Shown here: positions 1-64,000 of the stretch, in pieces | How the letters are laid out: every line of letters starts with the position of its first letter | Numbering within the stretch: the first letter of the stretch is position 1 | NCBI GenBank assembly: GCA_026712905.1 | Contig: JAPOPM010000175.1 | Coordinates: forward strand, 4,419-68,418 | Direction of reading: 5' to 3' | Origin: Deltaproteobacteria bacterium | GTDB lineage: Bacteria; Desulfobacterota; Binatia; UBA9968; JAJDTQ01 | Length of the DNA: 64,000 nt | Program-made: the position numbers and the translations under genes | The notes under the pieces: generated by a model | What the model was told of the DNA's origin: nothing | Database searches by the model: none | What the model saw: only the letters and a program-made list of their open reading frames with translations

Positions 1-812
1 AGTCCGGCATCCGCCATGCGCAGAAACTCGTCGACTCCATAGAGGTTCTCGCCCCCTGCCAGCGGGATCGAGGTGGATTGCGCCAGACGCTCCCAGTCGG
101 CGCAGCCGGCATCCGCCGGAATCGGTTCTTCGGCGAAGAGTGGCTCAAATTCCTCCAGAGACCCGAGCATGGCCTCCGCCCGCGACACATCCCATGTCTG
201 GTTGCTGTCGATCATGATGTGTGTGCCGGGCGGGCGGATGGCGGCGGCCTTCCGCACGAAGGCGCGGTCGGCGGTGTCATCGAACCCCAGCTTCAGCTTG
301 AACTGCGACTGGCCCCGTTCCGCGTGGTGTTGCATCAACCGTTCAAGGTCGGGCGGATTGATCGAGCTGGCGTAGGTAGGGGCGCTGGCCTCGGCAAGGC
401 CGCTGTGCGCGGCGAACGTCCGCCCCGCGCTTCGGAGCACAAGATCCCAGAGCGCGACGTCCATTCCGGCGAGGATGTGCTCGAAGACGCGCTTCTGTCC
501 GACGTGCAGGAAGTAGGTCGACAATGCCCTTCGCAGGAACGCGTCGATTTCCACCGGCTCGGAGAACGCAACCCCCCTCAGACGAGGGGCGATCACATCC
601 TCGATGACCTGCGCCTTGTGGATATTCGCGCGTGGCGGAAAGTTCGCCCACACCTCGCCCCAGCCGACGCAGCCGTGGTCATCCCGGACGCGCACGAGCA
701 GCGCGGGACGGGTGGACATGACTCCGAGGGCCATGTTCGGGCTCACGCCGCCGGCGGCCCGGATCGGGTACGCATCGACGGATTCAACCGTCACCGAATG
801 CTTGAAATTCAT
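1..812 (-). CDS. Enolase-superfamily protein (mandelate racemase/muconate lactonizing enzyme family), partial; C-terminus lies beyond window start
   Basis: Manual translation of the minus-strand frame with ATG at 810-812 gives MNFKHSVTVESVDAYPIRAAGGVSPNMALGVMSTRPALLVRVRDDHGCVGWGEVWANF...EHILAGMDVALWDL...KLKLGFDD...IMIDSNQTWD. It has no stop down to position 1, so it is missing from the ORF track. The MDVALWDL motif, the KxK motif and the metal-ligand Asp motifs are typical of the enolase superfamily. Confidence 0.6.
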   Translation of the reverse strand, partial: MNFKHSVTVESVDAYPIRAAGGVSPNMALGVMSTRPALLVRVRDDHGCVGWGEVWANFPPRANIHKAQVIEDVIAPRLRGVAFSEPVEIDAFLRRALSTYFLHVGQKRVFEHILAGMDVALWDLVLRSAGRTFAAHSGLAEASAPTYASSINPPDLERLMQHHAERGQSQFKLKLGFDDTADRAFVRKAAAIRPPGTHIMIDSNQTWDVSRAEAMLGSLEEFEPLFAEEPIPADAGCADWERLAQSTSIPLAGGENLYGVDEFLRMADAG

Positions 813-844
813 CGGTCGCAACGAGCCGCTCCGCCCGGTGAACG

Positions 845-2350
845 TCAGGGGACGACGATGGCGCGCGGCAGAAGCTCATCGAGATAGCGTCTGCCCTCTT
901 CCTGAGTGAGGTAGTTCTCGGGCGGGAAATCCAGCGCAAGGTCCCAATCGTCTCCGGTCTGCTCCATGTGGGCCCGGATGCGCGCGTCGAAGTCATCCAT
1001 GAGCGCGCCGAACTGCCCGTCCTCGGCCAGGTTGTTCAGTTCGTCGGGGTCGTTGCGCAGGTCGAACAGCAGCTTGCGCCGTGTCGGTTGGCGCACGTAC
1101 AGCCAATCGCCGGTGCGGATGCCGCGCTCCGGGACCGGCGTAAACTCCGACACGTCGCCGTCGTGCATCTTCATGGACTGGTACATCACCGCGTCACGCG
1201 TTTCCGCGGCCGTGCCGTCGAGCAGGGGCAGGTAGCTGACACCGCTGACCGGGTCCGGCACCGGAACGCCGCACAGCTCCAGCAGGCTCGGCATGGTGTC
1301 CACGGCGACGTCGATCATCGAGTCCGCGGTGCCGCCCGCGGGGAACCGGGCGGGGTAACGGACGATGAACGGCACCTGCATGGCGGCCCGGTAGGCGGTC
1401 TTCTTGATGCCGCAGTAGTAGCCGTGCTGGCCCAGCATGTCGCCGTGGTCGCTCAGGAAGATCACCAGCGTGTCGCCGGCGATGTCCAGGGCATCAAGCC
1501 GGTTCAGCACCCGCCCCACGTTGTGGTCGATGTTGGCGATCATGCCGTAGTACTCGGCGATGAACCGCCGCACCTCCGCCTCCGTCTCCGCCTCCCCCGG
1601 CGTCTTGTGTCCATGGCCGGCATGGCTGCTCAATTCGGCCTTCACGTTGCCGGCGCAGTCGAATTGCAGGCGATCCCTGCGCGCCTTCTCACGCTCCTCG
1701 GGACCGAGAATGCCGGGAGGCAACGGGACCTCCTCGGGCTTGTAGAGATTCCGCAGGTACCCGGGCATGTTCATGGGGAAGTGCGGCGGCCCGTAGCACA
1801 CGAAACCGAAGAAGGGTTTGCCGGAGCCCTCGGTGACCGACGCGTCGATGAACTCGATCAGGTGGTCGGTCTGATAGTCCGGCTCGAAGCGGGGACAGTG
1901 ATACGGCTGGCCGTCGTCCTTGTAGTAGATCGACCGCAGGTAGTGATGGCCGCGGTTGAAGCCGACGAAGTGGTCGAACCCGAAGCGGCGTTCCCCGGGC
2001 GGCACGAACCCCGGCCTCGGCCCTCCTTCGAGATGCCACTTGCCGATGTAGCCGGTCTGGTAACCCGCGTCCTTCAAGAGCTGCGCCAGAAAGATCTGCC
2101 GGGCGTTCAGTGGAAAGTGGTTCTGGTACATGCCGTGCCCCTGGGCGTACTTTCCGGTGAACAGCGACGCACGGAAGGGGCAGCACACGGGATACGACAC
2201 GTAGGCGTTCCGGAAGTGGACACCCTCGCCGGCCAGCCGGTCGATATTCGGCGTCTTGATCACCGGGTTTCCGGCGCACCCCATGGCATCGTGCCGCATC
2301 TGGTCCGGGTAGAATATCAGTATATTGGGTCGTGTACGGGTATCCGGCAT
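845..2350 (-). CDS. Sulfatase (arylsulfatase family, formylglycine-dependent)
   Basis: 501-aa ORF. Sulfatase signature CCPFRASLFTGKY (CxPxRxxLxTGK) and GKWHLG motif. ATG at 2348-2350 is preceded by a GGAGGA ribosome-binding site; the track start at 2353 is GTG. Confidence 0.85.
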   Translation of the reverse strand: MPDTRTRPNILIFYPDQMRHDAMGCAGNPVIKTPNIDRLAGEGVHFRNAYVSYPVCCPFRASLFTGKYAQGHGMYQNHFPLNARQIFLAQLLKDAGYQTGYIGKWHLEGGPRPGFVPPGERRFGFDHFVGFNRGHHYLRSIYYKDDGQPYHCPRFEPDYQTDHLIEFIDASVTEGSGKPFFGFVCYGPPHFPMNMPGYLRNLYKPEEVPLPPGILGPEEREKARRDRLQFDCAGNVKAELSSHAGHGHKTPGEAETEAEVRRFIAEYYGMIANIDHNVGRVLNRLDALDIAGDTLVIFLSDHGDMLGQHGYYCGIKKTAYRAAMQVPFIVRYPARFPAGGTADSMIDVAVDTMPSLLELCGVPVPDPVSGVSYLPLLDGTAAETRDAVMYQSMKMHDGDVSEFTPVPERGIRTGDWLYVRQPTRRKLLFDLRNDPDELNNLAEDGQFGALMDDFDARIRAHMEQTGDDWDLALDFPPENYLTQEEGRRYLDELLPRAIVVP

Positions 2351-2374
2351 CACGCATCCTCCTGCCCGCTTGTC

Positions 2375-3367
2375 TCAGCCTTTCCTCCGCACGACCTCAC
2401 GTGCGGCGTCGACGATAGCGGCGCTGTCCAGTCCGAATTTCTTGAAAAGATACTGCGTGGATCCCCCTTCGGCGAAGCGATCGGCGACCCCGACCCGCCG
2501 GAACGGCACTCCGATTCCCGCGTCACACAGCACTTCGGCCACGGCGGAACCGAGACCGCCCAGGATCGTGTGATTCTCGGCGGTGACGATGGCGCCGGTG
2601 GCCTTCGCGCGATCGAGCACCAGCGCGGCGTCCAAGGGCTTGAGCGAGGCCATGTCGACGACCGAGGCGGCGATCCCCTCAGCGGCAAGCCGGTCCGCGG
2701 CGGCCACGGCCTCCGCCACCGCCAGGCCGGCGGCCATGATCGTGAGGTCGGCGCCGTCCCGGCGCAGGATGCCGCGGCCCGACACCAGCGGTTGCGCCGC
2801 AACCGGACCATCGGGCGGTGTCTCCGGCCGCTTCATCCTCAGGTAGACCGGACCCTCATGCTCGAGCGCCAGTCGCACGGCCGCGGCGAAATATTCGGGA
2901 GCCGATGGCTCGAGGACCATCATGTTCGGCACCGCCCGCATCGCGGCCACGTCCTCGGTCGCCTGGTGCGACACGCCCAACAGCGTCGCGAGGCCGGGAA
3001 GGAAGCCCACGATCTTGATGGGTAGGTTGGGGTAGGCCGCCTGCAGGATGATCTGGTCGTAGCAACGCCTGGTGGCGAACGCGCAGAAGGTGTGCACGAA
3101 GGGGATCTCGCCACAACGCGCCATGCCTCCCGCGAGACCGATCATGTTGGCCTCGGCGATGCCGACGTTGTGAAAGCGATCCGGGAAGGTATCGCGGAAG
3201 ATATCGGTTTCGGTGGGCGCGGCCAGGTCGGCGGCCAGACACACGATTCGGGGATCGTCGTGGGCCGCGGCCAGGAGCGCGTCGCCGTAAAACCGGGGAA
3301 TGGGACGCTGCGAGCGGTTGATGAAATCGGCCGCTTCCAACCGCGACAGGGGGTGGGATCCGGTCAT
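2375..3367 (-). CDS. Transketolase, C-terminal subunit (split transketolase)
   Basis: The internal Met MTGSHPLSRLEAADF... within the 548-aa ORF 2375..4021 is the real start (ATGA overlap with the upstream subunit stop). Pyrimidine-binding and C-terminal transketolase domain motifs (GIAEANMIGLAGGMA, VYLRMKR). The N-terminal 218 residues of the track ORF are out-of-frame read-through. Confidence 0.8.
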   Translation of the reverse strand: MTGSHPLSRLEAADFINRSQRPIPRFYGDALLAAAHDDPRIVCLAADLAAPTETDIFRDTFPDRFHNVGIAEANMIGLAGGMARCGEIPFVHTFCAFATRRCYDQIILQAAYPNLPIKIVGFLPGLATLLGVSHQATEDVAAMRAVPNMMVLEPSAPEYFAAAVRLALEHEGPVYLRMKRPETPPDGPVAAQPLVSGRGILRRDGADLTIMAAGLAVAEAVAAADRLAAEGIAASVVDMASLKPLDAALVLDRAKATGAIVTAENHTILGGLGSAVAEVLCDAGIGVPFRRVGVADRFAEGGSTQYLFKKFGLDSAAIVDAAREVVRRKG

Positions 3368-4203
3368 GGCGCGAGTCTTCCTTTCAGTTCCTGAACGGCG
3401 CCGGCGGCGATGTCGGGCGGGAAGCGCAACTGGTGCGCGATCATCCCTTCCAGGAAGGACACGCCCTTCCCGACGAGGGTCTCCGCGATCAGGAAGCTCG
3501 GTATGCCCTTGGTTCCCCGCGCCGCGGCGAGGGCATCCAACAGGGCCGCCAGGTCGTTGCCGTCCACCCTGCTCACCGAAAACCCGAAACTCTCCATCTT
3601 GCCGGCAATCGGCTCCAGCGTGAGGATGTTGTCCACATTTCCTTCGGACTGCATTCGATTGGAGTCGAGAATAAGGCACAGGTTGTCGAGTTTCCACGAG
3701 CCCGCGGTCATCGCCGCCTCCCAGACCTGACCTTCCTGCATCTCGCCATCGCCCAGGACCGCGTAGACGCGCGCGGACCTGCCCTGCCGCTTGAGCGCCA
3801 TGGCCGTGCCGACGGCAACGGACAGTCCCTGGCCGAGGGAACCGCAGGTCGCCTCGACGAACGGCCCCACCCGCTCCGAGGCGTTCGTCTCCAGCTCCGC
3901 GCCGTCCTGGCAGTAGGTCGCGAGACGGTCCGTCTCGAAGAATCCGCGTTCGGCCAGCGCGGCGTAGAAAATCGCGGTGTTGTGCGCCGTCGTCAGGAAG
4001 ACCCGGTCGCGGTCCGGCCACGTGGGATCGGACGGGTCCAGCCGCGCTTCGGCGAAATAGAGCGCCGTGAAGATATCCGCCGCGCCCAAGCCCTGCTGAA
4101 CATAGCCTTGCCCCAGAGGGGCGACCATCTCGACCACGTGCAGGCGAAGTGTCGCGGCAATCCGTTCCAGCACGGCGATGTCTGTAGTGCGGATGTCTGT
4201 CAT
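3364..4203 (-). CDS. Transketolase, N-terminal (ThDP-binding) subunit
   Basis: 279-aa ORF; GDGEMQEGQVWEA ThDP-binding motif; GGGAGG ribosome-binding site upstream of the ATG at 4201-4203. Confidence 0.85.
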   Translation of the reverse strand: MTDIRTTDIAVLERIAATLRLHVVEMVAPLGQGYVQQGLGAADIFTALYFAEARLDPSDPTWPDRDRVFLTTAHNTAIFYAALAERGFFETDRLATYCQDGAELETNASERVGPFVEATCGSLGQGLSVAVGTAMALKRQGRSARVYAVLGDGEMQEGQVWEAAMTAGSWKLDNLCLILDSNRMQSEGNVDNILTLEPIAGKMESFGFSVSRVDGNDLAALLDALAAARGTKGIPSFLIAETLVGKGVSFLEGMIAHQLRFPPDIAAGAVQELKGRLAP

Positions 4204-4301
4204 CTGCTCCTCCCTGAACGAGCCGTATACCAGTCTAGCTCTTCAGCCCTATATACTTCAAGCGAATGCAATCGACGTCCCCGAAAGAGGACATGGCGCG
4301 G

Positions 4302-5321
4302 TCACTCCATGGGGTGCGTCAGCGTCTCCAGGTAGGCCTGGATGACCGTGTTGTACCAGGGCGTGGCGCCGTGGCGCGCGTGAAAACCCACGTGGCCGCC
4401 GTCGCCGGTGAGCACCAGGGTCACGTTGGGTGGGGTGTCGCGGCCGATGTCCACGTAGGGATCGGCCGGTATCCAGGGATCGTTCCTGGCGTGAAGCAGC
4501 AGCAATGGGATGTCGATGCGGTCGAGCAATCCGGTCGCGGAGCAACGAGCGTAATAGTCGTCGGCGTCCGCAAAACCGTGGTGTGGCGCGGTGAAGGCGT
4601 CGTCGAACTCGCGGATGCTGCGCGCGTCCAGGACCGCCGCCTTTTGCCCCGGAGTTATCTCGGAGGCGCCGGCGATGACCGCATCCTTCATGCGCCCCAG
4701 CAGCCACCGGTGATAAAGAACATTGCGCGGCCGCATCAACCTGTGAATCACCGCCGCCAGGTCGAGGGGAGTCGACACCGTTACCGCGCAGATGGGCTGG
4801 ACCGCGCACGCGTGCCGCGCCAGACAGTGAAGGGTCACGGTGCCGCCGAGGGAGAACCCGATCAGCACGACCCCGTGGCGCGCCTCCTCGATGTCCAGGG
4901 CCGACAGCACCGCGGCGACGTTGTCTCCCGAACCCCCGCAATAGCTTCCGCGGCAGGTCTCCCGCGACGGACCCGCACCCCGGAGGTTGAGGCGCATGAC
5001 GGGATATCCGCGGGCGAGGAACGAGCGTGTGGTCTCGAACATGTACGAGCTGCCCTCGCATCCGGTGAGCCCGTGGACGAGGATGACCAGCGGCCGGTCC
5101 GTGGCGTGGTGCGGCCGATGCAGCCTGGCCACGAGCACATCACCACTCCCATCCGGCAGCGGGAAGCTCAGGCGCCTCGACGGCCACGCGGACAGATCCT
5201 CGCTGCAAGGAAAGAAATAGTAACGGAGCGTCTGGAGATCGCCGCCCAGCCACGGGAAGCGGGGGACGAAGCCGGGATAAACGGTGGACGGGCGGGTTTC
5301 GAAACCCGCCCGCGCCCGCAT
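4302..5321 (-). CDS. Alpha/beta-fold hydrolase (YheT/abhydrolase-like)
   Basis: HGLTG and GFSLGG nucleophile-elbow motifs. Start chosen at the internal ATG (MRARAGFETRP...) because the track start at 5465 would overlap the upstream enolase gene by about 100 nt. Confidence 0.7.
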   Translation of the reverse strand: MRARAGFETRPSTVYPGFVPRFPWLGGDLQTLRYYFFPCSEDLSAWPSRRLSFPLPDGSGDVLVARLHRPHHATDRPLVILVHGLTGCEGSSYMFETTRSFLARGYPVMRLNLRGAGPSRETCRGSYCGGSGDNVAAVLSALDIEEARHGVVLIGFSLGGTVTLHCLARHACAVQPICAVTVSTPLDLAAVIHRLMRPRNVLYHRWLLGRMKDAVIAGASEITPGQKAAVLDARSIREFDDAFTAPHHGFADADDYYARCSATGLLDRIDIPLLLLHARNDPWIPADPYVDIGRDTPPNVTLVLTGDGGHVGFHARHGATPWYNTVIQAYLETLTHPME

Positions 5322-5362
5322 CGCGCCATCGGCCGGCACGCATTGCTCGGAGGTCCGCGCCA

Positions 5363-6430
5363 CTAGTCCGCTCTCGTGACTCCCAGCCCCGGACCCTCCG
5401 GCACGCCGAGCTTTCCGTCCACCACCTTGATGCCCGTGAACGGGTCGCCGGTGAGGGCCTCGCACTCGCCGATCTCGCAGAACTCGGACACGCCCGGCGA
5501 GCTAAGGGCCACGTGCAGCAGTGCGGCGTCGCCCACCATGCAGGCGGCGATGTTGCTCAGGCCGCAATCGGTCCCGGTGAGCGCGCACATGTCGGCGATC
5601 TGCCGCGTCTGTTGCACGCCGCCGGCCTTGAGGATGCCGGTGTTGATGGAATCGCAGGCGTTGTCGCGGATGAGCCTGAAGGCATCGTGGACCGCGCTTG
5701 CCGACTGGTCGGCTTCGATCTTGATGCTCGACTGGGCCTTCACCTCGGCGAGCGCTACGTCATGATGCCGGGACAGCGGTTGCTCGAACACCGACACCCC
5801 CAACTCGGCCATGCCAGCGGCCATGCGAATGGCGGATTTGGCGTCGAAGGCTTCGTTGGCGTCCACCTTGATGTAGATGTCCGGCCCTACCGCGTCGCGC
5901 ACCGCGGTCACCCGCGCGAGGTCTAGACCCACCTCGCCCTTCACCTTGAGCTTGATCGCGCGGTAGCCCTGGCTCACCAGCTCGCGGCACTCCCGGGCCA
6001 TCTCCATCGGCGATCCGACGCTCACCATCTTGATGACGATGATCTCCTTGCGCACCAGTCCGCCCAAGAGCACGTAGAGGGGCGCGCCGTAGCACTTGCC
6101 CAACAGATCGTACAGGGCCATGTCCACGCCGCCCTTGGCGCGCCGGTTGTCCACCATACGGAAGTTGATGAGCTTGTTCAGCCGGTTGAGCTCTTCAATC
6201 GGCTGTCCCACCAGGAGCGGGCGCATGATCTCCTCGATGGCGCACCGGACCGAAGCGGGGGTCTCGCCGGTCCTGGGAAACACGTCGATATAGCCGTAGC
6301 CGGTGTGTCCCGAGTCCGCCTCCACGCTCACCAGGAAACCGTTGGACGAGTAGAACTGATTGGTGGCGGTGATGAGAGGCTTCGTGTACGGCAACTCCAG
6401 AGCCTCGAGCTGTACGTCCGTGATCTTCAT
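5363..6430 (-). CDS. Enolase-superfamily enzyme (mandelate racemase/muconate lactonizing enzyme family)
   Basis: 355 aa; MKITDV start, KxK (AIKLKVKG), DANEAF and other metal-ligand motifs. Confidence 0.8.
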   Translation of the reverse strand: MKITDVQLEALELPYTKPLITATNQFYSSNGFLVSVEADSGHTGYGYIDVFPRTGETPASVRCAIEEIMRPLLVGQPIEELNRLNKLINFRMVDNRRAKGGVDMALYDLLGKCYGAPLYVLLGGLVRKEIIVIKMVSVGSPMEMARECRELVSQGYRAIKLKVKGEVGLDLARVTAVRDAVGPDIYIKVDANEAFDAKSAIRMAAGMAELGVSVFEQPLSRHHDVALAEVKAQSSIKIEADQSASAVHDAFRLIRDNACDSINTGILKAGGVQQTRQIADMCALTGTDCGLSNIAACMVGDAALLHVALSSPGVSEFCEIGECEALTGDPFTGIKVVDGKLGVPEGPGLGVTRAD

Positions 6431-6442
6431 GATGGCACTCCT

Positions 6443-8605
6443 TCAGAGAGAAGACGTGTAGTCCCCCGCGGCACACCGCACCAGCGTGTCCACCGCCAGC
6501 ACGCCCTGTCCCTCGGGCAGGACCATGAGGGGGTTGAATTCGATCTCGTCCACTTCACCGCGATAGTCCAGCGCCAGCCGAGACAGCGCCACGATGGCCT
6601 CCGCCAGGGCGGCGACGTCGGCCTTGGACCGGCCGCGGGCTCCGGCGAGCAGCGGGTAGGTGCGGATCTCCCGGATCATGTCTTGAGCCTCCGGCAACCC
6701 CAGAGGCGGAAGCCGGAACGCCACGTCTTTCAGCACCTCGGTGTAGATGCCGCCCAGCCCGAACACGAGGCAGATTCCCAGATCCGGCGTGCGCGACGTG
6801 CCGATGATGACCTCGGCGACACCCTGCACCATCTTCTGCACCAGCACGCCGTCGATGCGAGCGCCGGGCGCGTTCCTTCCCACGTCCTCCAGCAGCCGGT
6901 CGTACGCCTGCGCCACCTCCGCGGCGCTCGCCAGGTTGAGCCGCACGCCTCCGGCCTCGGTCTTGTGGGGCAAGTCCGTGGACTCCACCTTCAGCACCAC
7001 CGGAAACCCCATTTCGCCGGCGGCTTCCGCCGCCTCCTCACGCGAGCCGGCCAGGCGCTCGGGAACCATGGGGATGCCGTAGGCCCGAAGCAGCCGCCGT
7101 ACGGTGGCGTGGGAGGCCTCGCCCCCGGCGAGGAGCGGACGCAGCGCCTCGGTCTCCGCCGGCTCCGCCACGGACGCCTCGGCCGCGGCGCCTGAGCGAC
7201 CCCGCGACAGCGCGAGGACGTCGCGCACCGCGCGCAGCGATTTCTCGTACTCCAGCAGCAAGGGAACCTGCAGCTCGTCGAAGAACTCGAACCAGGAGCG
7301 GTCGAGTTGCTCGCTGGCCCGGGAAAGGAACAGGAACGGTTTGCCGCCGCGCCGGAGCGCGGCCGTCGACTCCCGGTACAACTGCGTGAGCCGGTCGCTG
7401 GGACTCTTGGGCAGGTTCAGGCGGCAACAGATCACCGCGAAGTTGTCGTCGCCCATGAACGTTTCCAGGCATTCGAGATAACCGGACCGGTTCGCCCAGT
7501 GCAGTTCCTCGATGTCCAGGGGGTTGCCGTTGAAGCCCTCCTTGTCGAAATAGTTGCGCAGCGCCTCGTAGGTGGCGCCGGAGGGTTCGGGCAGGTCCAC
7601 GCCGTTGCGCTCGCAGATATCGGCGAGGAAGCTGCAATCGCCCCCCGAGATGGTGACGATGCCGACGCCGCCGGAGCCGGGCAGACGGTAGGGGTCCGGG
7701 GTCGCCACGGCCAGGGCGGTGACTTCCAGCATCTGGTCGAGGTTGTCCACCGGGATGACGCCCTTCTGCCGAAAGAGCCCGTCCCACACCGCGCCCGAGG
7801 TGGCCATGTTGCCCGAGTGCGACGCGACCGCGCGACCGCCCTTCTGCGAACGCCCGAGTCTCAGCGCGACCACCACTTTCTCCCGTTCCCGCGCAAGGTC
7901 CAGCAGGCCCGCCATCTCCTCGGGACGGCTCATGGACTCGATGACCACGACGATGACGCGGGTGCCGTCGTCATCCACCGCGGCCCGCAGGTAGTCGGTG
8001 AAGCCCGCGCCCACCTGGTTGCCCGGCGCGATGGCGTAGCGGAATCCCAAGCAACGGTCGGCGGCGGTGTTGAGGAAGAGGTTGAGCAGGCCGGCGCTGC
8101 TGAACACCGCGCTCACGGGCCCGGTGGTGAGGCGTTCGGGGAGCGGCGACGACCACAGCGCGGCGCCGCATTCGAGGGACAGATAGCCCAGGGTATTGGG
8201 GCCGGCCAGCGCGATGCCGCTCTCGCGCACGATGCGGGACAGCTCCGCCTGGTACTTCCGGCCCGTGTCATCGAACTCGCCGAAGCCCGTGGCCACGGTA
8301 AGCGCGGCGCGCACGCCCTTGGCGGCGCATTCCTCCATGACCTGCACGGTGCCGTCGCGCGGGATGGCGATGACCGCCAGGTCCACGTCGCCCGGGACCG
8401 CGCCCACGGAAGGGTGGCATGGCAGATCGAAAAGCCGCTCGTAACGCGGGTTGACCGGGTAGATGTTCTCTTTCGGGAAGCCGAACCGGAACAGGTTGCG
8501 CATGAGCGCGGCCGCGTGGGGAGCGCGCTCGGACGCTCCGATGAGCACGATGTTGCGGGGCCTGAGGAGGGCCGACATGCCGTCGGAGTTGGAAGCAGTA
8601 GCCAT
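6443..8605 (-). CDS. Acyl-CoA synthetase (ADP/NDP-forming), fused alpha/beta domains (acetate--CoA ligase [ADP-forming] family)
   Basis: 720 aa; N-terminal CoA-binding/succinyl-CoA-synthetase-like domain (VLIGASERAPH...) plus C-terminal ATP-grasp domain (GFPVVLKVES...). Confidence 0.75.
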   Translation of the reverse strand: MATASNSDGMSALLRPRNIVLIGASERAPHAAALMRNLFRFGFPKENIYPVNPRYERLFDLPCHPSVGAVPGDVDLAVIAIPRDGTVQVMEECAAKGVRAALTVATGFGEFDDTGRKYQAELSRIVRESGIALAGPNTLGYLSLECGAALWSSPLPERLTTGPVSAVFSSAGLLNLFLNTAADRCLGFRYAIAPGNQVGAGFTDYLRAAVDDDGTRVIVVVIESMSRPEEMAGLLDLAREREKVVVALRLGRSQKGGRAVASHSGNMATSGAVWDGLFRQKGVIPVDNLDQMLEVTALAVATPDPYRLPGSGGVGIVTISGGDCSFLADICERNGVDLPEPSGATYEALRNYFDKEGFNGNPLDIEELHWANRSGYLECLETFMGDDNFAVICCRLNLPKSPSDRLTQLYRESTAALRRGGKPFLFLSRASEQLDRSWFEFFDELQVPLLLEYEKSLRAVRDVLALSRGRSGAAAEASVAEPAETEALRPLLAGGEASHATVRRLLRAYGIPMVPERLAGSREEAAEAAGEMGFPVVLKVESTDLPHKTEAGGVRLNLASAAEVAQAYDRLLEDVGRNAPGARIDGVLVQKMVQGVAEVIIGTSRTPDLGICLVFGLGGIYTEVLKDVAFRLPPLGLPEAQDMIREIRTYPLLAGARGRSKADVAALAEAIVALSRLALDYRGEVDEIEFNPLMVLPEGQGVLAVDTLVRCAAGDYTSSL

Positions 8606-8663
8606 GATCGTCCTGGAGTTTGTGGCGTCCTTAGACTTCGCTACGCTACGCTCAGGACGAACG

Positions 8664-9137
8664 TCAACTCACGCCCAACCGTCCTGCCGCCGCGCGGACC
8701 GCGCGCATGATGTTGGGGTAGCCGCCGCAGCGGCACAGATTGCCCGAAAGGTACTCGCGGATCTGGTCGTCGGTGGGGTCCCGGTGTTCTTCGAGCAGTG
8801 CCTTGGCGGCCATGATGAATCCGGGGGTGCAGTAGCCGCACTGAGCGGCGTCGTTCTCGAGGAACGCCTGCTGGATCGGGTGCAGGGAGTCGCCGCCGTC
8901 CATCCCTTCCACGGTCTCCACGGCGCAGCCGTCCAGGCGCGACGCGAGCAGGAAGCACGCGCTCACCGGCCTCCCGTCCAGAAGGACCGTGCAGCTCCCG
9001 CAGGCACCCACGCCGCAGGATTCGCGGACGCTCCAGAGCTTGAGTCCGTCGCGCAGGACCTCCAGCAGGGTGTCGGCATCGTTGAGCTCCAACTCCCGCT
9101 GTTCCCCGTTCACCGTCAGGCTGATGGTACGTTCCAT
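8664..9137 (-). CDS. (2Fe-2S)-binding small subunit of a molybdenum hydroxylase (CoxS-like)
   Basis: 157 aa; CGxGxCGxC and CGYCTPG/CRCGGY cysteine motifs. Confidence 0.85.
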   Translation of the reverse strand: MERTISLTVNGEQRELELNDADTLLEVLRDGLKLWSVRESCGVGACGSCTVLLDGRPVSACFLLASRLDGCAVETVEGMDGGDSLHPIQQAFLENDAAQCGYCTPGFIMAAKALLEEHRDPTDDQIREYLSGNLCRCGGYPNIMRAVRAAAGRLGVS

Positions 9138-9334
9138 GACCTTCGCTCCGTCAACCTGTCCGCGGTGCTCTAGTGTTGCGTTTGGCCCGACACCGCTCCA
9201 GGTTCAAGCGAACCGTAGACGCTCCCAAGCCCGAAGGCAAGCTCCGTGAGCCGGACACGGCATAGCCGGGAAAAACGGCGCCGCCGCCATCACACGGTGG
9301 ATGAAATACACGGCCTGAAAGAGGGCGCGTCGAG

Positions 9335-11026
9335 TCAGCTCAACGCCTGGAGGCTCATTCTGTCGGGAACGACATCGCCCATGACGCGCACGTCCACGAC
9401 GGCCGGCAGCTTGCTCGCGAGGGCCTCCGACAAGGCGCCCTCCAGGTCGCCGCGGCGCTCCACCCGTATCCCCATGCAGCCGAACGCGCGCGAAATCGAC
9501 GCATAGTCGAGCTCGGAAAACTCCGTCGAGATGAACCGAGACTCGTGAAGCAACCGCTGATTCTCCCTGATGTACTGGAGGTTCGAGTTGTTCATGATGC
9601 AAACGGTGATTCCGGCGCCATTGCGAAGCGCCGTCTCCAGCTCCTGGATAACCATCGCGAAACCGCCGTCGCCGCACAAGGCTACGACTCTCTCGTCGGG
9701 TTTCGCCAGGGAATGCGCAATGGCGGCCGGCAGGGAGAACCCCATGACTCCGAAGCCGCGCGGCCCCATGTAGGTCCGCCCCGGTCTCCGAACTTCGAAA
9801 TATTGTCCGCCCCAGATCTGGTTGAAGCCCGAATCGCAGACAAGAACGTCTTCGGCGCTCATGGTGTTGCGCAACGCGCGAATGACCTGCAGCGGGTGGA
9901 CGGGCGACGCCTCATTGTCCCGGGCCACGGCCGAGTCGATGCCGATTTCCTCGCGCCATCGCGACGTGAGCGCGGAAGCCTCCTCCTGTTGCGAATGACT
10001 GGTGGCGAGGGCGCCGTCGGCTTCGATGATGTCCAGCATGGAGCGAAGAACGGCTTTGATGTCACCCGGCAGGGCCTGGTCCGTAAAGTAGTTGCGGCCG
10101 ATCTGGGTCGGTTCGATATCGATTTGGACGATCCGCGTCTTCTTGTCTGGAACTCGCCACGCGGCGGTGTCGACATTGGTGAACCGCGTCCCCAGGGCTA
10201 GGGCGAGGTCCGCGCCCAGAACATATTCGTTGGTGGATGGACGGCCCAACAGACCGAAGGGACCGAGGCACAACGGGTGGTCCTCCGCCAGCGTCCCCTT
10301 GCCCATGAAGGTGGTGGCGACGGGGATGCCCAGCAACTCCGCGAGTTCCCGGACTTCTTCCGTTGCGCCCGATGCGATGGTCCCACCTCCGGCCAGTATG
10401 ATCGGACGTGTCGCAGTCAGCAACAGACGCACGGCGGCGGCAACATCTTCCCTCGGCGGTGTGAGCCGGTTCGCCGGAAACCAGCCGTAGCGCTGGTCCA
10501 CCTCCTGTTCCGACGGACTGAAGCCGTGCGCACCCTTGAGCACGTCCAGCGGAAGGTTCACGAGTACGGGGCCGGGTCTGCCCGTGGTGGCGACTTGAAA
10601 AGCGCGTGCCAGGAACTCCGGGATACGCGCCACGTGATCCACGGAGAAGACCTTCTTGGTGACGGGCTTGAAGACGCCGACCTGGTCGATCTCCTGGAAC
10701 GAATCCCGTCCTCGCCAATCGGTCCGGATGTCCGAGATCAGGGCGATGACGGGGATGCCGGAGTTGGAGGCTTCCGCAATCCCGCTGATCAGGTTGGTGG
10801 CACCCGGCCCGACCGTGGCATCGCAGATTCCCACCTTGCCCGTCGTCCGCGCGTAGGCATCCGCCATGTGGGCGGCGGCCTGTTCGTGCCGAACCAACAC
10901 ATGACGAATTCCAGGTCGGCGATAGATGGCATCGTAGATGTGTGTCTGTTCGCCGGGCAATCCGAACATCATCTCGACGCCGAACCTCGTCAGCGTCTCC
11001 ACCACGGCTTCTCCACCGGTCTTCAT
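9335..11026 (-). CDS. Thiamine diphosphate-dependent enzyme (acetolactate synthase large-subunit-like)
   Basis: ThDP_N/central/C-terminal architecture and a GDGGF-type ThDP-binding motif. Start placed at the internal ATG (MKTGGEAVVETL..), which is preceded by GAGGG; an alternative start is 11053. Confidence 0.75.
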   Translation of the reverse strand: MKTGGEAVVETLTRFGVEMMFGLPGEQTHIYDAIYRRPGIRHVLVRHEQAAAHMADAYARTTGKVGICDATVGPGATNLISGIAEASNSGIPVIALISDIRTDWRGRDSFQEIDQVGVFKPVTKKVFSVDHVARIPEFLARAFQVATTGRPGPVLVNLPLDVLKGAHGFSPSEQEVDQRYGWFPANRLTPPREDVAAAVRLLLTATRPIILAGGGTIASGATEEVRELAELLGIPVATTFMGKGTLAEDHPLCLGPFGLLGRPSTNEYVLGADLALALGTRFTNVDTAAWRVPDKKTRIVQIDIEPTQIGRNYFTDQALPGDIKAVLRSMLDIIEADGALATSHSQQEEASALTSRWREEIGIDSAVARDNEASPVHPLQVIRALRNTMSAEDVLVCDSGFNQIWGGQYFEVRRPGRTYMGPRGFGVMGFSLPAAIAHSLAKPDERVVALCGDGGFAMVIQELETALRNGAGITVCIMNNSNLQYIRENQRLLHESRFISTEFSELDYASISRAFGCMGIRVERRGDLEGALSEALASKLPAVVDVRVMGDVVPDRMSLQALS

Positions 11027-11056
11027 TTGCTCGCCCTCGCTCGGCATCGGCATTTC

Positions 11057-12565
11057 CTACCCTTCGACCCCGCCGGCGTTGCGGCGCCGGAACCACGCGG
11101 TCACGGGACCCCAGAGGACCGTCAGCGCCAGCGCGGCGTAGATAAACAAGCCGATGGGCGTGTTGAAAAACTCCGCGACGCTGCCGTCCGCCACGGTCAG
11201 AGACTGCCGGAGCGAGTTTTCCAGTATCGGACCCAAAACGAAACCGATGGACAGCGGTGCGATGGAGTAACCGAGCTTTCGAACGACGTAGCCCAATATG
11301 CCGGCGGCGAGCAGAACGCCGACATTGAAGAAGCTGTTGGAAACGGCGTAGATGCCGACGAAGGACAACAGCATCACCGTGGGCACGATCACCGCCGTCG
11401 GCACCGTGATCAATCGCGCCGCGAAACGGATCGCCACGAGTCCGATGAACATCATCAGGATGTTGATGAGGAAGAGGCCGATGAAGATCGAGTACATCAA
11501 GTCCGGCCGTTCCGAGAACAGGCTCGGCCCCGGCGCCAGCCCGTGTATGAGGAACGCGCCCAGCAATACCGCCGCGGCGGGACTACCCGGAACGCCCAGC
11601 GTCAACGTCGGTACAAGCGCGCCGCCGACGGTCGCGTTGTTCGCGGTCTCCGGAGCGACGACCCCTTCCGGAATCCCGGTACCGAATCTCTCCGGCTCTT
11701 TCGAGCGCCGCTTGGCCTCGGAATAGGCGAAGAACGCGCCCACCGCCGCGCCCTCGCCCGGGATGATGCCGATCACCGTGCCGATGATCGACGAACGAAA
11801 AAGGAGCTCCTTCATTCTTCCAAGCGTTTTCAACCCGGGCAGCCTGACGGTGAGGCTCGCTTCGGTGAACTCGACCGTCTGAAGGGCGCGCTCCGCCCCG
11901 ATCAGCACTTCGGACATGGCGAAGAGCCCCACGAGAAACGGCACAAGCGGCAAGCCGTCGTAGAAGTGATAGCTGCCGAAGGTGTAGCGCTCCGTGCCAT
12001 TCAGCTCATCGAGCCCCCAGGTCGTCAGGAAGATCCCCAAGCCTCCGACCAGGAGGCCCTTGGCCAGACTCTCGCCCGCCACGCGCACCACCACCACAAG
12101 GCCGAAGACGCTGACGGCGAGGTACTCGCGCGGGCCGAACTTGACCGCCAGCTCACTGAGCAACGGCGAGATGAACGCGAGGCACACGACGCTGACCAGT
12201 CCGCCGATGATGGAGCCGGTGAGCGACAGGCCCAGCGCCTCGCCCCCGCGACCGGCCTTGAACATCTTGTGGCCGTCCTCCACCGTGGCAATGGCGGCGC
12301 CGGTGCCGGGGATTCCCACTGCGATGGCAGAGATCGAACCGCCGTAAATCGCCGCGGAATAGATCCCCAACAGCAGGATCAGCGAGGGAACCGGGTCGAG
12401 GTAGAAGGTGAAGGGCAGCGCCAGCGCGATGGCTATCGGCGGGCCGAGACCCGGCAGTATCCCTATGACCAGGCCGAGGACGATGCCGCCTATCAACAGG
12501 ACGATGCTGACCGGCTGCGTGAGTTGCGTAAGCGCAAGGATGAGAGCGTCGGGATCCGCGTACAT
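11057..12565 (-). CDS. tctA: Tripartite tricarboxylate transporter permease TctA family
   Basis: 502 aa; highly hydrophobic with typical TctA motifs (GILPGLGP, GGSISAI). Confidence 0.85.
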   Translation of the reverse strand: MYADPDALILALTQLTQPVSIVLLIGGIVLGLVIGILPGLGPPIAIALALPFTFYLDPVPSLILLLGIYSAAIYGGSISAIAVGIPGTGAAIATVEDGHKMFKAGRGGEALGLSLTGSIIGGLVSVVCLAFISPLLSELAVKFGPREYLAVSVFGLVVVVRVAGESLAKGLLVGGLGIFLTTWGLDELNGTERYTFGSYHFYDGLPLVPFLVGLFAMSEVLIGAERALQTVEFTEASLTVRLPGLKTLGRMKELLFRSSIIGTVIGIIPGEGAAVGAFFAYSEAKRRSKEPERFGTGIPEGVVAPETANNATVGGALVPTLTLGVPGSPAAAVLLGAFLIHGLAPGPSLFSERPDLMYSIFIGLFLINILMMFIGLVAIRFAARLITVPTAVIVPTVMLLSFVGIYAVSNSFFNVGVLLAAGILGYVVRKLGYSIAPLSIGFVLGPILENSLRQSLTVADGSVAEFFNTPIGLFIYAALALTVLWGPVTAWFRRRNAGGVEG

Positions 12566-12574
12566 CCGTGAGGC

Positions 12575-13036
12575 CTAGGTGAATTGAACACCGAGAAACT
12601 GGGTAAAGACGGCGTAGACAAGCCCGGTCAGAACGAGCACCGTGACGTAGATCCGAATGGAGCGGATGCCCATGGCGAGGAGACTTACGGGTCCCAGCAG
12701 AACCGCCATGGGCAAGAACCCGACGCTGAACCAGACGAGGTAGCACAAGACCGCGACGGCAAGCATGAGGAGGCCGCGCCGCGCATCCCCGGCGTCGCGG
12801 AACACCGTCCGCCTCGCGTCGTTGCCGGCGGAACCGCGCAGCGCGTACAAGACGCCCACGACGGCCGCGCACAGGGCCGTGAAGCCCAGCATCAGCTGCG
12901 GGAAGAACTTCGACGGCAAACCGGAACTTGCCAGCAATCCGGTGGTCTCGAACCCTTCCGCAAGCACGCCGAAGTAGCCGCAAGCCACGACCACAACGAT
13001 TGCAAAGACGATGTTTGCCAGACGTTGGGTCAGCAT
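12575..13036 (-). CDS. tctB: Tripartite tricarboxylate transporter TctB family small membrane protein
   Basis: About 153 aa with 4 predicted TM helices, sitting between tctA and tctC. The ATG is internal (MLTQRLANIV...); the track start at 13069 is GTG. Confidence 0.65.
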   Translation of the reverse strand: MLTQRLANIVFAIVVVVACGYFGVLAEGFETTGLLASSGLPSKFFPQLMLGFTALCAAVVGVLYALRGSAGNDARRTVFRDAGDARRGLLMLAVAVLCYLVWFSVGFLPMAVLLGPVSLLAMGIRSIRIYVTVLVLTGLVYAVFTQFLGVQFT

Positions 13037-13108
13037 GTTCGATGCCTTCGACGGGACGGCGAACGGCACCGCGCAGCCCCTGCCACGCGGCGCCGTAATG
13101 CCCTGGCC

Positions 13109-14074
13109 CTACTTGCGCAACAGGCCGAGGCTGTCGAGGATAGGCGAATAGAGGTCGATGCCGAACTGAATGTTCTTTCTCACCGCCTCCGGTCCGTGGA
13201 TCCAGTGATAGCTGACGCTCTTCGGAATTTGGGCGCGGAACTCGTCGGTGTTGAGCACTTCCATGGCCGCAAGCAGCTTGTCGATGACCTCCCGCGGGGT
13301 GCCGGCCTTCACCGCCATGCCGCCATGGACCCACACCGCCGCTTCCTTGCCCGGGAAGGCTTCACCCACGGTACGTACATCGGGGAGGTCCTTCTTGAAA
13401 AAGGCTTTGCGGTTGTTGTCGAGGATGATCAGCGGGCGCACCTTGTCGCCGTACTTGTGGATGGAAGCCACCTGCCCCACGGCTACATCCACCTGACCGC
13501 CGATCAGGCCCGCCATGGTCGCGGGTACGGTCTTGAGCGCCAGCGTCTTGAATTCCAGGCCGAATTCGCTGGCGAGCTGCACCGCGCTGAGGTTGGGCGG
13601 CGCGCCGAGGTTGTTCACGCCGATGGTCAGTTTCTTGGCCTTGGCACCCGTGATGAACTCCTCGAAGGTCTTGTACGGGCTGTCCGCGCGAACATACAGC
13701 GCGTTCGAGGCCGAAATGCCGGCCATCAGCGGTATGAAGTCCTCCAGCGGATTGTAGGGGACCTTGCGGGTCAGCGGCACGATCATGAAGCTCGGCGGCG
13801 ACCAGTTGAACAGGGTGTAGCCATCGGCCGGCTTTTCCAGGACGCTCATCGTAGCCGGGATATGCGCGCCGCCGGGTTTGTTCAAGACATTGACCGGCAC
13901 GCCGAGCTTCTCGCTGAGGGCCTTGGCATTCAGCCGGGCCATGATGTCGGCGTTTCCCCCTGCCGCGAAGGACACGACGATGGTGATGGGCTTGTCCGGA
14001 TACGCGGCCAGCGCGGCACCAGCACTGAGACCCAATGCGGCCAAAGTGGCGATGGCCATGGTTTTCAACTTCAT
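13109..14074 (-). CDS. tctC: Tripartite tricarboxylate transporter substrate-binding protein (Bug/TctC family)
   Basis: 321 aa; signal peptide followed by PDKPITIVVSFAAGGNADIMAR Bug-family motif; GGAGGGAGGA ribosome-binding site. Confidence 0.85.
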   Translation of the reverse strand: MKLKTMAIATLAALGLSAGAALAAYPDKPITIVVSFAAGGNADIMARLNAKALSEKLGVPVNVLNKPGGAHIPATMSVLEKPADGYTLFNWSPPSFMIVPLTRKVPYNPLEDFIPLMAGISASNALYVRADSPYKTFEEFITGAKAKKLTIGVNNLGAPPNLSAVQLASEFGLEFKTLALKTVPATMAGLIGGQVDVAVGQVASIHKYGDKVRPLIILDNNRKAFFKKDLPDVRTVGEAFPGKEAAVWVHGGMAVKAGTPREVIDKLLAAMEVLNTDEFRAQIPKSVSYHWIHGPEAVRKNIQFGIDLYSPILDSLGLLRK

Positions 14075-14332
14075 TATGGAGTCCTCCCTCCGTCCATTCG
14101 CAACCCTATGGCTACTAATGTGCTAGATGTATGGATCATTTCTGCTCGGTGCTCCCGTATTTGTCAACCCAAGGAGGCGCTTTTCCCGACTCTCGCCCAT
14201 GGCAGCCCATGGCTTGGAAGGCGTTTCCACCGTCGGACCGCAAGACGTTACGGTCGGACACGCTCCAAACACCCAGATTGGAAACGGAAATACAGCCAGA
14301 TCAACGAGGTGCCAGGGCGTGCCGGGGCCGGA

Positions 14333-16729
14333 TCACTTCCCCGCCGCCTTGAGCGCCTGGTGGATCCTCTCGGCGGTGAGCGGAATGTCGCGCAGGCGCA
14401 CGCCCACGGCGTCCTCCAGCGCGTTGGCCACGGCGGCGGCCACGGTCAGGGCGCCGGTCTCGCCGATGCCCTTGGCGCCGAACGGGCCGTCCTTGTGGGG
14501 CACCTGCACCACGATGGGGTGGCAGGCGGCGGGCACGTCCTTGATGGACGCGATCTGGTAGTCCAGCAGGGAACCGTTGAGGAGCTGCCCGTCCTGGAAC
14601 ACCATCTGCTCGAACAGCGTCAGGCCCAGGTGCATGGTGGCCGCGCCCACGAGCTGCTGCTCGCAGTACTTGGGGTTGATGGCGGTGCCGGCGTCGCCCG
14701 CGGCGTGGAACTGCAGCACCTCCAGGCGGCCGGTCTCCAGGTCCACCTCGACTTCCACCGCGCTGGCCGAGGCGAACCAGTACTCGGTGCACTTGTCGGA
14801 CAGGCCGGTCTCGGGGTCCGTGGGCGTCACCACGGGCTGGCACAGGCCCTCCCCCACCATGGTGGTGCCGAGGCTGCCGAACTTGGCCATGAACGCCTCG
14901 GCGACGGTCATCCCCAACTCTTCGGCGCCGCGCACGAACACGCGGCCGTCGCGCGCTTCCAGGTCGGCGGCGTCGATCTCGAGCTTGCCGGCCACCGCCT
15001 CGAACAGTTCCGCCTTGACGTTGGCCGCGGCGGTGCGCACGGCGTTGCCCATGTGGTAGGTGGAGCGGCTGCCCGCGCTGATGGTGTCGTAGGGCGTGAC
15101 GTCGGTGTCGGGCTGGACCACGTGCACCTTGTCGAAGGAGATCCCCAGCTCCTCGGCCGCGATCTGCGACAGCAGGCTCTCGGAGCCCTGGCCCATCTCG
15201 ACGGTGCTGCTCAGCACGTTGGCGCTGCCGTCGGCATTGAGGATGACGATGGCCCCGGAGATGGACGGCGTGAGCACCGCCTTGACGCCGCAGGCGATGC
15301 CCTTGCCGCGGCGCTTGGTACCCGAGACGGTTTTCCCGGGCTGCTCCGTCCCCGCCGCCTCGGTTGTCTGTTGCGCCTCCTCCGGAAGAGGCGGCTCATT
15401 GCCAGGAGCCGCCGCCGTGCTGTCCCAGCCCACGGCGTCCGCCGCCCGCCGCACCGCTTCCTTCAGCCCGCAGGCATGGACCGGCGTCCCGGTGACGAAC
15501 AGGTCCCCCTCCTCCAGCGCGTGTTCGAGCCGGAACTCCACCGGGTCCGCGCCCAGGCCCCGGGCGACGATGTCCATCTGCGAGTCGTAGGCCCAGATGA
15601 CCTGGGGCACGCCGAAACCGCGAAACGGCCCGGCCGGCGGCTTGTTGGTGTAGACGCAATAGGAATCGATGGAGACGTTGGGGATCTTGTACGGCCCGGA
15701 GGAGGTGTAGCCCGACTTGTGAACGATGCGCGGACCGATCTCGGCGAAGGCGCCCGTGTCCCAGTAGACCTCGCACTTGCGCGCGGTCATGGCCGAGCCC
15801 TTGACCGCGGTCTTGAGCTTCACCACCACGCCGTGCTTGGTGACGGTCTGGAATTCCTCCTCGCGGCTCAGGCTGTACTTGACGGGCCGGCCCGTCCTCA
15901 TGGCCAGTATCGCCACGATCGGCTCGAGCTTGTTGTAGAGCTTGGCGCCGTAGCCGCCGCCCAGATAAGGCACCCGCACCCGGATGCGGTTCATTGGCAC
16001 GCCCAGCATGCGCGCCAGCTCCCCGCGCACGAAGGACGGCGACTGGCTGGCGGTGTGGATGTTGATGCGCCCGCCCTCGTCCACGTAGGCCAGCGACACG
16101 TGCGGCTCCATGGGAACGTGCTGGGCCGGCGGCGCCGTGAACACGTCCTCGAAGATGCGGTCGGCCTCGACGAAGGCCTTGTCCACGTCGCCCTTGCGCA
16201 GCTTGTAGTGGTAGCAGATGTTGGAGCGGTCGCCGGCCTTGACGTGGGCCAGGTCCGCGAACGCTCCGGAGGGGCGGATCTCGTCGTGGACGATGGGGGC
16301 GTCCGGCTTGATGGCGTCGAGCACGTCCCGCACCACCGGCAGCGGCTCGTATTCCACTTCCACGAGCTCCAGCGCCTCCTCCGCCGCGCGCCGGTTCTCC
16401 GCCGCCACCGCCACCACCTGCTCGCCTTCGTGGCGCACCCGGTCGATGGCCAGCACCGGCTGGTCCGCGAACGCCGGCCCGTGGTAGGGCGTGATGCCGG
16501 GCATGGCGGCGATGTCCGCGCCCGTAAGCACCGCGACGACACCCGGATGGACCTCGGCCCGGGACTTGTCGATGCGCACGATGTGCGCGTGCGGGTGTGG
16601 ACTCCGGAGCACCGCCACCTGCAGCAGCCCGGGCGGCTCCATGTTGCCCACGTGGAGCGCCCGCCCTGTCACCTTCTGGACGGCGTCCCGGCGGTCGACC
16701 GGCTTGCCGACGATGGAATAGTCCGCCAC
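14333..16729 (-). CDS. Xanthine dehydrogenase/aldehyde oxidase-family molybdopterin-binding large subunit (CoxL-like)
   Basis: 798 aa; Ald_Xan_dh N-terminal hammerhead plus molybdopterin-binding domains. GTG start 9 nt after the coxM-like stop. Confidence 0.85.
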   Translation of the reverse strand: MADYSIVGKPVDRRDAVQKVTGRALHVGNMEPPGLLQVAVLRSPHPHAHIVRIDKSRAEVHPGVVAVLTGADIAAMPGITPYHGPAFADQPVLAIDRVRHEGEQVVAVAAENRRAAEEALELVEVEYEPLPVVRDVLDAIKPDAPIVHDEIRPSGAFADLAHVKAGDRSNICYHYKLRKGDVDKAFVEADRIFEDVFTAPPAQHVPMEPHVSLAYVDEGGRINIHTASQSPSFVRGELARMLGVPMNRIRVRVPYLGGGYGAKLYNKLEPIVAILAMRTGRPVKYSLSREEEFQTVTKHGVVVKLKTAVKGSAMTARKCEVYWDTGAFAEIGPRIVHKSGYTSSGPYKIPNVSIDSYCVYTNKPPAGPFRGFGVPQVIWAYDSQMDIVARGLGADPVEFRLEHALEEGDLFVTGTPVHACGLKEAVRRAADAVGWDSTAAAPGNEPPLPEEAQQTTEAAGTEQPGKTVSGTKRRGKGIACGVKAVLTPSISGAIVILNADGSANVLSSTVEMGQGSESLLSQIAAEELGISFDKVHVVQPDTDVTPYDTISAGSRSTYHMGNAVRTAAANVKAELFEAVAGKLEIDAADLEARDGRVFVRGAEELGMTVAEAFMAKFGSLGTTMVGEGLCQPVVTPTDPETGLSDKCTEYWFASASAVEVEVDLETGRLEVLQFHAAGDAGTAINPKYCEQQLVGAATMHLGLTLFEQMVFQDGQLLNGSLLDYQIASIKDVPAACHPIVVQVPHKDGPFGAKGIGETGALTVAAAVANALEDAVGVRLRDIPLTAERIHQALKAAGK

Positions 16730-16738
16730 GCGATTACC

Positions 16739-17596
16739 TCACGACGCCGCCAAGGCGCTGAGCGTCCGCTTGATCCAAACCCGGGTCATTTCGCGCTTGT
16801 AGTCCGCGCTGCCGCGCAGGTCCGACACCGGGGAAATCTGCGGGTCGACGACGTCGCACACCGCGTCCCAAAGCTCTTCCGAACAATGCTCCCCACGGAA
16901 CCGGTCCAGCCCGGCGGCCAAGAGCGGCGCTTCCGCCACGCCGCCGAGGCCCAGCCGAAGCTCCCCAACGTCATCCCCATCCAGGGACAGCAACGCCGCC
17001 ACCCCGATGCACGGCCAGTCGTTGGCCGAGAGCGAGCTGAACCGCGAATACGCCGTCCGGGCCGCCGCGTCCAGGTGCGGCACGTGCACCTCCACCACGA
17101 TCTCGCCCGGCTCCAGCACCGTCTCGTACATGCCGCGGTAGAAGTCCTTGAGCGGGACCAGCCGCGTGCCCTCCCCCTTGGCCAGGACCACCTCCGCATC
17201 GAGAACCAGAAGCGCCGGCGGCGGGTCGAGCCGGTAGTCCGCATGGGCCAGATTCCCGCCCACGGAAGCCGTCTCCCGGATGCGCACGTTGCCCACGTGG
17301 CTGAACGCCTGTGCCAACGCGGGCGCACGGCGCTGCACCAGCGGCGAGCGCTCCACCGACCGGTGCGTTGCCATCGCGCCGATGCTCAGGCCATCGTCGT
17401 TGTCGGTGATTCGTTCGAGCCCCGGAATCGACTGCAGGTCCACCAAATGGGAGAAGCGCAACGCCCGCTGCTTCATCAGGATCACGAGCGTCGTGCCCCC
17501 GGCGATGGCCCGCGCCTCGTCGCCGTGTTCGAGAAGCATCTCGCTGGCTTCAGCCACGGAGCCGGGTTTCAGCAGGTCGAAAGCGGGAATGGTCAT
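16739..17596 (-). CDS. FAD-binding medium subunit of molybdenum hydroxylase (CoxM-like)
   Basis: FAD_binding_5/CO_deh_flav_C motifs (AIAGGTTLV). Start at the internal ATG (MTIPAFDLL); the track start is TTG. Confidence 0.8.
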   Translation of the reverse strand: MTIPAFDLLKPGSVAEASEMLLEHGDEARAIAGGTTLVILMKQRALRFSHLVDLQSIPGLERITDNDDGLSIGAMATHRSVERSPLVQRRAPALAQAFSHVGNVRIRETASVGGNLAHADYRLDPPPALLVLDAEVVLAKGEGTRLVPLKDFYRGMYETVLEPGEIVVEVHVPHLDAAARTAYSRFSSLSANDWPCIGVAALLSLDGDDVGELRLGLGGVAEAPLLAAGLDRFRGEHCSEELWDAVCDVVDPQISPVSDLRGSADYKREMTRVWIKRTLSALAAS

Positions 17597-17680
17597 GGCG
17601 GTTCGGGTGCCCGGCAAAGCACGGGCCGGGATTGGCGGGATTTATAGCCTCTACGGTCGTCGTTGACAATTCACACCATA

Positions 17681-18022
17681 TCACGGCGCCGCACCGGCTC
17701 TGCCCGGCGGGAGCTTGGTGTCCGCCATGACTTCCACCGACAGCCTCAGCCCAAGGCTCTCCAAGACAGCCTCAAGAGTAGAGAAACGGGGATTGCCCTT
17801 CCGCGACAGCGTCCGATAAAGGCTCTCACGGCTCAAGTGCGTATCCTCCGCGAGTTGTCTGATGCCGCGGGCTTTCGCCACATCGCGCAGCGCCAACAGG
17901 AAGACATCCGATCCGATTCCGGACCTGTCTTCAAGAGCAGCGGTCAGATAGGCCGCAGCTTCCGCAGGGTCCTGAAGGTCTTGATGGAGGATGTCTTCGT
18001 AGGGAACCGTTCGTCTCGCCAT
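17681..18022 (-). CDS. higA: Addiction-module antidote protein (HigA-like HTH antitoxin)
   Basis: 113 aa; matches the 'putative addiction module antidote protein' family. Lies 4 nt downstream of the toxin gene in a toxin-first order. Confidence 0.7.
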   Translation of the reverse strand: MARRTVPYEDILHQDLQDPAEAAAYLTAALEDRSGIGSDVFLLALRDVAKARGIRQLAEDTHLSRESLYRTLSRKGNPRFSTLEAVLESLGLRLSVEVMADTKLPPGRAGAAP

Positions 18023-18026
18023 ATGC

Positions 18027-18359
18027 CTACCCTCCGAGATAGTCCGCCCAATACTCCTGAGCCTTCCTTATATCTTCCGTCTGGGTCCTCTTGGTTCCGC
18101 CGGACAGCAGGAGGATGAAACGGGGCCCATCCTGTCCAATATACACCCGATAACCCGGACCAATATCCACACGCAGTTCCAACACACCACCACCCACAGA
18201 CTTGTAGTCACCGAGATTGCCCAAGCGAAGTCGTGCAATCCTGACCCGAATACCGTTTCGCGCCCTTCGGTCCCCGAGATGCCGCAGCCAGTCCGCGAAC
18301 GGGGCGGCCCCGTCTCGCGTCACATACGCCACAACCTGTCGGAGACGTGTCTCACCCAT
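18027..18359 (-). CDS. higB: Addiction-module killer protein (RelE/ParE-superfamily, HigB/Gp49-like toxin)
   Basis: RARxRIxxRIxRLxLGNLGDxKxVGxGVxELRxxxGPGYRVY pattern typical of this family. ATG at 18357-18359; the track start at 18392 is TTG. Confidence 0.7.
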   Translation of the reverse strand: MGETRLRQVVAYVTRDGAAPFADWLRHLGDRRARNGIRVRIARLRLGNLGDYKSVGGGVLELRVDIGPGYRVYIGQDGPRFILLLSGGTKRTQTEDIRKAQEYWADYLGG

Positions 18360-18501
18360 ACCGCATGGTAGCGCATAGGCTACTTTTTGCAACCTTTGAC
18401 GGGGAGCGGGTCAATTCAAACCCGAGTGTGGCTGCATCGCCCTTACCTCCAACGAAACCCGCCTTGCCGTGCCACCCGCGCACTGCAAGAATGAAGCCCT
18501 C

Positions 18502-19107
18502 ATGACCATCGGGATTCTCGCGTATGGATCGCTGATTCCCAATCCGGGAGCGGAGATCGGACCTTTGACGGCGCGCCGGATCGGCGGTGTGGAGACGCCG
18601 TTTCGGGTGGAGTTCTCCCGCACCAGCCGCGTGCGCGACGGGGCGCCGACGCTGGTGCCGGTGGACCGGGGCGGGGCCAGGGTTACGGGGGTCGTGCTGG
18701 TGCTGCACGACTCGGTCACCGAGACCGCGGCCCAGGACATGCTCTACCGGCGGGAACGAAACCGGGTTGGCAGCGGCGATCGCTACGCGGACGTGGACCC
18801 GGACGACCCGGACAGTGCCTTTCTGGGGAGGTCCGACGGCTTCGCCGGGCTGGACGTGGTGTTCCACGCGGCGTTGCGGGCGAACATCGTGGAGCCGACG
18901 CCCGAACTGCTGGCGCGTCTGGCCATCGCGAGCGCCGCGGCGCCCTCGGGGGCCGTGGGCAGGGACGGCATCCGCTACCTCATGGACGCGATGCAGAGCG
19001 GCATCGGGACGCCGCTCATGCCGGAGTACGAAGCCGAAATCCTCCGCCAGACGGGCGGCCGCGACCTGGAGGAAGCCCGGACCATCGCCCTGGGCAGGTC
19101 GCGCTAG
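18502..19107 (+). CDS. ChaC-like gamma-glutamylcyclotransferase family protein
   Basis: IGILAYGSLIPNPG resembles the ChaC WIFGYGSLMWNP motif. Overall layout is similar to glutathione-specific gamma-glutamyl cyclotransferases. ATG at 18502; the track start is GTG. Confidence 0.55.
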   Translation: MTIGILAYGSLIPNPGAEIGPLTARRIGGVETPFRVEFSRTSRVRDGAPTLVPVDRGGARVTGVVLVLHDSVTETAAQDMLYRRERNRVGSGDRYADVDPDDPDSAFLGRSDGFAGLDVVFHAALRANIVEPTPELLARLAIASAAAPSGAVGRDGIRYLMDAMQSGIGTPLMPEYEAEILRQTGGRDLEEARTIALGRSR

Positions 19108-19124
19108 GCCCCGTATCCGTCGTT

Positions 19125-19282
19125 CTCGAAACAGCGGGAATCCAGGCGGCCGGGGCGGAGCCAACGCCCCGAAACGTCATTCCCGCGGAAGCGGGAATCC
19201 AGGCGGGGTGGTGGGGCACTACAGCGGCGTTTTTCCGCCTCGCCACCCCTGTATTCCCGCTTCCGCGGGAATGACGATTCGC
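19125..19282. repeat. Composite REP/MITE-like intergenic repeat, copy A (core palindrome GTCATTCCCGCGGAAGCGGGAATCCAGG and its inverted copy)
   Basis: Direct sequence comparison. The same 28-bp core and flanking modules recur at 24.1, 28.7, 46.7-47.0, 50.7, 52.4, 58.2 and 59.0-59.2 kb. Confidence 0.8.
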
Positions 19283-19556
19283 CCGCTGTTCGCGTATTGC
19301 AGTGGAGCCCGCGGAAAGCTATTCTGCCGTCGCACAACGCGGTCGCATGGATCAGGCGGAACCCCGTTGAGTCTAATAAAAGCCTCGGTCTGCCTGACGG
19401 CGGACCCGTGAGAATACCAGAGAAGGCCAAGGCGCAGGTCACGGTTATGTACACCCAGCCGGACGGCCCGTCAGACTCATCTTCAATCTACCAACCACGG
19501 CTCTACCGGCCGCGGCGGGCAGCGCCCACCGCGGGCCGGAGACAGGGGTCCCGCCC

Positions 19557-20873
19557 GTGAAACGCGTGGCGGTCACTCTCGTCGTCCTGGCGGTCGCCGG
19601 CGGCGTGCTCTACTACCTGGGCATCGGGCCTCCGCTCGGCCTCGGGCCGTTTGAAATCGGCGCGGCCAAGGGTAAGCCCGAGCAGGGCAACCGCGGGCAG
19701 GGTAATTCCGGACAGCGCAACTCGGGACAGCGTCGCGGCGGCGGCCGCGCGGTCACCGTCAAGGCCGAGGCGGTTCGGGTGGGGGACGTCGAGGCGACAT
19801 TGAGCTACGTGGGCTCGTTGGCGGCCAACGCGGCGGTCACCATCGCGCCCAAGACCTCGGGCCGGGTCGCCAAGCTGTTCGTCACCGTGGGCGAGCGCGT
19901 CAAGGAGGGCCAACTGCTGGGGCAGCTCGCGAAGGATGAGCTCACGGAGGAGTTGCGCGAGGCGCAGGCGTCGCTTCGGGTGGCCCAAGCCACGCTCAAG
20001 GGCCGCCAGGCGGAACTGGAGAACATCAAACGGCGCCAGCAGAACGTCAAGGTGCTGGCGGGCAAACAACTCGTGTCCCGTGAGGAGGTGAACAACCTGG
20101 AGACCCAGGTGCTGTCCGCCGAGTCCCAGGTGGAGCTGACCAAGGCCCAGATGCTGCAGATGCAGGCGCGACTGGACAACGCCCGCATTCGTCTGCGGCA
20201 CACCGAGGTCCGCTCGCCGTTCGCGGGTCACGTGAGCCGCCGCATGGTGGACCGCGGCGCCCTCGTGAGTGCCAGCACTCCCTTGTTCGAGGTCGTGGAC
20301 ATCGACCGGGTCAAGGTCGGCATTGCCGTGGTGGAGGGGGACTACCGCAAGGTTTCCCTGGGACAGCCGGTCGCCGTCAAGGTCGACGCCTACCCGGACA
20401 AGCGCTTCAACGGCACCATCACGCGCATGTCGCCGGTCCTCGACCCGCAGACGCGCACGGGCGAGGTGGAGATCGAGCTCGACAATCCCGGCGGGGCGCT
20501 CAAGCCCGGCATGTTCGCGCGTACGAACATCGTGGTGGAGCGCAAACGCGGCGTTCTGATGGTGCCGGAAGCCTCGCCGGTGAAGTCCGGCGAGGGGTAC
20601 GGCGTGTTCCGGCTGACGGACGAAGGCAGCAAGGTCGAACGCGTGGAAGTCACGCCGGGCCTGAACAACGGCGGTTGGGTGGAGGTGACGGGAGACCTGC
20701 GCAAGGGGGACCGGGTTGTCACCCTGGGCAGCAGCCTCGTGCGCCACGGCCAGCAAATCCGGGTTGCCGGCGACGGCCCGCGCGCGGGTGCCCGCCGTGG
20801 GCGGCGGGGGGCCGGGCGGGAAGGCCGGGCGGGCGGCGGTCGCGGCCGCGCGGAAAGGACGCAAAACCGATGA
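19557..20873 (+). CDS. Efflux RND transporter periplasmic adaptor subunit (HlyD/AcrA family)
   Basis: 438 aa; signal/TM segment, coiled-coil and beta-barrel membrane-fusion-protein motifs. GTG start; stop overlaps the RND start (ATGA). Confidence 0.8.
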   Translation: MKRVAVTLVVLAVAGGVLYYLGIGPPLGLGPFEIGAAKGKPEQGNRGQGNSGQRNSGQRRGGGRAVTVKAEAVRVGDVEATLSYVGSLAANAAVTIAPKTSGRVAKLFVTVGERVKEGQLLGQLAKDELTEELREAQASLRVAQATLKGRQAELENIKRRQQNVKVLAGKQLVSREEVNNLETQVLSAESQVELTKAQMLQMQARLDNARIRLRHTEVRSPFAGHVSRRMVDRGALVSASTPLFEVVDIDRVKVGIAVVEGDYRKVSLGQPVAVKVDAYPDKRFNGTITRMSPVLDPQTRTGEVEIELDNPGGALKPGMFARTNIVVERKRGVLMVPEASPVKSGEGYGVFRLTDEGSKVERVEVTPGLNNGGWVEVTGDLRKGDRVVTLGSSLVRHGQQIRVAGDGPRAGARRGRRGAGREGRAGGGRGRAERTQNR

Positions 20874-23800
20874 ATCTCACGGCGCTTTGCCTCAGACGTC
20901 CGGTGGCCACCTGCATGGCCGTCATGATCGTCGTGATCCTCGGGGTGATCTCGTTTCTCAAGATCCCGGTGGACCTCTTGCCCGAGATCACCTTCCCCAG
21001 GGTCACCGTCTCCACCACGTACCCCAACGTAGGACCGCTGGAGATGGAGACTCTGGTGACGGTGCCCGTCGAAAAGGCGGTGAGCTCCGTGGAAGGCGTG
21101 GAGGACATCACCTCCGTGTCCGTGGAAGGCCGCAGCCAGGTCCGGGTGGCCTTCGGCTGGAGCAAGGACCTGGAAGTGGCGGTGAGCGACGTGCGCGCAC
21201 GCATCGACCGCATCCGTGACGACCTTCCCCCGGGAGCCGAGGCCCCGGTGGTCTCGAAGTACGACGTCAACGCGTCGCCGATCATGTTCATCGGCGTATC
21301 GGGTCAGATGGACCCGGTGGCGCTGCGGACCTTCGTCGAGCAGGAGGTGCGTTATCGACTGGAACGGGTCGCCGGCGTGGCCGCGGCGGACATCCGTGGC
21401 GGACTGGAGCGCGAGATCCAGGTCCAGCTTTCCCTGGACCGGCTCAAGGCCTTCAATCTCTCGGCGGACCAGGTCATCCGGGCGCTGCGGGCGAGCAACA
21501 TCAACCTGCCGGCCGGTAGCGTCGGCCGGGCGCACCTGGAGGTATCGGTACGGACCCTGGGCGAATTCACCGACCTGAATCAACTGCGCAACACGGTGGT
21601 GGCCACCCGCGACGGCACCCCCATCTACGTCAAGGACCTCGGAGAGGTGAAGGACTCCTTCAAGGACCTGAACCACGCGGTGCGGATCCACGGCTCCCAC
21701 GCCGTGGTCATCTCCCTGCTGCGTCAGCCTTCCGCCAACACCATCACGGTGGTGGACCGCGTGAAGCAGGCCATCGAGGGCATCAATCAGGAACTCCCCA
21801 CCATCAAGGTGACCGTGCTGCGCGAGAATGCGCATTACATTCGCAACGCGGTGGACAACGTGACCCTGGCCGCGGCCTGGGGCGGCATGCTGGCCCTGGC
21901 CGTGCTGTTGTTCTTCCTGCGCAGCCTGCGCAGCACCGTGGTCATCGCCACGGCCATTCCCATCTCCATCGTGGCCACGTTCGCGCTCATGTTCTTCCAG
22001 GGCTTCAGCATCAACATCATCTCCTTCGGCGGCCTCGCCCTGGGGATCGGGCTCTTGCTGGACAACTCCGTGGTGGTGCTGGAGAACATCTACCGGCACC
22101 ACGAGACCGGCACCGACCGCCGGGAGGCCGTGCTCACGGGCACGCGGGAGGTGGCGGGAGCCATCACCGCGTCCACGTTGACCACGGTGGTGGTGTTTCT
22201 GCCGCTGATCTTCGTCCCCGGCTCCGCGGGCATCCTCTTCAAACAGCTCGCGTGGGTGGTGTTCTTCTCGCTCGCGGCCTCCCTGATGGTGGCCCTGACC
22301 GTGGTTCCGGTGCTGGCGCACCATCTCCTGGGGCGGCCGGGCCATGCGGGCCCAGGGGGCTTCCTGTCGCGTCTCATGCGCGCGGGCTCAAGTTCCCAAA
22401 GCGGTCTGGACCATGCCTACCAGGGACTGTTGCGCTGGAGCCTGCGCCATCGCTTCACCGTGGTGGCGGCGGCCGCGGTCCTGCTCTCCAGCAGCCTGTT
22501 CCTCTACCAGGGCATCGGCAGCGAGTTCATGCCCCGCGCCGACGAGGGCAACGTGTTGATCCTCGCGGAAACCGAAGCGGGTTCGAAGATCGAGGAAACG
22601 GACCGCACTTTCCGGCAACTCGAGGCCATCGTGAACCAGGAGGTCACAGAGCCCTACCGGAACTTCACGCACTTCGGCCAGTTCGGCTGGCGCGCCCGGG
22701 GCAAGAACAACGGGCACGTACACATTTGGCTGGGGTCCAGGAATACCCGGGAACGGTCCGACCAGGACATCGTCCGGGCCTTGCGGCGACGGGTCGGCGA
22801 GGTCCCCGGGGTGCGCGCCCGCGTGCGCGCAAGCTCCGGGCTGTGGATCTTCCGGCGCCTGGGATTCACCGACAACGACAACCTCGACGTGAAGGTGCGC
22901 GGTCACGACCTGGGCCAACTTCAGCGCATCTCCCGGCAGGTCAAGAACGCCATGGAGGGGGTTGACGGCATCGCGGGCGTGCGCATCAGCCGGCAGGCCG
23001 GACAGCCCGAAATGGGAATTCGCGTGGATCGGGAGCGCGCGGCGAGCCTCGGCATACCGGTGGAGACCATCGCCCGCGGCCTGCAAGCGAGCCTGGGCGG
23101 CACCCGGGCGACCTTCTACCGCGAGGGCGGCAACGAATACGACGTGCGCGTCCGGCTCGGCGACGACGACCGCGCCGACCTGAGCGCCCTGCTGGATCAG
23201 AGCGTCTCCGACGGCTCGGGCCGGGTGCTGTCGCTCAAGAACCTGGTCCGGCTGGAGGAACGCCGCGGACCCATGTCGATCCAGCGCCTCAACCAGGAGC
23301 GGGTGGTGTCCATCTCCGGCGAAGTCTCGGGACGCGACATGGCCGGGGCCGTGGCCGACCTGCAGGCAGCGCTGGGACAGATCCCGCTGCCGCAAGGCAT
23401 GGTCCTCCAGGTCGGCGGGGACTTCGAGGAACAGCAGAAGGCCTTCGGCGAACTGCGGATCGGCCTGCTCCTGGCCTTGATCATGGTCTACATGGTCATG
23501 GCGGGCCAGTTCGAGCGCCTGATCGATCCGTTCGTGATCATGTTCGCGGTTCCCTTCGCCGCCATCGGCGTACTGGCGTCGCTTCACGTCACCGGCACGA
23601 CCTTCAACATCAACTCCTACATCGGCATCATCCTGCTGGTGGGCATCGTCGTGAACAACGCCATCGTGCTGGTGGACTACATCAACCTCAAGATGCGCGA
23701 GGGAAACCTGAGCGTCGTCGACGCGGTGGTCCTCGCGGGCCGCACCCGTCTGCGACCGATCCTCATGACGACCCTCACCACGGTCCTCGCGCTGGTGCCG

Positions 23801-24034
23801 CTGGCACTGGCATGGGGCGAGGGCGGCGAGATTCAGGCACCCATGGCCCGCGTCGTGATCGGCGGACTGATCACCTCCATGCTGGTGACCCTGGTGCTGA
23901 TCCCGGTGCTCTACGCCACCGTACGCGAACGGGCGTGGCGGAAAGCCGAGGCCCGTGAGGCGGCGGACGCGACCGGGCCAGTACAGGATCCGGCGGCGTT
24001 GCAGTCGGACCGTGTCCGGGAGAACCCGCTGTAG
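20870..24034 (+). CDS. RND efflux transporter permease (AcrB/HAE1 family)
   Basis: About 1054 aa from the internal ATG (MNLTALCLRRPVATCMAV...), with a 12-TM AcrB-like layout. The track ORF's first 65 residues are read-through of the adaptor gene's 3' end. Confidence 0.9.
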   Translation: MNLTALCLRRPVATCMAVMIVVILGVISFLKIPVDLLPEITFPRVTVSTTYPNVGPLEMETLVTVPVEKAVSSVEGVEDITSVSVEGRSQVRVAFGWSKDLEVAVSDVRARIDRIRDDLPPGAEAPVVSKYDVNASPIMFIGVSGQMDPVALRTFVEQEVRYRLERVAGVAAADIRGGLEREIQVQLSLDRLKAFNLSADQVIRALRASNINLPAGSVGRAHLEVSVRTLGEFTDLNQLRNTVVATRDGTPIYVKDLGEVKDSFKDLNHAVRIHGSHAVVISLLRQPSANTITVVDRVKQAIEGINQELPTIKVTVLRENAHYIRNAVDNVTLAAAWGGMLALAVLLFFLRSLRSTVVIATAIPISIVATFALMFFQGFSINIISFGGLALGIGLLLDNSVVVLENIYRHHETGTDRREAVLTGTREVAGAITASTLTTVVVFLPLIFVPGSAGILFKQLAWVVFFSLAASLMVALTVVPVLAHHLLGRPGHAGPGGFLSRLMRAGSSSQSGLDHAYQGLLRWSLRHRFTVVAAAAVLLSSSLFLYQGIGSEFMPRADEGNVLILAETEAGSKIEETDRTFRQLEAIVNQEVTEPYRNFTHFGQFGWRARGKNNGHVHIWLGSRNTRERSDQDIVRALRRRVGEVPGVRARVRASSGLWIFRRLGFTDNDNLDVKVRGHDLGQLQRISRQVKNAMEGVDGIAGVRISRQAGQPEMGIRVDRERAASLGIPVETIARGLQASLGGTRATFYREGGNEYDVRVRLGDDDRADLSALLDQSVSDGSGRVLSLKNLVRLEERRGPMSIQRLNQERVVSISGEVSGRDMAGAVADLQAALGQIPLPQGMVLQVGGDFEEQQKAFGELRIGLLLALIMVYMVMAGQFERLIDPFVIMFAVPFAAIGVLASLHVTGTTFNINSYIGIILLVGIVVNNAIVLVDYINLKMREGNLSVVDAVVLAGRTRLRPILMTTLTTVLALVPLALAWGEGGEIQAPMARVVIGGLITSMLVTLVLIPVLYATVRERAWRKAEAREAADATGPVQDPAALQSDRVRENPL

Positions 24035-24104
24035 GAGCTTGCGCCGTGGAAAGCGGGTCGGTTGAATTGTCATGCCCTGTTGCGCGCGTCATTTCCACGC
24101 AACA

Positions 24105-24305
24105 GACCGTGTCAAGACTCCGCTCGGATGAGAATTGGCACCAATGCCCCGAGTCGTCATTCCCGCGAAAGCTTGCCCTCGACCCCGATCGGGGGCGGGA
24201 ATCCCTGCCCCACCCCGCCTGGATTCCGGCTTCCGCGGGGATGACGTATTCGTCACGTCTCCGCCTGGCGGGTTTTGACACGGCCTGTTCCGCGGGAATG
24301 ACGAA
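24105..24305. repeat. Composite REP/MITE-like repeat, copy B
   Basis: Contains the tgtcaagactccgct module, the gtcattcccgcgaaagc core, the cccgatcgggggcgggaatcc module and an inverted core. Confidence 0.75.
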
Positions 24306-24325
24306 CAAGGGCCTCCCCGTCGATC

Positions 24326-25465
24326 ATGATTGAATCGCTTGGTATCGCCCACCTCTTCGAACTCTCGCGCACGGAAGCGACGCTGGGGTTCTTTACCCCG
24401 CTGGTGATCTTCGCCGCGTTCTTTCTGGCGCAGATGGCCCTGCCGGCGAGGCGGGTTCCCGGCTACGTCATCGATCCGCGGACCGGCGCACCCCGCAGCT
24501 ATCGCCTGAACGGCCTTCTGGTATTCGCCATCGCGCTCGTCGTGTGGGCCTTCGAGCTCACTGGGATGCCGCGCGACTGGTTCTACCGGTCCTCGATTTA
24601 CGCCGTGGCCGGCGGGACCGTCGTCGCCACCCTCGTTACCATCATCGCGGTGTTCAGCCAGCCGCAAGGCAGGGTAAGGAACCCGCTGCTGGCGCTGTGG
24701 TTCGGTCGGGCCCAGGAGCTGGCGTTCCTGAACCAACGCTTCGACGTAAAGATGTACCTCTATGTGGTCGGCGGGGCGATGCTGTCCCTCAACGCCCTTT
24801 CCGGGGCCGTGTACCACTACGAGATCTTTGGCGAAGACTCCAATCCGGGCGTCTTCCTGTACGCGGCGTTCTTCACGTTCTACATACTGGACTACTTCAT
24901 CTTCGAGCGCGTCCAGCTATACACCTACGACCTGATCCATGAGAATCTTGGCTTCAAGTTGTTCTGGGGTTGCTTCGTCGTATACGGGTGGCTGTTCATT
25001 CTCCCGTTGTGGGGCATGGCCGCTTACCCGGATCCGGGATTCTCGCCGGCCTGGACGTATGTCTGGCTCATCGGAACGGCCGCGCTGTTCCTCCTCGGGT
25101 GGGGCATCTCGCGCGGCGCCAACATGCAAAAGTACACGTTCAAGCGTTGGCCCGACCGGAAGTTTCTCGGGCTCATCGAGCCTGTCTTCATCGAGGCCGG
25201 CGACCGCAAGATCCTGTGCAGCGGCCTATGGGGTGTCGCCCGCCACTTCAACTACCTGGGCGAGGGTTTCCTCGCCCTGTCCATCGCCCTGTCGTTCGGC
25301 TACTTCACCAATCCCTGGGCCTGGACCTACTTTGCCTTCATCGTCTCGATGTTCGTCTACCGTCAACGCGATGACGACATGCACTGTGCCGGAAAATACG
25401 GCGCCGACAAGTGGGCGGAGTATCAGGCAAGGGTGAAGTACCGGATCTGTCCGGGCATCTATTGA
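24326..25465 (+). CDS. ERG4/ERG24-family sterol reductase homolog (DHCR7/DHCR14/TM7SF2-like polytopic membrane reductase)
   Basis: C-terminal GLWGVARHFNYLGEG...YRQRDDDMHCAGKYGADKWAEYQARVKYRICPGIY matches the sterol-reductase family signature (RHPNYxGD...RDxxxCxxKYGxxWxxYxxxVPYRIIPxIY). Eight or more predicted TM segments. Confidence 0.7.
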   Translation: MIESLGIAHLFELSRTEATLGFFTPLVIFAAFFLAQMALPARRVPGYVIDPRTGAPRSYRLNGLLVFAIALVVWAFELTGMPRDWFYRSSIYAVAGGTVVATLVTIIAVFSQPQGRVRNPLLALWFGRAQELAFLNQRFDVKMYLYVVGGAMLSLNALSGAVYHYEIFGEDSNPGVFLYAAFFTFYILDYFIFERVQLYTYDLIHENLGFKLFWGCFVVYGWLFILPLWGMAAYPDPGFSPAWTYVWLIGTAALFLLGWGISRGANMQKYTFKRWPDRKFLGLIEPVFIEAGDRKILCSGLWGVARHFNYLGEGFLALSIALSFGYFTNPWAWTYFAFIVSMFVYRQRDDDMHCAGKYGADKWAEYQARVKYRICPGIY

Positions 25466-25496
25466 GAAATTCTTCCCGGCGCGTGCCCGGGCCGCC

Positions 25497-26969
25497 TCAC
25501 GCGCCCCCGGTGAGCCGTTGGTCCACGTGCCACATGGCGACGCAGTCGTCCTCGTTGTAGCGGACGGCCTTTTCGGCCAGGGAGCGGTCGCCGGTGTCGA
25601 CGGCGTCCCAGTAGCAGAGCAGCGCCTCGTAGGCGCCGAATCCCTGCTGGCGCCAGTTGAAGCCCAAGGCCGGGGCGACGCTCTTGATGGAGAAGCGCGG
25701 CACGGGCAGGTAGACGGCGTCCTGGATGCATCGCTTCAGGTCGACGCAGGAGCCCATGAGACGCGCCAGCCGTCCCTCCAGCCGCGGCCAGCGGCGCATG
25801 ACCGCCTTCATCTGCCACACCTCGTAGTCGGTCCAGTGATACAGGCGCACGGCTTCGAGGTCGTCGCCCACGTAGTCGAGGAATTCTTCGAAGATCTCCG
25901 CCTCGTCTTCGGGGCCACGGGCCAGGAACCTGACGAACTGGTCGCGGGAGCCGTCCCAGCAGCCGATGAGGTAGACGTGGGGCGGCATGGTGGGATGCGT
26001 GTCGTCGGAGGTCTCGAAGTCGAAGTAGAGTAGCCGTCTCGCCCTGGGAATCCGCAACTCGCGGCCGGGTTTGGGGACGGGTTGCCCCGTCCTGTAGCTC
26101 TGGGCCACGTGGTAGGCGGTGGCGCCGTGGTGCGGTCCCAGGATCTCCTCGGTCTCACCAAGGGAACTTGTCCACAGTTCATCCACATTGTGGATACCGG
26201 CGGCGCGGAGCTTGGCCCGCTCGGGCGCCCGCACCCCGGCCAGCAGCACCAGGTCGCGGCGCTCGTGCACCAGCCGGTTGCCGTACGCGCGCCAGGGGGA
26301 GTCGGTGACGTCGGGGGGTCTGCCCGGCTCCGGCTCCTCCACCGTACGGTCCCGCAGCGCGCACCAGCGCGCGGCTACGTCGTCCATCCTCTTCCCGAAG
26401 CCCGAGACATCCACCGGACGGACCTCTTCCCGCAGGGCCACGGTCACGCGTTCCGGCATGTAGCCCTGGACGGCGCCCACGGTGCGGTTGTAGAAGGCCG
26501 CCTGGAGCACGTAGGCGTCCCGAAGCTTGCGCGCGCGCTTTATCTCGATGACGCGATAGTGGTAGGGGCCGAGGTCCGAGGCGTGGCTGTCGTCCCGCAC
26601 CAAGAGGTCGCCGCGGCCGTAGACGTCCCGGCCGAGGTCCCACAGTTGCGGCTGGTGGATGGCGGGAACGCCCTCCAGCATGGCCCGAAGGGTGCGGACG
26701 AGGGCCTGGTGGCCGAAGTCGGGCCGGATGGCCAGGACGCCCGGGTAATGCGCGGCCACCCAGGCATCCTCGTGCTCGACGCCCCGGCGGTAGCGCATCT
26801 GCTCGTAGCGGCCGATCTCGTTTACCGCCTCGGCCTTGGGTGCATGGTGCTGGCACCAAACCCAGAACGGGTCCCGCAGAACCTTGTCCACCAGGGACGG
26901 GCGCAAGCGGGAGCGGCCATGGATCCTCTGGCCGGCGGTGGCGCGGTCGAGCAGCGCGCGCAGCCGCAC
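25497..26969 (-). CDS. RecB-family nuclease, TM0106-type (N-terminal PD-(D/E)XK/Cas4-like region plus C-terminal RNase H-like exonuclease domain)
   Basis: YFDFETS motif and a YHWTDYE region in the C-terminal half; conserved Cys (WVWCQHH) near the N-terminus. Start uncertain (GTG at 26967-26969 or TTG about 60 nt downstream). The first ~230 residues of track ORF 25497..27665 are low-complexity read-through over the AbgB-like gene. Confidence 0.55.
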   Translation of the reverse strand: MRLRALLDRATAGQRIHGRSRLRPSLVDKVLRDPFWVWCQHHAPKAEAVNEIGRYEQMRYRRGVEHEDAWVAAHYPGVLAIRPDFGHQALVRTLRAMLEGVPAIHQPQLWDLGRDVYGRGDLLVRDDSHASDLGPYHYRVIEIKRARKLRDAYVLQAAFYNRTVGAVQGYMPERVTVALREEVRPVDVSGFGKRMDDVAARWCALRDRTVEEPEPGRPPDVTDSPWRAYGNRLVHERRDLVLLAGVRAPERAKLRAAGIHNVDELWTSSLGETEEILGPHHGATAYHVAQSYRTGQPVPKPGRELRIPRARRLLYFDFETSDDTHPTMPPHVYLIGCWDGSRDQFVRFLARGPEDEAEIFEEFLDYVGDDLEAVRLYHWTDYEVWQMKAVMRRWPRLEGRLARLMGSCVDLKRCIQDAVYLPVPRFSIKSVAPALGFNWRQQGFGAYEALLCYWDAVDTGDRSLAEKAVRYNEDDCVAMWHVDQRLTGGA

Positions 26970-26992
26970 CTCCGGCCCCTGGAGCGGCAGGG

Positions 26993-28438
26993 TTAGCTGA
27001 ATGCGGGCTTCTCCTTGGGATAGTGCGCTTCCATGGCCGAGCGGTAGCGCTCCATGAGGATCCGGTTGAGCTCCAGCGGCGGCTGCTGGTCGTCGGGCAG
27101 CAGCGGGCGGTACTCCACGTCGCCGATCTCCTCCTTGAAGGTCTCCTTGGCCCGGGCCACCAGTTGCGGGTCCATCAGCAGGTCGACGGCCGACGCGGCC
27201 ATGGTCTTGGCGCCGGCCACCGCGCCCTTGTGGGCCACGGTGGTGGCCAGGGACACCCCCGCGCCCCAGTGGTGGTAGGCGATGCCCGGGATGTTGGACG
27301 GGAAATTCACCACGCCCGAGGGCACCACCCAGCACACGTCGCCCGAGTCGTTGGCGGACACGGACTGCACCGCCTCCCGGAGCTGGGCCACCTGTGTGGG
27401 CATTCCCGTGGCCTTGACGTTGACCTTGGCCTGGACGTCGGTGACGAGTTTCTGTTCGGCGTCGCTCCACCGCGGCATGCCCACGGCCTCGATGTTCTGC
27501 TGGATCACCTCCGCCAGCACGCGGTTGCAGCGGGTGGGCGCCACCGCGCTCAGCACGTTCACCGAGTAGGAAGTGTCGGTCATGGTGGCCGCTCCCTGGG
27601 CGACGCGCTTGGCCTTCTCGAACAAAGCGCGGGCCTTCTCGGCCGTGGCCTCGCGGAAGAACCACCAGATGGTCGAAGTGTTGGGGATGACGTTGGGCTG
27701 GTCGCCGCCGTTGGTGATGACCCGGTGGCTACGCTGGGAGGGCTCCAGGTGTTCCCGAAGCTTGTCCCAGCCGATGTCCATCAGCACCGTCGCGTCCACC
27801 GCGTCGCGCGCGTTCCACGGCGAGGTGGCGGCGTGGGCGCTCTCGCCCTTGAAGGTGAACTCGGCCGAGATGAGCGCGTACTGGCGCAGACCGTACACCG
27901 TGCCGAGGTTGGAGCCGATGTGGTCGTGCAGCGCCACGTCCACGTCCTTGAAATAGCCGTCGCGCACGAAGTACGGCCGGCTCACGAGCTGCTCCTCGGC
28001 CGGGGCGCCGTAGACCCGGAGCGTCCCCTGGATGTCGAACTGCTCCATGGTCTTCTTGACCGCCACCGCCGCCCCGGTCATCACCGCAGCGTTGACGTTG
28101 TGCCCTTCGGTGTGCCCCGGCGCACCGTCCACGATGGCCTTTTGCTCGGCCACGCCCGGCATCTGCGAGCTCGACGGCGTGGCATCGAACTCCGTGTGCA
28201 GCGCCACCACCGGCTTGCCCGACCCGTAGGTGGCGATGAACGCCGTGGGCATCCCCGAGATGCCCCGCTCGATCTCGAAGCCCGCCCGCTCCAGGATCTC
28301 GGTCATGAGCCCAGTGGTGCGGTATTCCTGCATCCCCAGCTCGGCGAAGTAGAAGATATTGTCGCCGAGGAGCGCGATGTTGTTCCGGTTCTCCTCGACC
28401 GCGTCGATGACGAACTGTTTCTGTTTCGAATCCTGCAT
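26993..28438 (-). CDS. M20-family amidohydrolase, AbgB-like (aminobenzoyl-glutamate utilization protein B family)
   Basis: 481 aa from the internal ATG (MQDSKQKQFVIDAVEE...), preceded by GGGGAGGAAACC. Strong similarity pattern to AbgB (GKPVVALHTEFDA, HAATSPWNARDAVDATVLM, VAHKGAVAGAKTMAAS). The track N-terminal 155 residues run through repeat copy C. Confidence 0.8.
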   Translation of the reverse strand: MQDSKQKQFVIDAVEENRNNIALLGDNIFYFAELGMQEYRTTGLMTEILERAGFEIERGISGMPTAFIATYGSGKPVVALHTEFDATPSSSQMPGVAEQKAIVDGAPGHTEGHNVNAAVMTGAAVAVKKTMEQFDIQGTLRVYGAPAEEQLVSRPYFVRDGYFKDVDVALHDHIGSNLGTVYGLRQYALISAEFTFKGESAHAATSPWNARDAVDATVLMDIGWDKLREHLEPSQRSHRVITNGGDQPNVIPNTSTIWWFFREATAEKARALFEKAKRVAQGAATMTDTSYSVNVLSAVAPTRCNRVLAEVIQQNIEAVGMPRWSDAEQKLVTDVQAKVNVKATGMPTQVAQLREAVQSVSANDSGDVCWVVPSGVVNFPSNIPGIAYHHWGAGVSLATTVAHKGAVAGAKTMAASAVDLLMDPQLVARAKETFKEEIGDVEYRPLLPDDQQPPLELNRILMERYRSAMEAHYPKEKPAFS

Positions 28439-28661
28439 GGTTTCCTCCCCTGGGCGCGGCGGCCGGAGGCGCGTCACGGCGGCTCCGGCGGGCCAGCCCT
28501 CATGGCATGCGCGGATCATATTACAAGGAGGGGGGCGCGTCGACACCCGCCGTCCAGGCTGTGTCCATGCCCCGCTCGGACCAGCAACGGCGCGGATCCC
28601 CTCTCCGTCCGGACACGTAAACGATTCGCCCCTTCTTGGCTCAGACACAGGGACGGCACGG

Positions 28662-28878
28662 ACTCCCGAAACGTCATTCCCGCGGAAGCTTGCCCTCGAC
28701 CCCGATCGGGGGCGGGAATCCAGGAGGGGTGAGGCGGGGAATACGGCCGCTTGGCCCCTCCCCGCCCCTGGATTCCCGCCCCCGATCGGGGTCGAGGGCA
28801 AGCTTTCGCGGGAATGACGTTTCGGGGCGTTGGTACTTCGGGGGTATTGACACAGCTTGTACCGCCGGAATGACGGAG
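28662..28878. repeat. Composite REP/MITE-like repeat, copy C (near-palindromic overall)
   Basis: aaacgtcattcccgcggaagcttgccctcgaccccgatcgggggcgggaatccagg ... cctggattcccgcccccgatcggggtcgagggcaagctttcgcgggaatgacgttt; the two halves are inverted copies. Confidence 0.8.
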
Positions 28879-28953
28879 AGGTGGAATGACCGTCATAAGA
28901 CATCGTTGCCGTGAAACTTGCCCGACCTTCCCGGACGTTATAAGGTCGCTTCC

Positions 28954-30408
28954 ATGTCGACGAATCGGCCTGTCATCCGGGGCGCGGCCACCGCCCTCGC
29001 TCACACCCCGAGCTTGGTCCGCTACGGCTCCAAGCCGTTCCGCGAAGCCCAGGCCCGCCCGGACTTCCTGGCGGAGCTGGCGCGGAACCTGTGGAGCTAC
29101 GACGACGCGTGCCGATACCTGCCGAACCAGGTGTTCATCGGAAGCCGGTCGCCGGCGCGGCTGTGGGAGGTGGAGCAGCCCTGGTTCGACAAGCTGGCCG
29201 ACGCGGACGGCGGCGACCCGCCCTTCGGGCACATCATGGACGAACGGCGTTTCCTCGCCTTGCTGGCCTGCGCGGACCCGTTCAAGCACGTACTGCTGCG
29301 GGAACGGTTCTGGGACGAGATGGGTCCGGTTCTGGAATCCGCGCCGCTCACGGCGCCGCTGACCGCCAGGACGCCGGCGCTGCTCACCGATGCGCAGATG
29401 GACGCCGAGCTGGAGTCCGCCGACAGCCTGCCGCTCTTCGCCGGGGGCGAAGGCGCGCCCGTGGGAGTCGTGAAGACGGGCCACTCCGAGGACGAAGCGC
29501 TCTCCGCATCGGTGCTGCTGGAAAACCTCTGCTGCAAGGTCTCGGGCGCCCTGGCCGTGCACGAACTGCTGAACCACGTCGACGGCCTGGGCCCGGGCGA
29601 CGTCGACCTGGTGCTGAGTTGCTCGGAGGAAGCGGTGGGCGACCGCTACCAGCGCGGCGGCGGCAACCTGGCCAAGGCCATCGCCGAGTTCGCGGGCTGC
29701 GATCTCGGCACCGGCATCGACATCAAGGACTTCTGTGCCGCGCCAATTCCCGCCATGGTCATCGGCGCTTCGCTGGTGGAGAGCGGCGTGTTCGAGAACG
29801 TCGTCGTGGTGGGCGGCGGTTCGCTTCCCAAGCTCGGGATGAAGTCCCTCTACCACCTCGAACAAGGCATCCCGGTGCTGGAGGACGCGCTGTCCGCGGT
29901 GGCCGTGTGGATCGGCCGCGACAACGGCAGCAGCCCGACGGTGAATTTGCAAGCCGTCGGACGCCATCCCGTCAAGGCCGGCGCCGCCCTCGACAAGCAG
30001 TTCCGGGAGCTTGTTCTGGAGCCGCTGAGGCGGCTAGAATGGGGCGTCGACCGGCTCGACCGCGTGGTCACCGAGCTGCACAACCCGGACATCACCGTGG
30101 CCGCCAAGGCCGGCGACGTGGCCGCCCGCAACTACAAGATGATGGCCGCCATGCTCGCCATGGCCAAGGAGATCGACCGCAGCGACATCGCCGGCTTCGC
30201 CCGCGCCAAGGGCGTGTGCGGCTACGCCCCCACTCAAGGGCACATCGCCTCGGGTTTCGTGTACGTGCCCCACGCGCTGCGGGAGATGGCCGCCGGGAAC
30301 ATCCGGAACTGCATGCTGGTGGCCAGGGCGAGCCTATTCCTGGGCCAGATGACCGAGCTGACGGACGGAATGTCGGTGCTGATCGAACGGAACGGCGCGT
30401 CTCAGTAG
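28954..30408 (+). CDS. Glycine/sarcosine/betaine reductase complex component C-like protein (GrdC-like, thiolase/PlsX-like fold)
   Basis: About 484 aa from the ATG (MSTNRPVIRGAATALAHTPSLV...). It lies immediately upstream of grdA. Motifs CSEEAVGDRYQRGGGNLAKAIAEFAGC, NVVVVGGGSLPKLGM, NPDIT, NYKMMAA, APTQGHIASG and SLFLGQMTELTDG resemble what I recall of GrdC. This assignment is made from memory and not verified by alignment. Confidence 0.55.
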   Translation: MSTNRPVIRGAATALAHTPSLVRYGSKPFREAQARPDFLAELARNLWSYDDACRYLPNQVFIGSRSPARLWEVEQPWFDKLADADGGDPPFGHIMDERRFLALLACADPFKHVLLRERFWDEMGPVLESAPLTAPLTARTPALLTDAQMDAELESADSLPLFAGGEGAPVGVVKTGHSEDEALSASVLLENLCCKVSGALAVHELLNHVDGLGPGDVDLVLSCSEEAVGDRYQRGGGNLAKAIAEFAGCDLGTGIDIKDFCAAPIPAMVIGASLVESGVFENVVVVGGGSLPKLGMKSLYHLEQGIPVLEDALSAVAVWIGRDNGSSPTVNLQAVGRHPVKAGAALDKQFRELVLEPLRRLEWGVDRLDRVVTELHNPDITVAAKAGDVAARNYKMMAAMLAMAKEIDRSDIAGFARAKGVCGYAPTQGHIASGFVYVPHALREMAAGNIRNCMLVARASLFLGQMTELTDGMSVLIERNGASQ

Positions 30409-30490
30409 CGCTCAACCTTACGAAAATACGGGACTTTTACACGGATAGGGCTACTACAAGAATTGACCCTACCAAAACGAGGAGGACCCC

Positions 30491-30961
30491 ATGTCGGCAC
30501 AACCCATCACCCTCAACGGCAAAAAGCTCATCATCCTCGGCGAACGGGACGGCGTCCCCGCCCCGGTCATCCAACAGGCCATCGCTGGACTGGGAGGCGA
30601 AGTCGCGTACGCCGCCACCCAGTGCTTCGTTTGAACAGCCGCTGGGGCCATGGACCTTGAGGATCAAGGTCGAATAAAAGAACTCGCGGAAGCCTACGGA
30701 AAAGACGACATCGTGGTGCTGCTCGGCGCCCCCACAACCGAGAGCAGCCAGGTCCAGTTCGAGACCGTTACCACCGGCGACCCCTCCTACGCCGGCCCCC
30801 TCGCCGGCGTGGAACTCGGGCTCCCGGCCTACCACGTCTTCGAGCCCAACGTGAAAGCCGCCATCGACCCCGCCCAGTACGCCGAGAACATCGAGATTCT
30901 GGAAATGGGGCTGGAGGCGGACGCCATCGTGGACGCGCTGGCGGGGATGCGGGCGGGGTAG
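30491..30961 (+). CDS. grdA: Glycine/sarcosine/betaine reductase selenoprotein A (GrdA), with selenocysteine encoded by in-frame TGA at 30632-30634
   Basis: ATG at 30491 is preceded by GAGGAGG. Translation gives [59 protein letters not shown]...ETVTTGDPSYAGPLAGVELGLPAYHVFEP..., the GrdA architecture including the CxxU redox motif. The track shows only the C-terminal piece (30650..30961) because of the UGA. Confidence 0.9.
30653..30671 (+). promoter_or_regulatory. SECIS-like stem-loop downstream of the grdA UGA (GACCTTG-AGGAT-CAAGGTC)
   Basis: Perfect 7-bp stem with a 5-nt loop beginning 18 nt 3' of the UGA codon. Position and shape fit a bacterial selenocysteine insertion element, but the full element has not been modelled. 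Confidence 0.4.
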
Positions 30962-30967
30962 ACGTAA

Positions 30968-31105
30968 CGCGGCAAGGGAAGTCACCTCACGTTGTACTAC
31001 GGCGGTCGGAAGACCATCGTGAAGGATCGCCGGAAGGAGATTAGCCGGAGTCTTCTCGCCGCCAGGATCCGCCAGCTTGGACTCGATCCGAATGACCTTA
31101 GGTAG
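30968..31105 (+). pseudogene. hicA: hicA toxin remnant (5'-truncated; encodes only the C-terminal ~45 residues GKGSHLTLYYGGRKTIVKDRRKEISRSLLAARIRQLGLDPNDLR)
   Basis: In the same frame as grdA, beginning right after its TAG and a TAA. Matches the C-terminal half of HicA (GSHxxxxHP...KxLxxGTLRxILKQAGL) but lacks the N-terminal ~20 residues and any start codon. Confidence 0.6.
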
Positions 31106-31124
31106 GGTAGGAGTAAGGATCGTT

Positions 31125-31553
31125 ATGCAATTTCGCTATCCAGCCAGACTCCAAGCGGACCCCTCGGGAGAACTCGTTGTCTCCTTCCGGGACTTCCCCG
31201 AGTGTCTCACGTCTGGAGCCGATCAAGCCGAAGCACTCGTTGAGGCGCGGGACGCGCTTGAAGAAGCCGTCGCCGGCCGCATTGACGACGACGAGCCGAT
31301 CCCAACGCCAAGCCGACGGCGCACCGGCGAACATCTGATCGCGGTGCCGCCCGATATGGCGGCAAAGGCCGCGTTCGTCCTCGCTTTACGTGCCAGCGGG
31401 TTGTCGCGCAACGCATTTGCACAGCGCCTCGGTGTCGACGAGAAGGTCGTACGCCGGATGCTCGACCCACGGCACCACACCGCCGCCAACCGGATTCACA
31501 AAGCGTTGCGAGTGCTGGGACAGGAACTCATCGTCGAATCTCACGCGGCATGA
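31125..31553 (+). CDS. hicB: HicB-family antitoxin
   Basis: MQFRYPARLQADPSGELVVSFRDFPECLTSGADQAEALVEARDALEEAV is the classic HicB N-terminal domain, followed by a C-terminal HTH-like domain. AGGAG ribosome-binding site; ATG is internal to the track ORF. Confidence 0.75.
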   Translation: MQFRYPARLQADPSGELVVSFRDFPECLTSGADQAEALVEARDALEEAVAGRIDDDEPIPTPSRRRTGEHLIAVPPDMAAKAAFVLALRASGLSRNAFAQRLGVDEKVVRRMLDPRHHTAANRIHKALRVLGQELIVESHAA

Positions 31554-31598
31554 CCGGCGCGGCGGTTCTGGGAGCTCGTCCTTGAGCCGTTGCGGGGT

Positions 31599-31994
31599 CT
31601 ACAGGGTCGGGACGAGCCGGGACTGGATGATGCGCGCGTCGCGTGTCAGCACCGTTGCGCCGAGAAGCTGTGCCGAGGCGACAATGACCCGGTCGGCCGG
31701 GTCGCGATGAAAGGCGGCGGGAAGGGCGGCCACGGCCGCGGCAACCGCGGGTGAGATGCCGACCCGCTGCACCAAGGGCGGGGCGGTCGCAGCCTCGAGC
31801 CACTCCCTCAGCGGCAAATGAAACGAGATCCGCTTGAGGTTGTACAGCGTGGCAATCTCCCACAGGCTGATGTCGGAAACCCACAGCGGATTCTCGGGAC
31901 CGGCCTCTCGAAGGACTTCTTCCTGCTCCGCCGAAAGATGGCGGTCCGCGCCCATCCAGTGAATCAGAATGTGTGTATCGAGGAGCGCCTTCAC
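31599..31994 (-). CDS. vapC: PIN-domain toxin VapC
   Basis: 131 aa; MKALLDTHILIHW start (GTG) with PIN acidic residues. Overlaps the phd stop by 4 nt (GTGA). Confidence 0.8.
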   Translation of the reverse strand: MKALLDTHILIHWMGADRHLSAEQEEVLREAGPENPLWVSDISLWEIATLYNLKRISFHLPLREWLEAATAPPLVQRVGISPAVAAAVAALPAAFHRDPADRVIVASAQLLGATVLTRDARIIQSRLVPTL

Positions 31995-32239
31995 CCCGTC
32001 TTCCCCGCCTCGGCCTCCCAGAAGTCGGCATCCAGGACCGGCCCCACAATATCTCCGTGTACCTCCACCGTTCCAAAAAGCGCATGCTGCGGGTAGCGGT
32101 GCTGCCTGGGGACCGGCGGGACAAGCTGGGCGACCGGCTTGCCGCGTTTCAGGATCGTAACCGCCTGTCCCGTCTGTACGACTTCATCGAGGATGGCCAA
32201 GCACTTTGCCTTGAATTCCGAGGCATTGATTTCCTTCAT
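31991..32239 (-). CDS. Phd/YefM-family antitoxin (VapB-type partner)
   Basis: 82 aa; MKEINASEFKAKCLAILDEVVQTGQAVTILKRGKPVAQLVP matches the Phd/YefM signature. Confidence 0.75.
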   Translation of the reverse strand: MKEINASEFKAKCLAILDEVVQTGQAVTILKRGKPVAQLVPPVPRQHRYPQHALFGTVEVHGDIVGPVLDADFWEAEAGKTG

Positions 32240-32309
32240 GTGACCAGACTATATGACTAGTCAATGGAAATCAACGCAAGGCATGGAACCATGCAGAAGG
32301 AGACCCACC

Positions 32310-33125
32310 ATGGCAAACCACATCCAAGGACCCCTCTACTACGAGCGCATGGGCCGCACCGGCCCGGTGATGGCGTTCATCCATCCGAACCCGATGGACC
32401 AGTCGTGCTGGATCTTCCAGATGGCGCATCTGTCGACATGGTACCGGTGCATATCCATCGACATTCCGGGGTATGGGCGGTCGCCGAAGGCAGAGGCGGG
32501 GCTGACCATGGATGACATGGCAGAGGCGTGCTGGGAGGCCATCGACGACGCGACGCCCGGGGAGGATGCCATCCTGGTGGGCTCTTCGGTGGGATCGGCC
32601 ATCGCCCCGTACATGTATCACCAGCATCCGGACCGGACGAAGGCGATCATCCTGTCGGGCAAGGGATATTCCACCGACAAGAGCAACTTCCAGCGGCGCA
32701 TCGACACCTACCGCGCCAACGGCATCGGCTTTCGCTGGAGGTACACGTTCGAGGACTTGAGCCCGGCGTTCCGCGCGACGCCGCTGGCGCATTTCTTCGC
32801 CAACCTGTTCACCGAACGCAACGAGTTCGCGGATGTGGACACGATCTGTCACCAGTTCGGCGCGCTTCAGGAGCAGGAACCCGAGGGCCATTACTCAGGC
32901 ATCGGGTGCCCGGTCACCATCCTCACCGGCAGCGAGGACAACGCCCATCTGCGCTCGTTCGCCTTGCAGGCACAAATACCGGGTTGCGAGTTGAAGGTGT
33001 TGCCCGGTGCCGGGCACGCATGCCAGATGGAGCAGCCCTGGCTGTACGACCGCTTCATGATCGAGTTCCTCACCAAATACGGCCTGTTTCCGAAAACGCC
33101 GAAGCCGGCTTCTTCCGGATTCTGA
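32310..33125 (+). CDS. Alpha/beta hydrolase (paralog 1)
   Basis: GSSVGS nucleophile elbow; MANHIQGPLYYERMGR start preceded by GAAGGAG. Close paralog of 37560..38375. Confidence 0.75.
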   Translation: MANHIQGPLYYERMGRTGPVMAFIHPNPMDQSCWIFQMAHLSTWYRCISIDIPGYGRSPKAEAGLTMDDMAEACWEAIDDATPGEDAILVGSSVGSAIAPYMYHQHPDRTKAIILSGKGYSTDKSNFQRRIDTYRANGIGFRWRYTFEDLSPAFRATPLAHFFANLFTERNEFADVDTICHQFGALQEQEPEGHYSGIGCPVTILTGSEDNAHLRSFALQAQIPGCELKVLPGAGHACQMEQPWLYDRFMIEFLTKYGLFPKTPKPASSGF

Positions 33126-33175
33126 ACCGGAGGCCTCCAACCGCGCCTTCCCACCTGTCCGAGTGCCACGAGGCT

Positions 33176-33204
33176 AGGCCGGGGACCGTTCGAAACCCCG
33201 GCCT
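33176..33204 (+). terminator. GC-rich hairpin downstream of hydrolase paralog 1 (AGGCCGGGG-11 nt-CCCCGGCCT), possible intrinsic terminator without a T-tract
   Basis: 9-bp perfect stem located 50 nt after the stop codon; no U-run, so tentative. Confidence 0.3.
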
Positions 33205-33327
33205 GGCCTACGCAGGTTAGACAACCAAATGTAGTAGGCTACTTTGTTAGACTGGCCAGATGTAGTGTGCTAGCCTTCCTGTTGGAAGCCGTTCAGTAAC
33301 CGTCCACACCCATGGGAGGCCTCGGAC

Positions 33328-34950
33328 ATGCTTGAAACATCCGCAAGGCATCGCCCCGGAACATCCACCCGGACGCTGTTCATCGTCCTCATCGCCGCGT
33401 TGCTGCTGGGGGTTTCCTCCGCCCACGCGGCCACGAACATCCTTCAGCGGGGCAACGGAGCGGAGCCGGAGACCCTCGACGTGCACAAGTCGTCGGGCGT
33501 GCCCGAGGCGAACATCCAGCGCGACCTGTTCGAGGGGCTGGTGGCGGAGGGAGCGGACGGTTCCATCATTCCGGGGGTGGCGGAGAGCTGGAGCCTGAGC
33601 GAGGACGGCAAGGTCTACACCTTCCGGCTGCGGCGGAACGCCAAGTGGTCCAACGGGGACCCGGTGACGGCCCATGACTTCGCGTTCGCGCTCACGCGGG
33701 GGGTGGACCCGTCGGTGGGCTCGGACTACGCGTTCATCCTGTGGCCCATCGCCAACGCGGAGGAAATCACCAAGGGCAAGGTCAAGGAACTGGGGCGGCT
33801 CGGGGTGAAAGCGGTGGACGCGCACACGCTGAAGTTGACCCTCAAGGCGCCCACGCCCTACTTCATCGGGCTCCTGACGCACCACCAGGCGTACCCGGTG
33901 CATCGCAAGACCCTGGAGCAACACGGCGACAAGTGGACCCGGGCCGGCAACATGGTCTCCAACGGGGCCTACCAACTGGCGGAATGGGTGCCCCAAAGCC
34001 ACGTGCGCCTGGAGCGCAATCCCCACTACTGGGACGCCGCCAACGTGCGCATCGACGCGGTGGTGTTCCACCCGACGGAGGACAAGAGCACCGAGCTGAA
34101 GAGGTTCCGGAGCGGCGAGATGGACGTCACCTATGACGTGCCCATCGACCAGATCGGATGGGTGGAGAAGAACCTCGCCCAACAGTTCCGCAACACCGCG
34201 TATCTGGGCACTTACTACTACTCCCTCAACCTCACCAAGACGCCGTTCCGCGACCGGCCGGGGCTGCGCAACGCGCTGGCCATGACCATCGACCGGGAGA
34301 TCCTCACCGGGAAGGTCACCAAGGGCGGCGAGATCCCCGCCTACGCCTGGGTGCCGCCGGGCGTGAACCAGTACGCGGGCGCGAAGGTACCCTGGCAGGG
34401 CCTATCCAAGGCCGAACGCCTGGCCAGGGCGAAGAAGCTCTACGCCGAGGCCGGCTACTCCAAGGACAACCCGTTGAAGGTGCAGATCCTGTACAACACC
34501 AGCGAGAGCCACAAGCGCATCGCCATCGCCATCGGCGGCATGTGGAAAAAGGCCCTCGGCGTCCAGACCGAGCTCTTCAACCAGGAATGGAAGGTCTACC
34601 TCACCACCCGGCGGGCGAAGCAGTTCGACGTGCTCCGGGCCGGCTGGATCGGCGACTACAACGACGCCAACACCTTTCTGGAGCTGCTCAAGGGCACCGT
34701 CGGCACCATGAACCCGGCGGGCTACGCCAGCTCCGAGTACGACGCCCTCATGCAAAAGGCCGAAACCGAAACCGACCTGCAGGCGCGGGCGAAGCTCATG
34801 CAGAAGGCGGAGAGCATCCTGCTCGCGGACATGCCCATCATCCCCATCTACCACTACACGACCCAGCACCTGGTGAACCCGCGGGTCAAGGGATGGGTGG
34901 ACAACGTCATGGACGTGCACCCGACCCGGCATTTGTCGCTGGCGCCGTGA
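33328..34950 (+). CDS. Peptide/nickel ABC transporter substrate-binding protein (SBP family 5, OppA/DppA-like)
   Basis: 540 aa; signal peptide, family-5 SBP motifs; GGGAGG ribosome-binding site. Confidence 0.85.
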   Translation: MLETSARHRPGTSTRTLFIVLIAALLLGVSSAHAATNILQRGNGAEPETLDVHKSSGVPEANIQRDLFEGLVAEGADGSIIPGVAESWSLSEDGKVYTFRLRRNAKWSNGDPVTAHDFAFALTRGVDPSVGSDYAFILWPIANAEEITKGKVKELGRLGVKAVDAHTLKLTLKAPTPYFIGLLTHHQAYPVHRKTLEQHGDKWTRAGNMVSNGAYQLAEWVPQSHVRLERNPHYWDAANVRIDAVVFHPTEDKSTELKRFRSGEMDVTYDVPIDQIGWVEKNLAQQFRNTAYLGTYYYSLNLTKTPFRDRPGLRNALAMTIDREILTGKVTKGGEIPAYAWVPPGVNQYAGAKVPWQGLSKAERLARAKKLYAEAGYSKDNPLKVQILYNTSESHKRIAIAIGGMWKKALGVQTELFNQEWKVYLTTRRAKQFDVLRAGWIGDYNDANTFLELLKGTVGTMNPAGYASSEYDALMQKAETETDLQARAKLMQKAESILLADMPIIPIYHYTTQHLVNPRVKGWVDNVMDVHPTRHLSLAP

Positions 34951-35003
34951 TGCCCCCGGCGTTCCGTCCGAGGCTCCCGGAGGCCTGACCACCCAAATTT
35001 CCC

Positions 35004-35930
35004 TTGTGGACCTACGCGATACGGCGGTTGGCGTCGGCGGTGCCGACCCTCTTCATCATCATCGCCATCGCCTTCTTCATGATCCGGCTGGCGCCGGGCG
35101 GTCCCTTCGACCGGGAGCGGGTGGTCCCGCCTGAGATCTCGGCCAACCTGAACCGCGTCTACCACCTCGACGAGCCCCTGCCGCAACAGTTCCTCCGCTA
35201 CCTCAAGGGCCTCGCCCGCGGCGACTTCGGCCCGTCCTTCAAGTACCGCGACTTCACCGTCACCGAGCTCATCGCCGCGGGCTTCCCGGTGTCGCTCAAG
35301 ATCGGCCTCCTGGCCATGGCCGCGGCGTTGCTGCTCGGGGTCGGCCTTGGCGCATGGGCGGCGCGGCGGCGCAATTCCCTCGCGGACCACCTGGTCATGG
35401 GGCTTGCCATGACCGGCGTCGCGGTGCCCAACTTCGTGGTGGCGCCGCTCTTGTCGCTGGTCATCGGCGTCTACCTGAACCTCCTGCCCGTGGGCGGGCT
35501 GGGGGACGGCGGCATCCGCCACCTGCTGCTGCCCGTGATCTCCCTGGCCCTGCCCCAGGTGGCCTACATCGCGCGCCTCTCGCGCGGCAGCATGCTCGAA
35601 GTGCTGAACGCCGACTACATCCGCACCGGCCGCGCCAAGGGGCTCACGGAACGGCGCATCGTCTTCCGCCACGCCCTCAAGAACGCGCTCACGCCGGTGG
35701 TATCCTACCTCGGCCCGGCCACCGCGGCCATCATCACGGGTTCGGTGGTGATCGAGCAGATCTTCGGCATCCCCGGCCTCGGCCGCTACTTCGTGCAGGG
35801 CGCCCTCAACCGCGACTACACCCTGGTGATGGGGGTGGTGATCACCTACGGCACGCTCATCATCGCCCTCAACCTGGTCGTGGATCTGCTCTACGGCGTC
35901 CTCGATCCACGGGTGCGGTCACATGAATAG
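35004..35930 (+). CDS. ABC transporter permease (OppB/DppB-like)
   Basis: 308 aa; N-terminal MWTYAIRRLASAVPTLFIIIAIAFFMIRLAPGGPFD matches DppB; EAA loop; TTG start. Confidence 0.85.
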   Translation: MWTYAIRRLASAVPTLFIIIAIAFFMIRLAPGGPFDRERVVPPEISANLNRVYHLDEPLPQQFLRYLKGLARGDFGPSFKYRDFTVTELIAAGFPVSLKIGLLAMAAALLLGVGLGAWAARRRNSLADHLVMGLAMTGVAVPNFVVAPLLSLVIGVYLNLLPVGGLGDGGIRHLLLPVISLALPQVAYIARLSRGSMLEVLNADYIRTGRAKGLTERRIVFRHALKNALTPVVSYLGPATAAIITGSVVIEQIFGIPGLGRYFVQGALNRDYTLVMGVVITYGTLIIALNLVVDLLYGVLDPRVRSHE

Positions 35931-35971
35931 CGTCATGAAGCCATCCATGAGGCCGCACCCAAAGGTGCGTC

Positions 35972-36868
35972 ATGATTGAGGCCGCGACCGCGACCGGAAG
36001 CCGCCGGGCGACGCCCGCCGCGGGCCGGAGCCCCTGGCGCGACGCCGCGACCCACCTCCGGCGGAACCGCGCCGCCATGGCCGGCCTCACAACGTTGTGC
36101 GTGCTCGCCGTCCTCTCGGTGGCCGTCCCCATGCTCTCGCCCTACGCCATCGACGAGATCTTCTGGGACGCCATCGGCACCGGCCCCAGCCTGGGTAGCG
36201 GCCACCCGTTCGGCACCGACGCCAACGGCCGGGACCTGCTCCTGCGCACGCTCTACGCCGGACGCATGTCCCTCTCGGTAGGGCTCGCCGCGTCGGTGGT
36301 TAGCGTCCTGGTAGGAGTGTTCTGGGGCACCGTGTCGGGATACGCCGGCGGCACCACCGACTCCTTGATGATGCGCTTCGTGGACATCCTCTACGCCCTG
36401 CCCTTCATGTTCTTCGTGATCCTGCTGATGGTCTACTTCGGGCGCCACGTGGTGCTGATCTTCGTCGCCATCGGCATGGTGGAGTGGCTGGACATGGCGC
36501 GCATCGTGCGTGGCGAAACCCTCTCCCTCAAGCGCCGGGAGTTCGTCGAGGCCGCCCGGGCCATGGGCGCGGCGCCGGCGTGGATCGTCCTGCGCCACGT
36601 CATTCCCAACGTCGTCGGCCCCGTGGCGGTCTTCGCCACCCTCACCGTCCCCCGCGCCATCCTGTTCGAGAGCTTCCTGAGCTTTCTCGGCCTGGGCATC
36701 CAGGAACCCATGACGAGCTGGGGCGTGCTGATCAGCGAAGGCGCCACACAGATGGAAACCCAACCCTGGGCGCTCATCTTCCCAGCCACCTTCCTCGCCG
36801 CCACCCTCTTCAGCCTGAATTTCCTGGGCGACGGCCTGCGCGACGCGCTGGATCCGAAGCAGCGGTAA
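35972..36868 (+). CDS. ABC transporter permease (OppC/DppC-like)
   Basis: 298 aa; BPD_transp_1 domain. No ATP-binding subunit gene follows. Confidence 0.85.
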   Translation: MIEAATATGSRRATPAAGRSPWRDAATHLRRNRAAMAGLTTLCVLAVLSVAVPMLSPYAIDEIFWDAIGTGPSLGSGHPFGTDANGRDLLLRTLYAGRMSLSVGLAASVVSVLVGVFWGTVSGYAGGTTDSLMMRFVDILYALPFMFFVILLMVYFGRHVVLIFVAIGMVEWLDMARIVRGETLSLKRREFVEAARAMGAAPAWIVLRHVIPNVVGPVAVFATLTVPRAILFESFLSFLGLGIQEPMTSWGVLISEGATQMETQPWALIFPATFLAATLFSLNFLGDGLRDALDPKQR

Positions 36869-36916
36869 CCGGACGGACTTGCGCGCACGCGCGACGGACC
36901 GCGTAAGCAAACCCGG

Positions 36917-37252
36917 TCAAGCCGTTGCCAAGACGCGGGAGAGGGCCGTCCTGATGGCGCGGGCGTCCCGCGTCGACAACGAGCCGATCCTGCGAACGAT
37001 CATACCGTCATCAACGGTGAAGAGCTTGAAGCGGACCTTGCAGGGGACACTGAGGCCCACTCCCTGCCAGTCCTGAATATCCACGTCACTCGGCCAGGGG
37101 GCACGCACCGAGGTGATCATGGTCAAGATCGATTGTTCGTGAGCGGCGTTGAAGTCCGCCGATGAGACGACCAGGGCTGGCCGACGCTTGCTGGTCTCGC
37201 GGTCCGCGAAAGGGAAAGGGACGACGACCACGTCGAGCGTGTCAAAGGTCAC
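36917..37252 (-). CDS. mazF: PemK/MazF-family toxin (endoribonuclease)
   Basis: 111 aa; VVVVPFPFADRETSKRRPALVV motif; GTG start overlapping the mazE stop. Confidence 0.75.
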   Translation of the reverse strand: MTFDTLDVVVVPFPFADRETSKRRPALVVSSADFNAAHEQSILTMITSVRAPWPSDVDIQDWQGVGLSVPCKVRFKLFTVDDGMIVRRIGSLSTRDARAIRTALSRVLATA

Positions 37253-37466
37253 GCCACGCTTCCTCGTCCTCGGGAGAGACCCATTCGCTGAGGACTTCGG
37301 AGAGACCCTTCAGGTAGTCGTCCTCTGCCGGAATGACCTTGCGAACCACGACATGATCATCCGCGACCTCGAAAGTGATCAAATCACCCTCCCGGAGGTT
37401 CGCCGCCTGGCGTATCTTCTTGGGAATCGTCGTCTGCCCGCGTGAGGTAATCTTGGCGAGTTCCAT
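37242..37466 (-). CDS. mazE: AbrB/MazE/SpoVT-family antitoxin
   Basis: 74 aa (MELAKITSRGQTTIPKKIRQAANLREGDLITFEV...), the 3' tail of track ORF 37242..38330. The rest of that ORF is antisense to the hydrolase gene. Confidence 0.65.
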   Translation of the reverse strand: MELAKITSRGQTTIPKKIRQAANLREGDLITFEVADDHVVVRKVIPAEDDYLKGLSEVLSEWVSPEDEEAWRDL

Positions 37467-37559
37467 TTGCCTGCCCCCGAACATACAGAATATAAGCAAT
37501 ACAGAATTTCGGTGCAACCACGGGCGAACGGTTCTGAACCACCGCAACGGAGGAACATC

Positions 37560-38375
37560 ATGGCAAACAACGTTGAAGGACCACTCTACTACGAACGCAT
37601 GGGGCGTGAGGGGCCGGTCATGGCCTTCATCCATCCCAACCCCATGGACCAGTCGTGCTGGATCTTCCAGATGGCGCACCTGTCCACCTGGTACCGGTGC
37701 ATCAGCATCGATATCCCGGGGTACGGACGCTCGCCCAAGGGAGCCGAGGGGCTCAGCATGGACGACATGGCCGCGGCGTGCTGGGAGGCGGTGGACGATG
37801 CGCTGCCGGGAGAGACCGCCATCCTCGTGGGCTGCTCCACGGGTTCGGCCATCAGCCCCTTCATGTACCACCAGCGTCCCGACCGCACCGCCGCCATGAT
37901 CCTGACGGGCACGGGCTACACTCACGGCAAGGAGTTCGCGCAGCGGCGCATCGACGCCTACACGGCCTTGGGGGTCGACTACCGCTGGCGTTACACCTTC
38001 GAGGACCTGAGCCCGGCATTCCGCGCGACTCCGCTGGCGCATTTCTTTGCCAACCTGTTCGCGGAACGGAACAAGTTCGCGGACGTGGAGACCATCATCC
38101 ACCAGTTCCGGGCGCTGCAGACGCAGGAACCCGAGGGGCATCACGCGCGCATCGCCTGCCCGGTCATCATCCTCACCGGCAGCGAGGACGGCGCCCATCC
38201 CACCGCCTTCGCGCTGCAGGAGCGTATCCCGGGCTGCGAGCTTAAAGTGCTGCCCGGAGCCGGCCATGCCTGCCAGATCGAACAGCCCTGGCTCTTCGAT
38301 CGCTTCATGATCGAGTTCCTGGACAAGCACGGCCTCTTCTCGGGGGATCCCAAGCCGCTGGCGGCGGGGTTCTGA
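37560..38375 (+). CDS. Alpha/beta hydrolase (paralog 2)
   Basis: MANNVEGPLYYERMGREGPVMAFIHPNPMDQSCWIFQMAHLSTWYRCISIDIPGYGRSPK is near-identical to paralog 1 over long stretches. GGAGGAACATC ribosome-binding site. Confidence 0.75.
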   Translation: MANNVEGPLYYERMGREGPVMAFIHPNPMDQSCWIFQMAHLSTWYRCISIDIPGYGRSPKGAEGLSMDDMAAACWEAVDDALPGETAILVGCSTGSAISPFMYHQRPDRTAAMILTGTGYTHGKEFAQRRIDAYTALGVDYRWRYTFEDLSPAFRATPLAHFFANLFAERNKFADVETIIHQFRALQTQEPEGHHARIACPVIILTGSEDGAHPTAFALQERIPGCELKVLPGAGHACQIEQPWLFDRFMIEFLDKHGLFSGDPKPLAAGF

Positions 38376-38425
38376 GCGGGCGCGGCGTTTGACCGGCGCG
38401 GCCCGCTGCTCTTATTCTGGCGGAC

Positions 38426-39664
38426 ATGTTCCTGTTGGGACCCTATCTGAGACGCGCCCACGCCCGCGCCGAGAAGCGCTGGACGCGGGAGGTGGAGCGG
38501 TGCGTGACGGTGGACCATCTCCGCCAGGTGATGGAGAAGCGTGTACCGCCCATCGTCCGGGAATATTACCGCGGTGGGGCCGACGAGGAGATCACCCTTC
38601 GGGACAACGTCGAGGCCTTCCGGCGGGAACGGTTCAAGCCGAGGTCCGGTGTCCGGCTCGAGTCGGTGGAGATGCGCACCGAGATCCTTGGTCACGAGAT
38701 CGAACTGCCCGTGATCGCCGGACCCATCGGCAGCCCCAGAATGATCTGGCCCATGGGCGAGGCCGTGGCCGCCCGAGCCGTGGGCGAAGCGGGTACCATC
38801 TGCGTGCTCTCGACGCTCACCGGCACCGACCTGGAGGAGGTCCGGGCCGCCACCCAGGGGCCTTGCTGGTTCCAGCTCTACCTCGTCGGCGGTGAGGAAG
38901 TAGCCGCGCGCGGCATCGCCAGGGCCAAGAGCGCCGGCTACTCCGCCATCGTCCTCACCATCGATACCGCGGTGCCCGGAAACCGGGCACACCACGAGTG
39001 GATGGGGGCCTCGCGGGCCATCAACGGGACCCCCGGCCAGAAGCTCAGGTTCGCGCCGCAGATGCTGCGGCACCTCTCCTGGCTCAAGAGCTTCTACGCC
39101 GACGGCGGGATGATGCAGTTCCGCAATGTCATCCTGAAGGACGGCACACCCATGCCGTATACCGACATCGGTACACAACTCCGTGCATCCGCCGTCACCT
39201 GGGAACATATCCCGTGGGTGCGCGAGCACTGGGGCGATGCGCCAATCGTCATCAAGGGCGTCCAATGCGCCGAAGACGCCCGCCTCGCGGTCGAGCACGG
39301 CGCCGACGCCATCGTGGTCTCCAACCACGGAGGCCGGCAACTGGACCGCGTCTACCCCACCCTCTACATGCTGAAAGAGATCGCGCCGGCGCTGAAGGGC
39401 TCCGGTGTGAAGATCCTGCTGGACGGCGGCATCCGATCCGGCGCCGACGCCGTCATCGCCATGGCGCACGGAGCGCACGCCGTGCTCGCGGGACGCGCTT
39501 ACGTCTATGGTCTCGGCGCGGGCGGCCTCGCGGGGGTCCGCAAGGCGTTGTCGATAATGAGAAAGGAGATAGAGGACACCATGCGGCTCCTGGGCTGCGC
39601 TTCCATCCACGAACTGCGGGCGGAAAACCACCTCCTCCCCCATCCCTTCGAAGCCCGTCGTTGA
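38426..39664 (+). CDS. FMN-dependent alpha-hydroxy acid dehydrogenase/oxidase (LldD/glycolate oxidase family)
   Basis: 412 aa; FMN_dh motifs (SNHGGRQLD, GGIRSGADAV). Confidence 0.85.
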   Translation: MFLLGPYLRRAHARAEKRWTREVERCVTVDHLRQVMEKRVPPIVREYYRGGADEEITLRDNVEAFRRERFKPRSGVRLESVEMRTEILGHEIELPVIAGPIGSPRMIWPMGEAVAARAVGEAGTICVLSTLTGTDLEEVRAATQGPCWFQLYLVGGEEVAARGIARAKSAGYSAIVLTIDTAVPGNRAHHEWMGASRAINGTPGQKLRFAPQMLRHLSWLKSFYADGGMMQFRNVILKDGTPMPYTDIGTQLRASAVTWEHIPWVREHWGDAPIVIKGVQCAEDARLAVEHGADAIVVSNHGGRQLDRVYPTLYMLKEIAPALKGSGVKILLDGGIRSGADAVIAMAHGAHAVLAGRAYVYGLGAGGLAGVRKALSIMRKEIEDTMRLLGCASIHELRAENHLLPHPFEARR

Positions 39665-39963
39665 AAACAACCGAGATCGCGCTTCGCGCCATCCTCATTC
39701 CGCGCACGCCATCCGAGGCGGAGCCAATGCGCGAAGCTAACCTCTGTTTCGTGTATGCTCGACTATTTTCGCCAAATGGATCGCCGGTACGGTTCGCGAA
39801 TCGCCAAGAATCTATCAACCGTCCACGCTGCGGGGTTTGCGTCTGTAACAAAAATGTAACACAGTAACCTACGCTTCGTTATATGATCCTGAAACAAATT
39901 CTGTTAGATTCACCCCCATGTCCTCCCGATGGTCAAGGATTAATCAACAGCGGAGTTGGTTCT

Positions 39964-40551
39964 ATGGGTAGACCAAAGGAATTCGACGAACACGAAGCGT
40001 TGATGAAGGCCATGCACCTGTTTTGGGTGCACGGCTACAAGGCCACCTCGATCCAGGACCTCGTAGATGGCATGGGCATAGGGCGCGGAAGCCTCTACGG
40101 GACCTTCGGCGGCAAACGCTCACTCTTCATGCGCGCTCTGCGCCATTACGACAGAACGCGTGAGGAGAACCTGGCACAGCTTGCCGAGGAAATGGATCCC
40201 CGCAAAGCCGTGTTGGCCACGTTCGAAGGGGTCGTGGAGTCCGTGCTGTCCAACGGTGGACGCGACGGCTGCTTCCTCGTCAACACCGCCCTTGAGCTGG
40301 CGGCGCACGACGCGGAGATCGCCTCGGTTGTCGCGAGTGGATTCGCGGATTCGGAAGGCTTCTTCCGCATGATGATCGAGCGCGGCCAAGCCTCCAGGGC
40401 AATCCCTAACAACGTGGATGCCCCTACTACGGCACGGTCGCTGCTGACGCTGTTACTGGGCTTGTTCGTGCTGTCGCGGAGCCGCCCGGAAACGGTGTTG
40501 CTGCGGTCCGTCGTCCAGCAGGCGGACGCATTGATCGACGGCGCCAACTGA
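39964..40551 (+). CDS. TetR/AcrR-family transcriptional regulator
   Basis: HTH near the N-terminus (TSIQDLVDGMGIGRGSLYGTFGGKRSLF). Internal ATG (MGRPKEFDE...) preceded by GGAG. Confidence 0.8.
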   Translation: MGRPKEFDEHEALMKAMHLFWVHGYKATSIQDLVDGMGIGRGSLYGTFGGKRSLFMRALRHYDRTREENLAQLAEEMDPRKAVLATFEGVVESVLSNGGRDGCFLVNTALELAAHDAEIASVVASGFADSEGFFRMMIERGQASRAIPNNVDAPTTARSLLTLLLGLFVLSRSRPETVLLRSVVQQADALIDGAN

Positions 40552-40631
40552 ACGGCCCCACTCCACCGAGAGATCACGCCACCCCGGTCCGGAACCGTTC
40601 CTTCGCTGGACGAGCGGTCGGTCTGCGCTGG

Positions 40632-42518
40632 TCACGACCGCGTGGTCGCGCGCGCCGCTCCCTCCACCAGATCCTCGGGCAAATCGTCGAATGACGTATA
40701 GTTGAGCGCATAGAGCCGCGCGTACAAGCCTTTTCGCGCGATCAGCTCTTGGTGCGTGCCGGTTTCCACGATGCGCCCTTCCTGGAGCACGATGATGCGG
40801 TCCACGTCGCGCACGGTGGCAAGCCGGTGGGCGATGACGATGCCGGTGCGCCCTTCCAGGAGCGCGGTCAGGCCGATCTGGATCTGCCGTTCGGTGTAGG
40901 AATCGATGTTGGCGGTGGCCTCGTCCAGCACGAGCACCCGGGCGTCGGCCACCAGGGCGCGGGCAAAGCTCAGGAGCTGGCGCTGTCCCAACGACAGGTT
41001 CCCCCCTCCCTGCTCCAGCATGGTGTCATAGCCGTCGGGCCAGCGCATGATGAAATCATGGGCGCCGACGATCCGGGCCGCCCGCTCGACATCCCGGTCG
41101 GTGGCGCCGGTGGTGCGAAAGCGGATGTTCTCCCGGATCGTACCGGTAAACAGGAACGGGTCCTGCAGCACCATGGCGATGTGCCCGCCCAGGGACGCCG
41201 CCGCGTAGTCGCGCACGTCTCGCCCGTCGAGCAGGATGGCCCCCTCCCACACGTCGTAGAAGCGGTGCAGCAGCGCCGTGGTGCTGGTCTTGCCGGAACC
41301 GGTGGGGCCCACCAGCGCCACGGTCTCCCCAGGCTCGATGGTGAAGTTGATGTCCTTGAGCACCGGCTGGTTCTTCTCGTAGCCGAAGGTAACGCCGCGG
41401 AACTCGATGCGGCCCTCGACATCATCCGGCGCGATGGCGTCGGGCCGGTCGTTGATGGCCAGCGGCACGTCCAGCACCTCGAAGATGCGCTGGCCCGAGG
41501 CCATGGCCCGCTGCATCACGCTGTACTGGATGGTGAGGGAGCGGATCGGGTCGAAGAACCGCTGCACGTAGAACAGGAAGGCGACCATCACGCCGATGTC
41601 CAGAGAGTCGCTGAGCACCTGCGCGCCGCCCACGACGATCACCACACCCCATGCCGCGCCGGTGAGGGTGTCGACGATGGGCACCATGACCTGGGCATAC
41701 TGCGCCGAACGCAGGTGCGCGTCCAGGTTTTCCGTGGCCTTCTCGTCGTAGAGCTCGAAGTTGACCGCCTCGCGCCGCATCCCCTGGACCGTGCGCACCG
41801 CGTGAATGCCCTCGGCCAGGGCGCCGTTGGCGATGGAGCTGGTCTCCCGGGCGCGGCGGAAGGCGGCGCGCGCCCGCGGCAGCCACACCAGCCGGACGAA
41901 GAACAGCACGGGAACCACCGACAGCGTCAGCAGCCCGAGCTGGAAGTCGAGCCACAGCATGATGGCGACGATGCCGAAGAGCAGCACGAGATCGCCCAGC
42001 GCGGTGATGGAGTTCTCCAGAAACTCCTGCAGCGAGTACACGTCGCCCTGAAGGCGCGACATCATGCGGCCCACCTCGGTCTTGTCCATGAAGGCCATGG
42101 CGACGTACTGGAGGTGGACGAACATGGCCCGGCGCAGGTCGAAGATGACCTCCTCCCCGGTGCGGCTCACGATCCAGTCCTGGACGAAACTGGCGCCGTA
42201 GTTGAGCAGGATCGCCGCGAAGAAGGCCAGCACGACCAGCGACAGGAGAGAAGCGTCCCCACCCGCGGGAATGATGGCATGGTCGATGGCGTGGCGGATG
42301 ATCAGGGGAATCGCCAACTGCGCGCCGGTGAAGAGCAGCAGCGCGACGATGGCGGTATAGAGATGCCGCCGGTAGGGGTAGACGTAGGCAAAAAAGCGCC
42401 GGATGACGTGCCGGTCGAAGGCGGCGCCGAACATCTCCTCGTCGCGGCTGATCTGCGAGCCCACCACGGCCCGCGGCGGACGATCCCGTCCGGCCCACGC
42501 CTTGGCCGCCGGCGTCAC
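40632..42518 (-). CDS. ABC transporter ATP-binding/permease protein (type I exporter half, MdlB-like)
   Basis: 6 TM helices plus NBD with Walker A GPTGSGKT, signature LSLGQRQ and Walker B VLVLDEAT. GTGA overlap with the upstream partner. Confidence 0.85.
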   Translation of the reverse strand: MTPAAKAWAGRDRPPRAVVGSQISRDEEMFGAAFDRHVIRRFFAYVYPYRRHLYTAIVALLLFTGAQLAIPLIIRHAIDHAIIPAGGDASLLSLVVLAFFAAILLNYGASFVQDWIVSRTGEEVIFDLRRAMFVHLQYVAMAFMDKTEVGRMMSRLQGDVYSLQEFLENSITALGDLVLLFGIVAIMLWLDFQLGLLTLSVVPVLFFVRLVWLPRARAAFRRARETSSIANGALAEGIHAVRTVQGMRREAVNFELYDEKATENLDAHLRSAQYAQVMVPIVDTLTGAAWGVVIVVGGAQVLSDSLDIGVMVAFLFYVQRFFDPIRSLTIQYSVMQRAMASGQRIFEVLDVPLAINDRPDAIAPDDVEGRIEFRGVTFGYEKNQPVLKDINFTIEPGETVALVGPTGSGKTSTTALLHRFYDVWEGAILLDGRDVRDYAAASLGGHIAMVLQDPFLFTGTIRENIRFRTTGATDRDVERAARIVGAHDFIMRWPDGYDTMLEQGGGNLSLGQRQLLSFARALVADARVLVLDEATANIDSYTERQIQIGLTALLEGRTGIVIAHRLATVRDVDRIIVLQEGRIVETGTHQELIARKGLYARLYALNYTSFDDLPEDLVEGAARATTRS

Positions 42519-44464
42519 GCGCCGGCTCCCTTCCGCACCCCGGCTTCGGCCGCGAGATCGACGATGTCCTGGAGGGGACCGTCGAGCGTCTGAAGGGCGA
42601 ACAGCGCGGCGTACCGGCCGCGCAGAGCCACCAACTCATCGTGGGTGCCGCGTTCCATGATCTTTCCGTTCTCGACGAAAAGGATCTCGTCGGCATGACG
42701 CAGCGCGCCGAGACGGTGCGAGACGATCAGCGTCGCGCAGTTGGCGGTGTGTTCTCCGAGCGCTTCGCGAATGCGCTGCTCGGTGCCCGCGTCGATGGCC
42801 GCCATGGAATCGTCGAGCACGAGCACCGCGGGACGCAGCATGGCGGTGCGCGCGATGGCCACACGTTGCTTCTGGCCACCGGAGAGCGACACGCCGCGTT
42901 CTCCCACCAACGTCTCGTACCGCTCCGGCAACTGGTGGATGAACCCATCGATCTGAGCGGTGGCGGCGGATCCCTCGATGGCCGCGTCATCCGCCCACGG
43001 GTCGCCGTAGGCGATGTTGTTTTCCAGCGACGAGGTGAACAGGAACGGGTCCTGCTGCACCACGCGCATGGCCCGGCGCAGGGACTCGAGGGTAACGTCG
43101 CGGATATCCTGGCCGTCCACGGTGATGCGCCCGCCGGTGACGTCGTAGTAGCGCGGCAGCAGGTGCGCGATGGTGGACTTGCCGCTTCCGGGGGGACCGA
43201 CGATGCCCAGGGTCTTGCCCCGTTCCACCCGGAACGAGACTCCCTCCAGGATCGGCGGCGAACCCTCCCCGGGGTAGGCAAAGGAGACGTCCTCGAACTC
43301 CAGCACTCCGTCGGTGACCTCCAGGGGCTTGGCGTCCTCGCCGTCCCGGATCGGCGCCTCGAGATCCAGCACCGCGAACAGCCGCGAGCCGCAGGTGGAC
43401 GCGCGCGCGAACGCGTTCACCACCATGCCGAGCTGGCGCACCGGCTGCTGGAGAATGGTCATGAAGGTGAGAAACTCGGTCAGCGTGCCCACGGTCATGT
43501 CGCCGTTGATGACGCGCGATCCGCCCATCCACAGCACCAGTCCCATGGCCGCGAAAAACGCGAAGTTCATGACGGTGGTGGAGGAGACCCGCGTGCGGAT
43601 GCGCCGTTCAGCCAGTGCCAGCGCGTGGTCCGAGGCGTCCTGGTACTTGTCCAGCTCGTAGGGCTCGGCGCCGAAGGCGCGCACCACCCGGATGCCGGTG
43701 AGGTTCTCGTCCATGATGCGGCCCAACACCCCCATCCGCTCCTGCAGCGCGAACCACATCTCGCGCAGCCGCAGCCGAACGGTGGTGGAGCGCCAGGCCA
43801 CGAACGGCACGAAGCTCAGGCTCAGGAACCCGAGGAACACGTCCGTGGACAGCAGCCGGTAGGCGCCCACGCCGACCAGGATCATGAACAGCAAGACCCG
43901 CAGCACCCCCATGTTCATGAAGGACCGCACCCCTTCCAGGTCGAGCATGCCCCGGGTGATCAACTCGCCCGTGTGCACGCGGTCGTGGAAGGAGAAGTTC
44001 AGGTACTGGAGCCTGTCGTAGAAGGCCATCCGGAGCCGGTAGGCGAGGTGGTGGCCCAGGGTCTCGCCACAGTAGTTGTGGGTGAGGGTGAAGAGGCCGC
44101 GCAGGGTCGAGACCCCGAGCAGTATCCATGCGGTGCCGTAGAGATAATCGAGCGCCGCCTCGTTCGACACCGATCCGGTCTCCAGCAACCCGACGGCGCC
44201 GTCGACGGCGTCCCCGAGGTACTGGGGGATCATGAGCTGGAAGGTGGCCGCGATGACGATGGCCACCGCGCCCAGGACAAGCCGGAACCGCTGCTGCGCC
44301 GCGAGCTTGAAGATACGCCACAAGACCGCGAGGTCTTCGGTGGCGTCGCGGTCCTTGTCGATGTCCATGCCGGCGTACGCACGGGCGTACACCTTCTTTT
44401 CGGGCGGCCGGTCGGCGCCGTTGCCGGATGCCGCCCCGTTGGCCTTGCTGTCCATCGTGTTCAT
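42515..44464 (-). CDS. ABC transporter ATP-binding/permease protein (type I exporter half, MdlA-like)
   Basis: TM domain plus NBD (GPPGSGKS, LSGGQKQR, VLVLDDS). Forms a heterodimeric exporter with 40632..42518. Confidence 0.85.
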   Translation of the reverse strand: MNTMDSKANGAASGNGADRPPEKKVYARAYAGMDIDKDRDATEDLAVLWRIFKLAAQQRFRLVLGAVAIVIAATFQLMIPQYLGDAVDGAVGLLETGSVSNEAALDYLYGTAWILLGVSTLRGLFTLTHNYCGETLGHHLAYRLRMAFYDRLQYLNFSFHDRVHTGELITRGMLDLEGVRSFMNMGVLRVLLFMILVGVGAYRLLSTDVFLGFLSLSFVPFVAWRSTTVRLRLREMWFALQERMGVLGRIMDENLTGIRVVRAFGAEPYELDKYQDASDHALALAERRIRTRVSSTTVMNFAFFAAMGLVLWMGGSRVINGDMTVGTLTEFLTFMTILQQPVRQLGMVVNAFARASTCGSRLFAVLDLEAPIRDGEDAKPLEVTDGVLEFEDVSFAYPGEGSPPILEGVSFRVERGKTLGIVGPPGSGKSTIAHLLPRYYDVTGGRITVDGQDIRDVTLESLRRAMRVVQQDPFLFTSSLENNIAYGDPWADDAAIEGSAATAQIDGFIHQLPERYETLVGERGVSLSGGQKQRVAIARTAMLRPAVLVLDDSMAAIDAGTEQRIREALGEHTANCATLIVSHRLGALRHADEILFVENGKIMERGTHDELVALRGRYAALFALQTLDGPLQDIVDLAAEAGVRKGAGA

Positions 44465-44586
44465 TTGTGAAGACGCCGCGCGCGGGTTCTCTCCTCCGAA
44501 ACCCGCGACGACGCCGGTGTCCGTTCAGACGTTATTCAAGATAGTTCCTGCGCGTGCCGCGGTCAAACCGTTCGTTTCCGGAAGGG

Positions 44587-45402
44587 CTAAAGGAAACGGT
44601 CCACCACCATCATCACCACCGCGAGCACGACCACGCCCACCACCACCGCCTGGAGCCGTCGCGGCTCCAGGCGCTTGCACAGGGCGGCGCCGTAGTGAAC
44701 CCCCGGGAACGACCCCACGGACATGAACGCGGCCGCGGCGAGATCCACGTCCTGCGCGCCCTGTCCCCGGCCGATGAGGGCGTAGAGCGTGGACATGACC
44801 GTCATCAGCAGCACCGCGACGAAGATCGACGTGCCCACGTAACGCGACGTCTCCCGGTAGAACAGCAGCAGCGACGGAATGATCAGGATGCCTCCTCCGA
44901 CCGAGGTCATGCCCATCACGGCCCCCACGAGGAAAAGGCACGGGAACTTCACCACCGCGCCGCGCCGGGAGGAGAGGAAACGCGTGTCCAACCGATTGTA
45001 ATCGAAGAGCAGCGCCACCAGCGCAAAGCTGATGGACGCCATCACCATGTAGCTGACGATCTCCTGGAGCATCTCGACCCCGCTCGGAGGGAGCGAGACG
45101 CGGCTCCACTTTACCGCCAGGGCACCCAGCAGCACCCCGGGCACGGCCGCCAGGAAGAACCGGATGCCCACGTCGAGGTTCAAGGTCCCCTGCCGGTAGT
45201 GCCGGATGCCGGCCCAGATCTTGGTGAGAACGCCGTAAAGCCCGGCGGTCCCCACCGCCGCGATGGGCTCCAGCTTGATGACCAGCAGCAGGAAGGGAAC
45301 CGTCAGCACCCCGCCGCCGATGCCCGTCAGCCCGATGAGGAAGCCCAACACCAAGCCGGAGAGGAGGAGCAGGATGAGGTCGGAGAGGATGATATCGGGC
45401 AT
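44587..45402 (-). CDS. Sulfite exporter TauE/SafE-family membrane protein
   Basis: GIGGGVLTVPFLL and VGGGILIIPSLL duplicated motifs. ATG at 45400-45402; the track start is GTG. Confidence 0.75.
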   Translation of the reverse strand: MPDIILSDLILLLLSGLVLGFLIGLTGIGGGVLTVPFLLLVIKLEPIAAVGTAGLYGVLTKIWAGIRHYRQGTLNLDVGIRFFLAAVPGVLLGALAVKWSRVSLPPSGVEMLQEIVSYMVMASISFALVALLFDYNRLDTRFLSSRRGAVVKFPCLFLVGAVMGMTSVGGGILIIPSLLLFYRETSRYVGTSIFVAVLLMTVMSTLYALIGRGQGAQDVDLAAAAFMSVGSFPGVHYGAALCKRLEPRRLQAVVVGVVVLAVVMMVVDRFL

Positions 45403-45614
45403 GGTGGTTTGTCGCACGCCTCAACGAAACCCACGGACCAATCGGCAGGGTTGATGTCGTCGGGAGCGGGATCGGGGGGTGGGATACCTTCCAGTCTTAG
45501 CGCATGCGCCTCGGTCGTGTCCAGGACAACCGGTCAACAGACCAGCACGGCGAAACCGCATGTTGACAGGTTCCACCGGCAAGGGTACGAACTGCCCAGA
45601 ACGCGGGCCGGCCC

Positions 45615-46619
45615 ATGGATTACGGAGTATTCGACCATCTCGACCGCGGCGACATGCCGCTGACGGACTACTACGAGGCGCGTCTCAGGCTCGTGGAGGC
45701 GTACGACCGGGAGGGGTTCTACGCCTACCACCTGGCGGAACACCACTCGACGCCGCTCGGCATGGCGCCGTCGCCGAGCGTCTTCCTCGCCGCGGTGGCG
45801 CAACGCACCCGGCGGCTCCGCTTCGGCCCCATGGTCTACGCGCTGCCCCTGTACCATCCCATCCGGCTGATCGAGGAAATCTGCATGCTCGACCAGATGA
45901 GCGGAGGGCGGCTGGACATCGGCTTCGGGCGCGGCGCCTCGCCCATCGAGCTGGCGGCGTACGGCCAGGACCCGAAGCAGGCCCAGCGCATCTACGCGGA
46001 GGGCCTCGACCTCATCCTCCAGGGACTCACTCAAAAGACTCTCGACTTCGCCGGAGAATTCTTCAACTTCAGGGACGTGCCCATGGAGCTGCAACCGTTG
46101 CAGCAGCCCCACCCGCCGCTGTGGTACGGCGTCCACTCCCTGGAAAGCGCCGAACGGGCCGCCCGCCGGCGACTCCACATCGTCAGCCTGGACCCGCCGG
46201 AGCCGACACGCACCTTCACCGACCTGTTCCGCGAGGTCTGGAACGAGGTTCACGGGAACGGCGCGGACCTGCCCAAGATCGGGTTGGGCCGCTTCATCGT
46301 GGTGGCCGACGACGACGAAACCGCCCTGCGCATCGCGCGCCGCGCCTACCCCGTCTGGCACCGGAGCTTCACCTACCTGTTCCGCCTCCGGGGCAGCTCC
46401 CCCACCCACCCGCGCCCGCCCGACTTCGACGGCGCCGTCGCTTCCGGCCAAGGCGTCGCCGGCGGCCCGGAGACAGTGAAGACCTTGCTCCGCGCGCAAC
46501 TCCAGAGCGCCGGCGCCAACTACTTCATCGGCCAGTTCGCATTCGGCGACATCTCCCTCGACGAAGCCCTCCGGTCCGTGGGACTCTTCGCCGAGCACGT
46601 CGCGCCGGGCCTGGACTGA
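45615..46619 (+). CDS. LLM-class flavin-dependent oxidoreductase (luciferase-like monooxygenase)
   Basis: 334 aa; Bac_luciferase-like TIM-barrel motifs. Confidence 0.75.
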   Translation: MDYGVFDHLDRGDMPLTDYYEARLRLVEAYDREGFYAYHLAEHHSTPLGMAPSPSVFLAAVAQRTRRLRFGPMVYALPLYHPIRLIEEICMLDQMSGGRLDIGFGRGASPIELAAYGQDPKQAQRIYAEGLDLILQGLTQKTLDFAGEFFNFRDVPMELQPLQQPHPPLWYGVHSLESAERAARRRLHIVSLDPPEPTRTFTDLFREVWNEVHGNGADLPKIGLGRFIVVADDDETALRIARRAYPVWHRSFTYLFRLRGSSPTHPRPPDFDGAVASGQGVAGGPETVKTLLRAQLQSAGANYFIGQFAFGDISLDEALRSVGLFAEHVAPGLD

Positions 46620-46674
46620 CCAAGGACACCGGACCAGCGGAAGCGGTTGCGTCGAACAGAAAACGGCCGGACGC

Positions 46675-47000
46675 CCTATACGTCATTCCCGCGAAACAGG
46701 CTGTGTCAACAACTCCATCCGAGAGAGGCACCCACGCCCCCAAATCGTCATTCCCGCGGAAGCGGCTGTGTCAAAACGTCGTCCGGACAAGAGTTGGCGC
46801 CAACCCCCCGAATCGTCATTCCCGCGGAAGCGGGAATCCAGGGGCGGGGAGGGGCTGAAACGAGCCTGTTTCCCCGCCTCACCCCTCCTGGATTCCCGCG
46901 TCCGCGGGAATGACGATTTGGGGGCGTGGGTGCCTATTCTCATCCAACCGGAGTTTTGACACAGTCCGGGAAGCGGGAATCCAGGGGCGGGGCGGTGAGC
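46675..47000. repeat. Composite REP/MITE-like repeat cluster, copy D (about 325 bp; three core units plus tgtcaaaac modules)
   Basis: Three copies of gtcattcccgcg[ga]a[ga]c, with a full gtcattcccgcggaagcgggaatccaggggcgggg ... ccctcctggattcccgcgtccgcgggaatgacg inverted pair. Confidence 0.8.
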
Positions 47001-47010
47001 GGCGTCTCCT

Positions 47011-48375
47011 TCAGAAGAGGATTTCCCAGCATGCTTCCAGCGTTGCGACCCCGACCAACTCGGGTTCCTTGACATGCGGCAACTGCCGGCAATTCCCCTG
47101 CGGCAGGATACACCTGCGGAAACCGAGTTTGCCCGCTTCCGCCACCCGTGCCTCGGCTCGCGTTACGGTGCGGATTTCCCCGGCCAGACCGACTTCGCCG
47201 ACGAAGATCGTGTGCGGGTCCAGCGCCCGGTCGAGCGCGCTTGAGGCCACTCCCACCGCGATCCCCAAATCCACCGCGGGTTCGGACACGCTGACACCGC
47301 CGGCCACGTTGATGAACACGTCCTTGTCGTAGAAGTTCATCCCCTTGCGCTTCTCCAGGATGGCGAGGATCAGCGCCACCCGGTTGGTGTCGACGCCGAT
47401 GCAGGTGCGCCGCGGCAGCGTAAGGAACGAGCGCGTCACCAGGGACTGGATCTCCACCAGGATCGGGCGGGTGCCCTCCATGCTGGGAACCACAACCGAG
47501 CCCGATCCGCCCAAGGGACGCTCGGAGAGAAAGATCTCGGAGGGGTTGGACACTTGGCGCAGCCCCGCCTCCTGCATTTCGAACACGCCGATCTCGTTGG
47601 TGGAGCCGAAGCGGTTCTTCACGGCGCGCAGGATGCGGAAGCTGTGGCCGCGCTCGCCCTCGAAGTAGAGCACCGTGTCCACCATATGCTCCAGGACACG
47701 CGGACCGGCGATGGCGCCGTCCTTGGTCACGTGACCCACCAGGAAGGTGCCGATGCCGCTCTTCTTGGCCAGGGAGATCAGCGCGCTCGAACATTCCCGG
47801 ACCTGTCCGATGCTTCCCGGCGCCGAGGGGATGGCCGAAGTGTGTACCGTCTGGATGGAATCCACCACCAGCACCGCGGGCTTGACCGCCTTGACCTGCT
47901 CCAGGATGCGCTCCAGCGACGTCTCGCTCAGCACCAGCAGGTTCGAGGCGCCCAAGGCGATCCGCCGGGCGCGCATCTTGACCTGCTGCTCGGACTCCTC
48001 GCCCGAGACGTAGAGACAAGGGGCCCCGTCCTGGCTCAAGGCCGCCACCGCCTGGAGCAGCAGCGTCGACTTGCCGATGCCGGGGTCGCCGCCGATGAGC
48101 ACGGCCGAGCCGTCCACCAGCCCGCCGCCGAGAACCCGATCGAACTCCTCGATGCCGGAGCGCAGGCGCCGGTCCGTATCCGCCGTCACCGCGTCGATGG
48201 GCGATGGCGCGTGCGCCGGCCCGGCCTCAACGCCGCCGCCGCGCCCGCCCGGGTCGCCCGTGACCGCTTCCTCCACCAGCGAGTTCCACTGCCCGCAGTC
48301 CGGACACCGCCCGAGCCACTTGGGCGACTGGAAACCGCAGTTCTGACATTCGTAGATGACCCGCGCCCGCGCCAT
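47011..48375 (-). CDS. radA: DNA repair protein RadA (Sms)
   Basis: N-terminal zinc finger CxxC...CxxC, RecA-like Walker A GDPGIGKST, Lon-like C-terminal domain. Confidence 0.9.
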   Translation of the reverse strand: MARARVIYECQNCGFQSPKWLGRCPDCGQWNSLVEEAVTGDPGGRGGGVEAGPAHAPSPIDAVTADTDRRLRSGIEEFDRVLGGGLVDGSAVLIGGDPGIGKSTLLLQAVAALSQDGAPCLYVSGEESEQQVKMRARRIALGASNLLVLSETSLERILEQVKAVKPAVLVVDSIQTVHTSAIPSAPGSIGQVRECSSALISLAKKSGIGTFLVGHVTKDGAIAGPRVLEHMVDTVLYFEGERGHSFRILRAVKNRFGSTNEIGVFEMQEAGLRQVSNPSEIFLSERPLGGSGSVVVPSMEGTRPILVEIQSLVTRSFLTLPRRTCIGVDTNRVALILAILEKRKGMNFYDKDVFINVAGGVSVSEPAVDLGIAVGVASSALDRALDPHTIFVGEVGLAGEIRTVTRAEARVAEAGKLGFRRCILPQGNCRQLPHVKEPELVGVATLEACWEILF

Positions 48376-48447
48376 GCACCACTCCCTTCCGTGTGACTGT
48401 TCATTATAGACTGCCCGGCGCCAAGACTGTTAACATTTCCCCGAGAC

Positions 48448-49566
48448 ATGGCGTTTTACCTGCACATCGACATGGACTCCTTCTACGTGTCCGTGGAACG
48501 CGTCCTCGACCCATCCCTCGAAGGCAAGCCGGTGATGGTCGGCGGCGCCGGCCGTGGCGTGGTGACCTCGGCTTCGTACGAGGCGCGCCAATACGGGGTG
48601 CGCTCCGCCATGCCCGGGTTCCAGGCGCGCCGGCTCTGTCCCGATGGCATCTTCGTTCCCGGCCGGCGCAGGGTCTACAGCGAATTCTCGCAGAAGGTGT
48701 TCGACCTGCTGCGCTCGTTCTCGCCGGACGTGCGCGCGTACTCCATCGACGAAGGGCTCGTCGATCTCACCGGCACGGAAAAGCTGATGGGCCATCCCGT
48801 GGGCACGGCGCACGACATCATCGGACGCATCAAGCAGGAGCTGGGGCTGCCGTCGTCCGGCGGCCTCGCCACGCACCCGACCCTGGCCAAGATCGCCGCC
48901 ACCGCCGTGAAACCCCGCGGCCTGCTCTACGTGCCGCCCGGCGCCGAGGAGCGTTTCCTCGGACCGCTGGACGTGTCGGTCATCCCCGGCGTCGGCCCCA
49001 AGACACACCGCGAGATGGTGAGCCGCGGCGTCGCCACGGTTGCCCAGCTTCTTTCCCACCCCCGGCTGGGCAAGCGCTACCTGAACCTGGAGCGGCAAGG
49101 CGCCGTCCCGCACGCGCACGAGCACTCGATCGGGAGCGAGACCACGCTGTCGCAGCCGCTCACGGAGCCCGCGGACATGGAACAGGTGCTGGGCGGCCTC
49201 GTGGGCGAGGTGGCCGCGCGGCTTCGCCGCCAGGACGGGCGCGCCCGGCGCATCACCGTGAAGATCCGCTATTCCGATTTCAAGACCATCACCCGGTCGC
49301 GCACCCTGAAGGCGCCCACCTGCTTCGACGTGGACATCTTCAAGGTGGCGCGTGAACTGCTCGCGCACAACGTATCGCCGGGCCGGCCCGTGCGCCTCCT
49401 CGGGATCAGCACGAGCGGCATCACCACCGAAGGCTGGCAGGACACGATCTTCGACTACCGCGAGCGCGCCTCCATGGACAAGCTCTACAAGGGGATCGAC
49501 AAACTGCAGGACAAGTACGGCAAGGGAGCCGTGACCCTGGGGGCGGGGAAGCGGCGCTCGGACTAG
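48448..49566 (+). CDS. dinB: DNA polymerase IV (DinB, Y-family)
   Basis: HIDMDSFYVSVE and SIDEGLVD catalytic motifs. Confidence 0.9.
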   Translation: MAFYLHIDMDSFYVSVERVLDPSLEGKPVMVGGAGRGVVTSASYEARQYGVRSAMPGFQARRLCPDGIFVPGRRRVYSEFSQKVFDLLRSFSPDVRAYSIDEGLVDLTGTEKLMGHPVGTAHDIIGRIKQELGLPSSGGLATHPTLAKIAATAVKPRGLLYVPPGAEERFLGPLDVSVIPGVGPKTHREMVSRGVATVAQLLSHPRLGKRYLNLERQGAVPHAHEHSIGSETTLSQPLTEPADMEQVLGGLVGEVAARLRRQDGRARRITVKIRYSDFKTITRSRTLKAPTCFDVDIFKVARELLAHNVSPGRPVRLLGISTSGITTEGWQDTIFDYRERASMDKLYKGIDKLQDKYGKGAVTLGAGKRRSD

Positions 49567-49583
49567 TGAACGACAGAACGACA

Positions 49584-50618
49584 ATGACCGACACATCATC
49601 ACAACACCCGTTTCTCACCGCCTGCCGTCGCGGCAAGACCCCTTACACCCCGGTGTGGCTCATGCGCCAGGCCGGGCGCTACATGAAGGAGTACCGCGAC
49701 GTGAGGGCCAAGGTCGGCTTTCTGGAGCTGTGCAAGACGCCCGACCTCGTCGCCGAGGTGACGGTGACGCCGGTGGAGCGCCTCAACGTGGACGCCGCCA
49801 TCCTGTTCGCCGACATCCTGTTGCTGCTGGAGCCCATGGGCGTGGGGCTGGAATACGCCACGGGCGGGCCGGTGATCGAGCGGCCGGTGAGGACCGGTGC
49901 GGACGTCGACGCGCTACGGGACCCGGTCCCGGAAGAGTCCCTGGCCTACGTCTACGCCGCCGTCCGCAGCACCCGCGCCGCGCTGGCCGGACGTGTGCCC
50001 TTGATCGGATTCTGCGGCGCTCCGTTCACGCTCGCCTCGTACCTGATCGAGGGCGGCGCCTCGCGCAACTACATCCACACCAAGCGGCTGTTCCAAACCG
50101 ACCCCGGCGCTTGGAGCGCGCTCATGGACCGGCTCGTGGACGCCACCGTGACCTACGTCAACGCCCAGATCGAGGCCGGCATCGACGCTCTCCAGGTCTT
50201 CGATAGCTGGGTGGGTAGCCTGGCGCCCGGGGACTACCGCGAATACGTCCTGCCGCACATGCGCCGGCTGATGGCGGCCGTCACCCCCGGCGTCCCGGTC
50301 ATCCACTTCGGCACCGCCACCAGCGGCCTGCTGGAGCTCATGCGCGAGGCCGGCAGCGACGTGATGGGCGTCGACTGGCGCGTGGACCTGGACGAGGCCT
50401 GGAGCCGAATCGGCCACGACGTCGCCATCCAGGGGAACCTCGATCCCGTGGCCCTGTTCGCGCCCCCCGCCGAGATCCGCCGCCGCGTCAAGGATATTCT
50501 CCAACGGGCCGCGGGCCGCCCCGGCCACATCTTCAACCTCGGCCACGGCATCCTCCCGGAGACCCCCGTGGACCACGTGCGCGCCATGGTGGACGCGGTG
50601 CACGAGCTCAGCGGGTAG
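49584..50618 (+). CDS. hemE: Uroporphyrinogen decarboxylase
   Basis: PVWLMRQAGRYMKEY signature. Start at ATG 49584; the track GTG at 49566 overlaps the dinB stop. Confidence 0.9.
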   Translation: MTDTSSQHPFLTACRRGKTPYTPVWLMRQAGRYMKEYRDVRAKVGFLELCKTPDLVAEVTVTPVERLNVDAAILFADILLLLEPMGVGLEYATGGPVIERPVRTGADVDALRDPVPEESLAYVYAAVRSTRAALAGRVPLIGFCGAPFTLASYLIEGGASRNYIHTKRLFQTDPGAWSALMDRLVDATVTYVNAQIEAGIDALQVFDSWVGSLAPGDYREYVLPHMRRLMAAVTPGVPVIHFGTATSGLLELMREAGSDVMGVDWRVDLDEAWSRIGHDVAIQGNLDPVALFAPPAEIRRRVKDILQRAAGRPGHIFNLGHGILPETPVDHVRAMVDAVHELSG

Positions 50619-50689
50619 GAAACATGTCCCGCCATCACGGGCACGACCACCACGGGTATGACCACCACCGGCACGAGAACGCCGCCCAG

Positions 50690-50806
50690 ACCCCGAATCC
50701 GTCATTCCCGCGGAAGCGGGAATCCAGGGGTGGAGAGGGGTCCAGCGGCCGTGGGTCCTCCCCTCACCCCGCCTGGATTCCCGCTTTCGCGGGAATGACT
50801 GTCGGG
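50690..50806. repeat. Composite REP/MITE-like repeat, copy E
   Basis: ccgtcattcccgcggaagcgggaatccaggggtgg ... ccgcctggattcccgctttcgcgggaatgac inverted pair. Confidence 0.8.
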
Positions 50807-50849
50807 TGTTCCGCACCAACCGCTACTTGAGCATGCCGGATTCGCAGCC

Positions 50850-52298
50850 ATGAACAGGCACGTCATCGTCATCGGCGGAGGCATCTCGGGTCTGGCCGCC
50901 GCGCATCGGCTGACCGAGCTGAGCCGCGCGGGAGCCCTGGAGATGAGAGTCACGCTGCTGGAGGCCTCCGACCGCCTCGGCGGCGTCATCGCCACCGAGC
51001 AGACCGGCGACCTCCTTCTGGAACTCGGCCCCGACTCCTACATAACCGACAAGCCGGCCGCGTTGAGCCTCTGCGAGCGTCTGGGGCTCACCGACCGCCT
51101 CATAGCCCCGCAACGTGCAGACGGGCTGAAACTCTACACCGTCAACCGCGGCCGCCTGGAGCCGCTCCCCGAGGGCTTCCTGCTGATGGCCCCCACCCGA
51201 GTCGGCTCGGTGCTGCGCAGCCCGCTGTTCTCCTGGATCGGCAAGCTACGCATGGCCCTGGAGCCCCTGGTCCCGCGCCGCTCCGGCGCCGGCGACGAAA
51301 GCCTCGCCTCGTTCGTGCGCCGCCGGCTGGGCCGGGAAGTCCTGGAGCGTGTCGCGCAACCACTCATCGGCGGCATCTACGCCTCCGACCCGGAGCACCT
51401 CAGCCTCGCCGCCACCATGCCCCGCTTCCCGGAGATGGAGCGCAACCACGGCAGCGTCATCCTCGGGAGCCGTCAGGCGCAGAAGCGCCGCGCCCAGTCG
51501 GCCAGCGAAACCGGCGCCCGCTGGAGCCTGTTCGTCAGCATCGACGGCGGCATGGAAGTGCTCGTGCGGAGCATCGAGCAAGCACTCGCCCCCGGCGTGG
51601 TGCGACTTGGCGAGGAGGTCCGGGAGCTGTCCTGGAACGCGGACGCCCGCCGCTGGCGCGTCGCCACCGGGCGCACCGGATCAGAGCCAGATTCCAGCGA
51701 GCTGGAAGCCGACGCCGTCATCTGCACCCTGCCGGCTCATGTAGCGGGCGATGCCCTGACAACGCTGGACCCCGACTTGGCCAACGAACTCAAAGCGATC
51801 CCCTTCTCGTCCACCGCCACCGTCAACCTCGCCTACCGCCGTAGCGATATCGCCCATCCCCTGGACGGCTACGGCTTCGTGGTCCCCCACGTGGAAAACC
51901 GGGCGATCATGGCCTGCACGTTCAGCAGCGTGAAGTACGCCGGAAGGGCACCGAAAGACATCGCCCTGCTGCGCTGCTTCGTCGGCGGCGCCCTGCAAAC
52001 CCACCTGCTCGACCAGTCCGACGAGTCAATGGAAGCCCAGGTGCACGACGACCTGACCGCCCTCCTCGGCATTTCCGGCGAACCGATCCTCCGGCGCACC
52101 ACCCGCTATCCCGACTGCATGCCCCAATACAACGTCGGCCACCTGGAACGCGTCGAGAGAATCGAGAGCAGACTCAAGCACTTTCCTGCCCTCGCCCTCG
52201 CTGGCAAGAATTATCGGGGCGTTGGCATCGCCGACTGCGTCGCGGGAGGCGAAACAGCAGCGGAGACGATTGTGGAGAGACTTCCACACACGGGGTGA
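50850..52298 (+). CDS. hemY: Protoporphyrinogen/coproporphyrinogen III oxidase (FAD-dependent, HemY-type)
   Basis: 482 aa; N-terminal GxGxxG (VIVIGGGISGLAAA), amine-oxidase fold; adjacent to hemE. Confidence 0.8.
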   Translation: MNRHVIVIGGGISGLAAAHRLTELSRAGALEMRVTLLEASDRLGGVIATEQTGDLLLELGPDSYITDKPAALSLCERLGLTDRLIAPQRADGLKLYTVNRGRLEPLPEGFLLMAPTRVGSVLRSPLFSWIGKLRMALEPLVPRRSGAGDESLASFVRRRLGREVLERVAQPLIGGIYASDPEHLSLAATMPRFPEMERNHGSVILGSRQAQKRRAQSASETGARWSLFVSIDGGMEVLVRSIEQALAPGVVRLGEEVRELSWNADARRWRVATGRTGSEPDSSELEADAVICTLPAHVAGDALTTLDPDLANELKAIPFSSTATVNLAYRRSDIAHPLDGYGFVVPHVENRAIMACTFSSVKYAGRAPKDIALLRCFVGGALQTHLLDQSDESMEAQVHDDLTALLGISGEPILRRTTRYPDCMPQYNVGHLERVERIESRLKHFPALALAGKNYRGVGIADCVAGGETAAETIVERLPHTG

Positions 52299-52339
52299 TC
52301 ACTGCACTTCCACCGAGGTCTCCGTACACCAGACGTCGC

Positions 52340-52516
52340 TTGGACATTGCCTTTGTCATTCCAGGCTATGTCAAGACTCCGCTTGGCCACGCAACGGCAC
52401 CGCCGTACGAGTCGTCATTCCCGCGGAAGCGGGAAGGTGGATTCCCGCTTCCGCGGGAATGACGACTCGGGGCGTTGGTGTCAATTCTCATCCAAGCGGA
52501 GTTTTGACACAGCCTG
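52340..52516. repeat. Composite REP/MITE-like repeat, copy F
   Basis: tgtcaagactccgcttggccacg module, gtcattcccgcggaagcgggaaggtggattcccgcttccgcgggaatgacg inverted pair, gagttttgacacagcc module. Confidence 0.8.
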
Positions 52517-52520
52517 ATTC

Positions 52521-52553
52521 GGCAACAGAATTCTTGCCAAGAATTCTGTTGCC
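52521..52553. promoter_or_regulatory. AT-rich 33-bp perfect palindrome GGCAACAGAATTCTTG-C-CAAGAATTCTGTTGCC (candidate operator)
   Basis: Perfect 16-bp arms around a central C; AT-rich in a 68% GC context. Lies between repeat copy F and the divergent VOC gene, and carries two GAATTC sites. Confidence 0.4.
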
Positions 52554-52624
52554 AAACAGCGGGTTCCTGCCGGACAGAGGGATGCCGCGACGTGACTGCT
52601 GATACGAGATGAAGCCCGTGGAAA

Positions 52625-53044
52625 TCAGCCGCCGCGGATACTCTGCCCGCTCAGCGTCGGCTCATAAAGCATCTGGATCACCACCCCGTCCGGGTCCGCG
52701 CAGTAGAACGAGGCGCTGCCGTCGCGGTGGCGTTTGAAGGGTTTGATGATGGTGACCTGTTTGGCGCGGAACTCGGCTTCGAGTTCCTGGACGCGGTCGA
52801 TGTCGGAGACGATGAAGCCGAGGTGATCGAGGGCGGAGGTGGCGGCGTCGGGAGGCCGGCCGACGGGGGTTTCGTGGAGGGCGAGGTTGTCGGAGCCGGA
52901 GCTCAGGTAGGCGTTTTGGGGGTCGGGCTGCCACACGACCTCCATGCCCAGGATATCGTGGTAGAAGGCTTTGGAGCGCTCGACGTCCTCGACGTTGAGG
53001 GCGATGTGGCGCATTCCCATGAGGCCACTGAGCGCCTTGGGCAT
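52625..53044 (-). CDS. VOC-family protein (glyoxalase/bleomycin resistance/dioxygenase fold)
   Basis: About 139 aa from the internal ATG (MPKALSGLMGMRHIALNVEDVERSKAFYHDILGMEVV...). Confidence 0.65.
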   Translation of the reverse strand: MPKALSGLMGMRHIALNVEDVERSKAFYHDILGMEVVWQPDPQNAYLSSGSDNLALHETPVGRPPDAATSALDHLGFIVSDIDRVQELEAEFRAKQVTIIKPFKRHRDGSASFYCADPDGVVIQMLYEPTLSGQSIRGG

Positions 53045-53181
53045 GGTTTGGTCCTTGCTGGGGTTGGTACGCGAAACCTCGCCGCGTAATCGAGTCGTGG
53101 CCCGCAGGGGCGACCCGCCGGTCGTCCCTGCACGGATCATTTCCATGCCTCGCGGTGGATTCCCGACTCTCGGACAGACTG

Positions 53182-54039
53182 CTAACCGTTCATAGCGTCC
53201 TGGATGGCCCGGGCGGTGTTGAGCCGGGCCAGGTGGGCGCGGAACTCGCCGGACGCGTGGATGTCGTCCAGGGCGTCGGCGCCGTCGGCTACCCCGGCCG
53301 CGGCCGCGGTGATGTTGTCGGTGGTCAGCGCCTTGCCTCGGAGCTGGTCCTCCACCGCGCCGGCGCGGAAGGGCGTGCCGGCCAGGCCGGTGACGCCGAT
53401 GGCGATGTCGGAGCAGGTGTCGCCGTCGGCCTTCAGGCAGACCGCGATGCCGACGATGGCGAAGCCCGAGGCCTTCTGCTTGACCTTGCGATACGCGGCG
53501 CGGGTGCCGGCGGCGGCCACGGGAACGCTCACGCCCGTCAGGATCTCGGAAGCCTCGATGGCGGTGGTCAGGGGGCCGAGGAAGAAGTCCCCGGCGGCCA
53601 CCGAGCGAGAGCCGCCGCTGCTGGTCAGCGTCAGTTCGGCGCCCATGGCGAGCAGCGCCGCGGGCCAGTCCGCGGCCGGGTCGCCGTGGACCACGCTGCC
53701 GCCGATGGTGCCGCGGTTGCGCACCTGGGGGTCGCCGATGCTGCCGGCGGTGAGGGCCAGCAACGCGCCGTTGTTCTTGACGTCGCTGGAGGTCTCCACC
53801 TGATGATGCGTGACCAGGGCGCCGATGCGGAGCGTGCCGCCGTCCACCTGGATCTGCCGCAGGGTGTCCAGCCGCTTGAGGTCGATGACGACCCCGGGCT
53901 GAGCCAGCCTCAGCTTCATCATCGGCAGCAGGCTGTGTCCGCCGGCCATCACCTTGCCGTTGTCGCCGGCCTCCGCCAGGCTGGCGGCCGCGGCCTCGAG
54001 GCTGTCGGGAACGATGTAATCGAAGGCTGCTGGTATCAT
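53182..54039 (-). CDS. FAD-binding medium subunit of molybdenum hydroxylase (CoxM-like), cluster 2
   Basis: 285 aa; MAGGHSLLPMMK FAD-binding motif. Confidence 0.8.
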   Translation of the reverse strand: MIPAAFDYIVPDSLEAAAASLAEAGDNGKVMAGGHSLLPMMKLRLAQPGVVIDLKRLDTLRQIQVDGGTLRIGALVTHHQVETSSDVKNNGALLALTAGSIGDPQVRNRGTIGGSVVHGDPAADWPAALLAMGAELTLTSSGGSRSVAAGDFFLGPLTTAIEASEILTGVSVPVAAAGTRAAYRKVKQKASGFAIVGIAVCLKADGDTCSDIAIGVTGLAGTPFRAGAVEDQLRGKALTTDNITAAAAGVADGADALDDIHASGEFRAHLARLNTARAIQDAMNG

Positions 54040-54073
54040 GATCGGCTCTCGCTATCTTCTTGTTTCGTAGTGG

Positions 54074-56401
54074 TCACTTGTTACCGCCCTGGCACAGGCG
54101 CCAGATCTTCTCGGGCTTGAGCGGCATGTCGATGTGCTTGACGCCGAACGGAGCGAGCGCGTCCACCACCGCGTTGACGATGGACGGCGTGGAGCCGATG
54201 GTGCCGGCCTCGCCCACTCCCTTCACCCCCATGGGGTTCACCGGCGACGGCGTCTCCGTGCGGTCGAACTCCAGGGGCGGCAAGTCTTCGGCGCGGGCCA
54301 CGGCGTAGTCCATCAGGCTGCCGGTGACGAGTTGGCCGTCCTCGTCGTAGATCACCTCTTCCAGGAGCGCCTGTCCCAGGCCCTGGGCGATGCCGCCCTG
54401 CACCTGACCGTCCACGATCATCGGGTTGATGACCTTGCCGCAGTCGTCCACCGCCACGTACTTCTTGATCTCGATCTCGCCGCTCTGAGTGTCCACCTCC
54501 ACCACGCAAATGTGCGTGCCGAAGGGGAACGTGAAGTTGGACGGCTCGAACACCGAGGTCGCCTGAAGCCCCGGCTCCATGCCGGCCGGCAGCTTGGTGG
54601 CCACGTGCGCCTGCAGCGCCACCTCCTGGATGGTGATGCCCTTGTCGGGCACGCCCTTGACCGTGAACTTGCCGTCCTCGAACTCCAGGTCATCGGTGCT
54701 GCATTCCAGCACGTTGGCGGCGATGGCCTCGGCCTTCTCGCGAACTTGCTGCGTCGCCATGTACACCGCGGTGCCGCCCACCGAGATGCCGCGGCTGCCG
54801 AAGGTGCCGATGCCGTTGGGCACCACCGCCGTGTCGCCGTGCTTCACGGCCACGTCCTCGATGGGAACGCCGAGATCGTCGGAGACGATCTGCGCGAAGG
54901 TGGTCTCTTCACCTTGGCCGTGGGGCGAGACGCCCGTCAGCACGGTGGCCTTGCCGGTGAAGTCCATGCGCACGGTGCCGCTCTCCCAGCCGCCCGCCGG
55001 CAGCGCCGCGGATGGCCCCATGGCGCAGATCTCGACATAGGTGGAGAAGCCGATGCCCAGGTGGCGGCCTTCTTCCCGCAGCCGCTTCTGCTCGGCGCGA
55101 AGGTCCTGGTAGCCCACCATCTCCAACGCCCGGTCCAGCGCCGCCTGGTAGTTGCCGCTGTCGTAGGCGAGGCCGGTGGCCACCTGCAGCGGGAAGTCGG
55201 AGGGCTGGGCGAAGTTCTTGCGGCGCAGCTCCACCGGGTCCATGTCCAGCTCCCGCGCGATCAGGTCCAGGGTGCGCTCGATCACCAGGGTGGCTTCGGG
55301 CCTGCCGGCGCCGCGGTAGGCGTCGGTGGCCACCTTGTTGGTGAAGCCGCCGGTGGAGGTGAACTTCAGGGTCGGGATCTTGTACGAACCGCTGATCATC
55401 AGGCCGGTGAGCGGCGGCATTCCCGGCGTCAAGAGCTGGTGATAGGCGCCGGTGTCCAGCAGGCTGTCGTAAGTGACGCCCAGGATCGTGCCGTCCTTCT
55501 TCACCGCGGCTTCCACGGTGCCCACCTGTCCGCGGCCGTGGATCGTCGCCTGCATGTTCTCGCGGCGTCCTTCGATCCACTTCACCGTGCCCTTGAGCTT
55601 CATCGCCAGGTGGGCCAGCAGGCCCTCCTCCCGGTAGACGTTGAGCTTGCAGCCGAAGCCGCCGCCCACCTCCGGGGCGATGATGCGGATGCGGTGTTCC
55701 GGGTAGTTGAGCATGAGCGCCAGCATGGCCCGCAGGAGATGCGGGATCTGCGTAGAGCTCCAGACGGTCAGCTCGTCCTCGCCCGGGAAGTACCGCGCCA
55801 CCACGCCGCGCGTCTCCACCGAGATCGGCGCGAGCCGCTGGTGAATGAACTTCTGCTTGACGACGACGTCCGCCTCGGCGCGGGCCTTGTCCATGTCCCC
55901 GGTGCCGCACTCGAAGGTGAAGGCCTGGTTGCTGTCCCACTGGGAATGGACCAGCGGCGAACCCGGCTGCAGCGCCTTCTCCAGGTCCGAGACCGCCGGC
56001 AGCGGCTCATAGTCCACCTCGATGAGGTCGCGAGCGTCCCGGGCCGTGTACGAGTCCCCGGCCACCGCCACCGCCACCGGCTCCCCGACATACCGCACTT
56101 CGTCCTGGGCCAGCACCGGGTGCGGCGGCGTGCGCAGGGTCGGATTGGCGGCGGCGCAGGGCACCGAGCCCACGCTGTCGCCGATGTCCGCGCCGGTGAC
56201 GACGGTGACGACGCCGGGCAAGGCCCGCGCCGCGTCCGTGTTGATGCCGATGATGCGGGCGTGGGCGTGGGGGCTCCGCAGGATGGCCGCGTGCATCACG
56301 TCCGCCATCCGGAGATCGTCCACGTAGTGCGACAACCCCTGCACCAGGCGGGGGTCTTCACGCCGCTTTACCTTGGTTCCTACAAGCTTGCTTACCGGCA
56401 T
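54074..56401 (-). CDS. Form II CO-dehydrogenase-like molybdopterin large subunit (CoxL form II, active-site loop AYRGAGR)
   Basis: 775 aa; VATDAYRGAGRPE motif is diagnostic of form II CoxL homologs, whose substrate is not established. Confidence 0.85.
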   Translation of the reverse strand: MPVSKLVGTKVKRREDPRLVQGLSHYVDDLRMADVMHAAILRSPHAHARIIGINTDAARALPGVVTVVTGADIGDSVGSVPCAAANPTLRTPPHPVLAQDEVRYVGEPVAVAVAGDSYTARDARDLIEVDYEPLPAVSDLEKALQPGSPLVHSQWDSNQAFTFECGTGDMDKARAEADVVVKQKFIHQRLAPISVETRGVVARYFPGEDELTVWSSTQIPHLLRAMLALMLNYPEHRIRIIAPEVGGGFGCKLNVYREEGLLAHLAMKLKGTVKWIEGRRENMQATIHGRGQVGTVEAAVKKDGTILGVTYDSLLDTGAYHQLLTPGMPPLTGLMISGSYKIPTLKFTSTGGFTNKVATDAYRGAGRPEATLVIERTLDLIARELDMDPVELRRKNFAQPSDFPLQVATGLAYDSGNYQAALDRALEMVGYQDLRAEQKRLREEGRHLGIGFSTYVEICAMGPSAALPAGGWESGTVRMDFTGKATVLTGVSPHGQGEETTFAQIVSDDLGVPIEDVAVKHGDTAVVPNGIGTFGSRGISVGGTAVYMATQQVREKAEAIAANVLECSTDDLEFEDGKFTVKGVPDKGITIQEVALQAHVATKLPAGMEPGLQATSVFEPSNFTFPFGTHICVVEVDTQSGEIEIKKYVAVDDCGKVINPMIVDGQVQGGIAQGLGQALLEEVIYDEDGQLVTGSLMDYAVARAEDLPPLEFDRTETPSPVNPMGVKGVGEAGTIGSTPSIVNAVVDALAPFGVKHIDMPLKPEKIWRLCQGGNK

Positions 56402-56404
56402 GGC

Positions 56405-56887
56405 TTACGTCCCAGCTTTCATTTGTTCGGCGGCTTGCTGCACCGCGTCGACGATATGCTTGTACCCGGTGCACCGGCAGATGTTGCCTTCGAGCCCGTG
56501 GCGGATCTCCTTCTCCGACGGGCTCGGGTTCTCCTGAAGGAGCTGCCGCGTGGCCATGATCATGCCCGGCGTGCAGAAGCCGCACTGGAGCCCGTGACAG
56601 TCCCAGAAGGCTTCCTGTATCGGATGCAGCCCGTCATCGGTGGCGAGGGATTCGATGGTCTCGACCTCGCATCCGTCCACCTGCACGGCCAGCAGGGTGC
56701 AGGATTTCGCCGCCGCGCCGTCCACCATCACCGTGCACGCGCCGCACAGGCTCGTCTCGCAACCGATGTGGGTACCCGTGAGAGCCAGCACGTCCCGCAG
56801 GTAGTGCACCAGCAAGAGGCGCGGCTGGACTTCGTCCGTCCGGCTGACGCCGTTGACTCGAACCTGAATCGTGGTTGTGTTGCTCAT
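56405..56887 (-). CDS. (2Fe-2S)-binding small subunit (CoxS-like), cluster 2
   Basis: 160 aa; CETSLCGAC and CGFCTPG/CRCTGY motifs. Confidence 0.85.
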   Translation of the reverse strand: MSNTTTIQVRVNGVSRTDEVQPRLLLVHYLRDVLALTGTHIGCETSLCGACTVMVDGAAAKSCTLLAVQVDGCEVETIESLATDDGLHPIQEAFWDCHGLQCGFCTPGMIMATRQLLQENPSPSEKEIRHGLEGNICRCTGYKHIVDAVQQAAEQMKAGT

Positions 56888-57179
56888 GATCCTCCGTCCT
56901 CGATGGACCGCGAATATACTATTCCGCCAAACGGCGGGTCAACAAGAAATCAGCCGGTTGCCACGGTTTTGCCGGACACGGTTGCCGCGCCGCACACATA
57001 GGGCGGACACCGGCCACGCGGCTTGCGCGGGAACGAGGACAGGGCGTTCAACCAGAGAGGAGTTTACCTGGCGGTCGGCACCGTCCTTGACGATTCGCGG
57101 ACGCATGTGACAGATTCTTCGCGTTCGCGGCGGAACAAATGTTTCGGCGGAACACGAACCCCCGACCGGGAGGAGAAAC

Positions 57180-58127
57180 ATGAAGGTATTTGTCACTGGC
57201 GCCGGCATGCTCGGATGTCACACGGCCAGGGAGCTGGCGAAGGCGGGGCACTCGGTCCACATCTACGACCTGAGCCCCGATCCCGCTTACGTCGCGGCCA
57301 TCGCCGGGAAGCGGCGCGTGACCACGGTGCGCGGCGACCTCCTGGACCTGCCCAACCTGATGCGCGCCCTGGCGCAAGCCAAGCCGGCCGTGCTGGTGCA
57401 CACCGCCGGACTCATCGGCGGCCAGGTGGAGAACCCGCCCTACCGCGGCTTCCACACCAACACCGTCGGGTCGGTGAACGTCTTCGAGGCCTGTCAGCTC
57501 GCCGGGATCAAGCGGCTGGTGCACGTCAGCACCTTCGGCGTCTACGACTGGGCCAACATCCGCAAGGGACCGGTCACGGAGGACGCCCCGCGCTGGGGCA
57601 ACCGCTTCTATCCCTCCACCAAGGTCGCCAACGAGGTGATGCTGGACGCCTACGAGAACTACTACGGCATGGAGTGCGTGCGCATCCGCCCCAGCGGCGT
57701 GTACGGGCCCGGCCACTACCGCGGCGGCTCCGGCGGCGGCATCGCCATGAACCACTTGGTGCGCGCGTGCGTGGGTGAGGGGCCCGTGGTGCTCGAGAAG
57801 CGCCACGTGGGACCCAACGACTTCATCTACGCCACGGACGTGGGCCGCGGCATCGCCCTGGCCTGCACCGCCAAGGACGCGCCCGGCAAGGCCTTCAACA
57901 TCGCCGTGGGAACGAATTACGGCCCGAAGGACTTCGTCAAGGCGCTGCGCAACCTGTTGCCGGGCCGCGAGATCGCGCTGGCCGAAGGCGCGGATCAAGG
58001 GAAGGGGCGCCCGCGCGTGGACCTGTCCGCGGCCAGGAGCATCCTCGGCTACGAACCGGAATATACGCTGGAGAAAGGGCTCGCGGACTACATGGAGGTG
58101 GTGCGGCGCCACGGCTTCTGGCACTGA
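57180..58127 (+). CDS. NAD-dependent epimerase/dehydratase (extended SDR family)
   Basis: GAGMLG Rossmann motif and YxxxK (YPSTKVANE); GGAGGAGAAAC ribosome-binding site. Confidence 0.8.
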   Translation: MKVFVTGAGMLGCHTARELAKAGHSVHIYDLSPDPAYVAAIAGKRRVTTVRGDLLDLPNLMRALAQAKPAVLVHTAGLIGGQVENPPYRGFHTNTVGSVNVFEACQLAGIKRLVHVSTFGVYDWANIRKGPVTEDAPRWGNRFYPSTKVANEVMLDAYENYYGMECVRIRPSGVYGPGHYRGGSGGGIAMNHLVRACVGEGPVVLEKRHVGPNDFIYATDVGRGIALACTAKDAPGKAFNIAVGTNYGPKDFVKALRNLLPGREIALAEGADQGKGRPRVDLSAARSILGYEPEYTLEKGLADYMEVVRRHGFWH

Positions 58128-58159
58128 GGCCGTGGCGGAGATTGGAGTCTCGCTTTCCA

Positions 58160-58230
58160 GGCCGTGTCAAACAGCGGGACCATACGGGCCATACGAAACG
58201 TCATTCCCGCGGAAGCGGGAATCCAGCCTT
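58160..58230. repeat. REP/MITE-like repeat, short copy G (single core unit plus gtgtcaaacagcgg module)
   Basis: aaacgtcattcccgcggaagcgggaatccag. Confidence 0.7.
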
Positions 58231-58232
58231 GC

Positions 58233-58907
58233 CTACGCTGTCTTTCCCGCGCGGGCGGCGTAGTCCCGCAGGATGCCGTCGACGTCGACTCCCAGCTCGC
58301 GTCCCTCGCGGATGACGCCTTCCTTCTGGCTGCTCCAGCTCTGCACGAACATGTTCTCCAGGAACTCGCGGTTGGCGGGCTCTTCGGCAAAGCGTGCGAG
58401 CTTTTCCGTGACCATGTCCTCGTGCCCTTCCTCGTCGTCCACGATGTCCTTGGCGAGTTGCCGCACCACCGGGTCCGGCGTGTTGTCGCGCATGTGCTCC
58501 ATGAACACCACCGCGGACTTCTCGGCGATGTTGCACAAGCGGAACGAGCGCACGTCGCCGGTGAGGAACTGGCCGAAGTAGCCGTCGTAGGCCGCCACGG
58601 GAACATCGTCCGCGGCGCCGCGGCTGTCGAGGTAATCCCTGATCAGCGCGTGGTGCTTGTACTCGTCCGCCGCCTGCTCCGCCACGTGGGCGCGCTCGTG
58701 GGGCTCCAACTCGTCGTACTGCAACAGCGCCTTGGTGAACGCCACGGCGTGGGCCAGCTCCTTCTTGGACTGGCGCTGCATCAGCGCGACGAACTCCGGC
58801 GAGCGCGGGTCCAGCTCGGCCAGCGCCTTGCGGATGGCGATGACGGGCCCTTCCAGCTCATCGTGGTAGCGGCTCCACAGCGATTCGACGAATTCCCTTC
58901 CGGTCAT
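58233..58907 (-). CDS. Ferritin-like diiron-carboxylate domain protein (function unknown)
   Basis: 224 aa; two ExxH motifs (EQAADEYKHH, DDEEGHEDM) in predicted helical segments. No closer family recognised. Confidence 0.5.
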   Translation of the reverse strand: MTGREFVESLWSRYHDELEGPVIAIRKALAELDPRSPEFVALMQRQSKKELAHAVAFTKALLQYDELEPHERAHVAEQAADEYKHHALIRDYLDSRGAADDVPVAAYDGYFGQFLTGDVRSFRLCNIAEKSAVVFMEHMRDNTPDPVVRQLAKDIVDDEEGHEDMVTEKLARFAEEPANREFLENMFVQSWSSQKEGVIREGRELGVDVDGILRDYAARAGKTA

Positions 58908-58954
58908 GACATCACTCCTCCGCTTCGGGTTGACTCAAACTACCTGCCGGGCCG

Positions 58955-59225
58955 TTGCGGTGTCAATTGGGGATGCCTCGGGCAGGACCCCGCCCCGCTC
59001 TTGGATTCCCGCTTTCGCGGGTGTGTCAAGACTCCGCTTGGCCACGAGACGGCACCGCCCTACGGATCGTCATTCCCGCGGAAGCGGGAATCCAGGGGTG
59101 GTGGTGGGGGTTAAACGAGGCGGTTTCCCCGCCTCACCCCTCCTGGATTCCCGCTTCCGCGGGAATGACGATCCGTAGAATCCCGCCTCACGAGTCTTGG
59201 CACAGCCGCTTCCACCGGGATGACG
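58955..59225. repeat. Composite REP/MITE-like repeat cluster, copy H
   Basis: tggattcccgctttcgcggg, tgtgtcaagactccgcttggccacg, gtcattcccgcggaagcgggaatccaggggtggtggtggggg ... cccctcctggattcccgcttccgcgggaatgacg. Confidence 0.8.
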
Positions 59226-59354
59226 GATGGAGCACCTGGTCCAGCTCTTTGCCGTGTGTAACGGTACTGCTACAAGAAAACCCACGAGGATGCGGTTGCC
59301 GCGGGTGCGATCGATACACTGCCGCGGCGGCCCGTTTGGGAAAGGAGACTCGAC

Positions 59355-59729
59355 ATGGCGAAGGATGCACGCGAGGCTTTCGAAAGTGTCTCGCTAGGGG
59401 CCGGGAACAAGGCCTACGAGATCATCGCCGATCTCGACCCGGAATACGCGCGGCACCTGACGGGGCTGTTCGTGGACGGGACCTTCGGGCGTGAGGGCGC
59501 CCTCGACCGGAAGACCAAGGAGCTGATCATGGTCGGCATCACCTGCGCGCTGAACCGGCCCCGGGGGGTGCGCCTCCACAGCGAACGGGCGCTCAAGCTC
59601 GGCGCGACGCCGCGGCAGGTACTGGAGGCGGTGGAGGTGGCCGCGATACCCGGGGGCATGCCGGGACTGTGGCTTGGAGCCGAGACGCTGGACGCGATCC
59701 TGCGCGAACAGGGAATCGAGTTCAAATGA
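59355..59729 (+). CDS. Carboxymuconolactone decarboxylase-family protein (AhpD-like)
   Basis: 124 aa; CMD-domain motif region (ELIMVGITCALNRPRGVRLHSERALKLGAT). Confidence 0.75.
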   Translation: MAKDAREAFESVSLGAGNKAYEIIADLDPEYARHLTGLFVDGTFGREGALDRKTKELIMVGITCALNRPRGVRLHSERALKLGATPRQVLEAVEVAAIPGGMPGLWLGAETLDAILREQGIEFK

Positions 59730-60928
59730 GCCTGGCCCACGGGCCGCTCCACGGGGTCCGGGTGCTGGACCTGACGCGGGTCCTGGCGGGTCCCTACTGC
59801 ACCATGTTCCTGGGCGACCTGGGAGCGGAGGTCGTCAAGGTCGAACAGCCGGGCGTGGGTGACGACACGCGCAGTTGGGGGCCGCCCTTCCAGGGAGGCG
59901 AGAGCGCCTATTTCCTGTGCGTCAACCGCAACAAGCGCAGCGTGACCCTGGACCTCCGGACGCCGGACGGCATCGCGTTGCTGCGCCGCCTGGCGCTGCG
60001 GGCCGATGTGCTGATGGAGAACTTCCGGCCGGGCACCCTCGCCGGCTGGGGCCTGCCCGAAACGGAGATCCGGCGGGAGAACCCGCGGCTGATCTACGCC
60101 TCGCTTTCGGCCTTCGGCGCCAGCGGCCCGCTGAAGGACCTGCCCGGCTACGACCTCGCCATGCAGGCCTGGGGCGGCCTCATGAGCATCACCGGCCCGG
60201 CCGGCGGCGAGCCCTCCAAGGTGGGCGTCGCCATCATCGACGTCGTCGCCGGCCTGATGCTGGGGCAATCCATCGCCGCGGCCCTCTACGCACGCGAAAA
60301 GACCGGTGAAGGACAAAGGATCGAGACCTCCCTCATGGAGGCGGAGGTGGCGAGCCTCATCAACGCCGGCAGCAACTACCTCGTCACCGGCGAGGTGCCC
60401 GGACGCTGGGGCAACGCCCACCCCAACATCGTGCCCTACCAGAGTTTCCCGACGGCCGACGGCCACTTGGTGGTGGCCATGGCCAACGACGCCATCTGGA
60501 CGCGGTTTTGCAAGGCGGCGGGCCAGCCGGAGCTGGCGGAAGACCCGCGTTTCGACACCAATGCGCACCGCGTGGAGCACCGAGACGTCCTCATCGAGCT
60601 CTTGAACGAGATGTTCCGCTCGCGTCCGCGCGGGGAATGGATCGAGATCCTGAACGACGCGGGCGTGCCGTGCTCGCCGGTCCAGAACATCCAGGAAGTG
60701 TTCGAATCCCCACAGGTCCTGGCCACGGGGATGCTGCGGGAGATCGACCACCCGACCGCCGGCAAGGTGCGTATGGCCGGGCCGCCGGTGAAGTTCTCGG
60801 GCACGCCCGCGTCCATCCGGCTGGCGCCACCGCTCCTGGGGGAACACAACGAGCAGGTGCTCAAGGAATGGCTGGATCTGGAGGAGGCGGAGGTCGCGGA
60901 GGTTCGGAGACGGGGGACCCTCGGTTAG
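59726..60928 (+). CDS. CoA-transferase family III (CaiB/BaiF family)
   Basis: GPLHGVRVLDLTRVLAGPYCTMFLGDLGAEVVKVE N-terminal signature. ATGA overlap with the CMD gene stop. Confidence 0.85.
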   Translation: MSLAHGPLHGVRVLDLTRVLAGPYCTMFLGDLGAEVVKVEQPGVGDDTRSWGPPFQGGESAYFLCVNRNKRSVTLDLRTPDGIALLRRLALRADVLMENFRPGTLAGWGLPETEIRRENPRLIYASLSAFGASGPLKDLPGYDLAMQAWGGLMSITGPAGGEPSKVGVAIIDVVAGLMLGQSIAAALYAREKTGEGQRIETSLMEAEVASLINAGSNYLVTGEVPGRWGNAHPNIVPYQSFPTADGHLVVAMANDAIWTRFCKAAGQPELAEDPRFDTNAHRVEHRDVLIELLNEMFRSRPRGEWIEILNDAGVPCSPVQNIQEVFESPQVLATGMLREIDHPTAGKVRMAGPPVKFSGTPASIRLAPPLLGEHNEQVLKEWLDLEEAEVAEVRRRGTLG

Positions 60929-60959
60929 CGGCACGGGCCGCTGCGCAAGGACGGTGCAC

Positions 60960-61124
60960 CTAGTGTCCTGCGTCACAAATAGCTTGATGAATCCGCGGGT
61001 CCTTTTCGCCGTCGGCTGCGTTACTCTTCCTCGCGTGGTGCCCGCCACTGCTCGTCATCGCGCCTTGCCGACGACAAAAATGCCCTCGCGGATTCATCAA
61101 GCTATTTGTGACGCAGGACACTAG
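60960..61124. mobile_element. MITE-like element: perfect 38-bp terminal inverted repeats (CTAGTGTCCTGCGTCACAAATAGCTTGATGAATCCGCG) around an 89-bp core, bounded by CTAG
   Basis: Seen directly: 60960-60997 is the exact reverse complement of 61087-61124. Arm GC (~47%) is well below genome GC. No ORF inside. Lies in the intergenic gap between the CoA-transferase and MaoC genes. Confidence 0.45.
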
Positions 61125-61152
61125 CGGGAAGCGGACAAGCGAGGACAACGGC

Positions 61153-61608
61153 ATGCGACAGGGAATGCACTTTGAAGAGTACCGCCCGGGCGACGTTTTC
61201 CGAACCGCCCGGCGCACCGTGACGGAGACCGACGTGGTCCAGTTCGTGAACCTGGTCGGGCTCATGGAACCGCTGTTCATTGATGCCGAGTACATGCGCG
61301 ACGAGACCGAGTACGGCGGGCGCATCGCCCCCGGCAGCCTCACGTTCGCGCTGGCCGAGGGGCTGACCACCCAGACCGGCATGCTGCACGGGACGGGCCT
61401 GGCCTTCGTCGGCCTCGAAGGCATGCGGCTGTTCAGGCCGGTGAAGGTGGGCGACACGATCGCCGTCGAGATCGAGGTGCTCGACGGCCGCGAGACCAAG
61501 TCGCGCAAAGCCGGTATCGTTCGTTGCCGGCACGTAATCACCAACCAGCACGGCGAGACGGTGATGGACTATACGGTGAAACGCTTGATCCGCGGTCAGG
61601 ACGCCTGA
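61153..61608 (+). CDS. MaoC-family dehydratase (hot-dog fold, R-specific enoyl-CoA hydratase-like)
   Basis: Internal ATG (MRQGMHFEEYRPGDVF...); MaoC_dehydratas hot-dog motif region. Confidence 0.75.
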   Translation: MRQGMHFEEYRPGDVFRTARRTVTETDVVQFVNLVGLMEPLFIDAEYMRDETEYGGRIAPGSLTFALAEGLTTQTGMLHGTGLAFVGLEGMRLFRPVKVGDTIAVEIEVLDGRETKSRKAGIVRCRHVITNQHGETVMDYTVKRLIRGQDA

Positions 61609-61659
61609 CACCACACCAGGCGCGGCGGGACGCGCACTGGATCTTCGCGCTACGGCCGC

Positions 61660-62712
61660 TTATGGCCCCCGCGTGTCGCCCGCGGGCTCATCGGGGAAGA
61701 GCGCCTTGCGCAGTTGCACGAGAAACTTGGGGTCCAGCTCGAACAGCCCATTGACGGTCTTCTCGATGGCCGCGCCGTCCAGCGGGCGCACCTCCAAACC
61801 CAGCCTGTTGGCCCCCGCGACAAACGCCGGATCGGCCATGGTGTCCGCAAACGCCTTGCGCAGTTTGGCCACCTGCTCTTTCGGCGTCCCGGGAGGGAGC
61901 GTATAGGCCCGCGCCAGCCTCGCCGGGTCGTGAACACCGTACATGACCAGCATGCGGGCGTTCTCGGACTTGGCCAGGTCCACCGCGTTGGGGACGGACG
62001 GCAGATCCGGGTGCGGCCCGGACATGGCCTGAAGCACGACCTGCGCTTCGCCCACGGCAAGCATCCTGGCCCACGTTTTCTTGACCGACTGCCAGTGCCA
62101 GCAGCCGCCGGCCACTTCCTGCCTGCCGGCGGCCAGTCGGAGATTCTCAAGGCCCTTGTAACCGGGGATGAGCTTGATCGGCAGGCCCAGGGCGGTCGCG
62201 ACGACGCGGGACATGTTTGTCGCGGCCTCGTTACGCCCGATGCCGCCCAGCTTGACGGGCCGCTTGCCGCCGGCCCAACCGGCCACGTCCGCGATGCCGC
62301 TCGCCTTGGTGAGGACGCAGACCGGATGCAGGGGCGCCACCGCGCCGACCCACTCGAAGCGCCGCGTGTCCACCTTCACATCTGTTCGACCGAATATCTG
62401 CTTGTGGATGAGGTCGCCCGCCCAGTGGCCCACGGTGCGGCCGTCGGGCTTGGCTTCGCGGTAGAGGTACTCCGCCGCCACGCTGCCGCCGCCTCCGGCC
62501 AGGTTTCGCACCGCCACCTTGGGGCGTTCCGGCAGATGCCGTCCGATGTGGCGTGCCAGAAGGCGGGTGTAGCTGTCGAAGACGCCGCCGGCGCCGGCGC
62601 CCACCACGAAGGTCAGTGGGCGCTCATCGGCTCCGGCCGCTCGGATGGGAAACGGCACAAGCACCAGCAACAGCGCGGCTGCGAGAATGGCTCTGGATAG
62701 AATCGCCACCAC
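61660..62712 (-). CDS. Periplasmic substrate-binding protein, Bug/TctC-like family
   Basis: 350 aa; signal peptide; C-terminal PPGTPKEQVAKLRKAFADTMADPAFVAGANRLGLEVRPLDG matches the Bug-family C-terminal pattern. Confidence 0.55.
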   Translation of the reverse strand: MVAILSRAILAAALLLVLVPFPIRAAGADERPLTFVVGAGAGGVFDSYTRLLARHIGRHLPERPKVAVRNLAGGGGSVAAEYLYREAKPDGRTVGHWAGDLIHKQIFGRTDVKVDTRRFEWVGAVAPLHPVCVLTKASGIADVAGWAGGKRPVKLGGIGRNEAATNMSRVVATALGLPIKLIPGYKGLENLRLAAGRQEVAGGCWHWQSVKKTWARMLAVGEAQVVLQAMSGPHPDLPSVPNAVDLAKSENARMLVMYGVHDPARLARAYTLPPGTPKEQVAKLRKAFADTMADPAFVAGANRLGLEVRPLDGAAIEKTVNGLFELDPKFLVQLRKALFPDEPAGDTRGP

Positions 62713-62782
62713 GGCTCCGGAGTCGTTGCGTTCCCTTGCTTGCGGCGCGAGGTGCGCGGCCGTGTGGGCGGTCGCGTGGGCG

Positions 62783-63925
62783 CTACGCCCCGTTCAGCCG
62801 CGGCATGACCTCTTTGTGGAACAGGTTCAGGGAGTCGATCACCTTGTCGTGGGCAAGGTTGCCGATGTGGAACATGCCCATGAAGTGATCGGCGCCGATC
62901 TGGCTCATCTGCTGATTGACCTGCGCCGCCACCGTGTCGGGGCTGCCGGCGATGACGAACCCGGTGTCGATGAGCTGCTCCCAGGTCATGGGATGGAAGT
63001 TGACCCGCTGCTCGTTGCCCGGGCGGAAGTAGCTGCCGGACCGGTCACTGACCATGGCGGCCTTGACCTTCTGCTGGTCGACCGCGACGTCGGTCTTGGC
63101 CTCGTTGAAGCCGCGGTTCCACAGCGTGAAGAAGTAACGCAACGGCGGCTCCGCCACCGCCCGCGCCTGCTCGTCGGTCTCGGCCACGTGGATGTGGCGG
63201 CAGAGGATGAACTTGTCCGGTCCGCTTTCCCAGCCGCTGTCCCGCGCCACCTTGCGGTAGTAGCTGAACGTGTCCTCGATCTGGCCCGTGGTCTGGTACA
63301 CCTGCGCGATGGGGATCTGGCGCGCGCAGCACCATTCAATGGACTCGGCGCTGCGCGCCGCCACCCAGATGGGCGGATGCGGCTGCTGCACCGGGCGCGG
63401 CCAGATGGCACAGTTCTCGAACTGGAAGAAGTCGCCCTCGTAGCTCCACACCGGCTCGGTCCACGCCTTCATGATCACGTCGAAGGCCTCGCCGAAGCGC
63501 CCGCGGGATTCCTGCGGCTTGACGTTGTACCACAGGTATTCCGAGGGGATGCCGCGGACAAAGCCGGCTATCAGGCGTCCTTCGGACAGACAGTCGATCA
63601 TGGCGTATTCTTCGGCCACTCGTACCGGGTGCTGGCGCAGCGGCAGGATGTTGCCGAGCACGCCGATCTTCATGCGGCTGGTCTTCTGGCTCAGCGCCGC
63701 CGCGATGAGGTTGGGCGACGGCATGGTGCCGTAGGCGCTGTAGTGGTGCTCGTTGAAGACCACCCCCTCGAAGCCCAACTCCTCGCAGTAGGCCATTTCT
63801 TCCAGGTGTTCCCGGTAGTTGCGCGAGCCCACCGGCGGATCGAAAAAAGAGCTCGGCACGGGCGTTCCCGGAACATCCTCGGGGACTTCCGGATAGGCCA
63901 GCAGGTCGAAGTTGTAGACTTTCAT
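62783..63925 (-). CDS. LLM-class flavin-dependent oxidoreductase (luciferase-like monooxygenase)
   Basis: 380 aa; Bac_luciferase-like fold motifs (MKVYNFDLLAYPE..., GFEGVVFNEHH). Confidence 0.75.
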   Translation of the reverse strand: MKVYNFDLLAYPEVPEDVPGTPVPSSFFDPPVGSRNYREHLEEMAYCEELGFEGVVFNEHHYSAYGTMPSPNLIAAALSQKTSRMKIGVLGNILPLRQHPVRVAEEYAMIDCLSEGRLIAGFVRGIPSEYLWYNVKPQESRGRFGEAFDVIMKAWTEPVWSYEGDFFQFENCAIWPRPVQQPHPPIWVAARSAESIEWCCARQIPIAQVYQTTGQIEDTFSYYRKVARDSGWESGPDKFILCRHIHVAETDEQARAVAEPPLRYFFTLWNRGFNEAKTDVAVDQQKVKAAMVSDRSGSYFRPGNEQRVNFHPMTWEQLIDTGFVIAGSPDTVAAQVNQQMSQIGADHFMGMFHIGNLAHDKVIDSLNLFHKEVMPRLNGA

Positions 63926-64000
63926 CAGGGTCTATCTCCTTTGCGGGCGGCTTGGTGCCCACTCTATCCCGTGAACATCTCGATCAGCGTTCCCGGCGGG

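Follow-up and report, generated by a model that had tools for sequence, protein, structure and literature searches.

Genes for three-subunit molybdenum hydroxylases of the XDH family are non-contiguous in the pAO1 nicotine (nic) cluster of Paenarthrobacter nicotinovorans. Here, for the ketone dehydrogenase (PDB 7dqx), a figure legend lists the gene order as kdhL, pnh, kdhMS (PMC10494377). A single gene intervenes, it serves the same pathway, and it is the L gene that lies apart from M and S.

Two other systems offer points of comparison. In the hmfABCDE cluster, a Mo-dependent dehydrogenase of three subunits is grouped with a hydrolase and with a CoA synthetase, HmfD, that is AMP-forming. The furoate pathway that these genes encode uses a furoyl-CoA dehydrogenase (HmfABC), a furoyl-CoA synthetase (HmfD), and a 2-oxoglutaroyl-CoA hydrolase (HmfE), with a UbiD-type decarboxylase, HmfF, in a second cluster (PMC3223595). 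The 4-hydroxybenzoyl-CoA reductase HcrABC (PDB 1rm6) also acts on a CoA thioester. Its HcrB subunit has an extra [4Fe-4S] loop.

In the window (the whole stretch of 64,000 nucleotides that was analyzed), which comes from a sponge-associated member of the Binatia, genes for such an enzyme are likewise parted. Here, however, S stands apart from M and L, and the four genes between coxL and coxS (tctC, tctB, tctA, and the gene for a ThDP enzyme), which set the two 5.2 kb apart, come from an unrelated module. All genes from coxM through the sulfatase gene lie on the minus strand, in the order coxM, coxL, tctC, tctB, tctA, ThDP enzyme, coxS, ADP-forming acyl-CoA synthetase (acs), MR/MLE enzyme, alpha/beta-hydrolase, split transketolase, sulfatase (Table 1). 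The reading preferred here, to which we would assign about three chances in four, is that two independent catabolic modules, A and B, have had their halves interleaved on one strand as A1-B1-A2-B2, and that the cox genes are split because of this.

Table 1. Features of the gene string in the window, with gene orders of the stand-alone module B loci.
Feature	Module	Positions	Strand	Support or remark
Toxin-antitoxin pair		17681..18392	-	Directly upstream of coxM; 5' boundary of gene string
coxM, FAD subunit, XDH/CoxMLS-family molybdenum hydroxylase	A1	16739..17596	-	Pfam FAD_binding_5 (6.5e-51), CO_deh_flav_C
coxL, molybdopterin subunit	A1	14333..16729	-	Pfam Ald_Xan_dh_C, MoCoBD_1 (3.3e-73), MoCoBD_2 (2.2e-66)
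Left junction spacer, coxL stop to tctC start		14075..14332	-	258 nt
tctC, periplasmic binding protein, tripartite tricarboxylate transporter	B1	13109..14074	-	Pfam TctC (1.4e-30)
tctB	B1	12575..13036	-	Pfam TctB; 153-aa gene call taken from identical contigs
tctA	B1	11057..12565	-	Pfam TctA (6.9e-144)
ThDP-dependent enzyme, acetolactate-synthase-like family	B1	9335..11053	-	Pfam TPP_enzyme_N, M, C
Right junction spacer, ThDP stop to coxS start		9138..9334	-	197 nt
coxS, 2x[2Fe-2S] subunit	A2	8664..9137	-	Pfam Fer2_2 (4e-34), Fer2
acs, ADP-forming (NDP-forming) acyl-CoA synthetase, fused alpha/beta	A2	6443..8605	-	Pfam CoA_binding_2, Succ_CoA_lig, ATP-grasp_5
Enolase-superfamily MR/MLE enzyme	A2	5363..6430	-	Pfam MR_MLE_N, MR_MLE_C
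Alpha/beta-hydrolase, YheT-like	A2	4302..5363	-	Pfam Abhydrolase_1; NCBIfam PRK10985 (147 bits)
Third junction spacer, hydrolase stop to tktN start		4204..4301	-	98 nt; conserved in L081
tktN, split transketolase N-terminal (ThDP-binding) subunit	B2	3364..4203	-	Pfam Transketolase_N
tktC, split transketolase C-terminal subunit	B2	2375..3367	-	Pfam Transket_pyr, Transketolase_C
Sulfatase	B2	845..2353	-	Pfam Sulfatase (4.1e-55)
Second MR/MLE gene, partial, runs off window	B2	1..812	-	Pfam MR_MLE_N, MR_MLE_C
L080	Stand-alone B			FGE / tctCBA-sulfatase-ThDP
L082 and L170	Stand-alone B			GntR / tktN-tktC-tctCBA-(sulfatase)-ThDP-(sulfatase)
L085	Stand-alone B			GntR / tctCBA-ThDP-tktN-tktC / FGE
L087	Stand-alone B			tktN / GntR / tctCBA-sulfatase-ThDP
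L168	Stand-alone B			tctB-tctA-sulfatase-ThDP
L169	Stand-alone B			ThDP-tctB-tctA-sulfatase-MR/MLE / GntR

Module A comprises coxM-coxL-coxS, acs, the MR/MLE enzyme, and the alpha/beta-hydrolase (whose start codon is uncertain, at 5321 or 5363). Its canonical form is found in marine and sponge-associated Candidatus Binatia (L001-L025, L049, L055, L058, and L061), where orthologous genes share the upstream flank of the window. Amino acid identities to these relatives are 83-95% for CoxL, 76-90% for CoxM, 81-91% for CoxS, and 77-95% for the MR/MLE enzyme at the same position. The canonical cluster differs in having no tctCBA-ThDP inside and neither transketolase nor sulfatase after the hydrolase. 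Among relatives with data (50 loci in all), coxS directly follows coxL in 24 of 24 close Binatia relatives (CoxL 83-95% identical) and in 26 of 26 more distant ones (CoxL 56-73% identical). The full order coxM-coxL-coxS-acs-MR/MLE-hydrolase is kept in 22 of the 24, with no transporter or ThDP gene inside. Thus, the original prediction was right to hold that contiguous M, L, and S are the norm and that an insertion parts the cox genes here; the gene content and coordinates that it gave for the split string also agree with the Pfam matches.

The flanks tell the same story. Upstream of coxM, the toxin-antitoxin pair (the antitoxin matches Pfam dnstrm_HI1420; the toxin ORF has no Pfam match, its role being taken from position) stands at the same place in several relatives, and the divergent HlyD/AcrB efflux genes beyond it complete a flank syntenic with the canonical cluster. 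At the other end, homology to canonical relatives stops at about 4326, near the hydrolase stop codon. These flanks thus agree with insertion into module A.

What, then, does the parted enzyme do? CoxL carries an XDH-type loop (TNKPPAGPFRGFG), has no CODH loop AYRCSFR in its sequence, and retains the Glu of GAKGIGETG. Its nearest solved chain is the alpha subunit of 4-hydroxybenzoyl-CoA reductase (1rm6_A, 315 bits), and KdhL is among the closest solved relatives (250 bits). All scores against HcrABC, however, fall below the NCBIfam equivalog cut-offs (alpha 493 versus 995, beta 161 versus 405, gamma 158 versus 258). CoxM, with 285 amino acids and only three Cys, is without the [4Fe-4S] insertion of HcrB. 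Together, these features point to an enzyme of the oxidative hydroxylase type. The hmf cluster shares the logic of module A as a working analogy, not as membership; module A differs in its ADP-forming CoA synthetase, its alpha/beta-fold hydrolase, and its MR/MLE enzyme, and in relatives of the window a decarboxylase of the UbiD family lies next to it together with a carboxylate transporter.

Purifying selection still acts on coxM, coxL, and coxS, with dN/dS of 0.08-0.19 versus canonical relatives. The displaced coxS (0.11-0.17) resembles coxL and coxM in this respect, and its product keeps all eight ligand Cys (positions 41, 46, 49, 61, 100, 103, 135, and 137). It is the orthologue of the coxS that adjoins coxL in relatives, and is therefore the true partner of coxM and coxL. 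The window does hold another 2Fe-2S subunit gene, at 56450-56890, which might be proposed as the partner instead, the split enzyme being left to decay. Its product, however, is just 46% identical, and it belongs to a complete S-L-M cluster of its own (53182-56890). Set against the intact cysteines, the selection on coxS, and the far higher identity of the displaced CoxS to its coxL-adjacent counterparts, both forms of this proposal are highly improbable.

Module B consists of tctCBA, the ThDP enzyme, the split transketolase, the sulfatase, and the second MR/MLE gene, to which a GntR/UTRA regulator is normally added. No published description of it was found in the literature. Seven stand-alone loci (L085 with L086, and L170 with L171, each counted once) occur in sponge-associated MAGs, two of them attributed to non-Binatia MAGs. 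Among these loci, every B gene of the window has orthologues, with amino acid identities of 58-91%. Unlike the window, they are compact and regulator-bearing, none of them has cox genes, and their gene order differs by genome. A GntR regulator usually accompanies them; none is encoded inside the 64 kb window. In other genomes, IS elements or Abi genes lie beside B modules.

Both halves of module B in the window match these loci. In B1, identities are 71-87% for TctC, 82-91% for TctA, and 66-84% for the ThDP enzyme, whose homologues lie in cox-free modules and which scores under all NCBIfam cut-offs (ALS 473 bits versus 538, Xsc 338 versus 620). In B2, they are 68-71% for the tktN product, 75-80% for the tktC product, 61-64% for the sulfatase (to that between tctA and ThDP in L080, L082, and L087), and 84% for the second MR/MLE enzyme (to the gene after the sulfatase in L169). 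The B genes have slightly lower GC3 (0.79-0.88) than the A genes (0.84-0.95). Elsewhere A occurs without B, and B without A; the window therefore reads A1-B1-A2-B2.

Such a layout might, of course, be an assembly chimera in which two genomic regions were fused. Chimeric joins are possible in metagenome-derived sequence, and no repeat, IS element, integrase, or target duplication marks the junctions, which leaves a biological insertion without the junction repeats that would explain it. An artefact is nevertheless rejected because the window is matched at 99.95-100% identity, over both the coxL-tctC and ThDP-coxS junctions, by eight independent metagenome contigs. Three assembly sources and no fewer than six independent samples are represented (including JGI 3300027951, 3300027386, 3300002222, 3300002160, and 3300002151, ENA ERZ27241797, and Logan SRR6214543). 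Contigs L172, L173, L177, and others match the left junction spacer at the same 99.95-100%, and the identical TctC protein is found on 17 contigs. Further, a diverged lineage, L081, with just 85-92% DNA identity and a dS of 0.32, has both right-hand junctions (ThDP-coxS and hydrolase-tktN); its TctA is 98% and its tktN product 89% identical to those of the window. The chimera reading is effectively refuted, and the split layout is real and stable. Selection for linkage could be one reason why two lineages have kept it over a dS of about 0.3.

The interleaved order might instead be ancestral, with contiguous coxM-coxL-coxS arising through precise loss of tctCBA-ThDP. This would fit the fact that, by amino acid distance in the A2 genes, L081 and the window do not clearly group as exclusive sisters. 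At synonymous sites, however, the two are reciprocal nearest neighbours. Contiguity, moreover, holds throughout the 50 loci, the distant homologues included, and extends to outgroups that are 37-46% identical, Streptomyces and Thermomicrobiales among them. The start of coxS even overlaps the 3' end of coxL in six close relatives, and such coupling is unlikely to be restored once a deletion has occurred. Ancestral interleaving is thus very doubtful, and the interleaving is specific to the lineage.

The junctions themselves bear signs of two modules. The module junctions coincide exactly with the three longest intergenic gaps (258, 197, and 98 nt). CTAG is rare, with 16 sites observed versus about 200 expected (a depletion of about 12-fold), and one of these sites lies in each gap; TCTAG/CTAGA occurs at only five places, three of them in the junction spacers, which total 553 nt. 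In the left spacer, homology to relatives stops immediately past the coxL stop codon, and TTGACA is followed 34 nt on by a TCTAGC site (CTAG at 14123), resembling the regions upstream of tctC in stand-alone B modules. In the right spacer (CTAG at 9170), a block of about 62 nt (window positions ~9185-9246) is 95% identical to L081, and only the last ~18 nt (GTTGACGGAGCGAAGGTC), with the ribosome-binding site, match relatives, namely those with an expanded coxL-coxS spacer. The third spacer, upstream of tktN, holds an operator-like site, GTATACCAGTCTAG, at 4225-4238. In the 64 kb window, this is the sole match to the motif GTANNNNNRTCTAG (0.03 expected); L082 and L170 each carry two copies, upstream of tktN and tctC. 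The stand-alone modules thus share with the window an operator-like motif upstream of tktN; the operator-like match upstream of tctC is loose.

On the preferred reading of two interleaved modules, module A would be the ancestral cluster, passed down vertically in marine and sponge-associated Binatia. For module B, which is compact, shuffled in its order, and shared at 60-91% amino acid identity among sponge-associated bacteria apparently belonging to several phyla, horizontal acquisition is most likely. A piece of 5.2 kb, B1, made up of the upstream region, tctCBA, the ThDP gene, and about 180 nt of downstream DNA, would have entered the coxL-coxS spacer, already a variable site among canonical relatives (overlapping, or a spacer of up to 430 nt). 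B2, the remainder, would have come to lie directly after the last module A gene; three breakpoints would be needed. With its own ribosome-binding site and ATG retained, coxS would be translated either off a long transcript that reads through the insert or off one started by a promoter inside it, and the enzyme would still function as a CoxM-CoxL-CoxS heterotrimer.

Co-transcription of the whole string is possible, given that its genes share one strand and that the junction spacers have no terminator-like sites and no unusual RNA structure (folding z-score +0.49 for the right spacer). The modules may have separate promoters. Operator-like and promoter-like motifs lie in the spacers at 14.1-14.3 kb and 9.1-9.3 kb; a promoter scan gave no consensus sigma-70 site in 800-19500.

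Here the original prediction went further. It suggested a single long operon for a novel pathway: TctABC would import an organic acid or a heteroaromatic compound, the Mo-hydroxylase would oxidize it, and ThDP and CoA steps would follow. Carried from coxM through to the sulfatase, this reading would have the ThDP, CoA-ligase, MR/MLE, hydrolase, transketolase, and sulfatase steps complete the breakdown. The shared orientation, the short gaps, and the lack of terminator-like sites at the junctions accord with this, as does the persistence of the arrangement under purifying selection in two separated lineages. In 13 canonical relatives, a convergent UbiD/TTT/EamA unit lies downstream of module A, which makes a carboxylate substrate with TTT uptake plausible, and the CTAG site upstream of coxS could bring coxS-acs-MR/MLE-hydrolase under control of the regulator of module B. 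Against this, however, at the same locus 22 relatives have A and lack B, and the ThDP, TctCBA, transketolase, and sulfatase genes form a separate module without A in all seven stand-alone loci. Nor would a purpose-built operon be expected to have B cut in two around A2. The largest gaps lie at the module borders, and the operator-like site upstream of tktN is retained. A unified pathway is thus unlikely; of the earlier interpretation, the insertion and the norm of contiguity stand, and the single pathway is not supported.

Most likely, each module has a substrate of its own. That of module A may be a (hetero)aromatic carboxylate processed in the form of its CoA thioester; that of module B may be a sulfated organic acid that the TTT transporter brings in. 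The interleaved order is a rare arrangement of genes whose kinds are already known, and the split appears to be the outcome of ordinary shuffling of the genome, not the mark of a single new pathway.

From position 1 to 18.4 kb, the window (GC ~66%) carries an unbroken run of minus-strand genes. Pfam scans confirmed, at the coordinates listed below, every gene that the original prediction had named there, with the tripartite tricarboxylate transporter genes tctC, tctB and tctA matching PF03401, PF07331 and PF01970, all above gathering cut-offs. Upstream (5') of coxM come a toxin-antitoxin pair and then divergent HlyD/AcrB efflux genes.

Genes of the minus-strand run (window positions)
Feature	Position	Strand	Basis
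coxM	16739-17596	-	Pfam
coxL	14333-16729	-	Pfam
tctC	13109-14074	-	Pfam
tctB	12575-13036	-	Pfam
tctA	11057-12565	-	Pfam
ALS-like ThDP enzyme	9335-11053	-	Pfam
coxS	8664-9137	-	Pfam
ADP-forming acyl-CoA synthetase (acs)	6443-8605	-	Pfam
MR/MLE enzyme	5363-6430	-	Pfam
alpha/beta-hydrolase	4302-5363	-	Pfam
split transketolase (tktN, tktC)	3364-4203 and 2375-3367	-	Pfam
sulfatase	845-2353	-	Pfam
additional MR/MLE gene, cut off by window start	812 down to 1	-	Pfam

The split arrangement, with coxS apart from coxM and coxL, is real. In JGI, ENA and Logan assemblies, eight contigs of different sample origin match the window at 99.95-100% identity, and jointly cover the coxL-tctC and ThDP-coxS junctions, up to 21 kb. 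An identical TctC protein is present on 17 contigs; an exact look-up of the window CoxL returned no record. Farther along, the window encodes an ERG4/ERG24-family (sterol-reductase-like, DUF1295) membrane protein (24326-25465, +) and a protein of 722 aa whose C-terminal domain is of the RNase_H_2 superfamily (25497-27665, -).

A CoxL scan using one genome per species delivered 77 loci, nearly all from Candidatus Binatia MAGs, among them several complete chromosomes; for some, the bin name hints at a sponge origin. When the window proteins were placed on these relatives' loci by tblastn, coxS was found directly 3' of coxL in 24 loci with CoxL identity of 83-95%, and 22 of these have the order coxM-coxL-coxS-acs-MR/MLE-hydrolase, here called module A. 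The coxL-coxS adjacency recurs in 26 loci at 56-73% identity, and outgroups at 37-46% identity also keep coxM, coxL and coxS contiguous. Contiguity of the three subunit genes, which the original prediction took to be the norm, holds in both the 24 close and the 26 more distant loci. In none of the relatives so mapped does a transporter or ThDP gene stand between coxL and coxS. On its upstream flank, the window keeps synteny with these relatives (84-92% DNA identity), and homology to canonical relatives stops at the hydrolase stop codon. No description of Binatia cox clusters or of module A was found among the papers searched.

Downstream of canonical module A in one relative (L007, 17501-22266) lies a convergent unit of UbiD-family decarboxylase, TctC, TctA, TctB and EamA transporter; 12 other relatives carry it at that place (13 in all), and the 64 kb of the window lack it. 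In a soil Binatia MAG (L042, features at 5348-9043 and 16431-18988), a CoxL homologue 67% identical has as flanking genes those for the alpha subunit of a Rieske ring-hydroxylating oxygenase, for an extradiol dioxygenase of two domains and for an NMT1-type binding protein; glycine/betaine-reductase B-like genes follow farther downstream.

The other genes of the minus-strand run have relatives of their own. Homologues of the ThDP enzyme with 66-84% identity belong to compact, cox-free gene sets, here called module B; one further homologue (75% identical, locus L083) stands alone, with neither gene set beside it.

Stand-alone B modules, in gene order
Locus	Gene order	cox genes
L080	FGE / tctCBA-sulfatase-ThDP	none
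L082	GntR / tktN-tktC-tctCBA-sulfatase-ThDP	none
L085 (gammaproteobacterial MAG)	GntR / tctCBA-ThDP-tktN-tktC / FGE	none
L087	tktN / GntR / tctCBA-sulfatase-ThDP	none
L168	tctB-tctA-sulfatase-ThDP	none
L169	ThDP-tctB-tctA-sulfatase-MR/MLE / GntR	none
L170	GntR / tktN-tktC-tctCBA-ThDP-sulfatase	none

The window tctC, tctB, tctA and ThDP genes share 58-91% amino acid identity with these stand-alone modules, and the transketolase halves, the sulfatase and the terminal MR/MLE gene match them likewise. Source names of the homologues include Acidimicrobiales, Gammaproteobacteria, Boseongicola and Rhizobiaceae MAGs. Identity between the Binatia genome of the window and the gammaproteobacterial MAG is 72-87%, a cross-phylum value suggesting that module B probably spread horizontally. 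Any such transfer is not recent, since synonymous sites are saturated between the phyla. The ThDP enzyme had no tblastn match at E<=1e-100 in a plasmid collection, a metagenome scan with the same protein returned mostly generic acetolactate synthases (36-52% identity), and no description of module B was found among the papers searched. DDE transposase genes adjoin two of the stand-alone modules (L080, 2518-3918; L085, 13783-15599); in the latter locus, an IS splits the FGE-sulfatase maturase gene. AbiEi/AbiEii genes flank the module in L168.

The gene order of the window therefore reads A1 (coxM, coxL), B1 (tctCBA, ThDP enzyme), A2 (coxS, acs, MR/MLE, hydrolase), B2 (tktN, tktC, sulfatase, MR/MLE). 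The original prediction saw in this string one long catabolic operon, serving a single pathway of import by TctABC, oxidation by the Mo-hydroxylase, and ThDP and CoA steps. Its layout and gene order are real, but module A occurs without module B in 22 relatives, and module B occurs without cox genes in the stand-alone loci. Genes that share an orientation and lie close together in a metagenome-derived genome do not necessarily make up one pathway. Comparison with about 60 related loci separates the modules cleanly, and favours the view that two independent modules have been interleaved, B having probably arrived by horizontal transfer, rather than that a new pathway has been assembled. The layout is a rare, lineage-specific gene-order variant of modest interest.

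Among the relatives (L001-L061), the coxL-coxS boundary, at about locus positions 12300-12800, is a variable site with two forms. In the compact form, found in six genomes, the coxL end and the GTG start codon of coxS overlap; in the expanded form, spacers of 20-430 nt separate the two, several with palindromic repeats. The coxL 3' end in the window is the same as that of one expanded-type relative (L004), …GGGAAGTGA, and the 18 nt 5' of the coxS ATG, including GGAGCGAAGG, match expanded-type relatives. These two matches imply that the foreign DNA measures ~5.2 kb, from just past the coxL stop to ~20 nt before coxS. The notion that the insertion removed the last five codons of coxL was rejected, as L004 has the same end with no insertion.

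A repeat search found neither direct nor inverted repeats at the three junction spacers, and neither IS, integrase nor target duplication was found at the ends of the insertion. BLAST of these spacers against those of relatives and B modules returned 13-18 nt before the coxS ATG, blocks shared with a second interleaved lineage (L081, considered below), one weak 10-nt self-match (TTCGCTTGAA), and no other matches. These matches support no claim of a target-site duplication. Tandem duplication and random loss, starting from an ancestor with the order A1-A2-B1-B2, would be a candidate origin of the interleaving; module B follows the hydrolase in none of the 22 relatives with a downstream flank.

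A ~112-bp palindromic MITE-like repeat family, with arms CGTCATTCCCGCGGAAGCGGGAATCCAGG, is dispersed over the window (19170-19281, 46809-46930, 50694-50806 and 59053-59175, with partial copies near 24150-24252, 28665-28833, 52408-52478 and 58194-58226). Copies lie in the expanded coxL-coxS spacers of L004 and L049, and the family occurs in coxL-coxS or coxS-acs spacers of L004, L049, L013, L014 and L055.

The second lineage, contig L081, is 85-92% identical to the window in DNA. Its order is tctA-ThDP-coxS-acs-MR/MLE-(AbiEii)-hydrolase-tktN-tktC-sulfatase, and its junction spacers are homologous to those of the window. Synonymous sites in 1210 codons (coxS, acs and MR/MLE together) make the two reciprocal nearest neighbours, by a narrow margin (dS 0.316; next values 0.317 and 0.352), and amino acid distance trees do not resolve a sister relation. 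A single origin of the interleaved layout fits these values, with that small margin. In L081, an abortive-infection toxin gene (AbiEii, 8393-9088) is inserted between the module A MR/MLE gene and the hydrolase. A 62-nt non-coding block in the ThDP-coxS spacer (window ~9185-9246) is 95% identical to L081, where the flanking genes are 87-91% identical; it could be a coxS promoter or other conserved element.

The module borders coincide with the three longest gaps in the string (258, 197 and 98 nt). In the 64-kb window, CTAG is ~12-fold under-represented: base composition predicts ~200 sites, and 16 occur. TCTAG/CTAGA is found at just five places, three of them within the 553 nt of junction spacers. 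Two stand-alone modules (L082 and L170) carry a conserved element, AAAGGTACAnAG(G/A)TCTAGAA, 5' of both tktN and tctC. The pattern derived from it, GTANNNNNRTCTAG, occurs twice in each of these loci, at the tktN- and tctC-upstream positions, and once in the window (4225-4238, just upstream of tktN; expected 0.03, with 3 of 100 shuffles reaching one match). Upstream of tctC, the window has GGGTTGACA, with TCTAGC 34 nt later, a looser resemblance. No GntR gene lies inside the 64-kb window; in L169 that gene comes after MR/MLE, and the equivalent place here is just beyond position 1. The gaps and putative motif sites hint that modules A and B may be separately regulated.

Between 800 and 19500, a promoter consensus scan gave no promoter-like sites, and a terminator scan gave three terminator-like sites, all intragenic and fewer than in shuffles. 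RNA folding detected no structured element in either large spacer (z-scores -0.32 and +0.49), and Rfam at gathering thresholds had no match in window positions 1-20000. Because the spacers show neither terminators nor structured RNAs, read-through from coxM is equally possible.

The divided Mo-hydroxylase appears intact. Against canonical relatives, dN/dS is 0.08-0.10 for coxL, 0.17-0.19 for coxM and 0.11-0.17 for coxS, and CoxS keeps all eight cluster-binding Cys (41, 46, 49, 61 and 100, 103, 135, 137). The original prediction had allowed that a CoxS paralogue might be the true partner. The paralogue in the window (56450-56890) is not a better one, being only 46% identical and lying inside its own S-L-M cluster. 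That second complete Mo-hydroxylase cluster (53182-56890, -) is 31-46% identical to the first and adjoined by a flavin amine oxidase gene (50850-52298, +).

CoxL has the a/b-hammerhead and two MoCo-binding domains (PF01315, PF02738, PF20256; E-values 4e-25 to 3e-73), CoxM is FAD_binding_5 plus CO_deh_flav_C, and CoxS has two [2Fe-2S] motifs by Pfam. Near the CoxL C-terminus, the conserved catalytic Glu (in GAKGIGETG) aligns to the GE(S/G) position of 1rm6_A, 8uem_A and 1zxi_B, and it corresponds to bovine XDH E1261 (PMC8305194). As judged from domains, Fe-S motifs and Glu, CoxMLS is an XDH/CoxMLS-type three-subunit molybdenum hydroxylase.

More specific assignments were rejected, CoxL falling under every NCBIfam equivalog cut-off. 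For CO dehydrogenase, TIGR02416 gave 317 bits against 991 and the active-site loop is absent: form I CoxL has AY(R/X)CSFR with the Cu-binding Cys, no AY....R motif occurs in the window CoxL, and the aligned loop, PPAGPFRGFGVPQ, is XDH-type. The closest solved relative of CoxL is the alpha subunit of 4-hydroxybenzoyl-CoA reductase, but the scores for that enzyme fall short (alpha 493 against 995, beta 161 against 405, gamma 158 against 258 bits; NCBIfam), and CoxM, which has three Cys, no [4Fe-4S] insertion and a TIGR03195 match broken into two stretches, does without the extra Fe-S loop of the reductase. Xanthine dehydrogenase XdhABC (502 against 780, 158 against 310, 173 against 217) and PucCDE (PucD 434 against 784) fail NCBIfam cut-offs as well. 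Non-contiguous order itself has a precedent in the pAO1 nic cluster, kdhL - pnh - kdhMS (PMC10494377); there, however, a single gene of the same pathway intervenes, whereas here four genes of a foreign module do.

In the furoyl-CoA pathway, Mo-dehydrogenase, CoA synthetase and hydrolase functions cluster (PMC3223595). The same three functions cluster in the window and 22 relatives, although the ligase and hydrolase families differ from those of hmfABCDE; with CoA synthetase and hydrolase as constant company, module A would resemble the furoate pathway in logic. The XDH-type loop and Glu, this company, the UbiD/TTT unit in 13 relatives, and the Rieske and extradiol neighbours in L042 make a (hetero)aromatic carboxylate, possibly as its CoA ester, a tentative candidate for the substrate. 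In module B, two ThDP enzymes and an acid-sugar-type MR/MLE occur together with a carboxylate transporter and a sulfatase, the last often accompanied by an FGE maturase; from this combination, breakdown of a sulfated organic acid is suggested with low confidence. For the ALS-like ThDP enzyme, biosynthetic acetolactate synthase (TIGR00118, 473 against 538) and sulfoacetaldehyde acetyltransferase (Xsc; NF005713, 338 against 620) were both rejected; its closest solved chain is BbmA (8x3x, 310 bits).

It is improbable that the interleaving is an adaptive regulatory capture, in which the placing of B1 between coxL and coxS, and of B2 after the hydrolase, joins A and B into a single regulon devoted to a sulfated (hetero)aromatic acid of sponge origin. 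Were it so, the GntR-type operator system of module B would control coxS-acs-MR/MLE-hydrolase, and the Mo-hydroxylase holoenzyme would need the inducer of that module in order to assemble; the acid, once taken up by TctABC, would be desulfated, the ring of its CoA ester hydroxylated in a Mo-dependent step, and C-C bonds cleaved by the ThDP enzymes.

None of these points overturns current understanding. The two interleaved modules do, nevertheless, offer an example from nature: purifying selection still acts on the genes of a heterotrimeric Mo-hydroxylase, one of whose subunit genes lies 5 kb and four genes apart. The comparison defines a conserved Binatia cluster of Mo-hydroxylase, ADP-forming CoA synthetase, MR/MLE enzyme and hydrolase, near which UbiD and a TTT transporter lie. 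It also defines a cross-phylum module of sponge-associated bacteria, described in none of the papers searched, with TTT transporter, sulfatase, ALS-like ThDP enzyme, split transketolase, MR/MLE and GntR, by which a sulfated metabolite of the host might be processed.

Follow-up and report, generated by a model that had tools for sequence, protein, structure and literature searches.

The 64,000-nucleotide stretch of DNA analysed here (the window) carries eight arrays of short palindromic repeats, which the earlier note had taken for a composite REP/MITE-like family of its own. The locus thereby raises the question of which family these repeats belong to, how they are built and what may sustain them.

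Identity of the core motif

The repeat core, CGTCATTCCCGCG(G/A)AAGCGGGAATCCAG, agrees with 27-28 of the 28 positions of the Neisseria Transformation Sequence (NTS), an oriented 28-nt sequence that contains dRS3 and that, as an ssDNA hairpin, serves Ssn GIY-YIG nucleases as a binding and cleavage site (Chenal et al., Nat Commun 2025, PMC11893778). Its layout is CGTC-ATTCCCGC-GGAA-GCGGGAAT, that is, a CGTC tag, an 8-bp stem starting with AT and a 4-nt loop; CGTC-1 is a family of CGTC-tagged REPs classified in 2013 (Di Nocera, De Gregorio, Rocco, BMC Genomics, PMC3733652). Judged by its sequence, the repeat family is one already described, in which NTS and CGTC-1 REP coincide and form an oriented superset of Neisseria dRS3, and the repeats reveal no new kind of element. 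The distinctness from dRS3 suggested in the earlier note is thus withdrawn, as is its ground, the high GC content of the genome, which has no bearing here, since genomes of many phyla have the exact 27-mer in common (at least 120 loci among GTDB species representatives).

When compared to the published NTS, CGTCATTCCCGCGMAVGCGGGAATCYRG, 8 window copies have at most one mismatch and 11-12 have at most three, in addition to which the window has 3 copies with an expanded loop. The commonest single mismatch is a G at the M position, which gives the GGAA loop. The 20-mer ATTCCCGCGRAAGCGGGAAT has 13 matches in the window at up to two mismatches and none in 100 dinucleotide shuffles. The degenerate SRM pattern, used as published, matched one window copy only (with a GAAA loop), and is unsuited to the GGAA variant because its H position excludes that loop. 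All features published as critical are intact, from the 3 nt that precede the palindrome, through the stem, to the C that follows it.

Both folding predictions of the earlier note were borne out: as DNA, a single core forms an 8-bp stem capped by GGAA (-9 kcal/mol, z -4.5), and paired cores form long hairpins (-45 to -52 kcal/mol at z about -10; -89.6 kcal/mol for a loop-expanded doublet). The stem covaries, with 96.7% of cells paired across 49 distinct variants and compensatory changes in 5 of 8 pairs, a level reached by none of 500 shuffles, and the unpaired CGTC head and CCAG tail are kept across phyla. Among 132 copies of the exact 27-mer, an inverted partner lies downstream in 75 and upstream in 9.

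Organization of the arrays

The arrays and their parts are as follows; a prime marks the inverted counterpart of a part, and RS denotes repeat modules of ~50 bp.

Array A, 19131..19279, no single strand: downstream of gene 18469-19107 (+); orphan 3' half-NTS 19134-19146, pre-NTS box 19157-19175, NTS(+) 19175-19202, 46-bp palindromic spacer (G-rich/C-rich), NTS(-) 19249-19276 with 1 mismatch.
Array B, 24088..24302, no single strand: between the RND pump gene (end 24034) and the ERG4-like gene (24326); degenerate outer half-NTS 24088-24099, RS 24105-24154, loop-expanded NTS(+) 24155-24206, NTS(-) 24219-24246 with 3 mismatches, RS' 24247-24285, outer half-NTS' 24291-24302.
Array C, 28672..28874, no single strand: where the amidohydrolase gene (-) and grdC-beta (+) diverge; two loop-expanded copies, NTS(+) 28672-28723 and NTS(-) 28768-28819 (the pair that folds at -89.6 kcal/mol), RS' 28819-28857, outer half-NTS' 28863-28874.
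Array D, 46682..46997, no single strand: in the gap where the LLM oxidoreductase gene and radA converge; (half-NTS + RS) twice in tandem, 46682-46745 and 46747-46813, NTS(+) 46814-46841, 46-bp spacer, NTS(-) 46888-46915, RS' 46916-46966, orphan 3' half-NTS 46973-46985.
Array E, 50700..50800, no single strand: gap between hemE and hemY; bare doublet of NTS(+) 50700-50727, 45-bp spacer and NTS(-) 50773-50800 with a GAAA loop.
Array F, 52355..52516, no single strand: between the convergent hemY and glyoxalase-family genes; RS 52364-52412, 3'-truncated NTS(+) 52413-52436 abutting NTS(-) 52437-52464, RS' 52464-52514; whole array -72.8 kcal/mol.
Array G, 58164..58226, + strand: gap separating the epimerase gene from the ferritin-like gene that converges on it; single NTS(+) 58199-58226 with an upstream RS remnant (GTGTCAAACAGCGGG...ACGAAAC).
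Array H, 58988..59222, no single strand: upstream of both the ferritin-like gene (-) and the CMD-family gene (+); partial NTS(-) 58997-59024, RS 59019-59067, NTS(+) 59068-59095, 47-bp spacer, NTS(-) 59143-59170, RS' 59171-59207, degenerate outer half-NTS' about 59206-59222.

All eight arrays announced by the earlier note were read and contain what it described, and all copies are intergenic as it had claimed, with GC3-supported genes flanking every array. Also present are the SFPRKRESRGGE-type peptides that it had attributed to spurious ORFs; the arrays give rise to SFPRKRES, VIPAEAGIQ and LDSRFRGND peptides in this way. Its inverted core pairs stand, but their spacing is usually 46 bp (range 40-51) and not 40-70 bp, and pairing does not extend to every array, since the 58.2-kb copy is a single NTS and the 52.4-kb pair nearly abuts. 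The three modules that it saw as freely mixed are, in the consensus built here, ordered parts of one nested palindrome of ~225 bp: half-NTS, RS, NTS, 46-bp spacer, inverted NTS, RS' and half-NTS'. Module 2 (GGCTGTGTCAARACTCC...) has 10-11 copies in the window, each inside an array; module 3 is a loop-expanded NTS; the spacer ends are complementary, G-rich and C-rich. In arrays B, D, F and H, NTS or half-NTS alternate with ~50-bp RS, and arrays appear to lengthen as (half-NTS + RS) units duplicate in tandem, by analogy with the NIME arrays of Neisseria. At array D, a fold-back ends one contig.

The family is dispersed and REP-like, as the earlier note had supposed, and not a local duplication: on other contigs, a stringent 35-nt version of the motif has at least 116 matching stretches, the majority of which come from the same sponge samples and match the window in G+C. 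Overall, 200 NTS were counted in 869 kb, including 72 doublets (modal spacer 46 bp, range 40-51), which corresponds to about 2.3 per 10 kb in this genome. Placement is intergenic and near gene 3' ends, 82 of 84 arrays being clear of ORF 3' ends and 90% following one gene or more; by context, 28 are convergent, 48 tandem and only 8 divergent. Genes with an array on either side have ordinary metabolic functions, and the proteins recurring beside NTS at the inspected loci belong to housekeeping families only. Cores are nearly invariant, non-seed cores being mostly 0-1 mismatch from the consensus, while spacers and RS drift; this core conservation is partly an ascertainment effect, because the copies were collected by similarity to the core. 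Whole elements reach a best pairwise likeness of 85-95%, with no pair more than 95% identical. Population contigs from different samples are 99.9-100% identical, and no indels were seen between them at the arrays.

Other element classes were considered and rejected: CRISPR arrays (the repeats are inverted and not direct, the spacers are homologous and cas genes are absent), intrinsic terminators (T-tracts are absent), hammerhead-like ribozymes (the core motif is missing) and integron attC sites (GTTRRRY boxes are missing). The search for tRNAs found none.

Distribution among relatives

Eight syntenic contigs of related species contain no NTS in about 160 kb, which makes the expansion lineage-specific. 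In relatives L260 and L264, the site orthologous to array D measures 1-25 bp, and the spacer orthologous to array E is 62-80 bp long and free of NTS in the 7 syntenic related-species contigs that cover it. In a comparison of filled and empty junctions against these relatives, boundaries were unplaceable, the intergenic DNA being too diverged. The NTS family appears, from these sequence comparisons, to have expanded in a sponge-associated, probably Binatia-like lineage after its split from NTS-free congeners.

Cores are conserved more strongly than their surroundings. At one orthologous site (L125/L217), both NTS are identical at 27 of 27 positions, compared to 28 of 47 in the spacer and 86.5% in the coding flank. 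Identity at 54 of 54 core positions next to flanks that differ by 13.5% has a chance of about 4e-4 if the two evolve alike, and core identity despite diverged flanks argues for ongoing constraint.

Candidate nuclease and proposed mechanism

Ssn is a small single-domain GIY-YIG nuclease (cd10448) that cuts ssDNA a few nucleotides 5' of its motif on the forward strand only, leaves dsDNA and RNA uncut, and affects transformation; strand-specific binding and cleavage have been demonstrated for the Neisseria and Wolbachia homologs only (PMC11893778). In other genomes, NTS-like hairpins flank all five GIY-YIG Ssn genes inspected; housekeeping families apart, no second protein family recurs beside the motif. 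No ssn homolog was detected by tblastn and jackhmmer in the window, in ~805 kb of repeat-carrying non-redundant metagenome contigs (most from the same sponge samples and with the G+C of the window, chosen for containing NTS) or in the loci of relatives. The ~0.87 Mb sampled from this population represents about 15-20% of a genome that probably measures 4-5 Mb; since ssn genes are normally NTS-flanked and the sampled contigs were NTS-selected, the absence carries some weight without being decisive. A database search returned at least 7,998 Ssn homologs, too many to pick out that of this organism, and two candidate ssn genes with matching source patterns were rejected, as they come from other environments.

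Taken together, the cores are likely to be copies of the NTS/Ssn motif, packaged as doublets and expanded in this lineage, and probably sustained by an ssn gene that lies elsewhere in the genome. Whenever the DNA becomes single-stranded, in uptake, conjugation, replication or repair, each core would fold into its 8-bp hairpin with a 4-nt loop, to which the unpaired CGTC head and C-CAG tail would give an orientation. By analogy with the characterised systems, Ssn would bind this hairpin and cut the ssDNA 5' of the motif, and would probably act likewise on the repeats of this genome. Most copies here are paired head to head across a 46-bp spacer with their CGTC heads outermost, an arrangement that would present a cleavable forward copy on both strands; these doublets in turn lie inside the lineage-specific palindrome. 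Most likely, the family arrived with such an ssn gene and is maintained by it; the repeats may have spread through Ssn or through hairpin-driven replication errors.

A bolder extension, put forward tentatively, is that the ~225-bp palindrome is itself a replicating non-coding element, a GIY-YIG counterpart of REPINs copied via Ssn-made ssDNA nicks at NTS heads, with the tandem half-NTS units as its footprints. If so, the window would record that one lineage of sponge symbionts was recently invaded, and would offer a first handle on the multiplication of NTS/CGTC repeats, which the 2013 and 2025 studies left unexplained.

Alternative explanations

Mobile-element machinery could also have produced or used such repeats. 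The doublets resemble REPINs, non-autonomous elements whose copying would depend on an HUH tyrosine transposase (RAYT) encoded once, elsewhere in the genome, in that two inverted REP-like hairpins with a short spacer form a long composite hairpin, arrays are intergenic, and persistence at orthologous sites across species recalls vertically inherited REPIN populations. Such an origin is nevertheless very improbable, as the head tetranucleotide is CGTC and not the RAYT-recognised GTAG, in none of the species of the 2013 survey does a RAYT have CGTC repeats at its sides (PMC3733652), and the core is identical across phyla, where RAYT systems have species-specific REPs. Searches by jackhmmer with IS200 TnpA and an E. 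coli RAYT, a weak negative given approximate query sequences, returned nothing in ~2 Mb of NTS loci, whereas Ssn genes were NTS-flanked in 5 of 5 cases. Read in its classical sense, the MITE-like label of the earlier note would make module 2 (GGCTGTGTCAA...TTGACACAGCC) the terminal inverted repeat of an insertion sequence (a deleted one of the DDE-transposase type) that carries or targets NTS. Array F fits this picture, being a clean inverted-repeat element of 150 bp bounded by module 2, as do arrays D and H, where module 2 apparently lies inside a split NTS. However, palindromy runs on outward past these putative ends, reaching the outer half-NTS and a CCCCGAAWC box, and module 2 is therefore internal and not terminal; target-site duplications accompany 3 of 18 complete elements versus 1.5 expected by chance, no transposase recurs near the arrays, and within the window module 2 never occurs apart from NTS. 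A MITE in this sense is accordingly a highly unlikely candidate, and the lack of target-site duplications, together with that of a RAYT, argues against both classical MITEs and REPINs. Least credible is that the palindromes are chiefly attachment sites of an IS110/Piv-type recombinase, as dRS3 is for Neisseria filamentous prophages: although the Nf-phage recombinase is documented to target the dRS3 part, neither prophage nor IS110-like genes lie in or beside the arrays in the window and inspected loci, and this role would leave the asymmetric conserved flanks and the doublet geometry unexplained.

Two further readings are unlikely, if less so. The hairpins might work mainly in RNA, as transcript 3'-end stabilisers, attenuators or RNase sites serving the genes upstream, roles put forward for many REPs, instead of or besides a role in ssDNA, which would suit their great stability, their position downstream of genes and the RNA roles proposed for CGTC and GTAG REPs in the 2013 survey (PMC3733652). 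Against this, T-tracts and terminator-like calls are absent at every array, arrays C and H occupy divergent promoter regions, RNA is not a substrate of SsnA (PMC11893778), and a generic hairpin role does not account for the cross-phylum conservation of the CGTC head and CCAG tail. The comparison with Rfam 15 that the earlier note had recommended yielded no match at the gathering threshold, the sub-threshold matches being generic hairpins (miRNA precursor) only. It is about equally improbable that ssn was lost and that the repeats are orphans, relic copies that persist by gene conversion and hairpin-driven slippage without a cognate protein. The failure to find ssn in about 0.87 Mb of NTS-rich sequence of the population would agree with such a loss, and the fact that no two elements exceed 95% identity gives no sign of very recent copying; on the other hand, only a minor part of the genome was sampled, and near-invariant cores amid drifting spacers and RS, above all at the orthologous site described above, argue for ongoing constraint.

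Significance

This genome ranks among the densest NTS populations seen, its density implying on the order of 1,000 copies per genome in an uncultured sponge symbiont, which fits the published enrichment of Ssn motifs in host-associated bacteria (PMC11893778). The NTS-free relatives bracket a recent expansion, making the clade a good natural system for studying the spread of repeats and their possible gating of foreign ssDNA uptake or recombination. In practical terms, the arrays break assemblies, and in annotation they are better masked as NTS/CGTC-1 repeats.

Comparison with known systems

Among described repeats, the Correia elements (CREE) of Neisseria are likewise small intergenic inverted-repeat elements, but the likeness to them drawn in the earlier note was mistaken: they have no sequence similarity to the present repeats, and they carry 26-nt-class TIRs and TA duplications, whereas no duplication accompanies the repeats here. 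REPIN-RAYT systems (Bertels and Rainey 2011) share inverted doublets with long hairpins, high copy number, intergenic location and persistence at orthologous sites, yet have GTAG heads and species-specific cores, in contrast to the CGTC head, the core identical across phyla and the RAYT not found here. The likeness to Neisseria dRS3/NIME (Parkhill 2000; Bentley 2007, PMC1797815) is closer, since the 20-bp core fits ATTCCC-N8-GGGAAT exactly and palindromes alternate with 50-60-bp RS in varying unit number; NIMEs comprise more than 100 RS families in long arrays, while a single RS family is arranged here symmetrically around the doublet. NIMEs had been taken as Neisseria-specific (PMC1797815), and the present arrays, with palindromes flanking 50-150-bp repeats in intergenic arrays, are better called NIME-like, the family being neisserial by name.

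The CGTC-1 REPs (PMC3733652) are matched in the CGTC head, the 8-bp AT-starting stem and the 4-nt loop, in the predominance of head-to-head dimers with structured spacers of 20-100 bp, in the position between unidirectional or convergent ORFs, and in the absence of a RAYT. That survey covered five phyla, this lineage not among them, and named no associated protein; the CGTC dimers of H. neapolitanus, which lie inside a 41-bp palindrome, resemble the RS palindrome here but are unrelated in sequence. Finally, the Ssn/NTS system (PMC11893778) shares the oriented 28-nt sequence, the hairpin and the intergenic clustering around genes, as well as enrichment in a host-associated bacterium, as for the SRM-rich species of that study. 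The present copies differ in having a GGAA loop where the published one is MAV, in being embedded in a nested palindrome with lineage-specific RS modules, and in their host, a sponge-associated, Binatia-like bacterium.

Identity of the repeat core

The palindrome ATTCCCGCGRAAGCGGGAAT occurs 13 times in the 64-kb window at up to two mismatches, and not once in 100 dinucleotide-preserving shuffles. All eight repeat locations listed in the earlier note were inspected and contain what it described, and every array falls between genes according to a GC3-based gene map, Pfam/NCBIfam matches, and the contig's public gene calls. The SFPRKRESRGGE-type spurious peptides are also present and are the core in translation, nothing more. 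The hairpins proposed for single and paired cores were borne out by single-stranded DNA fold energies: the energy is −9 kcal/mol (z −4.5) for the 28-mer, whose 8-bp stem closes on a GGAA loop, and lies between −45 and −52 kcal/mol (z about −10) for the long hairpins of paired copies, with values of −89.6 kcal/mol for the pair at 28.67-28.82 kb and −72.8 kcal/mol for the element at 52.36-52.52 kb.

The core corresponds to the 28-nt Neisseria Transformation Sequence (NTS), defined by Chenal et al. 2025 as CGTCATTCCCGCGMAVGCGGGAATCYRG, an oriented element enclosing the older dRS3 palindrome ATTCCC-N8-GGGAAT (PMC11893778). Eight window copies fit this definition with at most one mismatch and 11-12 with at most three, the commonest departure being G at the first loop position. 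A 2013 catalogue had already named the family CGTC-1, among CGTC-tagged REPs, and described an 8-bp stem beginning AT, a 4-nt loop, a predominance of head-to-head dimers with structured spacers of 20-100 bp, placement between unidirectional or convergent ORFs, and no associated RAYT; its equivalents in Neisseria and Rickettsia are dRS3 and RPE-6, respectively (PMC3733652). Because the NTS definition and all of the 2013 descriptors fit the window family, the earlier view that it appears to be distinct from Neisseria dRS3 is wrong; the likeness to Correia elements also fails. The window repeats are a real, striking, and correctly located family of an already described kind, not a new class.

Phylogenetic distribution and association with Ssn

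The exact 27-mer GTCATTCCCGCGRAAGCGGGAATCCAG, whose boundaries are the exact limits of conservation, was found at 120 loci or more among GTDB species representatives and on 11 IMG/VR contigs. Among the matches listed, hosts include Alpha-, Beta-, Gamma-, and Deltaproteobacteria, Bacteroidetes, Chloroflexi, Planctomycetes, Nitrospirae, Acidobacteria, Gemmatimonadetes, Actinomycetes, many CPR lineages, and a Rickettsia endosymbiont. An inverted partner lies 4-127 bp downstream in 75 of the 132 copies listed and upstream in nine. Partners show compensatory stem variants (TTCCCGC/GCGGGAA, CCCCCGC/GCGGGGG, TCCCCGC/GCGGGGA, TGCCCGC/GCGGGCA, and TTCCGGC/GCCGGAA). Across 49 distinct variants, stem pairing holds in 96.7% of cells, double changes occur in five of eight pairs, and the observed covariation was reached by none of 500 shuffles; the unpaired GTC head and the C that follows the stem are nearly invariant.

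The biochemistry of the cognate nuclease is taken from the literature: SsnA, a single-domain GIY-YIG nuclease of roughly 100 aa (cd10448), binds and cuts the NTS exclusively on the forward strand of single-stranded DNA, many bacteria have Ssn genes with such motifs on their flanks, and in N. meningitidis the Ssn/NTS pair reduces transformation by NTS-containing DNA (PMC11893778). NTS-like hairpins flank all five GIY-YIG (PF01541) genes inspected here, three encountered by chance in fetched loci and two fetched additionally. No recurrent protein family other than Ssn adjoins the motif among the loci examined, and searches with IS200 TnpA and RAYT sequences gave no match, a weak negative.

On contig L254 (3001-3291; also L255 and L256, the three representing three metagenome samples, one labelled hydrothermal vent metagenome), a type I restriction-modification operon includes, with hsdR and hsdS on either side, a GIY-YIG gene of Ssn type flanked by three NTS copies. 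Four IMG/VR contigs classed as viral (L007, L012, L013, and L014) carry exact NTS copies, three of them next to a common gene block; L014 encodes an Ssn homolog flanked by NTS.

Organization of the composite element

A stringent 35-nt form of the motif had matches in at least 116 further metagenome contig stretches (~805 kb non-redundant, ~65% G+C), which among the matches listed derive mostly from sponge samples where the window is also present; ten stretches below 62% may belong to other organisms. Overlapping contig copies across samples are nearly all 99.9-100% identical. With the window included, 869 kb contain 200 NTS (≤3 mismatches), 144 of which pair into 72 head-to-head doublets with a spacer sharply peaked at 46 bp (range 40-51). 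Alignment of 68 doublets with their flanks gave a consensus element of ~225 bp.

Parts of the consensus element
Part 1, 5′ end: 5′ half-NTS, GTCATTCCCGCGrAAca
Part 2: RS, the repeat flanking the NTS, ~52 bp, GGCtGTGtCAaaaC...GGCaccaaCcCccCGAatC, including module 2 of the earlier note
Part 3: full NTS
Part 4: palindromic spacer, G-rich/C-rich
Part 5, 3′ side: mirror image, comprising NTS′, RS′, and half-NTS′

Module 3 is an NTS in which an internal CCCCGATCGGGG hairpin enlarges the loop. Some arrays are truncated and others have (half-NTS + RS) units duplicated in tandem, the logic by which Neisseria NIME arrays vary; two such units stand in tandem in array D, between the LLM oxidoreductase gene and radA. 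In the Candidatus Binatia genome L125, four to five tandem 21-bp half-NTS units (GTCATTCCCGCGACTCTCCCC) lie on one side of a doublet (~4040-4126) and mirrored GGGAATGACGGAGGAAGGGGC units on the other (~4226-4270), a symmetric growth suggesting that duplication acts on a hairpin or cruciform form. A classical MITE reading, implied when the repeats were called MITE-like, is unsupported because target-site duplications at element ends are at chance level (3 of 18 versus 1.5 expected) and the flanks outside these ends are often still mutually complementary.

Other window features near the arrays
28918-30408 and downstream: glycine/sarcosine/betaine reductase cluster (component C beta match, 508 bits)
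52521-52553: perfect palindrome with 16-bp arms, GGCAACAGAATTCTTG-C-CAAGAATTCTGTTGCC, just outside array F
58233-58907 (−): gene for a 224-aa product, with NTS arrays on both sides

The reductase cluster is unusual for a 66% G+C sponge symbiont of a presumably aerobic niche. The 52521-52553 palindrome, between convergent hemY and a glyoxalase-family gene, has no second copy anywhere in the fetched DNA, is partly matched at the orthologous position in the related-species contig L266, and may be an operator or bidirectional terminator stem. The 224-aa product has only weak, sub-threshold ferritin/rubrerythrin/EncB-like matches; a homolog occupies the same position in NTS-free relatives. Positions 1-159 of L002, a contig of the same strain, are an inverted copy of array D (window 46701-46855) at the contig start. 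This is a fold-back, so at the hairpin the assembly either broke or turned chimeric, and in these assemblies contig ends are likely to be caused by NTS doublets quite generally.

Constraint on the core and lineage history

Among cores not used for recruiting loci, 18, 36, 7, and 2 stand at 0, 1, 2, and 3 mismatches from the consensus, with a thin tail above. Even the closest whole-element pairs reach no more than 85-95% identity across 215-240 bp, and similarity stops 60-75 bp outside each NTS, at the outer half-NTS. At an orthologous intergenic site in L217 (this population) and L125, both NTS are identical at 27/27 positions, versus 28/47 in the spacer, ~52% in the immediate flanks, and 86.5% in adjacent coding DNA; such identity would have a probability of ~4e-4 were cores to evolve in the manner of the coding flanks. 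The core is therefore kept constant by selection or conversion while the rest drifts, part of the contrast being an ascertainment effect.

Eight syntenic contigs of related species (~160 kb; radA 84-86% identical in nucleotides, same gene order) contain no NTS at up to five mismatches, whereas the corresponding 21 kb of the window carries five arrays. In relatives L260 and L264 the LLM gene and radA are 1-25 bp apart, and in L261/L262 (~300-330 bp) this array D site holds unrelated palindromic repeats instead; the hemE-hemY spacer is 62-80 bp in relatives versus 231 bp in the window. Since these relatives lack the NTS, the family was gained or expanded in only part of the clade. This also settles the check posed in the earlier note: the family is no local duplication but is dispersed and lineage-specific.

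Different palindromic families, with GCTCAGGACGAACGG-type and GGGGCGACCGGCGGTCGCCCC-type hairpins, occupy the L261/L262 radA-LLM spacer and the L260 epimerase-ferritin spacer, and relative L267 has an IS1595 transposase and an arylsulfotransferase gene at the array D site. Insertions of several kinds thus seem to favor this spacer between convergent genes as a hot spot.

ENA assembly ERZ27241788 contains the window as contig k141_177364, and the proteins encoded in the window match NCBI MAG proteins MCY4488368-75 (‘Deltaproteobacteria bacterium’ by label) with full identity. Many repeat-carrying contigs come from MKWU01, the Aplysina aerophoba sponge metagenome, and one relative from a metagenome of Petrosia ficiformis; among named genomes the nearest is a Candidatus Binatia, and the same composite element is carried by MAG contigs assigned to Gemmatimonadetes and Binatia bins. 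The host thus appears to be a sponge-associated, Binatia-like bacterium. Its genome, estimated from the contig sizes of relatives, would be roughly 4-5 Mb, implying NTS copies on the order of a thousand.

Discussion

The analysis establishes identity with the NTS, hairpin formation, doublet geometry, placement, and constraint on the core. A putative Ssn-type nuclease of the host would recognize NTS sites whenever the DNA is single-stranded, and head-to-head doublets may exist because cleavage is strand-specific, a doublet offering a forward copy on either strand. The repeats may have entered with an NTS-ssn-NTS cassette and multiplied via nicking and repair or hairpin-promoted template switching. 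No ssn gene was found in the window or in ~0.8 Mb of population contigs, perhaps 15-20% of the genome, which is also consistent with the repeats being orphans that lack a cognate ssn. Downstream of genes, the repeats may have an RNA-level role as well. Of 84 arrays, 28 have convergent, 48 tandem, and 8 divergent neighboring genes; two reach into an ORF end, and stop codons lie at a median distance of ~94 bp. No T-tract terminators coincide with arrays.

What is new is the host, the density, the lineage-specific nested packaging into ~225 bp, and the absence from congeners. The family is worth annotating and is a useful natural setting for studying the spread of NTS repeats.

What the first reader, a model, noticed from the sequence alone, without database searches (positions are those of the whole stretch)
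24326..25465. Bacterial homolog of eukaryotic ERG4/ERG24 sterol reductases (DHCR7/TM7SF2-like) downstream of an RND efflux pump
The C-terminus carries the near-complete sterol-reductase family signature (LWGVARHFNYLGEG ... YRQRDDDMHCAGKYGADKWAEYQARVKYRICPGIY), and the protein is a polytopic membrane protein of eukaryote-like length (379 aa). Such reductases are rare in bacteria; known examples are a few sterol-producing or host-associated lineages. The gene follows an AcrA/AcrB-like pair and is separated from it by a REP-like repeat. Its substrate here is unknown (sterol, hopanoid or other polyprenoid double-bond reduction).
Basis: partly seen in the sequence, partly recalled or inferred. Interest (0 to 1): 0.6.

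Follow-up and report, generated by a model that had tools for sequence, protein, structure and literature searches.

The report
Sponge-symbiont sterol-reductase-family gene cassette
This gene encodes an intact membrane reductase of the sterol-reductase family. It belongs to an uncharacterised branch that has been passed, almost unchanged, between many unrelated bacterial phyla, apparently sponge-associated ones. It most likely edits sterols, possibly host-derived, rather than building them from scratch.

Summary
The ORF at 24326-25465 (+, 379 aa) is real. It is a confident ERG4/ERG24 family member (Pfam 111.9 bits; AF2 model TM 0.80 to MaSR1/4QUV), and the catalytic Tyr and NADPH-contact residues are intact.

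It is not an orthologue of any characterised sterol reductase. Identity to DHCR7, TM7SF2, ERG24 and MaSR1 is 26-33%, and ERG4 gives only 37 bits. It is only 29% identical to the C14 reductase of the published sponge-symbiont sterol operon (CSG). All of these references form a bootstrap-100 clade that excludes it.

Its own clade is tight: 78-88% aa identity in 80 MAG loci labelled as about 11 phyla. Four of those loci are verified Ircinia sponge MAGs. Median dS is 0.64, dN/dS is about 0.16, GC3 tracks each host (r=0.92), and no flanking gene is shared. This indicates cross-phylum HGT of a single-gene cassette under strong purifying selection.

In 14 loci (Dadabacteria-type and one Dehalococcoidia) the gene sits with sterol methyltransferase genes. 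GPP34-P450, MMPL/sterol-sensing and, in two loci, Rieske/KshA genes also lie there, which supports a sterol substrate.

In the window, whose host is a sponge-associated Binatia by RadA, the gene is an orphan. The RND-pump adjacency is specific to this lineage. Which double bond is reduced is unknown; a side-chain bond is my leading guess.

The parts
24326..25465 (+). 379-aa ERG4/ERG24-family membrane reductase, a member of the tight '379-aa clade'
   Evidence: ORF and translation. Pfam PF01222 111.9 bits. 4QUV E=8.7e-34. AF2 pLDDT 89.9, pTM 0.90. Foldseek TM 0.80 to 4QUV. The same protein sequence is found on 13 metagenome contigs.
24878..24898 (+). FYILDYF motif containing Tyr186, which aligns with the proposed catalytic Tyr241 of MaSR1 and Tyr257 of ScERG24
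   Evidence: Mapping: Tyr in 81/81 clade members and in all six references. Residue roles are taken from PMC12489058. Coordinates.
25226..25267 (+). LWGVARHFNYLGEG motif. His307, Asn309 (= MaSR1 N359 / LBR N547) and Tyr310 are cofactor contacts. Glu313 stands in place of the proposed catalytic Asp363.
   Evidence: H, N, Y and E are invariant in 81/81. Glu also occurs at this position in the sponge-symbiont CSG C14 reductase. Roles from PMC4951196 and PMC12489058.
25358..25462 (+). C-terminal signature YRQRDDDMHCAGKYG...PGIY, with Arg346 (= MaSR1 R395 / LBR R583), Asp350, Lys357 and Tyr358
   Evidence: conserved in 80/81 clade members (one gap) and in all references. Coordinates.
24035..24325 (.). 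Intergenic gap between the RND gene and the reductase, filled with copies of a dispersed REP/MITE-like palindromic repeat. It replaces the conserved 73-nt upstream block seen in other lineages.
   Evidence: 23 motif matches against 5.25 expected. nhmmer finds no upstream-block match in the window copy. No sigma70-like or terminator-like site lies in the gap.
19557..24034 (+). HlyD-type membrane-fusion protein (19557-20873) and AcrB-type RND transporter (20870-24034). They lie upstream on the same strand. The adjacency is not conserved, and co-transcription is possible but not shown.
   Evidence: Pfam. Gene calls on the identical contig L001. Absent from all 80 related loci. No terminator-like site before the reductase.
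25497..26969 (-). Convergent RNase_H_2-superfamily gene whose stop lies 31 nt from the reductase stop. This is context only, and it leaves no room for the conserved 53-nt downstream block.

Best explanation
The ORF encodes a functional, NADPH-dependent, polytopic inner-membrane C=C reductase with the ERG4/ERG24 (MaSR1) fold.

Shown: it belongs to a tight 379-aa clade. That clade is a separate paralogue from the C14 reductase of bacterial sterol-synthesis operons and from DHCR7, ERG24 and ERG4. The clade has spread by horizontal transfer as a single-gene unit among bacteria labelled as about 11 phyla, several of them verified sponge symbionts. It is held under strong purifying selection.

Inferred: the substrate is a sterol. 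In lineages without their own sterol operon, such as the window's sponge-associated Binatia, the enzyme would act on sterols taken from the host or the community after they partition into the membrane. By analogy with MaSR1 and ERG24, hydride would come from cytoplasmic NADPH and the proton from the Tyr186/Glu313 pair.

Leading guess, weakly supported: the bond reduced is a side-chain double bond left by sterol methyltransferases, that is delta24(28), delta24(25) or delta25(27). A ring bond such as delta7 is not excluded.
For: Family, fold and cofactor site. In one search, Tyr186, Asn266, Lys269, His307, Asn309, Tyr310, Arg346, Asp350, Lys357 and Tyr358 are conserved in 80-81 of 81 copies.

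Separate paralogue: identity to the references is 25-33% and 29% to the CSG reductase taken from Kelly et al.'s supplementary FASTA, which is itself closest to MaSR1. The references form a bootstrap-100 clade excluding it. The clade plus P0127 has bootstrap 100, and adding P0129 gives 98-99. Both paralogues coexist in MAGs jk18x22bins.41 and p16x34bins.64, and the gene is present in MAGs marked CSG-negative.

HGT and selection: 80 loci at 78-88% aa identity. Median nt identity is 0.82, median dS 0.64, dN/dS 0.16. GC3 against flank GC gives r=0.92. No neighbour is shared. Non-coding ends are conserved across labels.

Sterol link: 14 loci have 1-2 SMT genes (Sterol_MT_C) within about 5 kb. GPP34-P450, MMPL/sterol-sensing and, in two loci, Rieske/KshA_C genes accompany them, in three different gene orders and under two phylum labels. 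A 43% relative sits between SDR and Rieske/KshA_C genes.

No own pathway nearby: no OSC, CYP51 or SMT in the 64-kb window, and no OSC or true CYP51 in any locus.

Precedent: non-producers keeping DHCR7-type enzymes to process acquired sterols (PMC2817430).

Host and habitat: RadA is 86-95% identical to Binatia/'Deltaproteobacteria' MAGs and 87% to a contig in the Geodia barretti assembly. Four loci are verified Ircinia MAGs.
Against: There is no biochemical datum for any member of this clade or of the surrounding short-form radiation.

66 of 80 loci, including the window, have no sterol gene within 10 kb.

Several substrate-side positions differ from all six references: ScERG24 Asp287 (sometimes modelled contacting the 3-OH) becomes Gly/Cys, Phe328 becomes Ser, Val291 becomes Tyr and Trp381 becomes Ile. 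A non-sterol or differently oriented substrate is therefore possible.

The deep phylogeny is neighbour-joining only and is unresolved below the clade.

The sponge association rests partly on MAG names, and only four loci were verified against a published table. Some NCBI taxon labels are inconsistent with synteny.

The gene content of the window's genome outside these 64 kb is unknown.
Confidence: 0.6

Rival explanations
1. It is simply the C14 sterol reductase (ERG24/TM7SF2 orthologue) of a de novo bacterial sterol pathway, as automatic annotation suggests.
For: The best PDB hit is the delta14-sterol reductase MaSR1. JGI names relatives of the Monosiga homologue 'delta14-sterol reductase'. 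Kelly et al. report TM7SF2/ERG24-annotated genes enriched in sponge symbionts.
Against: Identity is only 29-33% to MaSR1 and to the genuine operon-encoded reductase. The protein is excluded from the bootstrap-100 clade of characterised enzymes. It is never next to CYP51 or OSC in 80 loci or in the window. It coexists with the operon reductase in the same MAGs and persists in MAGs marked as lacking the operon. The substrate-side residues are remodelled.
Confidence: 0.1
2. It is a DHCR7-like delta7 reductase that converts host delta5,7-sterols to delta5-sterols.
For: The WGVARHFNY stretch is identical to human DHCR7 (P0379; alignment). Rieske/KshA_C oxygenases lie in two of the sterol-gene loci; from memory, that family includes cholesterol 7-desaturases. 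Non-producers retaining DHCR7 is a known pattern (PMC2817430).
Against: Identity to DHCR7 is 28%, no closer than to the C14 reductases. DHCR7 groups with the other references and excludes this clade. The most frequent sterol-gene neighbour is an SMT, which is a side-chain enzyme.
Confidence: 0.13
3. It reduces a non-sterol lipid, such as a hopanoid, polyprenoid, carotenoid or a sponge-specific lipid, and the sterol-gene neighbours in some lineages are coincidental.
For: The clade lies in an uncharacterised short-form radiation of bacterial and protist proteins. The Asp that may contact the sterol 3-OH is lost. Most loci have no sterol genes nearby.
Against: To my knowledge every characterised ERG4/ERG24 member acts on sterols. 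Linkage with SMT, MMPL/sterol-sensing, GPP34-P450 and, in two loci, Rieske/KshA genes recurs in three gene orders and two phylum labels. A 43% relative is embedded among genes of the Rieske and SDR types used in bacterial C4 demethylation.
Confidence: 0.15
4. It is an artefact: mis-binned or contaminating DNA, either from one abundant organism or from the sponge host, which gives a false impression of cross-phylum sharing.
For: All carriers are MAGs. Some NCBI labels are inconsistent with synteny.
Against: The copies differ (73.6-99.5% aa identity) and their GC3 (0.61-0.97) tracks local flank GC (r=0.92). Many lie inside chromosomes or contigs of 1.5-6.8 Mb with unrelated flanking genes. There are no introns, and the contigs have bacterial gene organisation.
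Confidence: 0.02

Closest known systems
MaSR1 (Methylomicrobium alcaliphilum delta14-sterol reductase, PDB 4QUV)
   Same: Same fold (TM 0.80 over 376 columns). Same cofactor-contact residues and the same catalytic Tyr. Bacterial and NADPH-dependent.
   Different: Identity is 33% by BLASTP and 28% in the structural alignment. The window protein is about 48 residues shorter at the N-terminus. The catalytic acid is Glu, not Asp. Pocket residues differ. MaSR1 groups with the canonical enzymes and excludes this clade.
C14 reductase of the sponge-symbiont 'cluster of steroid genes' (CSG: ERG24-CYP51-SMO/OSC; Kelly et al. 2022, PMC9531527)
   Same: Same family and apparently the same habitat (sponge symbionts of many phyla). 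HGT was inferred for it too, with similar purifying selection (their omega 0.13, mine about 0.16). Glu also occupies the catalytic-acid position.
   Different: Only 29% identical. The CSG enzyme is operon-encoded next to CYP51 and OSC, whereas this gene is never next to them. The two coexist in the same MAGs on different contigs. KEGG-style annotation would probably lump the two together.
Human DHCR7 and yeast or human C14 reductases (ERG24, TM7SF2)
   Same: ERG4/ERG24 family signatures. The WGVARHFNY stretch is identical to DHCR7.
   Different: Identity is 26-30%. These enzymes are 418-475 aa and fall in the bootstrap-100 reference clade that excludes this protein.
Yeast ERG4 (delta24(28) reductase) and the bacterial SMT-ERG4 gene pairs in lake and hot-spring metagenomes (Brown et al. 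2023, PMC10070321)
   Same: The genomic logic is the same: an ERG4/ERG24-family reductase placed beside an SMT.
   Different: ERG4 is the most distant reference (37 bits, 25% over 199 aa). Brown's pairs contain true ERG4 homologues (34-41% identical to yeast ERG4), whereas the sponge loci use this unrelated branch.
Eukaryote-like sterol reductases of intracellular bacteria (Coxiella delta24 reductase; chlamydial reductases in sponges, PMC9666466)
   Same: These are bacteria that are not thought to make sterols yet carry a sterol reductase, presumably to act on host sterols.
   Different: Those enzymes are described as ERG4-type or DHCR7-type acquisitions from eukaryotes. This clade's nearest relatives are bacterial orphans (P0127 at 73%, P0129 at 51%), and the closest named eukaryotic relative found (Monosiga brevicollis) is 44% identical in the library search. 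I could not obtain the Coxiella sequences for direct comparison.
Short (about 380-420 aa) uncharacterised ERG4/ERG24 proteins of protists (Monosiga brevicollis MONBRDRAFT_29161, chytrids, Aphanomyces, Polarella, Ectocarpus)
   Same: Similar length. They also lie outside the canonical reference clade.
   Different: Identity is 44% in the library search and 31-38% for the named protist members of alignment A1. They are eukaryotic, with introns. Their function is unknown, so they give no functional transfer.

Membership tests
ERG4/ERG24 sterol-reductase family (Pfam PF01222) | Profile match above the curated threshold across the catalytic C-terminal half | tested here: met
   111.9 bits against a cutoff of 27, E=4.3e-32, residues 29-379 matching profile positions 78-432.
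ERG4/ERG24 sterol-reductase family (Pfam PF01222) | MaSR1-type polytopic fold | tested here: met
   AF2 pLDDT 89.9, pTM 0.90. Foldseek TM 0.80, rmsd 3.4 A to 4QUV. ICMT and SRD5A give only 0.35-0.38.
ERG4/ERG24 sterol-reductase family (Pfam PF01222) | Catalytic Tyr plus acidic partner, and the NADPH-contact residues (MaSR1 Y241, D363, N359, R395; ScERG24 N332, K335, H368, Y371, D410, K417, Y418) | tested here: met
   All are conserved in 80-81 of 81 clade members. The acid is Glu313 instead of Asp, as in the CSG reductase, and ScERG24 R339 is Lys273.
ERG4/ERG24 sterol-reductase family (Pfam PF01222) | NADPH-dependent reduction of a sterol C=C bond | not testable with these tools
   Needs an enzyme assay. 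The only support here is genomic linkage to SMT, sterol-sensing transporter, P450 and Rieske genes in 14 loci.
C14 sterol reductase subfamily (ERG24 / TM7SF2 / MaSR1 / CSG reductase) | Orthology: groups with characterised C14 reductases in a tree | tested here: not met
   The references form a bootstrap-100 clade that excludes the window clade. Identity is 26-33%. Caveat: neighbour-joining only.
C14 sterol reductase subfamily (ERG24 / TM7SF2 / MaSR1 / CSG reductase) | Genomic association with CYP51 (14-demethylase) and oxidosqualene cyclase in bacteria | tested here: not met
   tblastn with CSG CYP51 and OSC probes gives no OSC hit and only generic (about 20% identity) P450 hits in the window and all loci.
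DHCR7 (delta7 reductase) subfamily | Orthology with DHCR7/DWF5 | tested here: not met
   28% identity, 89.7 bits, no closer than to the C14 reductases. DHCR7 lies in the reference clade that excludes this protein.
ERG4 (delta24(28) reductase) subfamily | Orthology with ERG4 | tested here: not met
   37.4 bits, 25% over 199 aa, the weakest of all references. This bears on membership only; a side-chain specificity that evolved independently is not excluded.
ICMT / DUF1295 / SRD5A relatives | Better profile or fold match to these than to ERG4/ERG24 | tested here: not met
   DUF1295 scores 27.4 bits against 111.9 for ERG4_ERG24. ICMT TM is 0.35 and SRD5A 0.35-0.38.
Sponge-symbiont 'cluster of steroid genes' (Kelly et al. 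2022) | Being the reductase gene of the ERG24-CYP51-LSS operon | tested here: not met
   29% identity to the reductase of CSG jk18x11bins.24. In MAG jk18x22bins.41 the 379-aa gene lies on a different contig from that MAG's CSG.

The most novel reading that the evidence does not exclude
The 379-aa clade is a previously unrecognised, horizontally mobile sterol-tailoring enzyme that marks the sponge-associated lifestyle. Specifically, it would be the missing bacterial side-chain reductase that completes saturated 24-alkyl sterols, including 24-isopropyl, after the symbiont SMTs that Brown et al. showed make 24-isopropyl-dienols. If so, bacteria could finish or edit the very sterols used as 'sponge' biomarkers. 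The cassette would also be a shared adaptation that lets phylogenetically unrelated bacteria live in sterol-rich sponge tissue.
Probability: 0.2. Interest if true: 0.85.

Novelty: new variant of a known kind. Interest (0 to 1): 0.6.

Why it matters
It is already published that ERG24-annotated genes are enriched in sponge symbionts. That signal appears to conflate two different enzymes. One is the operon-encoded C14 reductase. The other is this orphan, an uncharacterised paralogue.

This paralogue persists in symbiont MAGs that are marked as lacking the sterol operon. It stays 78-88% identical across about 11 phylum labels and moves as a single gene. That pattern is what a niche-defining trait looks like.

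If it acts on host or community sterols, it points to sterol editing as a common requirement of life inside sponges. If it reduces SMT products, it bears directly on whether bacteria can complete 24-isopropylcholesterol-type sterols, which is central to the Neoproterozoic sponge-biomarker debate. It also offers a simple, testable entry point: one 1.1-kb gene with commercially available or published substrates.

Tried and rejected
1. RND-pump linkage. None of the 80 related loci has the window's MFP, RND, RNase_H_2 or 481-aa genes, so this is rejected as a functional association.
2. Identity with the published CSG reductase. I extracted a CSG from Kelly et al.'s supplementary FASTA and found 29% identity. 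Rejected.
3. OSC, CYP51 and SMT in the window. tblastn with probes and Pfam on about 40 window genes found none.
4. Phage or plasmid vector. No viral contig encodes a relative. The only plasmid hit is a 29% Planktothrix homologue.
5. Structured RNA in the conserved 3' block. RNAalifold gives -0.83 kcal/mol with 4 pairs and one compensatory change, so it is not supported. Rfam finds nothing above threshold around L024.
6. The conserved 5' block as a proven promoter. Only 9 of 34 copies pass the strict sigma70 rule, although all at the same position and above shuffles. I kept this as an inference only.
7. Deep placement of the clade. NJ bootstraps below the clade are under 50%, and no ML tool was available.
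8. Tying sample accessions (JGI 3300002222 and 3300002150, the SAMN ids, GCA_009835375) to a publication. There were no hits.
9. The Gilk 2010 (Coxiella) and Li 2015 (MaSR1) papers are not held. Residue roles were taken from PMC4951196 and PMC12489058 instead.
10. My first regular expressions for P450 and for the flank elements were too strict. I replaced them with tblastn and nhmmer.
Full report
OBSERVATION. The ORF at 24326-25465 (+) exists as described: ATG start, 379 codons, and both quoted C-terminal motifs. Pfam places it in ERG4_ERG24 (PF01222) at 111.9 bits against a curated cutoff of 27, with only a weak DUF1295 match. NCBIfam has no model for it. The best solved structure by sequence is MaSR1, the delta14-sterol reductase of Methylomicrobium alcaliphilum (4QUV, E=8.7e-34). 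An AlphaFold2 model built on a 62-sequence alignment is confident (pLDDT 89.9, pTM 0.90). It superposes on 4QUV with TM 0.80 over 376 columns, whereas ICMT and steroid 5-alpha-reductases reach only 0.35-0.38. At 379 aa the protein is shorter than the canonical enzymes (418-475 aa); the match begins at MaSR1 residue 76.

IS IT A WORKING ENZYME? Residue roles were taken from the literature: MaSR1 Tyr241 and Asp363 as proposed catalytic residues, and Asn359 and Arg395 (= LBR N547 and R583) as NADPH contacts, from PMC12489058 and PMC4951196. Mapped onto the window protein and 80 clade relatives, the catalytic Tyr (Tyr186) is invariant. The acid is Glu313 in all 81 copies, and Glu also occupies this position in the sponge-symbiont operon reductase. 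Asn266, Lys269, His307, Asn309, Tyr310, Arg346, Asp350, Lys357 and Tyr358 are conserved in 79-81 of 81. The cofactor machinery is therefore intact. Several substrate-side positions that are identical or nearly so in all six references are replaced throughout the clade: ScERG24 Asp287 becomes Gly/Cys (Cys216 in the window), Phe328 becomes Ser262, Val291 becomes Tyr220 and Trp381 becomes Ile320. I read this as a remodelled substrate pocket. That reading is an inference.

WHERE ELSE IS IT? The protein database returns 1,041 clusters at E<=1e-10. The best 120 are all at least 79% identical, and nearly all are exactly 379 aa. A scan of one genome per species found 483 stretches encoding relatives. 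The best 80 loci (78-88% identity) are all MAGs. They are labelled Binatia, Thermodesulfobacteriota/Deltaproteobacteria, Dadabacteria, Nitrospirota, Latescibacterota, Gemmatimonadota, Acidobacteriota, Chloroflexota, Alphaproteobacteria, Nitrospinota and Actinomycetota. Four of these loci (L004, L018, L033, L074) are MAGs listed in Kelly et al. 2022 Table S1 as Ircinia sponge symbionts, with GTDB classifications Binatota and Defluviicoccus. Other records carry names such as Spongia_Bin9 or come from 'ENGE20' metagenome samples. The sponge association of the remainder is inferred from naming, and I could not verify it.

HORIZONTAL TRANSFER. Four independent results support HGT.
(i) Across 81 copies, median nucleotide identity is 0.82 and median dS is 0.64. 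Only 7.5% of pairs exceed dS=1, and median dN/dS is 0.156. Synonymous sites would be saturated had the copies diverged with their phyla.
(ii) Gene GC3 spans 0.61-0.97 and tracks the GC of each host's flanks (r=0.92). The copies are therefore resident and compositionally adapted, not contaminants.
(iii) All-against-all clustering of flanking ORFs finds no neighbour shared beyond 16 loci. A Pfam census of 102 immediate neighbours yields 145 families, led by dnaX, peroxidase and metE.
(iv) About 73 nt upstream and about 53 nt downstream of the ORF are conserved between differently labelled lineages. nhmmer at E<=1e-3 detects the upstream block in 34 of 81 loci and the downstream block in 26 of 81.
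As a rough yardstick, the window's RadA falls to 67-71% identity for nearly all hits outside its own sponge-associated Binatia group. The gene tree also mixes labels: a Nitrospirales copy (L009, 88%) is as close to the window as any Binatia copy. No viral contig or plasmid carries a close relative, so the vector is unknown. DDE or IS110 transposases flank a few copies.

NOT THE PUBLISHED REDUCTASE. Kelly et al. (PMC9531527) reported TM7SF2/ERG24, CYP51 and LSS 'clusters of steroid genes' (CSGs) in Ircinia symbionts of 10 phyla, with HGT and omega=0.13 for the reductase. I translated the reductase of a CSG from their supplementary FASTA. It is 344 aa, only 29% identical to the window protein, and closest to MaSR1 at 39%. 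Four canonical references were written from memory and accepted only because an exact-match look-up returned them under the expected names: DHCR7_HUMAN, TM7SF2, ERG24_YEAST and yeast ERG4. The window protein is 26-33% identical to DHCR7, TM7SF2, ERG24 and MaSR1, and scores only 37 bits against ERG4. In a bootstrapped NJ tree of 185 family members, all characterised references plus the CSG reductase form a clade with bootstrap 100 that excludes the window clade. The window clade plus P0127 (73%) has bootstrap 100, and adding P0129 (51%) gives 98-99. Deeper nodes are unresolved. In the 50%-identity library the clade collapses to essentially one representative. The next full-length relatives are at 51%, 44% and 43%. 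The 44% relative is Monosiga brevicollis MONBRDRAFT_29161, an intron-containing uncharacterised protein. The two paralogues coexist in MAGs jk18x22bins.41 and p16x34bins.64. The 379-aa gene is also present in 92-94%-complete Binatia MAGs marked as having no CSG. I found no paper that distinguishes this clade.

CONTEXT THAT POINTS TO STEROLS. Most copies are orphans. In 14 loci, however, there are one or two sterol methyltransferase genes (Sterol_MT_C) within about 5 kb.
- Dadabacteria type (L092-L094): amine-oxidase flavoprotein <- GPP34-P450 <- | reductase -> | <- SMT | 448-aa protein -> LolA-like -> MMPL/sterol-sensing transporter -> beta-oxidation genes.
- L067: IS110 transposase, reductase, MMPL, Rieske/KshA_C, SMT.
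- L082, a 3.8-Mb Dehalococcoidia chromosome: reductase, Rieske/KshA_C, GPP34-P450, SMT, MMPL/sterol-sensing/Patched-SSD.
So largely the same gene set occurs in three orders and under two phylum labels, which argues for functional coupling. A 43% relative (P0137) sits between SDRs and a Rieske/KshA_C gene. These are the enzyme types used for bacterial C4 demethylation (sdmA/sdmB; Brown et al. 2023). Brown et al. showed that sponge-symbiont SMTs make 24-methylene, 24-ethylidene and 24-isopropyl dienols. Their sponge clusters contain only the C14-type reductase, while lake and hot-spring clusters pair the SMT with a true ERG4. A reductase to saturate the side chain is therefore an open slot in the sponge systems.

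THE WINDOW ITSELF. RadA (47011-48375, -) is 86-95% identical to 'Deltaproteobacteria' MAG proteins. One hit, at 89%, lies on a 4,663,458-bp contig, the same length as the Binatia chromosome OY762897.2 (locus L060). Another, at 87%, lies on a bacterial contig in the Geodia barretti sponge assembly. The host is therefore a sponge-associated Binatia. The 64 kb hold ordinary chromosomal genes: sulfatase, TctA/TctC, peptide ABC transporter, two xanthine-dehydrogenase-family sets, DinB, HemE and luciferase-like monooxygenases. There is no cyclase, squalene synthase, CYP51 or SMT. The MFP-RND pair upstream is not found beside any other copy. The window copy has lost both conserved non-coding blocks. 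Its 5' side is occupied by a dispersed REP/MITE-like repeat, and its 3' end is 31 nt from a convergent gene. No promoter-like or terminator-like site separates it from the RND gene, so read-through from the pump operon is possible but unproven.

MECHANISM AND RIVALS.
Shown: an intact ERG4/ERG24-fold reductase with a conserved NADPH site; a distinct paralogue; cross-phylum HGT; strong purifying selection.
Inferred (about 0.7): the substrate is a sterol. In CSG-negative hosts such as close relatives of the window's Binatia, that sterol would be acquired rather than made. The precedent is non-producers keeping DHCR7-type enzymes (PMC2817430) and chlamydial or Coxiella reductases.
Leading guess (about 0.3): the bond is a side-chain olefin left by SMTs.
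Rivals: C14 reductase (0.10), delta7 reductase (0.13), non-sterol lipid (0.15), artefact (0.02).

LIMITS. There is no biochemistry. The phylogeny is NJ only. MAG taxon labels are imperfect: L019, labelled 'Thermodesulfobacteriota', is syntenic with Binatia loci, and L012 and L013 share flanks. Habitat was verified for only a few loci. I could not examine the rest of the window's genome.

VERDICT. It is not a rare DHCR7/TM7SF2-like gene tied to an efflux pump. It is an uncharacterised, horizontally mobile paralogue shared almost unchanged by many apparently sponge-associated phyla, with a testable link to sterol side-chain chemistry.

Noticed in passing
window 19177-19274, 24157-24301, 28674-28817, 46683-46913, 50702-50798, 52415-52462, 59070-59168: A dispersed REP/MITE-like palindromic repeat (core TCATTCCCGCGGAAGC) occurs 23 times against 5.25 expected. 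The copies are mostly inverted pairs in intergenic gaps. One cluster lies just upstream of the MFP-RND pair, one between RND and the reductase, and one after the two genes downstream of the reductase.
   Followed up: partly
related loci, e.g. L024:9925-10000 and 11141-11195; L077, L052, L016, L009, L061: The reductase ORF travels with conserved non-coding ends across phylum labels. The roughly 73-nt upstream block reads TTGACC, 17 nt, CATAAT, the palindrome TGACCACGTCA, then GGAG..AAGGGG. It is detected in 34 of 81 loci, and the strict sigma70 rule passes in 9 of 34, always at -61/-62. The roughly 53-nt downstream block is detected in 26 of 81 loci and has no supported RNA structure. The window copy has neither block.
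   Followed up: yes
L059:7700-9718 (-), L082:12803-14854 (+), L092:7626-9644 (-): Cytochrome P450 fused to an N-terminal GPP34/GOLPH3 domain (672-683 aa). The fusion recurs next to the reductase and SMT genes in Dadabacteria-type and Dehalococcoidia loci, and some loci carry up to three P450 hits. This architecture was not examined further.
   Followed up: partly
L047 and L048 (both on CAXXCU010000001.1, about 2.1 Mb apart): One MAG contig carries two copies of the reductase. SMT is at identical locus coordinates in both copies (14123-15121), which suggests a duplicated segment of several kb.
   Followed up: no
L019 vs L026/L027/L033; L012 vs L013: NCBI taxon labels conflict with synteny. The 'Thermodesulfobacteriota' locus L019 shares 80-95% identical flanks with Binatia loci. 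'Latescibacterota' L012 and 'Gemmatimonadaceae' L013 share a 94% identical downstream flank. Counts of phyla should therefore be conservative.
   Followed up: partly
alignment A1; P0146 and its relatives: There is a large group of short (about 380-420 aa) uncharacterised ERG4/ERG24 proteins in protists (Monosiga, chytrids, Aphanomyces, Polarella, Ectocarpus). In the 62-sequence alignment, the column of the proposed catalytic Tyr (window Tyr186) is not among the invariant or 90%-conserved columns, whereas Tyr190 is invariant.
   Followed up: no
L085:2293-10133 (locus of P0137, a 43% relative): A different bacterial cluster: sulfotransferase, three SDRs, Polyketide_cyc2, an ERG4/ERG24 reductase and a Rieske/KshA_C oxygenase, with a DUF1329/TP_0789-like gene nearby. 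It is possibly a sterol-modifying, perhaps sulfating, locus.
   Followed up: no
L067:7770-9116 (-); three loci in the census: An IS110-family transposase lies about 0.9 kb upstream of the reductase in L067, and the same gene cluster includes L071. DDE_Tnp_1 transposases flank the gene in three other loci. These are possible but unproven agents of mobility.
   Followed up: no
window 14333-17596 (-) and 53182-56401 (-): There are two separate xanthine-dehydrogenase/CO-dehydrogenase-family gene sets (MoCo-binding plus FAD-binding subunits) within 64 kb. A sulfatase (845-2353) and TctA/TctC transporters are also present. From memory, such gene types are often reported as abundant in sponge symbionts.
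   Followed up: no
window 26993-28438 (-), 58233-58907 (-), 61660-62712 (-): Three ORFs with good coding statistics (481, 224 and 350 aa) have no Pfam match at E<=1e-5. The 481-aa gene lies two genes downstream of the reductase and is absent from all related loci.
   Followed up: no
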